This document shows, piece after piece, positions 1 through 64,000 of a stretch of 64,000 nucleotides of DNA (position 1 is its first letter; every line of letters begins with the position of its first letter). Made by a program: the position numbers and the translations under genes. The DNA comes from Rhizaria sp. SCN 62-66 (taxonomy: Eukaryota). The stretch spans positions 1 to 64,000 of the forward strand of contig MEDY01000104.1 in NCBI GenBank assembly GCA_001724265.1, read 5' to 3'. The notes below the pieces were generated by a model, which saw only the letters and a program-made list of their open reading frames with translations, was not told the origin of the DNA and searched no databases.

Positions 1-1546
1 TGTGCATTTACACAATTCTACGACTTGCTCTTCATGCAGAAACCTCGGACTTGCCCACAGGGGTTAAGTTTGTACTTTCCAAGATAGTGAGATTTTGAGT
101 GGGCAGGCTACAGCACCCGATGGGTGATCCAGAGTTTGCCCGTTCAACAGTGTTTGAGCAGCAGCATGCCAAGGAAATTGCTGCGATTCGCGAGGCTCTT
201 TCTGACCGTGTGACGCACGACATTTTACATTAAAAAGCATGTGAGACGGTGACGAAGACGGCCCACGGTGAATTCCCCTCGCTGTGTCCAATGGTGGTGT
301 TTCTTGTGTAAATGATAGGCATTTAAATACATATAATTCGAATTATATGCTGATAACAGGTACTTTAAACACAGAAAACACACACTTTAAAGACAGAATC
401 CTTCCGTGTGTGTTCCCAGAAAACACCGCCCTAATATTAATATATGGAGCTTAGGAGGTCGTTGGGTGCCGTTTCTCTGTGGTTTTCCTGTGAGAGAGTC
501 CCTTTATGTAAAATCTCGCGCGTAACAGACCGCTGCCCCAAGCCTTCGTGCCGGCGGCTTGTTATTGACTGGAAAGGCTGCGCAGCTGTGTCGTGCATTC
601 ACAACAAACGGAAGCAGAACAATGACTCGTGCAACACAGGATCATATTAATATGACCACTGCTTTTGCGGCGTGTGTTTTAACGACGAATGGCATGGCTG
701 AAATGCACTCACACGTCTCTCAATGTTCAAAGCGTCACGGCTTGCGAACAAGTTTACATCCATCTCAAGACGAGTACGCGCGTTTGCGGACTGAGCGGTG
801 TGCAAAGCGTGTGCGTGATGCGTTCAACGCAATTGCTCAGTCAAAGCGGCGGGCAGTGGCGCAGTATTTTGCAAACAGCAAAGACACAGCGAAGGAGTTT
901 GCAGTGTTTCGCACAGAGGAATTCAAAAGGCTTTTCCTGAGTTGAGCGAGAGAGTACATGAGGCAGCAAGTCTATGCACACGACTGCGTCGGTATTCCCT
1001 GTATCTCATAACGTCCCTGTATCTCATAACGACAACAGAGTCGGGGAAGTTAGAGTGTAAGTTTAGAGCGCGATTCGAACACGACGAGTGTCATCGCGTC
1101 ATTAAAGTCAAAGTCAAGAATAAAAAAAAAAAGTGGTGTATCTAACTAACATAGCCAACACTAGAACGTGTGGTTTCTCGTAATGTATCGTAATCATAAG
1201 AAAAACCTGAAGTTTAAGCTTCTTAAGAAAAAATATGTTCAGGTCTGTCATGTGTGGACGCTAACTCACCTTTTATCGGACCGCAAAACTACAATCAAGA
1301 GTATAAATTAGTACAAAAATAAAGACATAAAACGAATCCTCTTTCACTAAGTACATGCGTATTAAAGTAACAAAGAAAGTGCCGAACAAACAAACTAACG
1401 AGACTAACTCATGTTCAAGTTCATGTTCATTCAATCTTTGAATCAATCACAAACCACATAAAACGGCAAAACTGCATATGACACAGCGACGAAACAATTA
1501 CTGTACAGAAACTAAGGCCGAGAAAACGACTGTGCTCATAAACAGT

Positions 1547-4500
1547 TCATACGTCTTCGTCATCGATTTGCCCCGGCAACGGCGTCGCCCGGCCCCGAGG
1601 CGTCTGCGTCGCCAGTACGGCATGCGCATGCGCATTGGACGTTGCACTGGCATTGACGCCACCACGCGCGCTCTCATCCCCGTTGCGCGCGTTCCCTGCA
1701 GCAACAGCAGCAGTAGAATCAGACTCGTTGCCGTGTGCCATAACAGCGTTCGTCGCTGTTTTATTGCGGAAACTCGGTAGCCCGGCCTCTAGATCATCCG
1801 CCATTGCGGGCGTAAACCGCGCACTCGCGCGCGCACTGCCCCGTACACTCATATGACCGCCACCAACGACGCCATCGACACCGCCGTTGTTGTTGCTATT
1901 GCCGCCGCCGCTGCCTGCGTTGTCGTGCACCGAGGCCAGCCCAAGCGCGGGGACAGGCCCTGGCGCCGTCGCCGTGACGGCAGCGGTCGTTGCCGAGCCG
2001 GCGGTAGTGCGCCGTTTGCTGTTGAGCAAACCTGCGGGCGCCGGCGGAGTTTCGGTGAGATTGGTGATCGGGTAGCCGCCGCGCAAGTGGCCCAAATGCG
2101 CACTCGCGTTGTTGTTACTGTTACCGCCAGCAACGCCGCGAGGGGTGCCTGTTGGAGTCATTGCAAGCGCTGAATCAGGCCGACGCGGCGGATGCACTCC
2201 ACTTGTATTATTGGCAACATTCGTCGTTGTTGCTGCTGTTGCTCTGTTATTGGCGGGGGCGGCGACGGCGTTGGGCGCGAACAAAGGGAAACCGGGCGTC
2301 GCTTGCCCCGAACCACGGGCACTCACAGGTGCAGCGTTGTAATTGCTTCCTATGTTATTGTTGTTGCTGTTGTTGCTGTTGTTGTTGTTTGTGGTGCGAC
2401 GCCGTGCCGAGATCAGCTCGACAACACCCGCCGTCAGCGTCTCAACAAAGCCCGCTTGCGGCAAGGGAGCGCCAACGCCGGCCTCTTCCTCGGCCGCGGC
2501 AAGCAAAGCGGCCTCTCTGAGCGCCTGGGAGCGGGCAGTGCCGGGCCGGGACATGACTGGACCGCTGACAATACCGCCAACCCCAGTGTTGTTGCTGGCA
2601 CCGCGAGCACTCGATGGACGCGATAACGCACTGTTAGTGGTATTGGTACCAGCGACCCCGCCGCCGCTGTAGCTGTTGCTGGCGTTGCTATTGCCGGCGG
2701 TGGTAGTAGAGTAGGACGAGTGGCCGTGGACCTGCGCGCGTGCTTGCGCATACGCCTGTGTGCCGACGATCGGCGGTAACACAAGCCCAGACGTACCCTG
2801 CCCCTGCTGCCCCGGTCGCTGCGTTTGATGTGCCTGCTGTGGGCCGTAATGCTCGCTGTTGAGCTGTTGCTGCAGTGAAAGCACAGGCCCTGGCGAACGC
2901 GCAGATAACGCTACTGCTGACACTGACGCTGTTGTAGCAGGCGTGACAGCCGGGAAGGCACCGCCACCGCCGCCGTTAATACTGCCACCGTTGTTGTTGC
3001 TGCCAACACCGGTTGCGAACGCGCTGGTACGGCCCGGGGTGTCCCCCCAGACAGCGACGACGTCGTTGCTATTGCGGCCGGTTGTCCCGCTACTGCTGTT
3101 GTTGCTACTGTTGTTGTTTTTGTTGCTGGATGTGCGTGGAGTAACCTCAAAGCGGACTGGGTCGACTGCACCGCCGGCTTGTGCTGTGTCGCGGGGAGAC
3201 CCCGGTGGCGCATTCATGTTTTGACCGAGACCAGCATCGCCACTTTGACGGTGACTGTAGCCGCGACCGAGAGCCGCGGCGTCGGTCGCGTCGACGTGGC
3301 GACGTGCCAGCTCTAGGTGTCCATGTGCAACCGCCGCCGCGGTGCCTTCAGTCGCGGTAGTCGTCGCCCCGGCTGTAATCGCGGCAAGCGCGGGCGCTGG
3401 CGCTTTGGCTGAGTACGACCCAGTCAACGGCTTGGAATCAGGCGGCAAACGGTCAAATCCATCGTCTTCCTCCTCATCCTCCTGCTGCTAATGTTGCGTG
3501 TCACCATCTGGTCCGCCGGCAGTAATAATAAACCCAGGGCCGCCAGGTGTTACGTAGGACCCGCTTGCATTTACACCGCCATTGCCGTTGCCGCTGCCGC
3601 TGCCAATGAAGCCGTAGGCAGACGCAGGCCTGCTGTGGCCGTGGCTGTGCCCGTGCGCGGGTTTGTTGGACATCGAAGCCATCTGAACCGATCCGCTATG
3701 GTGCTGCTCGGCGTCACCAGTCTCCCCCTGATTGCCGTGGCCGTGACCGGTTCGCGTGTGACTGAGCTCGAGTTCGTGCCCTGGATCCTCCATCTCGGGC
3801 TCTGTTTCGCCGGAAGCGGCGGCGCGACGGCGCTCTTCAGCGTGCCTACGCTCAACAATGAGGTCGTACGTGCTGATACCACGACGCCAGAGGTAGAAAT
3901 GCAGCTTCAGCAGGCTCGCGACCTGCCATGCGACCAACAAGGCCAACGCAGCAGGGACGCAGAGAGCAGCGCGTAGCCCCGCCAGTGAAAGTCCGTCAGT
4001 GCCGCAATGCGCGCGCACCCGCAACAGCAGCAGCGCGGCGTCGACGCCGTCGCCGGAGGACGCGACAAGCGCCCAGACGCACGACGCGGCGACCGTGAGC
4101 ATGAGACCGAACACAGAGCAAAGTGCGATGAAAAACGGTTTGTAGTTCTTAGACCCGACGCAAGTGTTAAGCCACACGCAGTGGTGGTCAAAGTCGTGCA
4201 CGCATTTGTTGCACGCGCGGCAGTGTTTTGACCGTGGATAGACGGAGTTGACGCAAAAAACGCACCAACGCATGTCCGAGGGCGTGCTTGCTTCGCGTGC
4301 AGCTCGTGTTTCTTCGCTTTCGCCTGCCCACGCGCGGCGGCCTTCGACGCGACCGTTGGCATCCAGTGGGTTGATGATGGTCGCGGTGGCGGCTGAGGCA
4401 ATGGTGCCGGCGAGGAAAAGATTGTACAGTGCGAGGCAGAGCGCGAGCGGCCAGTCGGGAGGGTATGCGGGGTAGAGAATGGTGTAGAAGAACGCGGTGA

Positions 4501-4603
4501 AGCCGGAGAAGAGAACCCATGAGGTGACTTGGAGTGGGTGTAAGGGAAGCTAAAACCCGGTCGTGCGGATATACAACGCGTCAGGGATCGGGTTCGAGCT
4601 CAT
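1547..4603 (-). CDS. DHHC-type protein S-acyltransferase (ZDHHC1/11 or plant PAT19-22-like), ~1018 aa with a long low-complexity C-terminal tail; contains two in-frame TAG codons (4550-4552, 3488-3490)
   Basis: One continuous frame from ATG 4603 to TGA 1547-1549 if TAG is read as sense. N-terminus RTTGF[TAG]LPLHPLQVTSW resembles the RxxG(W/F)QxPxHxLQV start of this subfamily. Two hydrophobic helices follow, then CVFC..V.PRSKHCRACNKCVHDFDHHCVWLNTCVGSKNY (DHHC-CRD), two more helices and ISTYD (TTxE-like). Confidence 0.9.
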
Positions 4604-5253
4604 TTTCACACGCACAGAAGCGACTAGATCAGCTGTATGAGAGGGTGTGCAGCTACAAGAATGCTCCGAGACGAGGAAAGGTTTCTTCTGCGTTGTAGCC
4701 GCTGTGAGCGGGCGCAGAGAGGGGCACCTAGCGTGCGTGCGATGCCCCGGGGGTCGGTCGAGCGGCGCGACGCGGAAAGCGCGGGGCAAAAAAAGTAGCA
4801 AGGACGCGGGTAGCCCGAAAACTGTGCTCTAAGAGGCACGGCGCGAGGCGACAACGGGTTGCGGCAGTCGAGAACAAGGCAAGGCGATAGGGGTAATCAA
4901 ACGTGAGCCTTTTTGAAACCTAACTTTTAAAAACAAAATTATGTTGCGTATTAATCGTATAAATGGCTGTAACAATGTACTATCACGGATGTAGAATTCC
5001 TGGAATCGGCTTGAAATGTGGCACCAACTTCAAACGGCAACGATGACTCCATCTCTGTAGCCGTTGCAATCAACTGTCCCAACAAACGCTCTCCTGACAT
5101 TTTTTCGAGTCTTATCAGTGATAGTGCAAAGTTTATGTTAGAGATGCGTCGTAAATAGTTTTGAGCTGTATTATTAAAGTCAAATCTTGATAAAGTCCTC
5201 TCTAAATAGTCAAGTTTATAAATCTCAGTGCGACATCATGCGGTGACTTGGTC

Positions 5254-8200
5254 TTAGTCGTCGTCCGCCGCCGCCGCAGCAGCAGCAGCTCCGGCGGCCG
5301 CCGCTTCCGCAATCACAACAGCGTCCGCAGCCGCACGCTCCGCCTCAGTATCAGCGTCCTGCTCGTCGTTCTCATCCACCTGTGCCGCTTTGTAGCCACC
5401 ATACTGACGAGTCGCAACAGCATCACTATAATCTTCAGCGTCAACTTCGCTATTGATGCTGATGTTGTAATAAGAGTCAGCCCTGCGCACAGCGGAAGCC
5501 GCGGGCATCGCTGCTGCGCGCGCCGCCGCCGCCCTCGCCCTAGCCGCCGCCGCAGCGGCAGTCGCAGTCCGCGGGCTCAGGTCACCACCAAGGCTTACAA
5601 TGTCCTTCTGACTCTTGTGGCCGCCGTGACTGAGATCGCCGTCATTGCTATTGGTGTCGCTAGCGCTGGCCATGAGTGCAAACCAGAGGTCAACAGTCCG
5701 CCAGCGCGCCGCCATATCACTGGGACGCAGCGGCAGTACACCGAAAGCAGCGCTCTTGTTGTTAAGCTTGCTAGTCCTGGTACTGGTAGTGGTGGAATCA
5801 TCATCATCATCGTCATCGCTGTCGTTATTATTGTTGTCGTTAGCTAGCGTAGAGCCGCGCACGAGCAGATCCCATTGCCCAACAGCCCCCGCCTCAGTAC
5901 TATGGCCCCCCGCCTCGTTACTAAGGCTATGACCCGACTCCGCAGCCTCAGCAGCCCGCACAGCGCGCGCGGCCTGTAAAAGACAGCGCAAAACGAACCT
6001 CGCTGAAGGGTCTAAGTGGGCCGTGACGTCAGCGTACGCAGCGCGCGCAGCCGCAGCGTCAGCTTCGGCTAAGAGGAGACCGGAGCGTGCAGCAACGGCC
6101 TGGTCACGCAGCTGCGCCAGCCGCGACTGTAACCCCCGAATAGACAGTGTCAACTCAGCATTCGCACCATTGCTTTGGTTGAAGTCGTCATAACTGTCGT
6201 TGGTATAGTCGGAGTAAGCGTTGCCAGAGTTGGCGATAACAGCAAGTGCTGTGCTTAAGCTATTACTATTCGCACTGTTATTGATGTTCTTGTTGTTGAT
6301 GTACTTGTTGTTGCTATCGGCAGAGCGCGCGGACTGAGAATCGTTTGCATTCACATCGCTGTTAACGCTGGCGTGGCTGTTGCTGTTTTGTGATGTTGAT
6401 TCGCGAGCGCTGCTTGAACCTGAAGAAGCAGCAGCAGCAGCAGCGCGAGAGGCTGCGAGTTTGCTGTCAAGCGAAGCTAAAGTCGCGCGCAATGGCGGCA
6501 GTTGCAACAGTCCTGTGTTCGGATCAATCTTACCGCCACGTGCACTGTTATTACCACTCAAAGTAGCGTTAGAGCCAGCATTTGCGCTGTTGTTGCTGTT
6601 CGAAGCGTGACTGTGTGCAAGTGCACGGGCAAGCGCCTGCGCCTGAGCTGACCGCGAATAGAGCTGTGAATGCGAGTTAGAGAGACTGCTGCCGTTGTTG
6701 TTGTTGTTGTTGTTATTCTTGTTGATGTAGGGAGCGTTGATGCCCGTGGCGACAGCGAGCGCGGCGGCAGCCGCGATGTCGGCTTTGTGTTGTGACACTG
6801 CACTCAATGGCCGGGGACCGAATGCAGGCTTCGACACAATCATAGCCGTCGTCTCCTCAGCAGCAGCAGCCGCGGTCGCAGCGCCAGCGCCAGTGCCAGG
6901 GCCGTTGCTCGAAAGCTGTTTTGGCCGAGAGTTGGGAGTGTTGTTGCTGTCGTCGCCCTCTGATTCCCCGTGAAAAGCTTCAGTATCATCGCCAACATCA
7001 CTATTGTTGTTGTTGTTGCCACTAATGTCGTCGTTTTCATCGCTGAAACACGCAGTTCGCTTCTTCTTCTCAGCACTTGCCTGTGACAGCGACTGCCACT
7101 GAGAATGTGTCTGTGACAACCCAGTGTCAACAAAAGTGTTCGGCTCAGGGTCGCGAAGGCCTAAAAGCACCGCTAGAGACGCTGACGCTTCAAGTCCTCC
7201 CGTTCCAGTCCCATGCACGACATCCTCGTCCTCAGAGTGGCCTTGGCCGTGAGCGGTGTTTTTAGTTAAGCCATGGGGGTTATCGAAGCGTCTAGTACGG
7301 CCAGCGCCAGGGAAAGCAAACAGCTTCAACCTCTGCGGTTGTTGCTGCTGTTGTTGTTGCTGGCGGCGGAAGGTCTTACTAGCATCTGCCGCAGTCGCAG
7401 AAAAGCCGTTACCAGTGTCACCCAACAAACTACCCTTAGCGCCACCAGAAACCCCGCCACTGCCGCCAGTATAGCAGTAGCCCGCATGCACACTCGAGTT
7501 GGGGTCCACGTTGTACATCGCGCCGTGCTTCGCGGCGAGCAACGCTTCGTCCAACGCCGCCTCCAGATCAGCCCTCCGCCCGCGCAAGGTTGCCAGCAGG
7601 GGCGCCAGCAGCCGCGACCGCGCCAGCGCCCGGTCCCTCTCGGCAGCCACGCGACCCAGCTGATCCAGCCCGCGGGCGAGCGTGACGTCGGCGCGGGCGC
7701 GGCGGCGGCGGGCGCGGTCCAGCGCGCGGCGCTGGAACTGCAGCTCCGTCACGAGTGCCTCCGTGTCCGCCAGCGCGCGCTTCGTAGTGTCGTGCACTTG
7801 CGAGTGCGTGAGCTGGAGCAGGGAGAGCTTGGTGTCGCGGATGCGTCGCAGCATCTCCGTCTTGAGCGAGTCCACCTCGATCGCGTGGCGCGCGGCTAGT
7901 TGCGCCAAATCCTGCGCAAGTGCCGCGTGCTCGCCGACTACAGCGGCCTTCAGCTCCTCAACGCGCGCGACGAGCGAGGGCTTATCGCGCTGGTATTGCG
8001 CGGTGTCGAGGTTGCGCGCGCGGAGCTCCTCCGTCTCTGAGATAGTCCGGCGCACCTCCTCCTGTTGCGCCAAGGTCAAACCACGCAAGGCGGCGGCGGT
8101 GGCGGCCTCTTCGGCCTCGGCGCGGCCCAGTAGGGCGGCGGCAGCGGCCGAGAGACGCCGGGCGTCACCCTGACGGCCCTGGAGGGCGAAGCGCAAGTGC

Positions 8201-9181
8201 TCAACCAGTTGCGATTGAACCTAAAGAAAATCGTTAGTGGCAAAACAATAGAAAAAAAATGTGAGATAACGGTTTAACATTGTGACAAAATAATATAAAT
8301 TTTATATATCAGGATTACTCCATTTGTTATTCATGATAGGGTGCGAAAAGTACCTGCGCGTGGTGAGCGAGCTGCAGGCGCAACTCCCGGGCTTCCCAGC
8401 GGCGGCCGAGGTTCTCGGTGACAGCAGCAGCATATCGAGCGCGTGCACGCTCAGCTTGGTCGGCGGCGCGAAGGGCGTCGACTTCGGTGAGGAGGTTTTG
8501 CTGCGCGCGGGTCAAGGGTGGCAGCACTGGCACAGAGCCGTCATTACCGTTGCTGCCGCTGCCGCCGCCGCTGCTATTGTTGTTGTTGGTGGAGTTGTTG
8601 TTCAGAGGAGGGCTGGAGCTAGGGCCGGGGCTAGAAGCGGAGCTAGGGCCCCGGCCGCTGCGCTGCTGCTGCTGGGTATTCGCGCCGTTCGCGTTCGCAG
8701 GAGCGTTGGTGTTCGATGAGGTAGTCATATTCGAGTCAGAAGCGGCCGCTGCGGCGGCGACGGCTCCAGATGCGCCGGTTGAGGGCGGCGGGGCGGGGCC
8801 GTGTGCGCGCGCAGTAGCGCCCTCTGCACCAGTCAACTGCTGCTGCGGTGACGGGGCTGTGGCGACGTGGGCGACCGCGCCGCTGTTATCAAGCGAGAAC
8901 AGTAAACGGCTCGAGGGAAGCAGGGGAACGGGGCGTTCAACGCCCGGGATAAGCACGAGCGGACCCGTTGAGGTGAAGTTGAACATGTCCTTGGATGAGC
9001 GGACTAGCGCTGCGGAGAATGCGGTGGCTGCGGCGGCCGTGACGGACTGGGACGAGGCGGATGTGTCGGCCGCGGAAGTGTTGGTGTTGTTATTACCGCG
9101 GAGAGGCGGGGACTGCTGCGAGGGGGGCTGTGTGGGCACGGAGGAAAGCGCCTGCGAAGGCACCTTCGCGGGTGAAGACAT
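5254..9181 (-). CDS. Coiled-coil protein, CFAP157-like (cilia/flagella-associated); exons 9181-8354 and 8220-5254
   Basis: AT-rich phase-0 intron 8353-8221 (GTACTT...TAG) joins LAHHAQ|VQSQLVEHLRF in frame. The segment LKTEMLRRIRDTKLSLLQLTHSQVHDTTKRALADTEALVTELQFQ resembles the conserved CFAP157 core, from memory. Ends in TAA. Confidence 0.65.
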
Positions 9182-9748
9182 GAAAAAATGTCTTGTCGCT
9201 GCGTATCCTGCTTAGTGAGAGAAAAGTGCTGCGGGTAGGAAGAGACAGGGAGAAATAAGAAGGGTGAGCTGGGTGGTCCTTACGTTTCTGCGACTCGATA
9301 AACAACGGTCTGGCACGATATGAAGCAATACTTTCTCGAAGTTCGATTTTGATAATAGAATGAACAAACACAAAAGTATCTATAAAATTGTCTGCATAAA
9401 TGACAACGGCTTTTGTAAGTGAGAAGATGATATTTTCGTCGCATGCACACATCCAGCTGTGGAGATCGGTCTCGGCCGTTTCTCTTCGGCCCTCACCTGA
9501 GGCACTGAGTTTCAAGGCGTATATCTCGCTCAGTCTTCCGACTGAATTCATGATAGCACTATATATATGTGCTCATGTTGCCTTGATGTGTTATTACTCT
9601 TTGCTTTTTGATCTAGCTTTATCCTTTCTTCCCTACCGGCTTCCCCGCGAAACCGCTGACCGGACACCTCACCTCTCAGTCGCGCCCCCCGCGCCCGCTC
9701 CCCTCCCCACCGCCCTCGAGGCCCCCCGTTGCCCGGCCCCGCCTCGCA

Positions 9749-10054
9749 ATGAGCGACCGCGCTCCTGCGCCTGCGGGCACGACGGTGTACCGCTACGACG
9801 CTTTCACCAAGTCAGTCCCTTCACTGGCGATTACGCGCCCGCCACCCAAGGTTGTCCTGGGCTCAGCCTATCAGGACGCTGCTAAGACGGGATTCCGATT
9901 TTTCCCGTTGCTAGACCAGCTTGGCCCGCAAGCCGCGCTTGCGCTGGAGCCCCGCGCTGACCGTCCGCTTGTTGCTCTGCCCGAAATCAAGGGCTCTGGT
10001 GGTAAGAACAACCAAGCTAGCGGCCGCGGCTCCAAAAAGCAACAGCAACAGTCG

Positions 10055-10088
<34 letters not shown>

Positions 10089-10210
10089 AGCAGCGTAGGG
10101 CCGCTGTTACTGATGCCCACGCGAGCGCTAGTTGCAACACTGACGTTGATAGCTATGGAACTGACGGCTCTGCTGAGAGCAAGAACCACAGTCAAAGTCA
10201 CAATATGAGC

Positions 10211-10244
<34 letters not shown>

Positions 10245-10252
10245 TCAGCAGC

Positions 10253-10299
<47 letters not shown>

Positions 10300-10503
10300 C
10301 GCAGGTTCGCAGGCTGACGCTGACGCCGATGCCACAATGTACGGCAACGACAGCGAATGGCAGAATGACAGCGACGCCGACAACAACAACGGCAACAAAA
10401 ACGCGGCTGCTTTTGCGAACACAGATGCGAGCTCTACGGCAAACAACACAACGATCGCCTCCAAACCTCAGTCTAGTCATACCAACACCAGCGGTTCCTT
10501 TCG

Positions 10504-10535
<32 letters not shown>

Positions 10536-10936
10536 CTGATCCATTTGACCCTGCGTTTGCCAACACCCTCCGTCCCCCCATGCCCACCAACAACAACGTC
10601 AGCGGGGACAACGCTCACATTGTAAGTGCTGGTAATGTAAGTGCCCGCGCGCCCCCCGCGTCCGCCCGTGGCACCGGCGGCATCTCGGCCTCCTCGGCCG
10701 GGCTGCCGGGTGATCTGGGTGCGGCGGGCTTCCTCGCCGCTGCTGCCGCAGTAGCGCCCGTCGCCAGCGCCGGCGCCTCTTCTTCACCCTCGTCCTCGTC
10801 CTCTGCTGCGGCTGTAGCGGGGGGTGAAAAGGGCTCGGGCGACGCTGAGTACAACGACGACGGCTTTAGCGGCGACGGTGATGGTGAGGTATCGTATCTG
10901 TATGCTGACGGTAACGGCAACAGCCAGCAGCAACAA

Positions 10937-10972
<36 letters not shown>

Positions 10973-13900
10973 GGCCCTGCCGCCCCGAACCACGGGCAGC
11001 CGCAGTCCCACTCGAGTCACAGCGGTGCGACTACTACCTCTAGCAGCTCTCACAGTCACTCTGCCAGCCACCGCCACAACAACAACAACAATAACAACAA
11101 TAACAACAACAACTATGCGGCGGCTTATAATAGCAATGTGTATAACAGCAGTGCCTACCCGGCTGCGGTGGAGACCGCGACTCCCTACGGCGCTCTGGAT
11201 CCTTCCCCGCGCTCGCTCCCTGCAGCTTCCGCCCCGTTCACTCTCTCCGCCTTGCTTCGCGACTCCCCTTACGCCAAGCCCGCCATGGTCCCCTTCGCCG
11301 GCCAATACCAGCGCGCGAATAGCTATGCACTGACGGGGGCGCACGCGCAGTCCCCGAGGGCGGCGGAGAGGGCGCGGGCGCGGGCGGACCACGCTCGCAC
11401 TGCCGCTCTGTATGCGCGCGCGCAGAGCAGCGCCTCTAGCACTGGCGCAAGCAATGAGGAGGCTGGTGATGATAATGATAACAAGAGTAATCTTCGTAAC
11501 AAAAGTGGCGGTGGCACTGCTGGTGGTAATAACGCGCGTGGGAGTAAGAATAGTACGCGTTCTATCGGTGCACGCAAAGCTGTTCCCGACCACAACTACA
11601 ACGCGGAGGAAAACAACGCTGACAACGCGGATGAAAACAACGCAGACAAGGCCAATAACGACAACGCTGACAACGGCAACGCTGGCAACGCCAACGGCAA
11701 CAACAACTCTGACGACGACCAGAACAACGACAGCAAAACTAGCTTTAGTTACGACGCTACGTCATCATCGTCGCAGTTACAGTGTCGGGCAATGGGACAG
11801 ACTGGTCCCCGTCACGAACGCATCGCCCCCACCGCCACCGGCTTGCAAAAGGGACGCAAAGAAGTCGCCGACCTCCGCGCCCGTGCTGAGGCTCAAGAGC
11901 GTGAGGCTTTCGACTTGCAGGCTCGAGTAACGGCTCTCCGCACTGCCCACCAGGCCGCCGTGGCCGCCGAGCGCGACGCGAAGCACAGAGAGCGGGTCGC
12001 GCGGGCAGCGGCGGGCGCGGCACAGGCGCAGAAGCAGGCGCAGGAGCAGCAGCAGGCGCGGCAGCGGCGGTTTGACGAGGACGCGGCGGCCGGGGAGCGT
12101 GCGGCTGAGCGTGCAGCCGCCGCGCGTGCCGCCGCCGCCGCCCGCGCGGCCGCCGCCCTGGCCAGTCCAGTCGACGGTGCATCGTGGGATGACCGTCAAC
12201 GGGCTCAAGCTCGCGAAGCCGCCGCCGCTGGGGAAGCCAAACGGGAGCGATTTCAGACCGTGTTGCGTGAGAGTGAGGCTGCGGCGGCGCGCGCCGAGGC
12301 CGCCGCTGCTGCCCGCAGCGCTGCGGCTGCGGCCGAGCTCGCGCGCCGGCAGCAACGGCACGACAAAACCGCCGCAGAGCAGGCCCGTGCCAAGGCTGAG
12401 GCTGACGCGGCCGCCGAGGCCGAGAAGCGCCGCCTGCTGGCCGAAGCGGAGGCGCGGCGCGAAGAAAGGGACGGCGCTGTGCGCGCGCGCAGCCGCAGCC
12501 ACGCCCGCGCAGTCGCTGCCGTTGCCGCCCGGGAGCGCAGCGCGGAGGCGGCTCGCGTCGCGGCTGTTCAGGCGAAGATCGAGCAGCGTGATGAGAGGCT
12601 GGAAGAGCTGCAAAGGGCGCGGGACGAGCAGCGCACGGAGGCGAGGGACCTGTCGCCCGTGCCGCTGGCGGAGAGGTCGGTGAAGATCAAAGAAGCGCGC
12701 GCGCGAGAGAGGGCCACGGAGGAGGAGCGTGTTGCGCGTATCGAGTCACAGAGGGCTGCGAAGGATGCTAGGCTGGCGACGCTGCGTGAAGGGGAGATCG
12801 AGGCGGCGGCCGCGGCCACGCAGGGGTCGCCGCGCGGACTGGCCGGCACGCAGCGCGGCGGCGGCGGAGCCGGGTTTGCAACCACTGGCGTCGCCAGGCC
12901 GGCGGCGACCAAGGAGGAGCTCGAGGCGGGCTCACTCGAAGTACAAGTACGCTCATATCTTTATATATCCGCACTAATCTAGAAGTTTGTTTGTATATTT
13001 GATAATTTCACTTTATTTTTTGTTTAGATTATTTTGTTTTGATTCTAATGTAGCTTGTTTATCTCTTGTTATTTTGTCTTCCTGTTTCTCACTTGGGCAT
13101 GCTTTGTTGTTTGTGTGTTGCTTCCTATCTATCGTGTAGCGTTTGCGCGCTGAACAAGACGTGCGTCTGCTAGACGAACAGATTGCACGGCTTGCACTGG
13201 AAGAGCAACGGTGGGCTGAGTGGGCTAAGAAACGTGAAGAGCGTGAGAAAGAGAAGGGCTCAACTACGGGCTCAACCTCAACCTCAGCAACCTCTACTGC
13301 AACTGCGACACCTGCGGAGAAGAAGAAACGGACTGCACATGTTGTGAGTCACACAAAGAAGAAGGCTGATGCGAAGCCTGACTCTGCCAACGCGGATGCT
13401 AATACTGAGGGTGAGGGTGAGGGGGATGGTGATGATGAGACGAATGCGAGTAACAATTCCGGGTCTGCGATCAAGTCTGCCGGCACTGGAGCGAAGACGG
13501 CCAGCGCTGCTGAGCCTGCGACTGCTGCTGCCACGCAGCCGGTGACTGCTGCACTCGCCGCTGCGGCGACTGCTCGTCGGTCGCCACCGCCCCGCCGCAA
13601 GCCCACCGGCTCTAAAGAGACTGCTGGCTCCAAGACTGCTGGTGAGACTGCTGAGCCTGAGAGTGAGTCGGGGGCTGGCGCCGACGCTAAGACGGGTGCT
13701 GGTGTCCCGCCTAAGGCGAAGGCCGAGGCCAAGAGCAGTAGTCGCAGCCGCGGTACTAGTCGATCTCCTACTCGCAACAACACCAGCAGCAGCAGCAGCA
13801 GCAGCAAGAGTAGTCACGCGAACGGTCGTGGAAGCCAGAGCGCTGACGCTGATGCTGATGCTAAGAACGACAGGGACAGCAACACCAGTAGCAGCGGTAA

Positions 13901-14930
13901 GCATAAGCCCGCCGCCACGCCCGCTGCTACCAGTACTAAGCCTAAAGACACGTCTAAGAGCCCTGTCAAGCCGTCCGTTGTGAAGCCTGTCGCTGCAAAG
14001 CCTGCTGCTACAGCAACAACTCCTGCTAAGCCTGCTACTGCGAAACCGCAGCCTCCAACGAGTGCGAAGCCCGCCACTACCTCCTCGCGTCCCGGCTCTA
14101 GCTCTAGCTCTAGCTCTAGCTCTAGCTTCAGTTCCAATGCTGCTGCTCGTGAAAGCAGCGACGATAGCAAGGGCGACGATAAGAGCAAGAGCAGCAAGAG
14201 TGGCACTGATAAAGGGAAGGAAATGGATGACAAGACGAAAGCCAAATCAGGTTCTGTGACGGCTGCCGCCGCCGCTTTAAAGCCCAAGGCTAAGGAAAGT
14301 CCTTCAAAGCCTGCAGTCAGCGCTAGCGTCAGCGTCAAGACTGATAAGTCTGATAGGGCTGATAAGAGCGCCGCTAAGCCAGCCGCTGCGACTAAGCCGG
14401 TCGCCGCTGCTTCCGCTGCCGCTGCGACGAAGCCGGCCGCCGCTGCTTCTGCCAAGCCCGCTGCCGCTGTCACCACTGCTGCTGCTCAGCCTGTTGCTAA
14501 GTCTGATGCTAAGCCGAAGGCTGGGTCTAAGGTAGAGCCCGCGAAGCCCACTGCCAGCGCCAACAAGCGTGCCGAGGCTGCCAAGGTTCCCGAACCTGCT
14601 CCTGCTACGGTTCCTGCTCCTGCTAATGCTCATGTTCCTGCTGTTGTTGCGCCCGGTAAGGCCTCGGAGCCAGCGCCAGCAGCGGCGGCAGCGGCAGCGC
14701 AGCCAGAGGTCGAGGACGATTACCTTGATGATGCGTATGAATCACAGTTCGCACTGCCTGAGCCAGAGGCTGAGGCTGAGCCTGAGGCTCCTGTGACGGC
14801 GCCTGTTTCCGCCCCTGCCTTTGTCCCTGCCTTTGCGCCTGTTTCCGCTCCTGCACCTGTGGCGGCGCCGGCAGAGAGTGCTGAGGGTGGCGATGATGAC
14901 TACGAGGACGAGTTTGGCGACTTGGAGTAA
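9749..14930 (+). CDS. Uncharacterised large low-complexity/coiled-coil protein (~1660 aa); exons 9749-12946 and 13140-14930
   Basis: AT-rich intron 12947-13139 (GTACGC...TAG) joins LEVQ|RLRAEQ in frame. Contains poly-Q/N tracts, an E/R/A-rich helical region, a K/P/A-rich tail and an acidic end DDDYEDEFGDLE. Ends in TAA. No recognisable domain. Confidence 0.75.
10211..10300 (+). repeat. (AAC)n microsatellite encoding poly-Asn
   Basis: Two AAC runs separated by ATCAGCAGC, in frame in the 9749 gene. Confidence 0.95.
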
Positions 14931-15241
14931 GTTTCATAACTTGTTTTGTTTTGAAGTCGTCTTTGGACGAAAATGTACTTAAATTATCCAGAAATAACAT
15001 ATTTTATATTAACTATAGAATTTTACGTGTAATTAGCGAAATAATACGAATAAATACTTTATTTTATACCAATAACAATGATAACATCTCCTTCTGGCCA
15101 TCTTCAAGTACGTACGTAAAATAAAGAAAAACCCGTTCGTTTGTTGTCTACTCAGAGATTCGCTCACTGAGTCACGCATCAACCGACTGACGCACTCATA
15201 GATTGAGTAGCATATCCTCGCTCATTGACCGACACACGCAT

Positions 15242-17168
15242 TCACTTCTTAGCCTTGGTCGCGGCAGCGCCGGCGCCCGCGCCGCCGCCGCCGCCAAGAG
15301 TGTTGGCCATGCGGTCCAGCCGGTCTTGCTGCCTCAGCTTATCGATCACCTCACTCAGCCCGGCGCCCGAGAGGAAATCCTCCACCGAGTGGTACGAATA
15401 GTTGATCCGGTGGTCGGTGACGCGCGACTGGGGGAAGTTGAACGTGCGGATACGTTCTGAACGGTCACCAGTGCCGATTTGGGCCTGTTTGAGCTGGGCG
15501 TGTTCGCGGTGTTGGGCTTCGCGGCGAGCAGCGTAGATGCGAGAACGCAAAACGCTCATCGCACGCTCCTTGTTCTTGTGCTGGTTTCGTTCATCCTATC
15601 ATCGCGCATCGCAAAGCAACAACAAGAAAATGAGACAAGAGTGAGTTAAGAGTGAGTTGATTGTTGGTAAAAGAGATAGCGAAACACAAGGCAGATAGAA
15701 TACTGTGTGCATTCAAATAAAGCTTAAATGCAGCATATATTGAATGGATTTTGCTCTGTTTTTTCACGAACCTGGCACTGGACGACGGTGCCCGTGGGGA
15801 TGTGGGTGAGCCGGACTGCGGAATCCGTTGTATTGACGTGTTGCCCACCCGCGCCACGCGCACGGAACAGATCCACACGGATGTCCTGGTCGCGGATCTC
15901 GACGTCCACATCCTTGACTTGCGGGAGGACGGCGACGGTGACTGTGGATGTGTGCACGCGGCCCATCGTCTCGGTCACGGGGATACGTTGAACGCGGTGG
16001 ACGCCCGTCTCGAACTTGAGTTGGCCGAAGACACCGGTGCCTTGGAGGGAGGCAACGGCTTCGCGGTAGCCGTCGAGGTCGTTCTTCGTCAGCTCCATCA
16101 TCTATTGACCACAGTGAAAAACAAAGGAAACCCCAAAAGAGAGTGAAAGTGTGAGTTGAAGCTTGCTTTGAATGTACCTTGACGAAAGCTCCACAACACA
16201 CGTTTTTCGCGAAATAATTGTGAAATTGGCATAAAATGAATCAAAGATCGTTTGTTTTTAGCGGTGAATATAGCTCGTACCTGAAACTTCCACTTCTGCT
16301 GGCGTGCGAACTCCTCATACATATGGAACACTTCACGCGCAAACAGCGCCGCCTCGTCACCTCCAGTGCCCGCGCGCACCTCAAGCAGCGCGGAACGCTC
16401 ATCATCAACGTCCTTGGGGAGAACTTCATCGAGCAGAGATCCCTCGAGGTCACGGAGCTTCTCAGCGGCAGCGGCGAGGTCAGAGTCAGACTGTGCAATG
16501 AGCCCTTCCCAGGATGCCGCGGCCTCAGCGTCAGCTTCGGATAAGTCTGACGCTTGCGTCGAGGGGGGGACGAGGGCACGGAGCTCAGCCTCAGCCTCGG
16601 CCTTCATCGCCGTCGCGTCGGCAAGCTCGGCGCGGGCGGAGCACATCTCGTCCACGATGCCCGCCGCGGTCTACAGCCGCCCCATTTCACGCTGCAGGTC
16701 GACCATGGGCTTATCGGCGAGAGTGGGGTCAAAGGGGGCGACTAGGGCAGCGATGCGGGCGCGGGTTTCAGGCAGATTCGCAGTGTCCGGGTCCGATAGA
16801 AGCTCAGTAACGCGGTTAATGGTGTGGAAGAGCGCGTAGCTGCGGGTGCCGACTTCCCAGACCGTGGCGGGCACGTCACTCTCGTAGGCCACCGCGGAGT
16901 ACGGGAGCACAGCGCTCCACTTGGTCGGCACGGCGTCATCGATCACGGCCGGCTCCGGTGCGGCGGCGGCGGCAGCAGCGGCGCTAGTGCTCAGAAGACC
17001 GGCGCTAGAGTGAGACAGTGACAGCGGCAGGAGATTGCGAGTGTTGTTGCGGGTAAACAGTGAGGATGCAGAGGAGGTGAGTGCGCTGCTGGAGGTAGAG
17101 GGAGTCACAGCCGTGACTGCGCGGCGGCTGAGCGTGGGGGCGCGGGCGAAAAGCGCGCGGAAAGACAT
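15242..17168 (-). CDS. Nucleus-encoded organellar (probably mitochondrial) peptide chain release factor 1, ~523 aa; exons 17168-16281, 16101-15772, 15595-15242; in-frame TAG at 16671-16673
   Basis: R/S/L-rich, acid-free N-terminal presequence. Motifs [33 protein letters not shown] (PxT, RF1 type), GAGGQHVN (GGQ), [31 protein letters not shown]. Two phase-0 GT-AG introns restore the frame. Ends in TGA. Confidence 0.92.
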
Positions 17169-18927
17169 CTTACGGGCCACGAAAAGAGCGATTGTTTGGC
17201 GCGGAGTGGTCAGGTGTTACAGTGCTGCTAGAAAGAGGGAGGAGTGCAGTCAGGAGTGGGGTAGCGTTGGGATTAAAAGGCGTGGGGGGCGAGAGGAAAT
17301 TAGAAGTGAGCTATCACCGGTTAAACAAAGCTAAGTATAGAAAAAATAATATAAATTGTATCTAAGAAGCAAAATCTGCTGTAACAGTTATGTCGCGGAT
17401 CTAATGACGGAAGTTTGAACCTCATGCGCTTTCGATTTGCGGGTGTGCGCAGGGTAGGGTGGGCAGTCTGCAAGCATGACGTGACAGCTGCCTGCTTCGC
17501 GTCAAAATCTCAAAGTAAACGTGAATACAATGCAAAGCACGTTGATATGAGTAGTTGTTGAAGTGATATCGTAATATTAGTGAAAAGTGTATTGTTTATT
17601 CTCGTTTTCGGTGTTGTATCTCGACTTCACATCATATTGCCTCAACATTCACATGAAACAAACAAACCTCGCTTTCCTGTTTGTGACTGGGATACTTATC
17701 TTGATCGTCGCAGCGAGCGTTGTTATTGGTGAAGCGCTGATGTACGCACAGAGCCTGTTCACTGATTGTGAGTCGGCTTGAACTAGAGATATAAGAATGA
17801 AGACGTCGGAAAACAAAGTGGGACAAAGCTAGCGAAACCAGTGACAAACATCGATCAAAGCCTTAATTAAGTCATCAAAGCGTCGGCAATGTTATCGGTA
17901 AAGGAAGTGTACAGGGGCAAGAGACGTGGGAAACAGCGTGATCATACAATGAGTGGTTGTAATCACGGAGCAAGTGACACAGAGAGACAAATGATGAGAG
18001 AAGCAGTAGAAACAACAAACGAAAAAGACACGACAAAAAGACAAGACTTAGTCAAAGAGACGCAGGAAGAGAGTGACAGAAAGACTGAAAGACTGAAAAA
18101 ACAGCATATTATATAAGAACAAAACAAGCGAAAAATGTCTTAAACAAACAGTGAACAAATGCAGCAGGTCGCCAACCCTAAGGTTAGATTCGAGGTAATG
18201 GTGAAACATAGTCATATTACCACGGTGTGTCAACTGCATTTGCGCAGAGTTAGAGAAGCCACAAAGACCACTGGTGACAGCAAAGCCTAAAAAAGGCAAA
18301 GACAGACGTAAGTGCGAACTTATATATCACCATATCGTCATTATTCGACAAATTTTGCGAGTTTAACTTTACTTGTCATTGTCATATCGCGTTAAATCGT
18401 ATCATGCCTTACGTGCGTATGGATCGTATCTTATGTGTAAGGCAAATGATGATATAATCGCACTGAAGAACTAAGAAGTAGGTAGGAGTGAAAATTTAGT
18501 GAAGAGTCGTTGTAATATAAAAAGTCACTATCTTATATCATGAAGGGGGCTTAGTTATCAAGCAAAGCCCTGGCCCGTTTGTTGTTGATGTGTAAGTCAA
18601 ATCAAACCTAATCCAAGCACCCAAGGAAACGAAAAACAAAAACGAGAGAGCACTGTTAACAGATGAGGACAAAGAGCAGGAAAAAAAAAAAAGAAAAAAA
18701 ACATAAGCGATCTGTTGCATCGAGCGCAAAGGAAAAACATTGCAGCTGTTATATCTCATCATACATAACACCCAGTCCAAGCGCATCACTCGCACTGCCG
18801 CAAAATGTACAGCTCCGTAGTAGTCGTTCTTTGTTACTTTTTCTCATATCACAGTGCAAGCACGAGGCAAACGCACGCATCACCCACCCAAGCAAGAGTT
18901 AGATGTTATTGTTATTATTTTGCGAAC

Positions 18928-20625
18928 TCACATGACGGTGCAAGCGCAGCACCCACGGTCATCCGCGGCATCCCAATCACGCCCAAACTTGACCTGACAC
19001 GGGTTAATCACGTTCTTCTCATACCTCTTCCGCAGCTCCTTGATCGGCCGCGGGGCGTGCGGCACGTCCCAGACGTAGCGTGAGCTAGGCTTCTTCTTCT
19101 CCTTCTCGGGCTCTTGACTCGCGCCGTCACCCTTTTTGCTACGGCTGGTAGAGGTCTCCGGAGGAGGCGCGGGCTTACCGGCCTTGTGCGCAGCGATATA
19201 GGGCTCGAACGCCTCCTCCCAGGGCGTCAACCCAGCGTTTGACCGCATCTCGAAGTTTGGGACACCGGGCGGCAACTGCAGCAGCAGCCGCGCAATCTGC
19301 TTCCCCTCGCCCAGCCCCGCCGCCGCCGCGGCCTCCGCAGCGTCATCGTCATCGAACGAGTCGCCCTGTGCCTGAGCAGCCTGGCGGGCGCCTGCAATAA
19401 CAGCATCACGGGCGGCCGCGCGGGCCGTAGCGGCGGCGGCCAGCGCGGTGGCGTCCCCGTCGGCCGGCGTCTCCTCGCGCACCCACCCGCTCTGCTCAGC
19501 GTTGCGCGAGGCGAACGAGACTAAGTCATCGACCCACGTCTTGACGAGCTTGAGCTGGTTGAGCTTGACGGCGGCGTGCACGGCAGTGCGGCCCTCGAGG
19601 TCCTGTGCGTTGACATCGGCGCCCGCGCCGACGAGAAGAGGGATGAGGGACCGGTGTGAGCGCTCCACAGCGACGTGAACGAGCGACCGCCCCGTTTGAG
19701 GGTCGTGCATGCGGGCAAGCTGAGCCGCGGCGCCGATGCGGGGCGGGAGAGCACGGTCTGCAGCGGAGACGGAGGGCGCGGCGACGAACTCGTTGATGTA
19801 GGACAACATACCGAGGAGGTCAGGTCCGTCCTCGTCGGCGGCGTCGGCGGGCTCGTCGGGCAGCTTCCAGGGCTGCACGGGCTGCGGCTTCACGCGCGGG
19901 GGCAGGTACTGCGGCGGAATAACAAGGCTGTTGGCGGCGACGGGCACCTTGCGGGCGAGGGCGAGGGTTTGGACCACGACGGTCTCGCGGCCCATGAAGA
20001 CGGCGTGGAAAAACGCCGATGGGTCGAGCTGGGCGACGAGGGCGTCCGCCTTGGCCGCGGTCTCCGCGTCCACCTTCACAGGCACAGGCTCAGGGGCAGG
20101 GGCGGGGGCAGCGGCGGCGGCGGGGGCAGCTGCAGCTGGGGCAGCAGGCTCAGGAGCAGGGGCAGAGCTGGACTTGCGGGGCGGGGTTGAAGGAGCCTCG
20201 GCCTCGGGCTCAGAAGAGATGATGGAGACGGGAGCAGCAGTCGTCGTCGAAGCGGTCGTGTTCTCGTCATCGCTGTTGTCGTTGTTGATTTTCTTGGCGA
20301 CGTCAGCGTCCGTATTATCAGTGTTGCTTTCGTCCTTGCTTTCATTGCTGTCTTGATCAGCAGCAGCAGCAGCAGCAGCAGCGGCAGGGGTCGTCTCAGT
20401 CTCGGCCGGAGAGGCGGCAGCGTTATCGCTCGTCTGCAAGTCTGTAGAAGGGGCGTCAGCGCCGGTGTTGTCGTCGAGGGAAGCGACCGCAGTGACTGAG
20501 TTGTCTTCAGCGGCGGCAGTTGCATCAGCGGCAGCAGCGGAGTTGCTTGAGGCGGGCTCCGGCGGCGTCTGCTGGACACCAGACTCGTCGGGGACGGCCG
20601 CAGACGCGAGTGTTTCAGCGTCCAT
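18928..20625 (-). CDS. Ankyrin-repeat protein with C-terminal CaaX box (…GCCACTVM)
   Basis: GRSLVHVAVERSHRSLIPLLVGAGADVNAQDLEGRTAVHAAV is ankyrin-like. Acidic Ala/Pro-rich N-terminus. Ends CTVM-TGA. The ATG is directly preceded by a possible acceptor (ACGACAG), so an upstream exon may exist. Confidence 0.8.
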   Translation of the reverse strand: MDAETLASAAVPDESGVQQTPPEPASSNSAAAADATAAAEDNSVTAVASLDDNTGADAPSTDLQTSDNAAASPAETETTPAAAAAAAAADQDSNESKDESNTDNTDADVAKKINNDNSDDENTTASTTTAAPVSIISSEPEAEAPSTPPRKSSSAPAPEPAAPAAAAPAAAAAPAPAPEPVPVKVDAETAAKADALVAQLDPSAFFHAVFMGRETVVVQTLALARKVPVAANSLVIPPQYLPPRVKPQPVQPWKLPDEPADAADEDGPDLLGMLSYINEFVAAPSVSAADRALPPRIGAAAQLARMHDPQTGRSLVHVAVERSHRSLIPLLVGAGADVNAQDLEGRTAVHAAVKLNQLKLVKTWVDDLVSFASRNAEQSGWVREETPADGDATALAAAATARAAARDAVIAGARQAAQAQGDSFDDDDAAEAAAAAGLGEGKQIARLLLQLPPGVPNFEMRSNAGLTPWEEAFEPYIAAHKAGKPAPPPETSTSRSKKGDGASQEPEKEKKKPSSRYVWDVPHAPRPIKELRKRYEKNVINPCQVKFGRDWDAADDRGCCACTVM

Positions 20626-21287
20626 CTGTCGTGAATAAGAGTGAAATCAAGAAACAAAAAGGTTAGCGTGGGGGGAAAAGCATAGTCGGGCGTCAAGGTA
20701 CGTAGAAACGAGCGCAAAGAAGCTTGCCATCTCCTTGCATCTCGGCAAAAGTTTAGCGGATACCAGCACCCCAGAGAATACGGGTTTCAGCATGTGCTCA
20801 ATTATATCACTTGCTAAACCCAAATTATTATTCCATCGTGCACCCAAAATAAGAAACCAACCACGCCGTGGAGTACGTATCTTTCGTTTCGGCTCCCGCC
20901 CCCGACAGCTTGTCCCCCTTTGGCTTCCGCCACAGCTCTCGACTCGCACCCAGTCAAAAGTCAGCATCACAATCGCAAAACGTGCATCTTCTCGGATATA
21001 TCCTACAAGAACGTGCTCAAACAAAACAAAATGTGAGTATGTGTTTTTTTCAATAATAAATAAGCTTTGTATTTACGAGACGCTAGCGTGGCCGGAGTTT
21101 ATCGCACATAAAACGCTGGTCTAAAAGAGTGTCACGTTCGCTCTCAAACTTAAAAAGTGTGAAAACAAACTCAGCAAAAGAGCATTTACGCTATAAAAAC
21201 CATATAAACCGCAAGAATTGTACTCTTGCAGTATAGTATGTCGGAATTGGCACTAAGAGTTGTTGATTTGTCTTGATAATAGAGTGC

Positions 21288-22002
21288 TCACTCGGAAGCA
21301 GGCTTGACCGCAGCAGGCACGCCAGCAACATCAGCAGCAGCAGCAGCACCAGCATCAGCACCAGCATCAGTGTTGCCGTCGACAGCGGAGTCCGCGAGGT
21401 TGGCGGGCAGTTTGACGGGCTTGACAGCGTCGAGCTCAGGACCGTAGCGCTTGAGATAGGTCTCCGTATCAGGGCCAGAGGAAAGCATGCTTGTTGGGTA
21501 AGGGGAGGAAACAAAGAGTACAAAACAGATGATATGTCGATGAGATGACAAGATATAGAAATAAAATAGTGTTTTCGTTGAATAAATTCATGTTTCTACA
21601 TCAATATAAAGAGAAATCTCTTATGGCAAGCAATAACATCCTCTTTTGTGATATAAAAAGCACGTACATCTCCTTAGTGACGTGAGCAACGATCGAGTTG
21701 GGCAGCGAGAGCATATCACGCATATTCTGCCGCATAGAAAACCCCTTGCCAAATTCCCATCCCAGCACACCGGCACCAAAGCTGCCAAGCGTCCACATGA
21801 GCCTCTTGTTGTTCATAAGCGCCGCGCGAGTGTAAGCGGCGAAACCGACGCCCAAACCGAGCGAGCCAGCTGTGGCGTAGCCAAGCGTGCGGAGCATGCA
21901 CGAGCGCGTGACGCCGTGCTCTTCGGGGGAGAGGGCGTACTTGTGGCTCTGGCACCAAAAGTCGAGCTTCGACAGAACCGTCGATTCGGAGAACAGCGGC
22001 AT
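21288..22002 (-). CDS. Small two-helix membrane protein, possibly OCIA-domain-like (~178 aa); exons 22002-21668 and 21489-21288
   Basis: AT-rich phase-2 intron (GTACGT...AAG) joins TKE-I-MLSSGP in frame. Two Gly-rich hydrophobic segments. LSPEE..C and GVLGWEFGK..MLSLPNS resemble OCIA motifs. Ends in TGA. Confidence 0.6.
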
Positions 22003-22509
22003 CGAAAGAGGCCTATGTCGGGGGAGCGTCGAATGAGAAGCAAATCGTGGTCAGAAATAGTTCGCTGTCGCAAGTAAAACTATGAAATTAGATTTGCCGG
22101 TAAGTGAAAGTGTAAAAAAATACGCCTTCACATACATTGCCACGTTACAGAACAATTGACGATCATATCATCACGATAGCTTCCTTCAAAGTTACCCTTC
22201 TCTTGTCGACCGACCCGACCTAACGCAACACGCCATCTGAAACTCGAGAACAGAAGATAGACGAATATGACAGCGAGACAGAGAGCCAGGACGCATAAAA
22301 GCACGACAGTGGTAGACTAGTAGCCAAAATAGATGCTTTATTATTGAAATAAGGTTGGTTTCATGTCATGAAACACGCGCGCGACAACACGCAAAGTGAA
22401 CAGTCTGCCGAGACGCCCGGAGATCGGCAAACAAAGAGAGAAGGAATGGGTCGGAAGTGAATCTATCGAATCACTGCCAAGATGTTAAGACGCCTTTAAA
22501 AAAAGCAAC

Positions 22510-23171
22510 TTAGATCTTGTTGAAGGCAGCAATCTCGACGGAGCCGACGCCGGGGAGCTCGGAGATGGTCTCCTCCATCCAGTCAGTGGAGACGAGGACG
22601 TTGCGGCCAGGGGGATGATCTGGTGCTCGCGGCCCCACTCGAGGCCCTCGCAGTTGACGCCGCCGTAGATGGACTGGGCGAGCTCGTCGAGGTCGACGTC
22701 AGTGTCCTCGGGCTTGATGTCGAAGATGACGGTGGACTGCTCCTTGGCGACGTTGGCGGCGGTCTTGGCGTCGTAGGCGGCCTTCTTGGCACGGGCAGCC
22801 TCCTCCTCGGTGTCGAGGTCGGAGGAGTCACTGGAGGAAGAGCCGGAGCTGGAGGACGAGGAAGAAGAGGAAGAGGAGGAGGAGGAAGCAACGACCTTCT
22901 TCTTGGGGGCAGCAGTGGCGGCAGCAACAGCAGCCTTGGCGTCAGCGGGGAGGGACGCGCGCTGGCAGAGGGGGATAGCAGCGCAGTAGCTGTACCAGCG
23001 GGCGATGTTGACGAAGGTGACAGCGTCGAAGTTGGCGGGGAGACGCTCGAAGACCTTGAAGTCGTTGAGGGTGACCTGGAAGCCATCGACGAAGGAGTTG
23101 TCGAGGAGGTGGTTGTTGAGGATGTTCAGGTTCGCGGGGGTCGCGAGGACGAGGTCCATGACGGAAACCAT
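22510..23171 (-). CDS. EEF1B: Translation elongation factor 1-beta/delta (eEF1B GEF subunit) with an apparent deletion and frameshift near 22605
   Basis: N-terminal LNNHLLDNSFVDGF…IARWY, then STVIFDIKP..TDVDLDEL…EGLEWG…IIPLA. The conserved end VSTDWMEE…VEIAAFNKI-TAA lies in another frame. Strong C/G-ending codon bias. Confidence 0.85.
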
Positions 23172-24535
23172 CTTTGGCTAGTCTATGGCACGTAAAATGC
23201 GCAAAAAGAATAGCAAATGGAAAAAGAGAAGGGCAACAGGCGAAATGAAGGCGGTTAGTGTCGCGTTCGGGAGAGACGAGGACAGAGATGAGGTCAGCCT
23301 ACGGCAGAGGTCCAATATGCGTCACAAACGCATGAACTGCCACAATGAATATAATACGAATAGTCTTCCCTGTGTTGTGATTCCAAAAATCATAACTAAA
23401 ATCACAGGTATGGCTCTGGTAAGGGAAAACAGACCGGGCAAAGATGATAGCCCCGATTTGCGGGGGGAGCTCGGCCCTTGCTTGATGCTCAGTCTCGGCT
23501 GAGAGAGAGAAATTCAAGCCGCCGCTCACAGTCTCTCAATTCAACTGCGAAACTCTCTTGTGGCTGTGCGTTTTCCTAGTGCTAGCGAGAAGCATATATG
23601 CGGAAATGGAATGAAATTGATGTAGGGAGGTTTTTATGTGTGGAATTTTTTGGTTTTATTATGGATACGTTTGGCTGGGGCTTTTGCGTGTCGTTAGAGT
23701 GATTTGAGTAGAAACCTAGAAACGCCTTCCTCTTGGCGATATCGTCACCTACGGACGTGTATCTCTGGTCAACGAATGCTCTAATTGAAGTTACCGTCCG
23801 GCAAGATACTGTGAGTGCAGAGACATGCTGCTCTCAAGTCGTTAGCGTCTTATGGTTCAATACTACGACGCTAGACCAGCCGAAAGATTGCTTTGAGGAC
23901 TCCGGCAAGCGATCACATTTGGGATCAAATTGAGCCAGCAACGACCATAACTTCGCTCTGTAGCAGCACAAGCAACAACATAGTCTGTATTCAACCGCAA
24001 TAAAGCATAGAAACGTGGTGGCACGTGTAGAAACCTGGGTGGACGACGTAATTTGTGACGAAATGACAGTTCTCGCCGATGGCAAGTCTCGCTGTGCACT
24101 CAGTAATATATCTGACCGAGGGAGAGTGTATTCGACGTGTCCTGGGGTCAGTAGTCGTCATTTTTTGTATTTCAAAATTGCGAATGGCTGTAAATGCCTA
24201 GCTCTGCTTTGTTTTAAATGTGCATTTTGGAACTGACGATGGAATGCGCGCGTAATTTGGTCCCGAAGGCAGAATGCATAGGAGGCTTCGTCACCTCCTC
24301 TTTCAAACCATTTCTCGTGCATTTTCGTCTGTTAAACCGTGCCCCCTTGCCAACTATTACCTTTTCCTTGAAACATCCTTGTTTTTAACACTCACATACG
24401 CTGTTTTTAATCTATTACACCTCACTCCTGACTCGCTGGTGCGCCTCAAAGCCGCCAAGTCCATCCTCTTTGGCAGGCGTCCCCCTTCGAGCCGCTTCTT
24501 TTCGAGTCCGCTCCGGCCGCCCTTGCTTCCCCCTC

Positions 24536-27500
24536 ATGTCTCAGGCGCCCTCCGCCTTTCGGCGCCCGGCGTATACGTCGTCATCGGCGGTCCGCACCGG
24601 TCCGCGTAACGGCCCCTCGCCGCCACCGCCTCCCGCGCGCTCGCCGTCCCCTCCCCCAGCCACCACAACAGCGTCATCGTCACCACCATCGTTCGCTGCC
24701 TCCTCTGCCGCCGCCGCACCGCCGCCGCCGCCGCCGGCAACCACACTGTCTGCAGCCGCCGCGTTCTTGGTGTTCTGCGCAGGCCTCTCGCGCGTTGCCG
24801 CCGCCGCCGCTGCTGCTGGCTCTGGTTACTCCAGCCGTAGCAGCCGTAGTAGCAGCAGCAGCAGCAGCAGCAGCTCCACTCGCGGCTCTAGCTCCAGCTC
24901 TGGCGCTGGGCGTGTCCGTGACGCCCCGTCGGCTTCTGCTGCCTCTGCGGGCGCTGCGGCGGCTGCTGGGGGGACGCTGTACCTGACTGTGGCGACTTCG
25001 GTGTTAGCCGCGGTGCTCGCTGCTGCTGCGTACGCCTTTGTTGTCCGCCGCCGCCGCAACTCCAGCACCAACACCGCTGCTGCTATGAAGGATAGCGGCA
25101 AGGGCGGCGCTCACAAGTCTTCTGACAAGAACGGCAACACCAACAGCAAGGGTGGGCACAACAACAACAACAGCAAGAGCAAGAACAGCAACAAGAACAA
25201 CAATAGTGGTAAGAACGGTAGCAGTATCTACCGCGACGACAACAACAACAACCCTGCTTCCGCCACTGCTCACACTGCTGCTGCTTCGTCGACTGCTGAT
25301 AACGACAGCAGCAGCAACGAAAGCTGCAGTTCTGGTCCAGTGCTGACTGCCGCTTCTGCTGTTAACAACAACAGCAGCAACAGCAGCACTCACACAGCTA
25401 AATCAAGTGTTAATGGCGTGGACAACAATGACAGCAACAGCAGCAGCAACGCCAACTCTGCGTTGCCGCCGCGTAACCCTCAGTCGCGTCCTCACAACAA
25501 CGCGCTGTCGCAGACGCAGCAAACTCAGTCTCAGTCGCATCAGCCTCACCGCAAACCGACGGACGACGACGCGGCCGCCGCCGTCGCCGCTGCCCAGGGC
25601 GCCCCTGTGTACCGCGGCAGCAAAGCCGCTGCTTCCGGCTTACCCCACGGCTGGGGGCGGCTTAACTTCCCCGACGGGTCCATCTACGCAGGCCCCTTTG
25701 CCCACGGTCGGTTCCACGGGCGCGGCGCTCTGGCGTACGCGCCGGCGGCGGACACACTAGGTTTGGGGGCTGCAGCGGCGCCGCGGCTGCAGAGCGCAGA
25801 GGCGGCGGCGGCGGCGCTGGTGGCGGCGTCCACGGGGGACTTAACACTCCTCTCAGCCGCCTCCGCTGCCGCTGCCGCTGCCGCCACTGCCGCGACTGCT
25901 ACTGCTACTGCTCCTGCTCCTGGCAAGTATACGATGCCTGGACCTGGGACTAGCCCTCGCAAGGACAGCAGCAACAACAACAGCAACGGTGACAGTGTTG
26001 ATGACGCCAGCGCCAGCGCCAGCGCGAGTGCGTGTGCGAGTGGACTGATTGGTGATGCTGTACCAGTCGCAGCTTTCCCCCTGCCGGTCCGGCTCTGGCT
26101 TTCTGCACTATCTGCACCCTTACAACAACAGCAGCAAGATCTAAGTACCTCTGGTGTAAGTACCTCAGGCGTAAGTACCTCTGGTCTAAGGGTGCAGCAT
26201 GTGGGTCTCTTTGCCCATGGGCACCGCCACGGCCCCGTCGCGCTCCGCTTTATAGTCAAGCCGCCTAATGTCACGAGTTCTGCCACGAGCGCCTCGCAGA
26301 CGCAGTCGTTGTCTTGTGGTGCATTTGAAGGTGAGTTTGTCAACAACAGGCTCAGTGGCCCCGGTTTGATCACGCTGCCGACAGCCCTGGCGCTGATGGT
26401 GACCCCTTCAGCTCCCGTCGCGACTGCTGCTGCTGCTTCTGCTGCTGCTCCCGCTGCGACAGCGCAAGCGCCGTTGCCCAAGGGTAAGGGTGGCAGCAAA
26501 GCCAGTAATGCTAACAACAAGAGCAACAACAACAACAACAAGAGTGGCAAGGGCACTGGTAGCAACGCTGCCTCTGCTTCTGATGACGCCACCGCCGCCA
26601 CTGCTGATGCTGCTGCTGCTGCAGCTGCGGAGGCGAATGCGAGTGCGGGTGCGCGATCAGGACTGGTCCTGGTCGCGCTGAGTGGAGAGTGGGAGAATGG
26701 CAAGCTCTCGGACGCCGGTCTGCGTCCTGTGTGGGGCGAGCTGCCCCATAGTAAGGAAGCGGGGGAGCGTCGCCGTGCTGAGCGGGGCCGCTCTGGTGCG
26801 GACGGCAGTGTGAGCCGCAGCCGCAGCCGCAGTGTTCGGCCGCAAAAACTCTGTCCAAATGTCGGCAACAGCAGCAGCCACAACGGCGGCAACATCGCTG
26901 CTGCTGTTGTTGCTGCGGGCGCTGCTGCTGCTGGTGACACTAACAACAACAGCAGCAGCAGCAGCAAGGATAGTAAAATCAGCCGCGGCAACAGCATCGC
27001 TGATTCGGCTGCAGCAGAGAGCAGCCACGGCGACAAGAACAGCAACAACAGGAGCAAAGATGACACTGCTGCTGCCGCTGCCGCCGTGACGGCGAGGGAT
27101 GACAAGCGTAACAACAGCAGCAGCGGCAGCAGCAGCAGCATCAGCAACATTGCCCCCGGCGACGAGGACGCGTGCTGTGACGATGATGACATCGACGACG
27201 ACGACATTTTCGCACTGCTAGAGTCTGACTCCGAGTGGGAAACAAACCATAGCACCGCAGGCAGTGTCTCTCACGGTCACTCCCACGGTCACCCCCAAGG
27301 TCACATGGATCGCTTGGAGAGCCACATCAACGGCAACGGCGGGAGTGATGAGGCCACACTTGGTGTCTCCTCCGCCTCATACAGCGACGGCGACGACGAC
27401 GCCGACGCTGCCGTGAGCAGCAGCAGCAGCAATCGGGCCCGGCGGCTTAACTTCCGCACGCGGCTTAACTTTGACCGCACGCAGCCGCTCACAGTCATCC

Positions 27501-30500
27501 CCTTGCCTGCGCCACTGCCGCCCCGTCCCCCGTCAACTTCCTCCTCCTCATCATCGTCGTCGTCGTCGTCAGATGCGCTGTCACCATCAACATCCCCTCA
27601 GCCTCAGCAACAACAGCAACAGCTGAAGCAGCAGCAGCAGAAGAAGCAGCAGCAGCAGCAGCAGCAGCGATCAGGCAGAGCGTCTGCGAGTCCTAATCTC
27701 TCCAGTTCAAACTCTCACAACGCTCACAACGCAAGCGCAGGCTCCAACTCTAGCACTGCTAGCGCTGGCACTGGCACTGCGGCGGCGGCGGCGGCGGCAG
27801 CGGGGGGCGTGCTGGCGTTGCTAGACTTCGTCATCACCCCGACGGCAACGGCGTCTCCGTCCCCCGCCCCGTCGCCCGCAGTCACCCCCACAGTCGCGGC
27901 CACCGCTAACGCCGCCGCCGCCGCCGCTGCTGCTGCTGCGCCTCAAGCTGGCGGTAGTCAGAGTGCGGGCGCGAAGAGCGGGAACAGTGCGGCGAATGAG
28001 GTCATGACGGACATTCCCGCGGCCACTGCCGCTCATGTCAACTCCTATTCCCACTCGACCGCGACCTCGATCAACAACAACAGCAGCAGCAGCAATAACA
28101 ATGGTAAGCAGCCGCGCGTTACCCGAAGGCCGCAGCCCTTGGTGTTGACCGCCCCCTCGCCTGCCCCGCCTCTCGTCACGGTCACTGGCGCGCCCGTTTC
28201 CACCTCCCCTGGATCGGCCTCCGTTGTGACCGCCGCCGCCTCTGCTGCCAATAACACTGCCGCTGCTGCGGGGGGGGCGGTGGCTGGTCTCTCGCCGACT
28301 CTCCTCGCTCCGGGTCTTTACTATGGGCACAACTACTACGACCCGAATAACCACCATGGTATTATGAGTAGCAGCAGCAGCAGCGGCGGCAATAGCGCGG
28401 CCGTGAGCGTGAGCGCGAGCCCCGCGTTCGGCCATAGTATGGGGGCGGGGGCGCCGGTGCCGATGCCCGTGCTGGTCGCGAGTCCTGTCGGCTTCGCCCC
28501 TCTGTCGCCCGCTGTGTCGGTGATCTCGGTCGCCTCCGCTGCCTCCTCCGCCGCCCACGTCCACGGCAGCAGCAGCAACAACAATAACAGCAACGGTAGT
28601 GGCCATAACAGTGCGAGAACCCGTCGTGAAGCTCCTCGTCCTCAGCGTCCCTCGTCCTCCCATCACCACACAGCGACCAACTCGACGAACTCGACGAACC
28701 CTCACAATGCTAATTTTGACGGCGGCTTAATTTCGCCCGTCTCGCCGCACGGTGTTGTCACCGCTACTATGGCGGGGGCGGGGGTGGGGGGCAATGGCAG
28801 CAGCGGCGGCGCTTCGGTTGCAAGCTCGGTCAACGGCGGCGGAGGCTCTGGCCTAGCTTCACCAGTCAACATTGCTCAAACGGCTGCTGCTGCTGGTGCT
28901 GCTGGTGGTTTCGCGTCCCCCTTTGCCCACCGTCACCCCGCGAACGGAGGGGCGCAGCCTGGCGGTGGCGGCGGCGGCAGCGGCGACGGCAGTCTCAGCA
29001 CGACCAGCACAAGCCTGAGCATGGGCCTGAGTGCAGTGGACTCAGCCGCCGATGACCACCCCGACAGTCACATCCAGCACAACAACAGCAACAACGGCGG
29101 CGTTGTTGGCGGCTTTGCGTGTTTCGAAGTCGAGGTCGGTGACGTCGACGTGAGCGGCAGCACCCTCGCTCCCTCGAACCCTCACGACAACGGCTACAGC
29201 GGCAACGGCAACGCTGTTCTGGGTGCGAACGGGGGGGGCGTGTCGCCAAGCACTCGGGCTGCGGCGGCGGCGGCACGCGCTCTGATGACCGCGCCTCCCT
29301 CTTTGCGATCGCCCCGTGTCCCTCGCACCGCCGCCACAGCCGCCGCCGCCGCTGCCTCCGCCGCCGCCGCCGCTGCTGCATCCGCGTCGTCCGCGTCGTC
29401 GGCCCATAGTAAGAAGGCAGGGGGGAGCGGCAAGCCTGCTGCGGTGAGCTTGAGCCCCGGGGTCGTGCCTAACTCATGGGACGACGAGTCTGTTCCGCAT
29501 AGCAACAACAACAGCGATCGGAGCAGTGTCCGGCAGAGTAGTGGCGGCGGGGACAGCGGCTACAACACCCCCAACACGTTTAGCAGCAGTGGCGCAGCAG
29601 GAAACGGAGCCAAAGCCGCCCAGCAGCAACAACAGCTGCATCAGCAGCAGCAGCAGAAGCAGTCTCGCATGTCTCAGCAGCAGCAGCACCGGGCGCAGGA
29701 GCAGTCGCATGAAGGAGGCAGCAGCAACACTGCCGCTGCACTGTATGACTACGGATACATTGCGACTGACTCGGAGTCCGATTCCACTGCTTTCTCGGCC
29801 AAAGACAGCGCTTTCGCTGCTGCCTCTGACACTGCGACGGCGACTGGCAAGACCGGCGCTGTCACTGGCGCGAGTGCGGGGACGAGCGGTGTGGCGGGAC
29901 AAGCCGCTCGCAGCAGCGGCGGCGGCGGTCGTGTCGGTGGTGGCGGCGGTGGCGGCCGCGGGTCGAGCTCAGTCTTCGCCTTCCCGGACCCTTTGCCTCC
30001 AACTCCCGCCGCCGCATCTGTCGCTCTGTCCACAACTGCTGGCACTATTAGTGCAGCTATGGTGAAGAACAGTTCAGCTGCAGTGGAGGCTACCGTAGCT
30101 AATAATAATAACAGCACCGCCGTGTCTGCTTCTTCTTCGGTCCCTGTCGCATCTGCGATTACCACGATCGCGAGCGATACTGCGAATTCACCTGCGACGG
30201 TGGCTGCGAGTAGCGGTGGCGTGATTGGTGGCTTGACTGGTGGCGTCACTGCTGCTGCTGCTGCTGGGACGGGGACAGGGACTGGCGGTTCTGCTCAGCT
30301 GCTACCGCCTGCTGGCCGCCCCCGCACCCGCGACAATCTCTCCGCCTCTGCCACCGCTGGCCCGGCTGGTGTCGCTGGCAATGCAGGCAATGCTGCGGCT
30401 TCGCTGAGCCGTGCTCCTCGCGGCGGAGACAGCACCAGTCGCCCCCGCAACAACAACAACAACAATAATAATAATAGCCACGGGGATGGCGACAACGTGG

Positions 30501-30976
30501 GCGACTTTGACTTCGACGAGGACGATTACGATGACGAGTCCGCTCCTCTCGATGACGCGGCGGCCCTTGCTGCTGACTCCGCGGCTGGCTCCCGCAACAC
30601 TTCCCGCCGCCGCCGCCGCCGCCGCCGCGTCCGCCGCAACAGCAGCGCCGCGCGCGCCCTCGCCGCGGCCAATGCAGCCGCCGTTTCCGACGCCCCCGCC
30701 GCCGCCGCCGCCGCCGTCGTTGCTCCTGGCTCTGGCGCAGGTTCGCTCTCAGGCACGGGCTCGGGCGCTGACTTCGACTCCGCCATCGCTGCCTCGAACG
30801 GCGTGCCGTATCCGAGCGTACACGCGCAAACAGTACAGCTGCAACAGGAGCATTGGCAGCATCATTTGCAGCTGCAGCAGCACTTGCAAGCGCAGGCACA
30901 TGCGCACAGCCGGAGGCTACAGGCGCAGGCGCAAGCTCATCCCTCCGTCGCTGCCGCCGTTGCCGCCGCAGCCGCC

Positions 30977-31018
<42 letters not shown>

Positions 31019-34000
31019 CAACAAATGCTCCAACAACAACAGCACATTTACCAACACCAACAGCAGCAGCAGATGCTACAGCAGCCTCCCCCTGTGCCCG
31101 CTCTCGTGCCGGTGCCGATGGTGCAGCCGCCCCTGCACATCTCCCCCGTCCCTCTACCGCTGCTACCGCTGCCGGCCGGTCCCCCGGGCCCGGACGCAGC
31201 CGCGCTCGCCGCAGCCTCCGCCTTCGGCGCCTGCTGGTTGCTGCTGCCGCTGGCGGCGCCACGCACGGAGGCCGACGGACGGACCCGCTTCGTGGACGTC
31301 CACGCCCTCCCCGCCCCCGCGCCCGCGCTGACCGGCCGCACCCTGGCGTTGGCGACGAGGTCCGCAGCCGCCGCGGGCTCCGCGGCCGCCGCGGCGGGCG
31401 TCTTCGCCTTGGCCGACGCGCGGGGCGCGCCTGTCATGTGCCAGTGCGTGGTGGACGAGGCTGGGGCCGTTATCGCGGTGGGCGTCTTGCCGGACATCGC
31501 CGCGGCGGCCGCGGCAGCGCATGTCAACGCTCCCGCGGCCACTGCCGCCGCCGCCTCTGCTTCTCCTGTTGCTGAGAACAGTGTCGATGGCGTTGAGACT
31601 GCTGTAGCGAGTGCGTCTGCGTCTGCGTCACGCGCTGTCAGCCCGTCCTCTGCTCCCATCGCCTCCTCCGCTGCTCCTGCTGCTAGTTCTGCTGCTACCG
31701 GGTCTGCGTCTCACGCGAATGCGCCTTCTGTTGCCACCGCTGCTGCTGCCACTGCTGCTGCTGCTGCTGCTCCTGTGGAACGAAACGCGGACGCAGGTGC
31801 TCGTCCGAGCGCGAGCGGTGTCGACGCCACTTCTCCCGTGAACGTCGGCGGTGCCAACGCTGGCGACTTGCTCTCTGAGATCGCCGCGTCTATGCATACA
31901 ACAACAACGGGCTCTGGCGATGCTGGTGCTGGCGAGAGCACCATCACCCCGAGTGCTGGCTCGGCGACTGAAGCTGAGGCTGAGGCTGAGGCCGAGTCCG
32001 AGGCTGAGGCCGCCGTTAGCGCGCGCGCAGCTGCTGCTGAGCAGCAACAACAGCAACAACAACAGCAGATGATGCTGGCTCAACAGCAGCAGCAACAGCA
32101 GCAGCAACAACAAGCGGTAGCAGTTCAGATGCAGCTTGCTCAGATCCAACAGCAAATGCAGCTTCAGCAGCAGCAGCAACAGCAACAGCAGCACCATATG
32201 CACATGCAACACGCGTATGCTCACGGTGGTGTCGCTGGCATGATGCCGCAACAGCAAATGCAGCAAATGCATCAAATGCAGATGCATCACCAAATGCAGC
32301 AGTTGGCGTATCTGCAACAACACGCGTATGTTCAGCAACAACAGCAGCTGAATTTGCCGCCGCCGCCGCATATGCAGCAGCAGCAGCAGCAACAGATGTT
32401 ACTTGCTCAACAGCAACAGCAACATATTATGTTGATGCAACAACAACCGCAGCAACAACAGCATATGCCGCCGCCGCCGCCGCCGCTGCCGCCGCTGCAG
32501 CAGCAGCATGGTTACACTGGGTCTCCTGCCCACGCGCACGCTCATGTGCAGTCTCACAGCCTCGCTCAACAGGCCCAGGCGCAGGCCCACGCGCTACTAC
32601 AGCAGCAACAGCATTTGATGTCCCAGCAGCAACAGCATCATCTCTCGCAGCAACAGCAGCAGCAGCAGCAGCAGCGGTCGCAGTCCCGTCCCCCCACGGC
32701 CTCGGGTCTCCCTCCGCATCAGCAGCAGTCGCCCCAGACGCTCACGCGGATCCTCAGCACCGGGAGCAACCACAGCGCCCACAGCGTTCCCCCGCCCCCC
32801 GTCATAGTAAACCCGCACGGTGGCAGCGCCGGCGCGGCGGCTGTGGCTGCAGGACTTACCCCGGTGTCGATGCACACCCACGCCTCGCCACACTCTCAGT
32901 CCCAGCCGCAGCAGCCGCAGTTGTTGCCGACGCTCAGTGCCACCGCAAGCGGGACCGGCTCCGCCAGCGCTAGCTATGATATCGCGGGCTCTTCTAGTAG
33001 TGGCGCGTCCCCAGCGGCAGCGGCGGCGACGGCGGCGACGGCGGCGACGGCCCGGCTACGGCCTCATAATCTGAGTACTGCGTCGTCAACTAGCGGCCTC
33101 ATCCCTACAATCAGCAACGCCAGCAGCATCAGCAGCAGCAGCAGCAGCAGCAGCAGTAACACTCACATTGCGAACAACAACAGCAACAACAGCAACAGCA
33201 ACATTGTGGCCAGTAGCAATGCAACGACGGCGACGGCGCCGGCTGTCTTTGTCCCTTCTGGCCTCACCCCTATGCCCTCCACCGCCAGCTCTGGCTCTAG
33301 CCCCGCTATTGGCGCTCTTACGGGCCCCAACGCCAGCGTAACCGTCACCGGCAGCGGCGGCGGCCCCGCTAATGCGAATTCTTCTTCCACCGCGACGGTC
33401 GGAAGTCGCGTGCCGCGCGGCTTAACCCCCGTCGCGTTGCCCAGCCGCACGAACACGAGCTACAGCGTCAGCAGCACGGCGAGCGGCACCGGCGGCGGCG
33501 GCGGTGGCGGCGGCAGCGGCAGCGGCGCGAAGCCGTCGTCGTCGCCCTCCGGTGCCAGCTCGCCGTCACCCTCACGCACGCCGACGAGCTACGGCTACCC
33601 GGGGGCGACGGTTGCGCTGAGCCCCGTGGCCGCGGCCTCGCTGAGTCCAGTGACGCACGCTCACGGTCACAGTCATGGCCATGGCCACGGCCATGGCCAC
33701 GGCCACGCTCCTAGTGGTCTCACGAGCGTTGCTGCCGTGGGCGCGAACCTCGCCAGCCACGCCAGCGCGCACGGCAATGCTAATGCTAATAGCAATGCGA
33801 GTGCGAGCGTGGGTGTCAATGCCAGTGGGAGTTCTATGGATGGCGCCACGCAATCGGCGACTGCCTCGCCCACTACTACTACAACAACGACAACGCCGAT
33901 TGACACGACTACTACTACAGCAGCAGCAGCGGCGGCAACGGCGGCAGCGGAGGCGGAGACCGCGCCTGTGACTGCAGGGACTGCAGGCGCTGGCCCCGCC

Positions 34001-35166
34001 AGTCGCGCTGCAGACCCGTCGTCGCCGTCGCCGTCAGCGTCCCCTCCGTCTCAGTCGCACTCTCTGCCGCACTCTCTGCCGCACTCTCTGTCGCAGCTGC
34101 TGACTGACTCGAGCTCTCCGGTCGCAGGCTCAACAAGCGCCAGCACAGGCACTGGCAATGTAAGTGGCAATGTAAGTGCGACTGTGGGCACACGCAGTGG
34201 TGGGCCTGTGCGTGGGCCTGGGCACAGGCTCGGCACCTCCCCGCACCCTAACCTCAAGCCCGTCGAGCCCCCCATCTCCGCCTCCGCCGCCGCCGCCGCC
34301 TCCGCCGCCCCCGTGCCTGTGCTTGCGCCCGTGATTGGCGTCGTGAGCGGGGCGATGGGGACGGGAATGGGCATTCCGGCGAGTGCGAGTGCCGGAAGCA
34401 GCGCTGCGCCGGCGTCTGTGCCAGTGATGCCGACTGCGCCCGCGGGCGCTGCCATTGCGACTGCGGCACACGGTGTTGGGCCTGTTCTGGGCGTCAGTGG
34501 TCCTGGCTATGCGCAAATGCATCCGCAGTATCACCACCACCCGCATCTCCAGCCGCAGCTTTCGCAGCAGCAGCAGATGATGGTGTCGCCGCCCCATAGG
34601 CAGCTGCAGCCGCACCCATACGCTCCCCCCCATCAGCAGCACTCTAGCTCCGCTGCTCACGGTCACTCCGCTGCTCACGGTCACCCTGGAATGACCCCGA
34701 TGCCTGTGCCAATGCCACCGCAACAGCAGCAACAGCAACAACAGCACATGCAGCAGCCTCACTTGCAGCCACACCCTCATCACCCGTCACAACCCTTCCA
34801 TCCGATGCAACTGCAACAACAGCAGCAGCAGCAGCAGCCATACGCATATGCGCATTTATTCCCTGCCAACGCCCCCGCGAACAACGCCGCTCCCGCCGGT
34901 CAGTCTACTGCGCCGGCGCCGGCGCCTGTGACTCTGACTGGAACTGGGTCTGGGTCTATGGCGTCCGCGTCGTCCTCGTCCTTGCACGCGCCGCCAGTGC
35001 TGCCGAGCTCTGCCACGCTCGGCAGCAACAGCAACAGCGGCGGCGGCGGCGGCATGGGTGTGCCATTGGTGCCTTATCCGCGCTCTGGCGGCCCCATGCC
35101 AGTGCCTCCACAGGCGCAGGCGCAGTCACCGAGTCATAGTCTTCAGGGCCAGGGGCAGGGACAGGG

Positions 35167-35199
<33 letters not shown>

Positions 35200-37529
35200 T
35201 GGGCGGCAGGTGCCTCAGGGCCCCTCGTCCAACGCCGCCGCCGCCGCGACTGCGGGCGCCGCTCAGTTCAACAGCAGCCCGAACCACACCAGCGCCCACA
35301 ACAGCGCCGCTAACGGGGTGAGAAAGGTGCCGATGCTGCCGCAGTCCCGCTCGCACTCGCAGACGCACGCTGAGGGCGGGGGGCAAAAACACCCGCATCA
35401 CCCGCAGATGCTGCTGCAGCAACACCCGCATACGATGCAACAACAACAGCAACAACAGCAGCAGTCGCCGCAGCCGCATGTTCCTCGGTAGATGAATCAG
35501 CCCCATCTTACCCACCATGATAGCAACGACAGCAACGGCGGCGGCAATCACCACCACCACCACCACAACAACAGCAGCATCAACAACAGCATCAACGGGG
35601 GCAGTAACAGTTATATCATGTATCCTAGCATGGTTGGTTGCGCGAACGTGGGTCCTGTCGCCGCCCCTGTCCCGCCGCCGCTGCCTGCGACGCCTCCTGT
35701 CGCACACTCGTCCTCGGTCTCCGTCGCGTCGTGCGACCACGGACCCCCGGCCTCCTTACTATGCGCTGCCAACCCCGCTGACCAGGGCGCCACGACGATT
35801 CCCACTGCGGCGACTGGCAAGTCCCCCGTCGTTGAGTTCCTCTTGGCTGAGTCCGAGTGTATCAACGACAACGTCAACAGCTACGGTGACTTTGCCTCTT
35901 CGAATAGCTACAGTCAGAGCGCCGCCACTGCGTCGAAGCATTGCCACGCTGACGCCGCATGTGCCTGTGTTGAGAACACCGCTGCCCTCGATGCTAATAC
36001 TGCTGTTGCTGGCGTTGCGAATCGTGGTTTCGACGCGCAGTCAGACGCCTCCGGCGTTCAGATGGCCGCTCTGATGGGGCCGGGTGCAAGTGCTGACGAT
36101 CTCGACGAAGACGACTACGCCGCCCACAACTCCCGCTATCACAACAACAACAACAACAACAACACATTACACACTAACAGCGGTGTCGCTGGTGCTGTTG
36201 GCTGTGGAGACGCCTGCGCTTGCGGCTGCGAAAACTGCGAATTCGAAGGCGCGAACGCTCTCGCCGCGAGCGCCGATGCCGCCTCCACCGCCGCCGCTGC
36301 TGCTATGACCTGCGGCGGCGCTGTCACCGCAGCTCTTGGTGTTGGTCTTGGTGGCGGTGCGGGCGGCGTCAATGCGGCTGGCGGCACTGGCGCCTCTTCC
36401 GGACACCACAAGCGAGGGGGGTCATACTCTCTCGTTTCCATGTCGTCCGCTTCTACTCCGACAGCGGCTGCCGACGCTAAGTGCAACAGCCACGGTCACA
36501 GGGCGGGTGTAGACAGGAATGGTAACGTTGCGGCTGCTGTTGCTGACGCGATTGCGGCGCAAAACTACAATCTACGTGCGCTAGACCAGCAACAGCAAAT
36601 GCAGCAGCAACAGCAGCAGCTGCAGCTACAGGCGCCGAATGGGAGCATGCTGCCCCCTGCCCACCGCCACAGCTTCAGTCTAGTCTCTACCCACACCAGC
36701 AGCAGCAGCAGCAGCAGCGCTAATAACAACAACTTGAGCGCGAGTACGAATGCCGCAGCACAAGCTCTACTGCTCCAGGCTCAAGCTCATCTCCAACAAC
36801 AACACCAGCTGCAGCAGCAGTACTATGGTGTGGCTGGACAAAGCTCTCAGTCGCGCCCGCCGTCGCGTGTCCTGTCCCGTTCAGAGTCACCGTCAATGTA
36901 CAGTCTCACTCTGCAGCCGCCTTCTCACAGCCACAGTCACTCTCACGGTCAGATTCAGACGCAGACTCTGGCGCACGGTCAAGGTAACGCCCACGGCCAT
37001 TCTGCTGCTGCTGCTGCTGCTGCTGCTGCGGTATCATCCCCAGCCAACGGCAACTACAACTCCAACTACTACTACGCATTCTATGGAAATAACAGCCATA
37101 GCTACAATCAAGCTACTCCAGCTGCTCCTGCTGCTGCTACGGTTGACTCCTACGCTCATGTCAACGCTGCCAACGGTGGTATTGCTGGATCGAACAGCAC
37201 TGGTAGTGCTACGTCTGCGACCGCCGCTGCTGCGCATGTGGCCCCTGCTGCTGCGAGACTGACCTCGGCTTCGTCGCCCTCGTCGCCAGCCCTGGCGCCG
37301 GTGACCGCCCCCGCGCCCCACCGGTTCCCGCCGTCGTCGGCTCTGCCGTCGGGACTGATCCCGCTTGCGCTGCCGCCGGCGACGGCGGCGTCGTCCGCGC
37401 ACGGCCACGGCTACGGCCGATCCCCGTCTCCTTACTATCATCAACATCAGCAGCAACAACAGCAGCAGCAACAACAGCAGCAGCGTGGTTATGACGCGAT
37501 GGGCTCCTCGCGTCCCCAATCTCGCCAAC

Positions 37530-37560
<31 letters not shown>

Positions 37561-40500
37561 GTTGGTGATGCTCTCGCGCCCGCACTCGCGCGCGCACTCA
37601 CAGGCTGACGGCTCCTTCGCAATCCCCCAGCAGCAGCAGCAGCAGCAGCAGCAAGGTTCCCCTCAATCTTCGCTCGTGCAGCCGTAGCCTCTGTCGCAGA
37701 CGCCGTCGCACGTTGTATTGGCGCCGTTTCCCATGCGCGCACAGTCATTGTTGGGCGCACCTCCTGGTGGTTTCGCCGCCGCGCTGCATGCGGGGCTAGC
37801 GGAACACGTGGAACTCGTGAGTGTGCGTGCTCATAGCGCCAATCCTAACAGCAGCAGCAGCACCGGTGCGAGCGCGAGTAACGAGTGTGGCGCTGCGAAC
37901 GGTGATGCTGCTGATGGCAGCTGCGCGACTGACGAGTCGAAGTCGCCCCTTGAGAGCGTGACTGATGAGGCCGTCGATAAGGTCGCAAGCACTGCAGCCG
38001 CTGCAACTGAGGTGATCATCGCAGCGGCTGCGAGCGCGGCGACGGCGCCACTAGCATCGCTGCTACAACAACTCTCGTCCCCTGTTGCCTCCGCCCCTGC
38101 TGCTGCTAACAATGCTCTCGAGTCTCATAGCAACACGGTCACATCCGCTGCTGTTGCTGCTGCTCAGACTGACGCTGCTGTCGCGGCTGCTAAAAGCGAC
38201 GCCGAGTTTGAGAGCCACGCTCGCACCGCTGTTCTGGGCTGGCTTAACGACTCTGCACGCGCTGTCTTCACCTCGAGTCCAAGTACCTCTGGTGTAAGTA
38301 ACTCTGGTCTAAGTGCCCCCTTAGACGCGATGGCGACCGTGTTCGGCTCTGCGACAACAGGACTCGCTGGCCCAGGTGCTGATTTAGATGTGCTAATCAC
38401 ACTGCCTTACCCGAATACCGCCACGCCCAACAGCAGCAGCGGCAGTGTTGGTGACAGTCAGAGCCGCAATAGCATCCGCAGCCAGCAGAAGCGTCTGCAG
38501 CAGCTGCAACAGCACCAGGTTCCTCTCGTCACTGGCTCGGAGTCTGAATCTGAATCTGAATCACAGTCACTGTCTGGCTCTGAATCTGACTCTGAACACG
38601 TGTCAACCGACATTAACTCAGAGTCAGCGTCTGCTCCCAGTCAAAATCACTGTGCAAGCAGTGCAAGCGGCGGTTTCACTCGCCAGTCCTCGCTGTCGCG
38701 CCAGTGGCTGCGACTGGCCCGTGTGCAGGCGCGCGCTATTGCCAAGGCCCACACTGCGATCACGTCGCACACACACGCTCTATCCCTCTCCCAGTCGCAG
38801 TTACTCTCGCAAGCACAGCCGCATACTCGGCAGTCAAATGACTCGCCGGCGCATACCCACCACCACCACCACCACCAGCAGCAGCAGCGTCGGTTTGGCG
38901 GTTCTGGCCGTGAACGCGCTGCATTGGCCTCACTAACGCGCGTCATCACCGCTGCCGCTGCCTCGGCTGCTGCGGTGGACGCAAGCGCATCTGCCGCCTC
39001 TGCCAAGTTCGCTGGCCCCGGCTTCGCTGCCTCGGCCGCGGCGGCTGAAGACGCTTTGGCCGCCGCCGAAGCCACCGTCGCGGCAGCAACCGCCCCCGCT
39101 CAGCCGCAGCCGCAACAACAACAGCAGAGCAACACTGCTGCGAGTACTGCTGCTGTTAGCGCTGCTGCTGCTGCTGCTGCTGCTGTTGCGGGTGTGCGTG
39201 CAAGTGCTGCTGCTGCGGGGGTGACCGTGAGCGGTGTCAAGGTGCTCCCGCTAGCCCGCGTTCCCGTCCTCAAGCTCGAACTCACAGTTACCTTGCCAGT
39301 CAACAATAACAATGCGAACGACGACAACGTTGATGCTCATGCTGTTGCTGTTACGAAGGAGGTTATGTGTGATATTTCGTTTGCACACGCTCTGCCCCCG
39401 CTGCTCAGCCGACGCCGCCATCGCCCGCAGTCACCGCTCACCTCACAGCCACAGACACAGACGCGCACGCTGCCGGTGTGGTCGTGGCAAGCGGCCGAGT
39501 GCGGCGACTCTCCTCGCACTGGCAGCGCCGCGAATGCTGTCGACGCGGACGTTGACACTGCGGATACCGCGCACCCGCCCCCATCTAAGGGGCCCCTCGC
39601 CCGGTTTAAGGACCACTCAGCCATGTCTAAGGGGGGCCGGATGCGTGATCTCGGTGATATGGACTCTGACCCTTTGTTGGCCGCTGCCCTGATGGCGCTA
39701 CCGTGCTTCCCCGCTATCGTGCTCGCCTACAGCCGCTCGTTGACTCCCTCAGGTGCGGCTGTCGCGAAGCAAGCAAGGGCGCTGGCATCGTCTTGCTCCA
39801 GCAGCGCGTGTGCTAATGTGACTCGCTCCAGTGCAGCTGCTACTGAAACGGCTGCTGCTGAAATGGCTGTGGAGTGGCCTGCTGTGCTGGCCCGCCCCGC
39901 CGCGTTGCTCTCTGCCCTCCCCTGCAGCTGCAGCGACAACCCCCAGTCTTCTCTCTCACAGTTACTCCCGCAACCGCAGTCGCAGCAAGTTGTGCGATCT
40001 CAGCGCATGTCGGCGTTATCCGAGACCTTGCCCCTCTCCGCACGCGCACTGCTCCGCGCTCTCCGCAGCGCAGGCCGCAGCGGCCACCACGGTGCCGCCG
40101 CGGCGGGCGTCACGCGCGCTCTCCTGCGGCTGCTGCCGGCGCTGCGGCCGCTGACTGCGCTGTTCAAGGCGCTGCTCGCCTCGGCGCGGCTTAACATCGC
40201 AGCGATGGGCGGCTTGACTTCGTACACGGCCGTCGTTCTCTGCGCGGCGTTCCTCCTCCGGCGCAACTATTACAATAACAACGACGACAACACTGATGCT
40301 GATGCCGAAGCTGATGCTGACGATGTGGGAGTGTTGTTTGTGGAGTTTTTGTACTTTTACGGCCACTGCTTCGATCCCCGCAGCACTGGCGTTGCGCTGC
40401 AAGTGCCTGGCGCCTTCTACCCACTCTCTTACACAGCAGCTCAACCCACGCAACCCCAGCCTCAGCCGCAGGCGCAGGCGCAGCTGCCGCAGCAGCTGCG

Positions 40501-40801
40501 CTGTGGGGGTGGCACTCCGTCACCTTCGCAGTCCCCTGCTCCCGGCGGCGAAACTACCTCGACTACCGCTACGAGCAAACAACAACAGCAGCAGCTTCAG
40601 CAGCAGCAGTCTAGTTTGCCGCAGTACTTGCGTCTGGCTCTCGTGGTCCACGACCCCGTGTTCGGTGCGCAAGTCACGTCGCACGCGGTGCACGCATTCC
40701 CACGCGTCCAGGCCGCCTGCCGCGCCGCGCTCGCTGCGCTGCTGCAGCAGCCGCCTCCGGTCAGCGGAGCGCCAACGCAAACGCACCCGCAGCAGCAGTA
40801 A
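24536..40801 (+). CDS. Giant single-exon protein (~5421 aa): N-terminal TM helix, MORN repeats, long Q/S/A/N-rich region and C-terminal Trf4/TENT4-type non-canonical poly(A) polymerase; in-frame TAG at 35489-35491 and 37685-37687
   Basis: Three track ORFs (24470-35491, 35492-37687, 37718-40801) share one frame and are separated only by single TAGs. MORN-like: YRGS…GLPHGWGRLNFPDGSIYAGPFAHGRFHGRG. NTase: VFGSATTGLAGPGADLDVLI, ARVPVLKL, CDISF, GGLTSY. PAP-associated: GVLFVEFLYFYGHCFDP and LVVHDP. Ends in TAA. Confidence 0.75.
26141..26190 (+). repeat. 15-bp-period minisatellite (STAAGTACCTCTGGT), ~3.3 copies, in coding frame (STSGV)n
   Basis: ctaagtacctctggt gtaagtacctcaggc gtaagtacctctggt ctaag read directly. 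Confidence 0.85.
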
Positions 40802-42239
40802 AAGCAGCAGTAAGCAAGTAAGGCAGCAACAGTGACAACAGCAACGAGGAATCGGAACGCGGTTTTGAGGTTGTAAAGATGTGTGAGATAATATCAGCAT
40901 CTCTTATGCGCGACAATCAGTAACAGAGCTTGTTAAGGCGCTCTTGTTGTCGCCGCCAGTGAGCTCTGTTGTCTCCACATCTTGTCAAGCTGCTGTTGTT
41001 GTTGCTTTTGCTCTGCTGCCACATAATACGTTTATATATCTCTCTTTTCTTTTTTTCTTTCTTTTTGTAATGTCTGTGTCATTGGGACGCGTCATTCGGT
41101 GCTTTTTCTTCTTTTTTTCTCATCATATCGATGTTTTGTTTCTTTAACATCCAAATAACAAACCAAGCAAAGCAGTCAGTCTGCTTATGGTTGTTTGTTA
41201 ACAACTCTCTCTCATTTCGTAATCACTTTGTCTGACCCTCACTCTCTCTTGATCTCTCTCATACCTCGCATCGCTCGATTCTTTAAATTTTATTTGTTTT
41301 GTGTTGTAAACTGTTCTTCATAATGTCATGCTTTCCTGTCTGTGCTTGTGATGTTATTTGTACATTGCAGCCGTCGCAAAAGAAGCAATAGCTCTCTGTT
41401 GTGTGTGTGTCTTTTGTCGTGTTAATTCGCCGTGTGCTGTTTATGTTTTCCGCTCAATATTCTACGTGTGTGTTGTTTGCGTTGTGGACTGTGTAGTGTG
41501 GCTGTGGCGATGAGAGGAATGTTGAAGCGCAGAAGCTCATGTCTCCTTTAAACTGCCTTGTTTAACGCTCTCGGTCTCTTCCGTTGTGTTTGATTGCATT
41601 GCACTCTTTGTGTAACAACGAAACAACTTACCAGTGCAACCGCACTCGTTTTCTCTTTTTGAGCACCTCAACATAACACACTCGCGAATGTCACTTTCTG
41701 TGTTCCTTTTTGCACTACATCAACAGCTCTCTTACTCCTTTCTTTGCTCCGGTTATCGTAAGCACTCGCTCAGAATAGCTTGTCATAGTCTATGAATACA
41801 CTGTCTTCTTAAGAGTCATCATGCTGAGATACATTTGATATAGCTATATCGGTATATTCGTGGCTAGTGTATTATATTATCTTATATTTACTTTTGTAAT
41901 TTCTTTGTTTTGTTTTTCGATTGTTTTAGTGCGCACACTTGTGTCTCTCTTTGTCGCAAAAGCAAAGAGACGTTGTGATGCGTGCCTTGTTCTTATCTTA
42001 CGACGTAAAATGACGAACGAAAGAAACTCACTACGACTATAATACAGGGGTGTAAAACTATTGTAACTCATCATTTTTCTTTCACGACGACGACGTCAAC
42101 TGTGCTGGCTAACGTCTAATACATCAATCGAACTCATCCTCGCATACATACAAGCTTAAGCTTCGACGCAGCTTCTGTGATTCGATAGACACAGAGCTAA
42201 TATTGAACTAGGTTAAGTACGGACGTTGCATTTCATAAT

Positions 42240-43441
42240 TTAGAGCTCCTCGTCAATATTCTCCTCCTCAGCCGCAGCGTGGCCGCCGCAGCAGCCGTGG
42301 CCGTGAGCTGCAGAGTGACCGTGAGCGGCCGTCTCCTCACCCTCATCATCATCAGAGGCAAACGGATCACGCTCAGGGAAATCCCCCACCGTCACAAACT
42401 GCGGCGCGACGAAGCTTCCGTAGTTCCTGCCAGCGTCGAAATACCGGACGCCCTTCGCAGAGCCGTCGTTGCGGCCGACGGGCTCATCGAACTTGACGCC
42501 GATGAACACCTGGGGCAGGTCGACGCTGCCGTCGAGGTTCGTGATCGGCTTGCGGTCGGTGTGGCCGATATACGCGACAACACCGCGGCGCGCGCCCGGG
42601 TGCACCTCGCAGCGCTGGCCGACCTCAAACCGCTTCTGGACGTCCTCGAGGCGCTCCATGGGGCCGCGTGCGGCGCGACGGGCCTGTGCGGCCTCGCGCT
42701 CCTTGCGCACCCACGGCGCGACCCAGTTCGGGTCCTTGGCCAGCTGCTCGGCCTTGAACTTGCGGTAGGTGTTAGGCAGCTTGTCGTAGTCCTCGTCCGA
42801 CATGCGGTAGCGCTCTACCTGGGAGACGTCGTCCAGCCCGCCGTTGCGCGCGAACGAGTCCGGGTCGTGGTCGATCACTTCGAGGACCTCGTGGTTGTTG
42901 GGACCGTACATGCCGAGCTTGGTGCCGTCCTCGAGGGTGACGCCGTGGAGGACGAGTTGCATAAACTCGGGCTTGGTGCCAGTGTGCGAGTAGACGCGGA
43001 ACTTGACGTCCTCGATGTCCGTGTCCACGTGGAACTGGATCTCAGCAAAGTTGCGCTGTATACCCATATCGAACAAATCATGTGAAGTAACATAGTGCGG
43101 GGATAGATGCATATGTGGAGGTTTAGGAGGTGAGAGTGGGTGGGAATGGGGATGCGACGTGGAGGGAACTGTTCGAGAAGTAACCGCCTCGGATTGTGCC
43201 ATACAAGGCACAAATGATCGTCAACAAGAGATATAACCGCGGATCGGTACATAAAATACTAATATACGGTCATATACGAAATTAATCACTCTGAGAAAGA
43301 GTTTAAAGCGTATGGGCGCGGGGTGTCGAGACGTACGCTGGTGAGGTTGTGCTTGAGGTCGAGAATGACGTATCCGTCCATCGTCTTGCGCTTTCCGTCC
43401 TCGACGTACTCGCGCAAATCAGTCTTCGTCATAGCGGCCAT
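42240..43441 (-). CDS. TBCB: Tubulin-folding cofactor B (~306 aa); exons 43441-43337 and 43055-42240
   Basis: Phase-0 intron (GTACGT...CAG) joins KHNLTS|RNFAEIQF. Ubiquitin-like N-terminal domain, VERYRMSDEDYDKLPNTYRKFK linker, CAP-Gly VGQRCEV…RRGVVAYIG…GVKFDEPVGRNDGS.KGVRYF…GDFPE. Ends DEEL-TAA. Confidence 0.93.
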
Positions 43442-43861
43442 GCTGTAAGCTGTCTGAAAAAGCGGGCAAGTAGTGCTTGCGTGCTGTCTTCGCACCGCAG
43501 CCACTAATAATAAACTCGTCCTCACTCTGCCCCTCGTTCAAACCTTGCCCAACGGTTTCTGCAGTGGCGCCTTTTTCGCGAACCATCGTCCTTGTCCGAC
43601 CAACTCGACTGACCGCTCTCGACTGGTTCCGTCCCGCAGATTGAGGCTCATGCATCCTAATATCCGTTGAATAGCACAAAATTTGTTTATGGCTTATATT
43701 TAAAACGTAAATGACTCATTTTTTTATTTATACTTTGTTTTGCTCTCCCTTCGCCATCCTCCTTCCTAGCTCTCGAAGCACCACCACTAGCCCGCGCTCT
43801 CTCCCCTCCCAGAGCCCGCTCGCTCCCCGCTCTCCAGCGCAGCTTTCCTCTTCAGCGCCGC

Positions 43862-45777
43862 ATGTCCGACTTCCTGAAGATGGTCAAGGCGTCCGCGCGC
43901 TTTGCCAAGCCCGCGGCGGCGCCCGTGGCGGCCACCGCGATCGCTGATGGCTCTGCCGCCTGGTCCCGGTCGGAAACGGCGAAGCTTCAGTCCCGTATCA
44001 AGACTCTTAAGGACGTCGAAACCAAGTCCAAGGTCGATTTCTTCGGACAGAACAAGACTGCGACGCCGCAGCAACAGTCTGCCAACAGCAAGGCTAAGGC
44101 TGATCCCAACAACGTCCTCGGCATTCCTGACTCTGACGAAGATGAAGACGACGACGATGATGATGAGGACTTTGATGAGGATGACGATGGCGATGTCGTA
44201 CGCGTTTCCACCAAGCGCTCCAAGATGTCCGGGTCCTCCTCTGCATCTGCGTCCGCTGAGACTGCCCTCTTGGCCGCCGCCCCTGCCCTGTCCCTGAAGC
44301 AGCTCATGGCTAAACACAGCATCTACGTCACCGGCTCCGACGTGCCCCCTCTCGTCGAGTCTTTCTCCGCCATGGAGCGGCGACTCAACATCCCCCGCCA
44401 CTTTTTGACGAATCTGGTTGCGCCCCTTGACTGCGGCGGCTTCGGCTTCACAGCCCCCACCCCAGTCCAGATGCAGACTGTGCCGGCGCTGCTGGCCCGG
44501 CGTGAAGTCCTCTCGTTCGCGCCCACGGGCTCCGGCAAGACTGTGGCGTTCGCGCTGCCGCTGCTCGCGCTGTTAGATAAGCCGCCTGCGAGGCACGAGC
44601 TCGAAGGGACCCGTTGGCGCCGGTCCGCGAAGGACGACGAAGCCTCGCTCACTCCTAAGACCAAAGCTGCAGCTGGAAACACCGCAACGGGCCTCTCTCT
44701 CATGGAAGACTCCTCCGACTCTGACCCTGATAGCAACGCTCATGATGACGATGATGACGATGATGAGAGTGAAGGTCAGACCTCTAAGTGTAAGGCTAGC
44801 AAGTCTGTTAAGACTATTCTCGCGACTGCGGCCGAGTTTTCTGGCCCCGACGGCGCCGCCGCCGCCCGCCGCCGCCTCGTCCGCGCCCTCACCGTCGCCG
44901 AGCGCTGGCAGGCTCGTCAAACTGCCGCCTCCCGCCGCCGCTGTGTCGCCGGCGGCGCGCGCCGCTCGGTGATGCCGTTCCGCGGCGTGGTCCTGGCCCC
45001 GACCCGCGAGCTGGTGGCTCAGATCGCGCGCGTGGTCCAGCGACTCGCCCGGGGCGCGCCGCGGCCGTGGCGCGTGGTCGAGCTGAGCACGACGGTGGAG
45101 GCGTCGCTGAAGCACCACGCGGCGGCGGCGGCGGACGCGAAGGTGGCGGAAGCGCTGGCGACCGCCAAGGCCCTCCTCTCGTCCCTCTCTGGCTCGAACT
45201 CGGACTCAGGCTCTGTCGCTCCTCGCGCTGGCGCTGGCGCTGGCGAGAGTAGTAAGAAGGACAAGAAGGACAAGAAGGGGAAAGCTGACACTGCTAAGAA
45301 TGCGGCTGCGACCGAGACCGCGACTGCGGTGGCTTTGACAGCGGCCGAGCTGGCGGCGGCGGTGGCGGCAGCTGACGCCGCGGCCGGCCTTGCCGACGCC
45401 GCCGCCGACGCCGACGGCTACCCTGCTTTGCCGCATGTCCTGGAATTCGCGGAGTTTGACGACGAGGTTGCGACCGAGGCCGCGGCGCGTATCAAGGCAG
45501 CCCGGAAGGCCGCGGTGAAGCAGCGGAAGGCTGAGAAGGCTGCCAAGAAGGCGCAGCGCAAGGGCACGGGCACTGACGCTGCTGGGGCTGGTGGTGATGA
45601 GGTCTCTGGTGAGAGTGACAGTGACGAAGAGGACGGCGAAGAGTCTGCCCTCTCCGACTCTGGCGACGACGGCAACAACGACGACGACGACGACGATGAC
45701 GCCAATGCTGATCCTGACTATGTGATGCGCCGTAAGCTCCTCACGCCCTCTGTCCTCCGCTCCATTTACACCGGCAA

Positions 45778-45857
<80 letters not shown>

Positions 45858-47254
45858 GCCACGGTCATAGTCACAGTGCGATCGCTGTGCGTAGTGACGC
45901 CGACGACGGCGCCTGCTTCGGCATCCGCCAAATCGTCGTCGCGACCCCCATGCGCTTGTTGCAAGCGCTCCAAGACACACACAGCGACCTCGCGCTCTGC
46001 CACGTCATCGTCTTCGACGAAGCAGACCGCCTGTTCGACATGGGCTTCCAAGAGCAGATGGCCCTGCTGCTGCGGCGCTGCTACAACCCCCGCGCGCTCC
46101 GCGTCCTTTGCTCCGCCACGCTGACCGCTGGCGTCGAAGCTCTGGCCCGGACCACGCTGCGTGACCCTGTCCGCGTCGTCGTCGGCGGCCGCAATGTCGC
46201 CCAGGCGCTCGTCACGCAAAAGCTAGTCTACGTGGGCAACCAGGACGGCAAGGACTTGGAGCTGCAGCGCATGATGCGTGAGGGGCTCAACGTACCGATG
46301 CTTATCTTCGTCCAGTCCAAGGAGCGCGCGGCCCAGCTGTTTGACGAACTGCGCCCGCTGCCGGTCCGCGCCGGCGCCATCCACGCAGACATGAGCCAGG
46401 GCGCGCGGCAGCAGGTGATGGACCGCTTCCGCGCAGGCAAGGTCTGGGTGCTTGTTTGCACTGACCTGCTCGCGCGAGGCATCGACTTCAAGCACGTCAA
46501 CTGCGTCGTTAACTACGACTTCCCCCAATCAACTGCGAGCTACATCCACCGTATCGGCCGCACCGGCCGCGCGGGCCGTCCAGGCGAAGCCATCACGTTC
46601 GTGACTGAGGAGGACCGCACGCTGCTGCGCCACATCGCTCACATCGTGCACGACTCGACGGTGGCGCAGAGCGTGGGTAAGTACGGCCGTGGGCAAGAGT
46701 ACGAGTCTCACATTCCGCAGTGGATGCTAGACCTGCCGCGGGCGTCGTCGCGCGCCGTCGCCTGGTTGGCCGAGAACGCGCCGGCCCGTGAGGACATCAA
46801 CACGGACGGCAAGAAGAAGCGCCGGGAGCGCAAGGATCACAAGAGGTCGGCGGCGGCGGCGGACGCGGCGGGCGCTGAGAGGCGACAAAACGCGTGGCTT
46901 GCGAAGAAGGGCTTCGACAAGTCCTCACACGCGTCCTCTGAGTCTGCGCCCTACAGCAACACCCACGGCAAGAGCGGCTACAACGGCAACGCGAGCAGGA
47001 ACGGCAAGGGCGGTGGCAGCTTCGGCAAGGAGGGCAAGAGTGGCGGCGGCGGCAACGGCAAGCGGTCTGGGGCCAACGCCGCGACGGTGGGCTCGTCTGG
47101 CCGCCGCGGCGTGCGCGTGCTGTCGCGCGGCGAGTCGGGCCGTGTCAAGACCGCGTTCGGCGTCAAGAAGGAGCGCAGTCCTGAGGAGCTCAAGCGGCTG
47201 AGGAAGAAGAAGGAGGACGGTATGCGCCGCCGCCGCAACTTGGAAGAGCAGTGA
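43862..47254 (+). CDS. DDX52: DEAD-box RNA helicase DDX52/ROK1-like (1130 aa) with large low-complexity insertions
   Basis: Q motif GFTAPTPVQ, APTGSGKT, LAPTREL, ATPMRL, DEAD, SAT, LIFVQSKERA, LARGIDFKHVNCVVNYDFP, HRIGRTGRAG. QKLVYVG and LIFVQSKERA are ROK1-type. Ends in TGA. Confidence 0.9.
45779..45856 (+). repeat. Perfect (AAC)26 microsatellite encoding poly-Asn inside the helicase domain
   Basis: Uninterrupted AAC run between motifs Ia and Ib. Confidence 0.95.
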
Positions 47255-48191
47255 TGTGAGGATGTGGAAACGGCTGTGAGCAGGAATGGCTGTGAGCAGC
47301 AGTGACAGAAAGCAATAACCGTTAGTCATAGCTTTGCGAGTGGAAGGACTGTTTCGATCAGTGTCGATAAATAGCTTTATGGTTGAAATTATAATGCGGA
47401 TATTAGTGTGTAGAAACAAGCACGTTATAATAATACAACAAAGATTCAACTCGTATCTCATATTTTCCGACTTTGTTCTAAAATGCTTAATCAAACTGAG
47501 ATCAGCCTGCTGGCATTGACACTGTTAGTGCATCGAACTGAAGGAATTATTCACTCTTGAATACAATCAACTCAAAGCTACGCGAAAAACAGCTGATATA
47601 TTGTAATACAACAAATGCTGATGAATGTATATGTTATTTTATTCTTTCAATTCGAGGTATCAGGGAATGTTCTTGACACAAAGTCTTGATGCACTAATAA
47701 AATGACGGCAGGCAGGTGCGTTGGGTTTAGAAGTGATAGATTGTATTTAGACTGTACGATATGTAATACTAGAAAAGAACAGAAATAGAGAGACAAAATT
47801 ACTCCATGTGATGTGTGAGTAAGCGTGTAAACAGTGAAAGCAAAAAGCATAGTGTTCCCTTCAACTTACTGTTAGTGACGCTTCCTATTATCACACAGCA
47901 ACAAAGAAGATTCAAAAACAAACACGAAGCTTGCATGCACAATGACTCAAAATGGAACAAAAAATCAAAGTGAAAATATAAAACAGAAAAGAAAAAGGGG
48001 GATGGGCACTCTGGATTAGGATTATGTAGACCAGTTTTTACCCACTCCTTGGAAGAAAGAAACAAACCAAAAACACAGAACAAAGAACAGAAAAAGAAGA
48101 AACTATTTACTGATACCAGGCATACCCACTCACTCACAGGTACTTGGACAGGGTACTTAGACCGTTAGGTACTTAGACTGTTGGGCACTAC

Positions 48192-49546
48192 TTAGAAGGT
48201 CTTGCGGAAGACGACCGAGGGCCCGTCCGACGCATACTCTTCCTTCGAAATGGCCATCGTCGCGAAAGACGCGAGTGCGGCGAGAATCGACCCGCCCGTC
48301 CAGGCCGAAAGGTGGCGCTCAGGAGGAGCCCAAATGCGCAGCTTAGCGTCACGGGGCGCCAAACGACGGACCTCTGAGAGGAGGCGGTCGCCGAACTTGG
48401 CGGTTAATGTGGCGCCGCCGGCCAACAGGACGTCTTGCCACAGAGCGCGGCGCACGTCGAGATCCGCCTTGGCCACGGCGGTGGCGAGCAGCTGGTGCAC
48501 GCCCGGGTACTCGAGACCCAGGAGTGCCGGCGAGAAGAGCGCTTCAGGAGCTCGGAACCGCTCAGAGCCGACCGTGATCGTGCTGCCATCGGGCAGAGCG
48601 TAGCGCGCGGCGGCGTCGTCATCCTCGGCCGCGCCGCGCTCCTCGCGGTCCGCGTCGAGCGCCAGATAGCCCAGCTTCTCCTTAATGTCGCGCACGACCT
48701 CGAGTTCCGCGGAAGTGTGGAACACGTGGCCTGCCTTGCGCAGCAGCAACTGCATGTGGCGCGTGACGTCGCGGCCGCCGATGTCGGAGCGCTGGATGGC
48801 ATGGGGAAGCGCGAAGCCCTCGAAGACGGGCACGGCGCTCGTCACGCCGTCACCGACGTCGAGCACGACGCCTGACGTGCGGCCAGAGGCGTAGAGCGAG
48901 AGGATGGATTGGAGCTGGACGAAGAGTGACGGCGCGCCAAACGTCTCGAAAAACACTTCGGCGGCGGCGGCACGGTGGGCGCGCGGGTTCAGCGCGGCCT
49001 CGGTTAGCAGAACGGGGTGCTGCTCCTCGCTCGCGCGCAGCTGCTGGTACGTATGCGCCCACAGGGCCGTCATATCGGCCCAGTCGGTGACGATGCCGTG
49101 CTCCATCGGCGTGTGCAGACGGCAGACGCCGCGGAGGTAAGTTGAGTCTTCGCCGACGAAGGCGGATTGCTGAGACGCGGCGGCGCCCGTGGCCATGACG
49201 CGTTCGTACTTCGGGCGGCCCACGCTACAGATAGAAGCGGAAACGTGGCGAGGATTATGATGAAAGCATTGCAGATGAAAGCATTACAAATGCAACAAAG
49301 CAGATGCGAAAGGAAGGGGAAAGAAAGCAAGAGTCCGTGAGGGTTTATGGCTTCATATATTTCGCGAGTTAAAAGCTGGGTGCGTGGTATATCAAGTGCT
49401 AAAGTTTGAATTGATCGCGGAAGTGCGCAGGTGATAACGTACTGTGTGGGGAAGACAAGTTTGGGCAGCTCAGTGCCGGCAAACCCGGCCTTGATGAAGC
49501 CAGTGCCATTGTCGATCACAATGGGCTGCAGGGTCTCCGAAGACAT
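48192..49546 (-). CDS. ARP1: Actin-related protein 1 (centractin, dynactin), ~378 aa; exons 49546-49443 and 49224-48192
   Basis: [18 protein letters not shown]; phase-2 intron (GTACGT...TAG) gives [80 protein letters not shown]-terminal RKTF-TAA is centractin-type. Confidence 0.93.
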
Positions 49547-50388
49547 CAAGGAAGCCCTGTAAGCGCGAGATACGGAAGCGAAAACACGTGGAAAATGTTG
49601 TAGTAAGATGGCAGAAGCAGATGATAAAAGGTCAGAGACGAGAGGCAGGGGTTATTGCAACGATGGCAGTGGCGAGAGCTCGGGTGGAACCGCGCGACAG
49701 ATCACGATGAAAAACGATGGGTAAACATGCAGATCAAGAAACAAAACAAAATGGGGCAACCACAATCCCATGCATTAAATACCAAAACATGTGCTAAATT
49801 CAATTAAACGGTGGTCTGAGCAAGCTCCAAGAGGTGAAAGTTGTGCTCCTTGTCTGCTCTGTCTGCTTCGAAGCTGTCGCACGCAGCGCTGCTGGCTGGG
49901 TTTTTTTGCGAACCAGACCGAGTTCGCTAGTCCTGTTGTTTGGCGCTGTGGTGGACGGAAATCAGGCATGAGATCCCATCTGTGGTGTTCCTGTTTTGCC
50001 GAGTAATAGCGCGTTTGGGGGTGACATTTCTTCTTTTTACTTGCCTTTTAAACCTCATCAGTTAACACTCTCTCTAACCTTGTATCCCCTTAACATCTTC
50101 TTTCCCTCTACATCCCTGCCGATCTCACCAACCCTTCATTACCGCCATCTCGTCCAGCACGCTCCCGTCGGATTCGGCGTCTCCCGCAACTGCACATCCA
50201 AGTAGCATCTCTTTTTTACTTCTTGCCGCGCGCTTTTTACGCGCCCCAAGCCCCCTCTCAAGGGCCTGTCCCCTCAGCAAGCCTCCGCAACAGCTCGCTC
50301 GCAGCCCGCTTCCGTCGCCCCGCTCGCCGCCTCAGCAGTCGCGCTCCCGTTCAGCGCCGCCGCCGCCGCTGCCGACGTCTCTCCGTGG

Positions 50389-51646
50389 ATGAACGCGCTG
50401 CAGATTCTGGATCCCGGGCAGGCACATCTGCACGCCCTGCCACTGCAGCAGCTCGTCCTGAGCGTCACCCGCCGCATCAGCGACCAGTTCGCCGCTCTCT
50501 TCGCCTCGCTCGTCCACGTCGATGAAGCCACGCGCCGCAAGGCGCTGGGCGAGGTTGCCGAGACGTCGCGGCAGCTGCTCGCGCGCGTGCTTGCTGTCGT
50601 CCGCTGGCTCCGCGACGTGGGACCCGTCCGCGCCCGCCTCCCCGCGGCCGCTAGTGCTGTGCGCCACTGTCGCGCGCCCTTAGATACAGCACACGTGTCC
50701 GCGTCAGATCTGCGGAAATACCTCTCCCACTACTCCCACCCCGCGTGGGACTTGCCCAGCGCGCTGCATGTGCTGTCGGCGCGCGGAAACAGGCTTTTCC
50801 CGGCCGCCGTCCAGCTGCGGATGCAAGAGTAGCATGTGAGGCTGATCCAGCAACAACAGCAACAGCAGCAGCAGCAGGGCGGTGTCGTCAGCGCAGTCAT
50901 TCCCAGCGGCTCCCCGCGCGTCAGCCGCGAACTGCGCGCCGCCGTCGAGGCCCGCCTCGCGGCCCTAACACGGCTAGCGCTCCTGCGCAAGCCTCCGCCC
51001 GCGCGGCTCTTCTCTTCCCCGCCTCCTCACTCTCGCAGCGGGGGCGGGGACGGGGACGGCGGCGACGACGTGTACGATGTGGAGAGTGACGACGGTCTGC
51101 GTCTGAGTGTCGGCGCAGATGGCACGCTGCGGCTGTGGCTCCCGAGCGTATTTGTGGCGACGCTGGCGTTGCGTATGCTGTCTGATGAGTATTTTGAGCA
51201 CACGCATCCTCGGCTGCATAAACTCTACGCTACCACTGCCTCCTCTGACAATAGCAACAACGACGACGACGACAATGACGACGACGGCGGTCGCGGCAGC
51301 AGTGATGGTGCGAATGTCAAGGTTAAGAAGAGGAGCAACGCTGTCGTGACAGTAGTGGACGTCTCGCCCGGTTCCCGCGACGCAGTCAGTCGGCTCGCAC
51401 TGGCGGAGGAGAGGCGTGTCGTGTGGCAAGTGCTGCATGTGGCTCTGCTTGTCAACGCCGCCGCGCCGCCGCAAGTCGACACACTGAGCAGCAGCAGTAG
51501 TGACGCCAATGACGACAGCAGCAGCGGCAGCAGCAGCAGCAGCAGTAGCAGCGGCGGGGCTGAGACTGGCAAGCGTAGCCCTGAAGACGACGGCAACAAT
51601 GACAACAATGATGAAAACGCGATTGGCAACAACGATGACAACGACC

Positions 51647-51684
<38 letters not shown>

Positions 51685-54600
51685 AATTACGCTAAAGCCA
51701 CTGCAGGTGCCGGATCTGTGATAACTGCTGCGGGCAAGCGTGGCAGCAAGAAGTCTAGCCGCGTCCCCCCGCAACTTAAGCTAGGCCGCGAGCCGACCAA
51801 TGCGGCACTTATGTCCTCTCTGAACCTCGCAATTGGCAACTGCACCACTGACAAGAACAACAGCAACAAGAACAATAGTACTAAGAGTGGCGGTAAGGGA
51901 AATGCAGTGCGACAGGCGCCTGTGTCACCGGTCAATAGTCATGCTGCGAATATGATCATGGTGATGTTGAACCAGCATCTGCTGCCGCGGCGCCCTGCCC
52001 TCTTACTCTCATCCCCCGCCTCTTCATTATCGAGCCCCAGGCTGGCGGAGGGCAACGCGATCGTCGAAGTCGCGTGCGCACTCGCAGGCGCGGGCGCGGG
52101 GCTGGTCCTCGGCCTGCTATGGCAGCAAGCGCGCGCGCAGGGAGCGGCCGGCGGACTGCTGCTGCTGCCGTCATCTCTGAGCGACACGGAAACCGACTGG
52201 GTGTTGCGGGCGCATCGGGCGCGGCTGGCCGGGGCGGCGGTCGCGGTCACCGCCGCGCCCGCGGCCCCCCTCTCCCACGCCACAGCAGCCTCGACGGCGA
52301 CTGGGACTGCTGCGAACAGCGGCGTCAACAGGGCTGGCGGTTATCCCAACAGCAATAACGTCCTCAATGCCAAGGGCGACAACGACGACGACGATGAGGA
52401 TGAGTTCGGCGTTGGGGGAGACGCCTCCGGCCACTGGCGCGTCTCATTCCCGGACAACGGCAGCCACACCAACCATCATAGCAGCATCACCAGTACGAAT
52501 CTGACTGCGGCGAGTGCTACTGCTGCCTCCGCAATGGCGTTTTGGTTCTCCAGCCCCACAGCGAGCCCGACGTTCCAGACTGCGCTGAGCAGCGCCGTCG
52601 CCGCCGCCGCCGCCGCACGCGCCGCGTCCCCGGCCCCCGCGCTTGTGGCCGTGCTGCAGCCTCAGCGCAGGCTCCGGGTGTACTACTACCTCTCGCTCTC
52701 TTCAGCCTCCGCCTCCGCGACCGCGACTAGCGCCAGACCCCAGAGCCGGGCGGGTGCTGCCTCGGCCTCTGCAGGCAACGCCGCGCATTTCAGTACCACG
52801 GCCGCTGCTACTGGCGTTGGCCACGGCGCCGGCGCCTTGGCCGCGCTGGCGTCATCCGCGCCTTTCCTCGACTTCACCATCGCACCCGCCGCCGCCGCCG
52901 CCGGCACCGACTCCCGCATCGCCGCCGCCGCCACCGCCACCGGCGCAGTCGCCGGTGCAGGCACAGGAGCCGCGTCCGCCGCCGCCGCCGCCTCAGCGCT
53001 GCCTCTGCGCGCGGGCTCTCTCGTCGCGGTGTCGCACTGGCCGCCGCTCGCAGGGCTGAGGCTCGCGGTCGCGCCCGCTGCCCCCGCGCTCGCCCCCCTG
53101 CTCGCGCGCGCGCGCAGGGCGCTGGACCGGTGGCGGCTGCGGGAGCTGAAGCTGTTCCTCCGCGCGGCGCCGGTGCTGGAGAGCTTTCCCGTCGCGCTGG
53201 TGGCCGCGCCGCGGCTGACGCGGTTCGAGGGTCGCTCACTGCAGCTGCGCAACCACGACACTGGCGGGGCAGAGGCGCCAGTGCCGGAGTCCGACTCAGA
53301 GGCGGAGGAAGAGGCCGGTGTCGAGCGCAATGCAGCTGCCAGCTCTGCGGGTGCGAGCACGAGCGCGAGTGCTAGGCGGGTGAATAAGCGCGCGACAGCG
53401 GCTGCGGGGGATGGCGACGAGCGCGCACACCGCCGTGCACGTGCCGTCGGTTCTAGCAACCCTAGCAACAGCAACAAGACGGCTAAAGCTAATAAGGACG
53501 ACAACGATGATGACGATGACGACGGGTATGAGAACGATGATGTTTGGCTCCAACCGCCGCCTCCAGGCACCGCCACTGCCGCTACTGCTTGGGCAATGCG
53601 CACCACCGATAGCTCTAGCTCCATTGCAAGTGCGGGTGCAAGCGACCGCGGGCGCAGCCGCGTCTCTGCGACGACTGCGACTAGTGCAGGCGACCGTGGG
53701 CAGCGCAGTGCCAGGCATGGCCGTGCCCGCGGGTCGCCGGAGCGTGCGCTGGAGCTCGTGGTCACAGTCTCTCACTCGGCCTCGGCCGCGCTCAGTACCC
53801 ATGCTGCTCATGGTCACCCCCACGGCCACGACCGCGATGCCAGTAGCGGGAATAGTAGCAGGCTGCGGCGGGCGCAGATGAGTCGCCACCGGTCCCACGT
53901 GCGGTCGCACATGGCGATGTTATCCGCCCCCACGGCCTCGGCGTCCAGCTCCCACGCCGGCTCAGCCTCTGGAGTGATGCTGCCGACGCCTGTCCTCGGG
54001 GCCTCGTCGCTCTCCGGCGCCAGCGCTTTCAGCATCTCTCACAACAAGCAGCACCAGCAGCAGCGTCGTCGTCGTGCGGCTGCCCGCAGTCACAACAACA
54101 ATAACAACACCGCGGGTGCGCTGCGGCTAACACCGCGGCGGCTTACCTTTAAGATCGAAGCCGGTGCATTCGTGGCCGTTTACGACACCGTCTGCGCCCC
54201 CGCGCGCCCGCTCCTGGTCTCACACTCGACGGCCCCCGGCGGCGGCCTCCGCGCTGCTAATGTCGGTGCGAGCGCGAGGCTGACGTTCGGTGTTCCAGGC
54301 AGCGGCGCCGGCCCCCGCTCCTCTGCCGCTCCTGGTGCTGCTGCTGCGCACGGTCACGCGGCGCACCCGCAGCAGCACGACAGCGAGCTGTCGCCCCTGT
54401 CCATCTTCCTCCAGGCCCCCGCGCGCGCGTATCTGGCCCACCAAGCCCGCGCCGCCGCCGCCGCAGCTGCAGCAGCTGCCGCCGCTGCAGCCGCCCAGCA
54501 GCAGCAGCAGCAGGAGGCTTCTGATCAGCAGGCGCTGGCACCGTTGGGTGGCCGCGTCGGCAGCGGCACCGGCGCTGCTGCTACTGGGGCCGCTGAGCCC

Positions 54601-57600
54601 TTTCTGGCGGCCACGTTGACTGCCGCTCGCCCGCCGCCTCAGTCGTCCGCCGCCGCCGCCGCCGCTGCGGCCGTTGCGGCTGCGGCCGCTGCGGGCGGGG
54701 GCGGTTCAGGTCTGCTGACCCCGGTGCCCAGCGCGACACCACGCTACGGCCACGGCCACGGCGATGGCGTTGGAAGGATGCCTGGGCTATCCCGCATCGG
54801 CTCGTTAGTTTCGACGCAGACCCAGGCGCGACAGGCGCGCGCGCACTCGGTGCTATTGCAACGCCGCGCCAGCACCCTCGCCTTGGCCAACAACAACTAC
54901 TACAACAGCAACAGCAACAGCAACAACGCCGCCAGCAACGGCGGCAACGGTGCAGGGCTGACGGTGGGCTTCGCGCGAGTGGCGTCGATGGCGCCCCGGC
55001 TGGCACTCGCCGCTACCGCGATGCCGCCGCCCCAGCCTCTCAGCAGCGGCAGCGCTGCGCAGGGGCAGGGCCTGGCGCTCGCGCTCGCGCTGTCGTCCGG
55101 GCCCCACCTTGGCTACACGCGCTGCGCCGACTCCTCGGCCGCCAGCCCGACTCCCGCGGGCCCGGGCACGGCTTGGTCGAGCGACAGCGCGCACGCCGCC
55201 GCCGCCGCCGCCGCCGCCGCCGCTGCCGCTGCCGCTGCTGGGGGCGGGGGTGGCGGTGTTGGCAGTGCGACGGCGCTGCTGGTGCTGCAGTCGCCGTTTT
55301 CGTCCGCGAATCCCGGCGTGAGCGAGACTGCCGCGTCGCCAGCGCTCGCACTGGCGCACGCCCTTGCCCGCCGCGCACACAGCCACAGCCAGTCCTGCAG
55401 CCGCAGTCGCCGTCACGATCACGGCTCTGGCCATAAGCGCCGCGACGGGCGTCGCAGCGCCGGCACCGCGGCCGCCGACGCCGACGCCGATGACGCTGCC
55501 GCCGCAGGACTGTTCGTGCTGCGCTCCGACGCCCCCGCCGTCGCCGGGCTCGTGCTCTTGGCGCTGCAGGACGGCGATGCACGCGCGCGCGCCCTCCACG
55601 CGCGCCTCCAAGCCCAAGCACAGGCGCAGGCGCTGTCGCGGTGCCCATCGCAGACGGGCAGTCGCAGCGGCAGCCGCGACGGAAGTCCCGTCGGCAGCCC
55701 TCGTGCTGGTCCTGCCTCCCCCACAAACACGATCACGAGCACGGGCACGGGCACTGGCTCTGCTATTGGATCTGGCTCTGGCAGTCTGAGCTCTACTAGT
55801 TTGACTCATATCGGCTCGAGAACGGGCGCTGGCGCTGGCGCTGGCTCTGTTGCAGGCTCAGGTCAGGGCCACGTCCACGTGCAAGCGCAGCTGCAGCAGC
55901 AACAGCAGCTGTTGCAGCACCAACAGCTTCTGCTCTCCGCGCTGCCCGCGTCGGCACTTGCCCACGCCCCCGCGGCCCACTTGCCGCCGCTGGCAGTGCT
56001 GTACACCTCGTACCTGCTGGCGCGGCCGTCGCGGCTGCTGCTGCTGCCGCTGGCGCTGGCGCTGCTGCGGCACGCCGCCGTGGTCGAGTCGCTCTCGGCT
56101 CTCGCGGTCGCCGCCGGGCTCCGCTGCCAGTCTGCGCTGCCGCACGCCTTCCCGGTCGCGGCCCGCAGCGCAACAACCGCCACCGCTGCGCCCGCCGCCA
56201 ACGCCGCCGCCGCGACCGCTGATGCGAATGCAGATAAGGTCGACGACGATGACGAGGAGGAGGGACGGCATTGGGCGGGGCTGTGGCACGCGCTGCGGCC
56301 TGCCTTCTTGTCCTCTCGCCTGCGTCACCACTCGCCCTTTGATGCTCACGCCAGCGTTAACACGGCCACCGCGAACAGCAGCGCCAGCGCGAGTGCGAAT
56401 GTGAACGGCAATTGCGCTGCAGTGAACGCCGGCTCTGTCGTCAAGGGCGCCTCTAGCTCTAGCGCTAACCCTAGCACTCGTGCGGGTGCTGGCGCGAGTG
56501 CGAGTGGCGCTGCGCTGCCGCTGCAGTTGTTCGATGCGTTCACGCTGTATTTCCCTCTGGCAGCGGCGCCCGGCGCGTACTTGGCCGTGGCCGCGCACGC
56601 GCCCCTGCGCGCTCTCCGCCCCCGCTACCGCGGCGGCAGCGGCGCTAAGCAGCGCAATAGTCGCACTGGCGATGCCAGCAGCAACGGTAGCGGCAGCGCA
56701 AGGCCGCACAGCACCGGGACTGAGAGGGCCGCCCGGGCTCTGGCGCGGGCCATCGATGGCAATAGCAATGCCTCCAGTTCAAGTGCCAGTGTCCGTTCCA
56801 ATGCGGCTCACAATGCTTTAAATGAGACCGAGGTCAAGGGTGAGGTGAAGCGTGAACCTACCAGCGCCAGCGCCAGCGCCAGTGCCAGTGCCAGTGCTGT
56901 GCTTGCTGTGTCGGGCCTGAGTCTGGACGCGTGCCCCGCCGTCACGGAAGTGAAGCCGTTCGCTGGTGCGGAAGTTAAGCCGTTCGCGGCTGGCGTTGTC
57001 TCCGGTCTGGGCGGTGACTCATCAGACTCTGACACTAATACTGGCGATGGCGCTGGCGCTAGTGGCCGCCGCCGCCGCAGCAGCAGCAGCCGGGATAAGC
57101 GGCAGGAGCAGCAGCGGCGTCGTCGGAGCAGTCTCGGTGTCAATACTAGCAGTGGCGTCAACAGTGACGACGACGATGATGATGACAGTCTGTTCGACTG
57201 CCACAGCTCGGACTCGTACACCGAGTCCTCTGACGACGACGGCGGCGACAGCGATACCGATACTGATAATAGCAAGGGCGACGACGACTGCAATGACAGC
57301 GATACTGGAGACAGCGACAGCGAGGTCGATAGCGAAACCGAAGCCGTCGCCGCGTCACTCCGCGCGCGCCGCCGCAGCTGCCCTCTCAGCGGTCCCGACG
57401 GCGGCAACAAACGTTTCCGCAGCCGCAGCCGTGGTGTCGGCGGCCGCTACCTGCGCGCTGGCTCCGCCGCGTCCGCGCGCGCCCCGTACTATCTCGTCTT
57501 TACGGAGCCTGGGTCGCAGACGGTCACCGCGGCGTTTCCGCTCGGCGCCGTGCTGCGCGCGCTCCACGGCACGTCTAAGGACCGGGCCGCCGGCGGTCTA

Positions 57601-60600
57601 AGCACCTCTGCCGGCTGCGCGAGTGTAAGTACCACAGGTGTAAGCAGTACCCCCGAGGTGTTGTTCGCAACGCCTGGCTTCGATACGAGCACGCTAGCAC
57701 TGCTATCCGCATCAGTCCTGCCCAACAACAACATCTACGATAACAACGGCAGCAGCGCTAGTGATGATCGGAGTGACAGTGTGTTTGTGAGTCCCCTGTG
57801 GCGCGCGCTGCCCCGCCTAGCCCACGCCTCAGTCAGCGCGCGCGCTCTGCGCGGGCTGCTCGCGACTGCGGGCGCCGCGGCGGCTGTGCTGGCGCTGCTG
57901 TTCGGCGCCGTGGGCTCGCGCCGAGGGCAGGCCGACGCCGCGGTCATCGCAGTGCCGCACTGCGACTACGCCACCGCCAGCGCCACTGCGCAGAGCGCCA
58001 TGCAACAACAGCAGCCGCAGCAGCGGCAACGGCAGCGGCTGGGGCAGCGGCTGGGGCAGCGGCGGCGTGTGGCGGGGGTACGGCTGGCGCTGATACTGAC
58101 GCAGCCTGAGCTCCAGGGCATGCACCTCTGCGCGCGCTCTCGGGCCAGTGCCGTTGCCGAAGGCGGCAACCCGAGCTTAAACGTTGTCAAGAGCGAGAGC
58201 GACACGCTGACGGCGATGGCTATGAAGGACGATGCTAGTCCAAATGCCGGTACCAGTCATACCAGTGTCAGAGCTAGCGCTAGAGGCGCTGGTGAAGTTG
58301 GTGCTGAGGCTGAGGCTGGTGATGGACGGCTGCGGCTGCGTCGGTCCGCGCCCGCGCTCCTGGTCGACCTCACGCACGCCTACAACTACAACAATTACAG
58401 TGGCGCGATCGGCAACACGAGGAGCTCTTCTGGTAGTGTCACTGCAAATAGCTGTGTTAATAGCAAGAGTTGGGCGTGGGTGTTGCATCCCAACCTCGCG
58501 CGCTACAACTCGCTCGTCCGCGAGGCTAACCCCGACGACAGTGCCGATTCAAGCACGAGCGCAGGCGCTAGGGACAGTTCAAGTGTCAATACTGTTGTCG
58601 GCGCACTGGGCGCCTGCGCTGTAGACATTGGCAGCGACGCCGCAGCCATTGTGCGCGATCTCGCGACCGCCAGCTTCAGTTCCAACCCCAGTAGCACTGG
58701 CAGCGGCGTTGGCAACAGGAAGACTGGTGCTGCCCCGCCGATGCCGCCGACTCTGGTCGCCGCCGCGCTCGCCGCGCCCGCGTCTGGCGCCGCCTCTGCC
58801 TCCGCGGCCGCCGCTGCCGCACTGGCACGCGCCCGCACGCTGCCAGTCGGCCCCGGCTCCCTATCCTCCTCCACCGCCGCTGCCGCTGCTGCTGCTGCTT
58901 CGACGATGATGACCGGCGCCGGTGCTGGTGGTGCTGCGCAGTTGGCCGACGGGGCCAAGACGGGCCCCGGGTCGAGCCTCGTCCGCGCGCGCTTCGCGGC
59001 CGGCATCGCGCTCGCCACAGGCGCCGCCGCCCGCGCCCCGCGCCGGCAGTCACGCTCGCACTCGCAGTGTAATGCAGCGGCGTCGGCGTTGGCGTTGGGG
59101 AGCGTGAATGCTGCGGCGGCGCTGCTGCTGGCCGCGCGCGCCGTTGTGCGGTCTGCCAACACCGTCGCCGCCATCGACCTCGTCAACGCGCGCCTCGCGT
59201 CTGCCGCCGCCGCTGGCAACGCTTCTGATGCTGCTGCTGCTGCTGCGGCGGCGGCGGCTGCTGCCTTCACAGCTGTGCCGCTGACGACTGACGCCCTACG
59301 CGCTGCGATCGGCGGCTCAGCCACCGCCGCCACCGCCTCTGCTTCGGCCACGCTGTCCGCCGCCGCCGCCGCCGCGCCCGCGCCCGCCGCGCTGGCCGTC
59401 CCGGCGGGTCTGCTCACCGTCGCCGCCGCCAGCCCGGCCGCCGTGACGCTCCGCGTGCAGCCCTACGCCGCCGCGGACCTTGCGGGGCAGCCGCTGGTCC
59501 AGCTGGGCGCCGGCGCCGCGGCCGCCGACCCCCTGGCTGCGCACTTCCTGCGGCTGCTGCGGCCAGCCGTTGCCCGCGTGGCGCCTGCGCTGCTGCCGCT
59601 GCTTGCGCCGCCGCCGCCGGGCCGCGAGCGCGCCGCGCCGTACTCCTGGCTCGTGCGCATCGCGCTGTGCGACGGGCCGCTGCCGGCGACGCCCTGCCTG
59701 GCGACGCCCTGCCCGACCCCGCGCAACCCCCAGCAGCAGAAGGGCGGTATCAATGCGCCAGGCAAGCACTCGCAGTCTCAGCAACAGTCTCAGAGTGCTG
59801 CTATTGCTGCGGCGGCAGCGACTGCTGCTGCCGCGCACGTGCTGTCGCGCCCGCGCGCGCGTGTGTTTGCCGCGGCTGGCGGCGCTCTGCGCACGCGGCT
59901 GTCGTCCTTCCCGCTGGCGCTGCCGCAGCGGGCGCACCTCGAGGCGCTACTGTCCGCGCGCGCGCCCGCGCCGTGCCGCCTGCCGGCGCTGGCGGCGGCG
60001 GAGGAGGAGGCGCCACTGGCCCCCACGGCGCGCGCGCTCGCCCGCGCCGCCCCGCTCAGCTCGCACCCCGCGGTCGTGGCCTCGCGCAAACGCCTGTCAA
60101 GCACCGACAGCAAGAGGAGCGCAATGAACGACGACGGCGACGATGATGACGCTGACGACGATGCTGAGACTGGCCATAACAACAAGAGTCAGGATCAGAC
60201 TGCTAAGACTAAGAGCTCTGCTTTTTCTGCTGCGGCTGCGGCCGACTCTGCGCGGGTGCGGCTGCCCGCCTCGGTGCTCCCCGCAGCTTCAGCGCCGCCG
60301 GCCGGTCTGTACAGTCTGCTGGAGCACCTCGCGTTAACGCACCGCGCCGCCCCCGCGCTGCACCTGTTCCCTCTGCTCGTCGCCTACTGGGCCGTGCGCG
60401 CCGGTACGCCTCTAGCCGCAGCCACGGCGGCGCTGGCGCCCGCGGGGCAGCCCCACCTCACGCCCGCGGCCGCCGCGTCGATTGTGACGACCGGGATCGT
60501 GCCGGGGCTGGCCCCGCCGCCGCCGCCCGTCACGCTGTCGGCACTGTCGGCCACGCGCCTCGCGCTCACGGTAACCGCCAGCAACAACGCCAAACACGCA

Positions 60601-62238
60601 AGCAGCGGTCACGGCGGTGGCGTCGTGACAGAGACGCACTCGCTCGTGCTGGCGAGCCCGCTCGGCTATACACTCGCTGTTTCTAACAGCAGCACCAGTG
60701 CGGCGGCACCGGCTAAGCCGCCGACGCTGCTGCCGGCCGGCGCGCTGCTGCTTTCGCTCACGCTGCTCTATCTGGGCAACGCGACCGCCGCGGCCGTGCA
60801 GTCTCTTTCCGCCCCCGTGGCCTCTGGACAGGGACATGAGAACGGGCCGGAGGTGTCGGTGCTGGCCTCTGGCAGCGGCGGCGGCGCGGCTAACGCAGCG
60901 GCCCGGCACGCCGTTGAGCTCGTCATCGCGCCCACCAACGCCGCCGCGGCTAACAACGCTCCAGCGACCCGCAGCGGCGGCAGCGGCGCGGGCAATGGCG
61001 CGACGCTGGGGTTCGTCGTGAGGCCGACTAATACAGCTGCCGCTTCTGCGCTCGCGGCCGCGGGCGTGGGCGTGGCGCAGCTCGAGGCGCTGGGCGCGCT
61101 GGCGGGCGCGCGCTTCACGCTGCCTTTGGCCCACGGGGCCGGGCGCGGGCTCGCGCTGCTCCTGGCGCTGCCGCCGCCGGCCCTGGCAATTGCCGCGACC
61201 GTGGCCGACTTCGAGCGCGCGCAGGCCCGCCGCGTGGCCGAGACCGCGGCCGCGCACGGGCTGCAGCTCGCCAACGCCGCCTGGGCCACCAACACGAACG
61301 CGAATAGTGTCATCAGCAACACTGCCAACGGCGCTGCTGCGAGTGCGGGTGCGAACGGTAAAGGGCAGCTGCTGGGGGTCAGCATGGGCGGCTTCGTCCC
61401 GATTCTGCTCGAGATGGCGCTGGGGCTGCCCGCGCCGTGGGCGCCGCACTACGACCCCGCCGCGGAACTGCTCTATCTCACGCTTGCGCTCCACGCTGTC
61501 GCGCCTGCGCACGTGCCAGGTACGCTCTTTAACCGTGCTCAGAGCAACGATGGCTTTGCTTTGGATGGATATATCTCGACAGAACATCGACATACTAGAG
61601 CAGTATTTGAATAGTATCTTCATCTTAATGTTTAATACTTCATCTCACTATATATTTTATATTATTTAATATATTTGTTTGATAACTACTCCACTTTAGG
61701 AACGCGCTCTCGCCGCGCCGCCCCCAGCGCCGCCGCGACCGCAGCCGCCTTCGCCGCTCTCAGCTCAAGCACTTACACTGGCGCTGGCGCTAGTAGTGGC
61801 GCCACTGGTGTGGCAGCGCGCGTGCGGACGGTGTACCACACGCACGGCGCGACGCTGCTGCTGCCTGTCGCCATCGACGCCACCACCACTAGCAATATCA
61901 GCGCTCCGAACGGAGTTTCTGGTGGCAGCGGCGGCGGTGGTGGCAGCGGTCGTGTTGCGGGGTGTGTGTATCTGCTGGAGATGGTTGAGACGCCGCTGGT
62001 GGCGGGGCCGCCCGCGCGGGAGCTGCACATCTCCCTCTCGCGTCTCCTCAACACGACAGCCCAACGCCCGAACAACAGCGCCAGCAGCAGCACCAGCGGC
62101 GGCAACAACGCTGCTGAGGGCGCTGGCGCTAGCGGTGGCGGCGCGGGGCTGCCGCTGATGCAGTTGCTGGGGGTGCTCACGACGCGCCCGCTCGAGGACC
62201 TGGTCGCCATCATCAGGGACGAGCTCTGGAGGAGGTGA
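50389..62238 (+). CDS. MED14: Mediator subunit Med14 (Rgr1)-like, greatly expanded (~3889 aa); exons 50389-61519 and 61700-62238; in-frame TAG at 50830-50832
   Basis: N-terminal LPLQQLV…DEATRRKAL…SRQLLARVLAVVRWL…PAWDLPSALHVLS…RLFP, and after the TAG, ARLAALTRLALLRKPPP…SVGADGTLRLWLPSVFVATL; together these follow the Med14 N-domain pattern. An AT-rich phase-1 intron 61520-61699 (GTACGC...TAG) restores the frame. Ends in TGA. Confidence 0.75.
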
Positions 62239-63206
62239 GGTGCGGCAAACTCAACAGCCGCCATTCTGCATATGGAGCAGATTACGACTCTGTTGTGAGA
62301 TAATTATTGAATTTTTAATATCTAACTCGAATATTATTGCAATCGACGTTTATTTAGACATTGAACTTCACCAGCGTCGCTCTGGTGCTGTTATACATAC
62401 ACTCATACTTTATTAACGCACTAAGCATCTCTTCTTATGCAAACGTTGCGACACAGATACGCTCAATCGAGTGTTGGCCAGTGGTACATTTGACATGCTG
62501 TATAGATCTATCTGTGTGACGCCAGCACCAAAGTCGTGCACGCACATAATGCAGTGAGAGAGCACACATGACGGACTTTAATGTTTTTGCTCTGGGGACT
62601 TGCCACTGCTGGGTGGCGGCTTGTCTGGGTTCTGCAGAATCCATATTGAGCCGTGTGCCAGTTTCTCCGTCAAGAGACATGTAAGCCACAAATCACACCA
62701 TTTTGGTAACGTTTTTATATAATTCTCTTTTAATGTCTCTTGGCTTGGCGTTTATAAGGCTGTGGGCTATGCCTGCACAACGTGGTAGTGAGTCCCACAA
62801 AACCTCTCTAAGATCAGTCCTGTCGTGTCCATGTTAACGTCATCTCGGCATTGAACAAGACTAAGTGGCAGTTCTAGTGTAAAAAAACGTCATTCACCCA
62901 TCATTTTATTGTCAGCTTCTGGCCTGCTTAGAACCAGCTCTTTCCCGCAAGCGCCTTGACAACTAACTGCGGCGGAAGTTGAACTGTTTTAGCGGAATAC
63001 CTACCGTCATCCACATCTATAGGACGTGTTAGCTCACACATCTTTGTTTGTACTGTATTAATATTCTGTAGTCGTAACAAACCCCCTTCTGGCCACACAT
63101 AACACATCTACGAGTTGCCTACAAACTTCGGTCTCAGTCACAGTTGCACTTGCACTCGCACGGTCGCACTCGCACGGTCGCAGTCGCGCGTTTGCAGTCG
63201 CCACCC

Positions 63207-64000
63207 ATGTCCCAGTCGTTGTCGCGCCTGAACGCCTCTGCGGCGGCGGCGCTGTCCCTCGTGCGTCCTTTCCTGTCGCCGTGGGCGCACGAGCAGCTGC
63301 TGCTGGAGCGCGTGGTATATCGCTACAACAACCAGCACAAGCGCAGCGACTTTTTCCGCGCCGCGCAGGTCGTCGCGCGCCGCAACCACCACGCGAACCT
63401 GCCCGCCGCCGCTCGCGCACTCCACGCACTTGCGAATGCCGCCGCCACTGCCACTGCCACTGCCACTGCGACAGTGGATGCGGCTGATGACGCGGCGGCG
63501 GCGCGGGCGGCGCGGCGTGCGGCGGCGGTGGCAGTGCTGCGCGCGCTCGACGCGTGCCGGGCCGCGCTGGTGTCCTTGGCGGCGGCGACGGGGCCCGTGC
63601 TGCGCCAGACGGGCATGACGTACTTCCTCCCGCTCATGCTTGCGCTGCACGGCTCATTCGCGCGCCTGTACGCAGTGTACCGCGCCGTGCTCGCGGCCCT
63701 GCTCCCACTCGCGCCGCTGCTGGCCGCATACGACCCCGATCGCCACAGCAACAGCAGCAGTCACAACGGCAGTCAGAGTGGCAGCGGCAGCAGTAGTAGT
63801 CAGAACAATGCTGGCATCAGTGCGAGTAATAGTGCTGCTGCGCCAGCAACGGCGGCGGCGGCAACGATGGCGGCAACGACAACGACGATGACGACGTTGG
63901 AGCTGCTGGGGACACTGCTGGAGCGGAAGCTTGACGTCGCCTTTCTTGTCCGCCCGAATCTCGCTAACAACAGCAGCAACCATAACAATAACAGCCACTG
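63207..64000 (+). CDS. Partial (3' truncated by window) NEPRO/Rmp1-like protein (RNase MRP-associated N-terminal domain)
   Basis: Open frame from ATG 63207 to the window edge, absent from the ORF track because it has no stop. EQLLLERVVYRYNNQHKRSDFF and TYFLPLMLALHGSFARL resemble the YxNxNQHR and F(M/L)P…ARL motifs of this family. Confidence 0.6.
   Translation, partial: MSQSLSRLNASAAAALSLVRPFLSPWAHEQLLLERVVYRYNNQHKRSDFFRAAQVVARRNHHANLPAAARALHALANAAATATATATATVDAADDAAAARAARRAAAVAVLRALDACRAALVSLAAATGPVLRQTGMTYFLPLMLALHGSFARLYAVYRAVLAALLPLAPLLAAYDPDRHSNSSSHNGSQSGSGSSSSQNNAGISASNSAAAPATAAAATMAATTTTMTTLELLGTLLERKLDVAFLVRPNLANNSSNHNNNSH

Follow-up and report, generated by a model that had tools for sequence, protein, structure and literature searches.

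UAG is probably read as an amino acid, with UAA and UGA as stop codons, in an uncultured wastewater eukaryote

NCBI translation table 15 reads TAG as glutamine, which is the code of Iotanema. Nuclear genomes in which UAG alone has been reassigned are few (Iotanema, the rhizarian exLh, and some phyllopharyngean and other ciliates), and they inform the question of how one stop codon can be captured when UAA, its wobble partner, continues to terminate. In Iotanema spirale (Fornicata), UAG specifies glutamine and UAA still terminates translation, and in exLh, a relative of the Sainouroidea, UAG specifies leucine (PMC5304391). Phyllopharyngean ciliates are described as having undergone independent changes of UAG to leucine and of UAG to glutamine, with UAA as the preferred stop codon and two of the genomes carrying genes for suppressor tRNAs (PMC11687900); "genetic code 15" is named in PMC9523058. 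In yeast, a near-cognate tRNA-Gln reads premature stops in Q-rich messages (PMC13192750).

We analyzed 64,000 nucleotides of contiguous DNA (the window) from an uncultured, GC-rich, intron-bearing microbial eukaryote of bioreactor, wastewater, and activated-sludge metagenomes. The main conclusion, to which we give a probability of about two in three, is that this organism translates UAG as an amino acid and ends translation at UAA and UGA. Six in-frame TAG codons lie where a sequence-only reading had placed them, at 4550 to 4552, 3488 to 3490, and 16671 to 16673 on the minus strand and starting at 35489, 37685, and 50830 on the plus strand, and the peptide contexts that it gave for them were recovered when the frames were read again. 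They fall in four genes, encoding a DHHC palmitoyltransferase, a mitochondrial RF1-type release factor, a giant Cid1-type nucleotidyltransferase, and MED14. With TAG left open, the reading frames of these genes run from 1547 to 5029 (minus), 16098 to 17216 (minus), 24389 to 40801 (plus; 5470 codons), and 49972 to 61635 (plus), respectively, and open stretches of 646, 190, 731, 1037, and 3593 codons follow the TAGs.

Thirteen long exon segments, comprising 16,150 codons, contain six TAG, no TAA, and no TGA codons in frame, and across 32,274 positions in their remaining two frames there are 210 TAG, 240 TAA, and 585 TGA codons, an off-frame stop density of 3.2%. The claim that the genes carry no internal TAA or TGA was borne out as a count, but it is partly circular, because TAA and TGA delimit the gene models. 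The argument from the exclusive occurrence of TAG also proved weaker than it had been made out to be: the pattern is present, but CAG (624), GAG (399), AAG (316), and TCG (291) are common codons here, and 61 to 64% of the nonsense outcomes of random single substitutions in these codons are TAG, so that six TAGs out of six would arise with P = 0.05 to 0.07, which is marginal evidence by itself. A six-frame control, in which we collected every place where a single stop has at least 150 open codons on each side, identified 13 such places. Five of these are the sites described above, all TAG, and the other eight, in antisense or off frames, comprise six TGA, two TAA, and no TAG codons (5/5 versus 0/8; exact probability, calculated by hand, 1/1287); site 4550 falls outside this control because its upstream open stretch is too short. 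Furthermore, the surroundings of the TAGs resemble coding DNA, as had been proposed, with a GC content of 0.54 to 0.68 (50 nt on either side) versus 0.31 to 0.38 in three verified introns of 179 to 193 nt.

The DHHC palmitoyltransferase gene (1547 to 4603, minus strand; 1018 codons; stop codon TGA; Pfam PF01529, E = 1.6e-25) has a ZDHHC1/11-like N terminus and no intron that we could see. Its codon 18 is the TAG at 4550 to 4552, which sits within a conserved N-terminal motif, R-x-x-G-F-[TAG]-x-P-L-H-P-L-Q, upstream of all four transmembrane helices and the DHHC motif. In a gapless alignment with 20 homologues, the spacing of R13, G16, P20, and Q25 is kept only if this TAG stands for one residue. 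Codon 372, the TAG at 3488 to 3490, lies between the catalytic domain and the 646-codon tail. A relative that is 62% identical (P0161) has an uninterrupted 679-amino-acid open reading frame comprising both the DHHC domain and tail motifs that in the window follow TAG 3488 (EAGVGAP, HLRGGYPI-NLTETPPAP, ADDLEAGLPS, and LPGQ-DD). As a separate observation, the P0161 open reading frame was called only from eight codons past the position of TAG codon 18, and as a consequence the same interruption may be conserved across species; if so, selection would be maintaining the codon there, or a special residue.

The release factor gene (15242 to 17168, minus strand; stop codon TGA) has three exons, with intron 1 at 16102 to 16280 and intron 2 placed approximately, by eye. 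Its product matches Pfam PCRF (E = 2e-21) and RF1 structures in the PDB (E = 3.6e-15), and the PVT and GGQ motifs can be read in the exons. Codon 166 is the TAG at 16671 to 16673, in domain 1; the PxT and GGQ parts lie downstream of it, as does the region that aligns to solved RF1 (residues 227 to 293 and beyond). Both flanks of this codon align, and one residue occupies the position in 17 of 17 homologues. Because the flanks align around exactly one residue at DHHC codon 18 and RF1 codon 166, neither site can have been spliced out or skipped.

These two are the alignable sites; the other four TAGs lie in unalignable sequence. The giant low-complexity protein (24536 to 40801, plus strand; stop codon TAA) ends in a C-terminal nucleotidyltransferase of the Cid1 family, of the noncanonical poly(A)/poly(U) polymerase type. 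The TAG at 35489 to 35491, in low-complexity, Q/H/N-rich surroundings, is preceded by 3700 open codons and followed by 731, and the TAG at 37685 to 37687 is followed by 1037 open codons and then TAA. Both recognizable nucleotidyltransferase domains lie after TAG 37685 (NTP_transf_2 at residues 945 to 1013 and PAP_assoc at residues 1612 to 1642, both numbered within the stretch beginning at 35492). The MED14 gene (50389 to 62238, plus strand; Pfam Med14, E = 6.9e-8; MED14 in the PDB, E = 1.8e-4) has a first exon ending at 61519, an intron at 61520 to 61699, and a second exon running to the TGA at 62236. Its TAG at 50830 to 50832 comes four residues past the end of the alignment with solved mammalian MED14, and 3593 open codons follow, such that all of MED14 beyond the first ~147 residues lies downstream of it. 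A further TAG, at 61612, was seen inside the MED14 intron.

The downstream domains (including the catalytic domains in three of the four genes), the aligned flanks, and the tail homology with P0161 uphold the view that the TAGs are internal to coding sequence requiring translation: the four proteins are made whole only if the TAGs are translated as one residue. Three features of a UAG-reassigned code are found here: homology continues past in-frame UAG codons, the UAG accounts for one residue at each of the two alignable sites, and UAG stands at none of the 12 gene ends. Translation of the in-frame TAGs is very probable, and it is probable that UAG is a genuine sense codon throughout the organism, with no use as a terminator. 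The evidence base is six codons, two of them alignable, in 64 kb.

TAG ends none of the 12 genes whose ends are in the window, a small sample; this much of the sequence-only reading held, but TAA and TGA divide the ends 7 to 5 and not 6 to 6. That UAA is a true stop was supported by ARP1, which ends ...VVFRKTF followed by TAA and has the same C terminus in two relatives, and the use of UGA as a stop is illustrated by the DHHC protein, which ends LPGQIDDEDV followed by TGA where the relative ends LPGQVDD. ARAGORN found no tRNA gene of any kind in the 64-kb window, which also contained no Rfam families, and the sole release factor gene there is the mitochondrial RF1 type.

Which residue UAG specifies is less clear. 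The column at DHHC codon 18 contains E in eight of the 20 homologues, R in five, Q in two, and T, K, S, H, and N once each, and that at RF1 codon 166 contains E4, T3, G2, Q2, A2, R, D, K, and S in the 17 homologues. By our count there is no leucine, tryptophan, or tyrosine, and no hydrophobic residue, in these 37 homologue rows. Variable, polar columns of this kind argue against leucine, tryptophan, and tyrosine. The proposal that UAG means glutamine thus fits both columns, but they are too variable to separate glutamine from glutamate or lysine. If UAG is a sense codon, we put glutamine at about even odds; glutamate is the next candidate, and leucine is unlikely.

The most serious alternative keeps the standard code, with UAG as a leaky but still functioning third terminator and the six TAGs as tolerated premature stops, in weak contexts and Q-rich messages, that are read by a near-cognate tRNA such as tRNA-Gln. 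Near-cognate readthrough usually reaches a few percent at most. In-frame TAG is extremely rare, as such an explanation would have it (6 in 16,150 codons, or 0.04%, versus 843 for CAG plus CAA). The bases 3' of the six TAGs are C, C, A, A, C, and C, never G, though 41% of codons start with G, and the true stops differ in having a purine next in 10 of 12 cases. Four of the six sites lie within Q-rich low-complexity sequence, with CAG CAG directly after TAG 3488, which recalls the insertion of glutamine at Q-x-Q-flanked premature stops in yeast (PMC13192750). However, TAG ends 0 of 12 genes. The DHHC site (TGF*LPL) and the RF1 site (GRL*TAA) lack a Q-rich flank and precede everything functional in enzymes that are needed in real full-length amounts, and premature stops in 4 of 12 genes would be far above chance tolerance. 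Moreover, none of the six TAGs is followed by a stimulatory RNA structure (123-nt stretches compared with shuffles; z from −0.71 to +1.53), and in place of a readthrough or recoding element (stem-loop, SECIS-like, or PYLIS-like) there is only a loose +4 bias, C in four of six. We consider leaky termination unlikely.

Much less likely is that the TAGs are artifact or damage, that is, errors of assembly or sequencing, null alleles, or recent pseudogenes with mutations of CAG and the like to TAG. The prevalence of codons one step from TAG would favor this, and the EF1B gene of the window is flawed or a pseudogene, with ~11 residues of its exchange domain missing and a change of frame near 22600, which implies that the assembly or the genome is not intact throughout. 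Six nonsense hits would, however, imply ~260 substitutions in 48 kb, because 2.3% of substitutions make stops, and independent samples show either no differences over kilobases or ~1 single nucleotide polymorphism (SNP) per kb. A contig from run X1 (2402 to 8540) spans TAGs 4550 and 3488 without a difference; this run, the only cover of TAG 4550, is perhaps the window's own source. In X4, from another study, one contig (3319 to 4195) spans TAG 3488 without a difference, and another (16322 to 18671) represents a strain with nine SNPs, the nearest at 16710, that has kept TAG 16671. At these three sites, then, the reads and contigs show no variant, which rules against assembly error there. Open reading frame fragments bounded by TAGs recur on contigs from Logan, ENA, and JGI: those ending at TAG 3488 and TAG 16671 on three and four contigs, respectively, one running from the first ATG past TAG 37685 on seven, and the 147-amino-acid fragment ending at TAG 50830 on three from two sources. 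Such identical ends on three to seven contigs of several sources, the lack of any frameshift, TAA, or TGA in 16,150 codons, and the presence of hits in the essential single-domain genes for mitochondrial RF1 and MED14 all speak against damage.

Removal or alteration of the TAGs in the RNA, through splicing of tiny in-frame introns or through U-to-C editing back to CAG, is the least credible explanation, since, although the introns of the window end in TAG or TTAG and an in-frame 33-nt GT...TAG can be drawn by eye at 16671, the flanks of the DHHC and RF1 TAGs align with one residue required and nothing cut out, the real introns are of the length and low GC content given above, all six supposed introns would have to be stop-free multiples of three, and a contig from the poly(A) RNA run X6 (3407 to 3675; no differences) carries TAG 3488 unchanged and unspliced. 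X6 is a metatranscriptome, the depth of this contig is about 2, and DNA carry-over is possible; among the matches listed, there was no spliced X6 contig and no RNA contig over the other five TAGs.

If UAG is a sense codon, it would be read by a CUA-anticodon tRNA, which would read UAG and not UAA and might most simply have arisen through a single change in the anticodon of tRNA-Gln(CUG), probably alongside an eRF1 that recognizes UAG poorly. The rarity of UAG, its absence from the four well-conserved housekeeping genes of the window, and the bias in the following base point to decoding that is inefficient or that still competes to some extent with termination and suggest that the reassignment is weakly used or at an early stage. 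More tentatively, an unrecognized lineage that is common in wastewater reactors might be in a persistent phase of UAG capture, that of a "rare sense codon," in which UAG is not a terminator, is served by a low-capacity CUA tRNA, makes up ~0.04% of codons, is excluded from highly expressed genes, and is favored before C; we think this possible but somewhat doubtful. An organism that is GC-rich, does not look like a ciliate, and uses UAG very seldom would usefully illustrate, in nature, the early or weakly used stage over which the codon-capture and ambiguous-intermediate models differ. In public protein collections, standard-code calling splits these genes at TAG (fragments P0001, P0214, P0215, P0364, and P0365), so eukaryotic metagenome-assembled genomes from wastewater would be misannotated.

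Readthrough in yeast resembles the window in that stops in Q-rich sequence are decoded as glutamine with no dedicated element, but it is low-level miscoding under the standard code (PMC13192750), whereas here two sites lie outside a Q-rich context and upstream of every functional domain, and none of 12 genes ends in TAG. The phyllopharyngean ciliates share reassignment of UAG alone, likewise mined from metagenome-derived genomes, but there the reassigned codons are described as being in wide use, and the organisms are ciliates (PMC11687900); contiguous multigene DNA of 64 kb, with a GC content near 0.6 and giant low-complexity genes, is probably unlike a ciliate macronucleus. In exLh, too, UAG alone is reassigned, every in-frame stop is UAG, and genes for highly expressed ribosomal proteins avoid UAG, but it is frequent, with 384 in 71 genes, at conserved leucine columns (PMC5304391). 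In the window, there are 6 in 16,150 codons, and such low use also fits leaky termination. Closest is Iotanema, where UAG alone changed, UAA is the terminator, and the mechanism is predicted to be a tRNA-Gln with a CUA anticodon; the Iotanema assignment rests on many UAGs at conserved glutamine columns and a likelihood test (PMC5304391), whereas the window offers six sites, two of them alignable, and glutamine is only plausible, in a GC-rich organism with AT-rich introns and of wastewater origin. A change of UAG alone to a sense codon is of a rare kind already known from several lineages, to which the organism described here very likely adds a member.

All six in-frame TAG codons proposed in the sequence-only reading are present: 4550 and 3488 (minus strand) in the DHHC palmitoyltransferase gene, 16671 (minus) in the RF1 gene, 35489 and 37685 (plus) in the giant nucleotidyltransferase gene, and 50830 (plus) in the MED14 gene. 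Their surroundings are, as had been claimed, coding-like and not intron-like, with a GC content of 0.54 to 0.68, against 0.31 to 0.38 in introns. Across 13 long exon segments (16,150 codons), we counted 6 TAG, 0 TAA, and 0 TGA codons in frame; the two off frames of the same segments held 210 TAG, 240 TAA, and 585 TGA codons in 32,274 positions. The reported lack of internal TAA and TGA codons was thus borne out numerically, but it is in part built into the way in which the gene models were drawn. For this reason, we ran a six-frame control, searching for single stop codons flanked on each side by an open stretch of 150 codons or more. Thirteen such places were found, five of which were proposed sites, with TAG at all five, while the remaining eight, all antisense or out of frame within GC-rich genes, had TGA (six) or TAA (two) and never TAG. 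The exact probability of this split (5/5 versus 0/8), calculated by hand, is 1/1287. TAG also ended none of 12 genes, as first described, although the true stops divide into seven TAA and five TGA codons, not six of each.

We recognized at least 12 genes in the window, which is eukaryotic nuclear DNA (GC content, about 0.5 to 0.72) with GC-rich exons and AT-rich introns and intergenic regions. The minus strand encodes the DHHC palmitoyltransferase (1547-4603), a BBOF1-like coiled-coil protein of 988 codons (5254-8220), a small low-complexity protein (8327-9211), a mitochondrial RF1-type release factor (15242-17168), an ankyrin protein (18928-20646), EF1B (~22510-23170), TBCB (last exon, 42240-43220), and ARP1/centractin (last exon, 48192-49283). 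The plus strand encodes a two-exon low-complexity protein (~9617-14930), a 5,400-codon protein with a Cid1-type nucleotidyltransferase at its end (24536-40801), a DEAD-box helicase (43715-47254), and MED14 (50389-62238). Scans of the 64 kb for tRNA genes and for Rfam families each returned no match. The nucleotidyltransferase and MED14 (~3,900 codons) owe their inflated size to extended tracts of Q, N, S, A, H, and D; that poly-N and poly-Q should be encoded by GC-rich DNA is an unusual pairing. The N-terminal coiled coil of the BBOF1-like protein had no Pfam match and resembled basal body-orientation factor 1/DUF4515 clusters in the ESM Atlas (score, 0.93 to 0.94; 178 to 188 common features), a likeness that would be a lead to cilia or flagella in this organism. 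Three introns were verified (12947-13139, 16102-16280, and 61520-61699; 179 to 193 nt; GC content, 0.31 to 0.38). Introns, about 180 to 190 nt long, begin with GTACG, extended to GTACG(A/C) in these three, and end with (T)TAG; their 5' splice signal and length are unusually uniform and might aid placement of the lineage.

The DHHC gene offered the closest view of the protein on both sides of a TAG. Its start codon lies at 4603, so that TAG 4550 is codon 18, and the next Met is residue 111, past the first two membrane helices. We aligned 20 of 40 matches, those with a query coverage of 91% or more, leaving out the window's own fragment. Invariant residues R13, G16, P20, and Q25 flank the TAG, and all 20 homologues have exactly one residue in its place (E in eight, R in five, Q in two, and T, K, S, H, and N once each). 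For the second TAG, we turned to P0161, a relative's DHHC protein that is 62% identical over the DHHC domain and was called as one unbroken open reading frame (ORF) of 679 amino acids. P0161 joins the domain to the tail motifs EAGVGAP, HLRGGYPI-NLTETPPAP, ADDLEAGLPS, and LPGQ-DD, all of which lie past TAG 3488 in the window, implying that the 646 codons beyond this TAG belong to the same protein; at TAG 3488 itself, P0161 has a gap. The P0161 call begins at residue 26 of the window protein, eight codons past TAG codon 18, and does not include the conserved R-x-x-G-F-x-x-P-L-H-P-L-Q motif, so the relative may have a stop codon or an intron at the same place.

For RF1, we used the 17 of 150 listed matches that start at or before about residue 170, leaving out two of the window's own fragments. 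Both flanks of codon 166 (TAG 16671) align, the downstream one being TAAGIVDEM, and all 17 homologues again have a single residue there (E4, T3, G2, Q2, A2, and one each of R, D, K, and S). The PVT and GGQ motifs lie downstream of the TAG, as do the parts alignable with solved RF1 structures. Similarly, the only recognizable domains of the giant protein, NTP_transf_2 and PAP_assoc, both lie past its two TAGs. The part of MED14 that aligns with solved mammalian MED14, corresponding to only the first ~180 of ~1,450 residues of the latter, stops four residues ahead of TAG 50830.

Bioreactor, wastewater, and activated-sludge communities sampled in six studies yielded runs that contain the organism's DNA, the habitat being taken from the descriptions of runs that held 0.74 to 0.95 of the sampled words. 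We compared contigs from four runs with positions 1 to 20000, which include TAGs 4550, 3488, and 16671. The possibility that reads might show another letter at these three TAGs had been raised with the original claim, and none of the four runs did so. A contig from DNA run X1, which may be the window's own source, had no differences over 2402-8540. Run X4, from another study and a slightly different strain, yielded one contig with no differences (3319-4195) and another with nine (16322-18671), the nearest to the untouched TAG 16671 being at 16710. A contig from polyA metatranscriptome run X6 (3407-3675) was likewise identical, with TAG 3488 unspliced and unedited, but its depth was low and it may derive from carried-over DNA. 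Among the contigs listed, cover of TAG 4550 came from X1, and RNA cover was of TAG 3488. Of the 28 strain polymorphisms listed, 19 lie in coding segments, where 6 are synonymous and 13 nonsynonymous; they are too few, and lie too much in low-complexity sequence, for a test of selection past the TAGs. ORF fragments that start or stop at TAGs also recur in a public protein collection (sources, Logan, ENA, and JGI): a 147-amino-acid MED14 piece ending at 50830 on three contigs, a 1,022-amino-acid piece starting at the first ATG past 37685 on seven, an RF1 piece ending at 16671 on four, and a DHHC piece ending at 3488 on three. No recurring fragment in that collection corresponded to TAG 35489.

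Two other features emerged from the runs. In RF1 exon 1 (16540-16584, minus strand), contigs from X1, DNA run X3, and X6 have a joint that omits 43 bases (AT..AG) within a GCTGAGGC-type repeat encoding AEAEAE. Loss of these bases would disrupt the RF1 frame, but since the flanks are only 20 bases long, the joint may be a repeat artifact or a length variant. At positions 1 to 700, depth was 10 to 40 times that of the remainder of 1-20000 in all three DNA runs, and several variants lie at 349-573, a pattern that points to a repeat or a mobile element at the start of the window.

We consider it very probable that the TAGs are translated and favor a true, organism-wide reassignment of UAG, to which we assign a probability of about 0.65. 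The chief rival is that the code is standard and that these are leaky UAG codons decoded by a near-cognate tRNA-Gln, for which PMC13192750 supplies a precedent in Q-rich yeast messages. Four of the six sites lie in Q-rich low-complexity sequence, and one TAG is followed by CAG CAG, which would fit an origin of TAG from CAG without proving it. The main support for leakiness is that in-frame TAG is rare (6, versus 843 CAG plus CAA), that EF1B, ARP1, TBCB, and the helicase have none, and that the following base is biased (C, C, A, A, C, and C, with G at none of the six, although 41% of codons here start with G); of the 12 true stops, 10 have a purine next. Against leakiness, TAG ends no gene in the window, a third of the window's genes contain such codons, and two of the sites have no Q-rich flank and lie upstream of everything functional in their enzymes. 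Under reassignment, the rarity of TAG, its absence from four genes, and its failure to precede G at the six sites hint that UAG decoding is inefficient or still in competition with termination.

Random damage fares worse as a source of the TAGs. That all six interruptions are TAG had been offered as an argument in itself, and this is worth less than was assumed: with the codon usage of the coding segments, in which codons one base removed from TAG are common (CAG 624, GAG 399, AAG 316, and TCG 291), 61 to 64% of random single-base nonsense changes yield TAG, so that six of six has a probability of only 0.05 to 0.07. What rules out damage is its rate. Because only 2.3% of substitutions create a stop, about 260 of them in 48 kb, and indels besides, would be expected for six stops to arise, and the coding segments contain no frameshift and no stop beyond the six TAGs. 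The case for a sense UAG is weakened by the sample of 64 kb, by the possible interruption of the P0161 gene at the same place as TAG codon 18, and by an anomaly in EF1B, which would mean at least one flaw in either the assembly or the genome. Compared with yeast EF1B-alpha, the EF1B ORF matches as far as ...HQIIPL (chain position 50); roughly 11 exchange-domain residues, those lying between the IPxG and EDDKV-like parts, are then absent. The frame changes near 22600, ahead of the conserved ...AAFNKI end, with no space for an intron, and that end (...VSTDWMEETISELPGVGSVEIAAFNKI, TAA) sits in another frame. The gene seems broken, whether by a deletion arising in assembly or because it bears a real lesion or is a pseudogene. 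Recoding of the pyrrolysine or selenocysteine type was dropped, as none of the six stretches downstream of the TAGs folds better than shuffled controls and pyrrolysine has no known precedent in eukaryotes.

Which amino acid is inserted is less certain than the reassignment; if UAG is sense, we give Gln an even chance. The two alignable columns, DHHC codon 18 and RF1 codon 166, are exposed, polar, and variable positions at which Gln, as first proposed, or Glu would fit and Leu, Trp, and Tyr would not. Under reassignment, the simplest mechanism would be a tRNA with a CUA anticodon, which would read UAG and not UAA, acting alongside an eRF1 weakened in UAG recognition. The same anticodon reasoning is applied in PMC5304391 to the fornicate Iotanema and the rhizarian exLh.

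Among the matches listed, the best named ones for DHHC, at 28 to 35% identity, come from a dinoflagellate, a stramenopile, a haptophyte, and a ciliate; ARP1 is 56 to 62% identical to many protist sequences and has closer relatives at 80 and 72%. A metagenome scan with ARP1 gave 80 loci, the best 61% identical, from which the window's organism and the 80% relative, P0043, were both missing. No relative was found in scans of genome contigs (with P0044, another relative's protein, and P0161) or viral contigs (with P0161). The literature searched contained no description of a eukaryote with a sense UAG in wastewater or activated sludge, an absence that is no proof.

Reassignment of UAG only is described for Iotanema (Gln) and exLh (Leu) in PMC5304391, and PMC11687900 reports that phyllopharyngean ciliates reassigned UAG to Leu and Gln several independent times. 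In an oligohymenophorean ciliate, UAA and UAG specify different amino acids, according to PMC10553269. The organism displays those defining sequence features of the known UAG-only codes for which 64 kb suffices as a test. We therefore class it as a probable further instance of the UAG-only reassignment already known from other eukaryotes.
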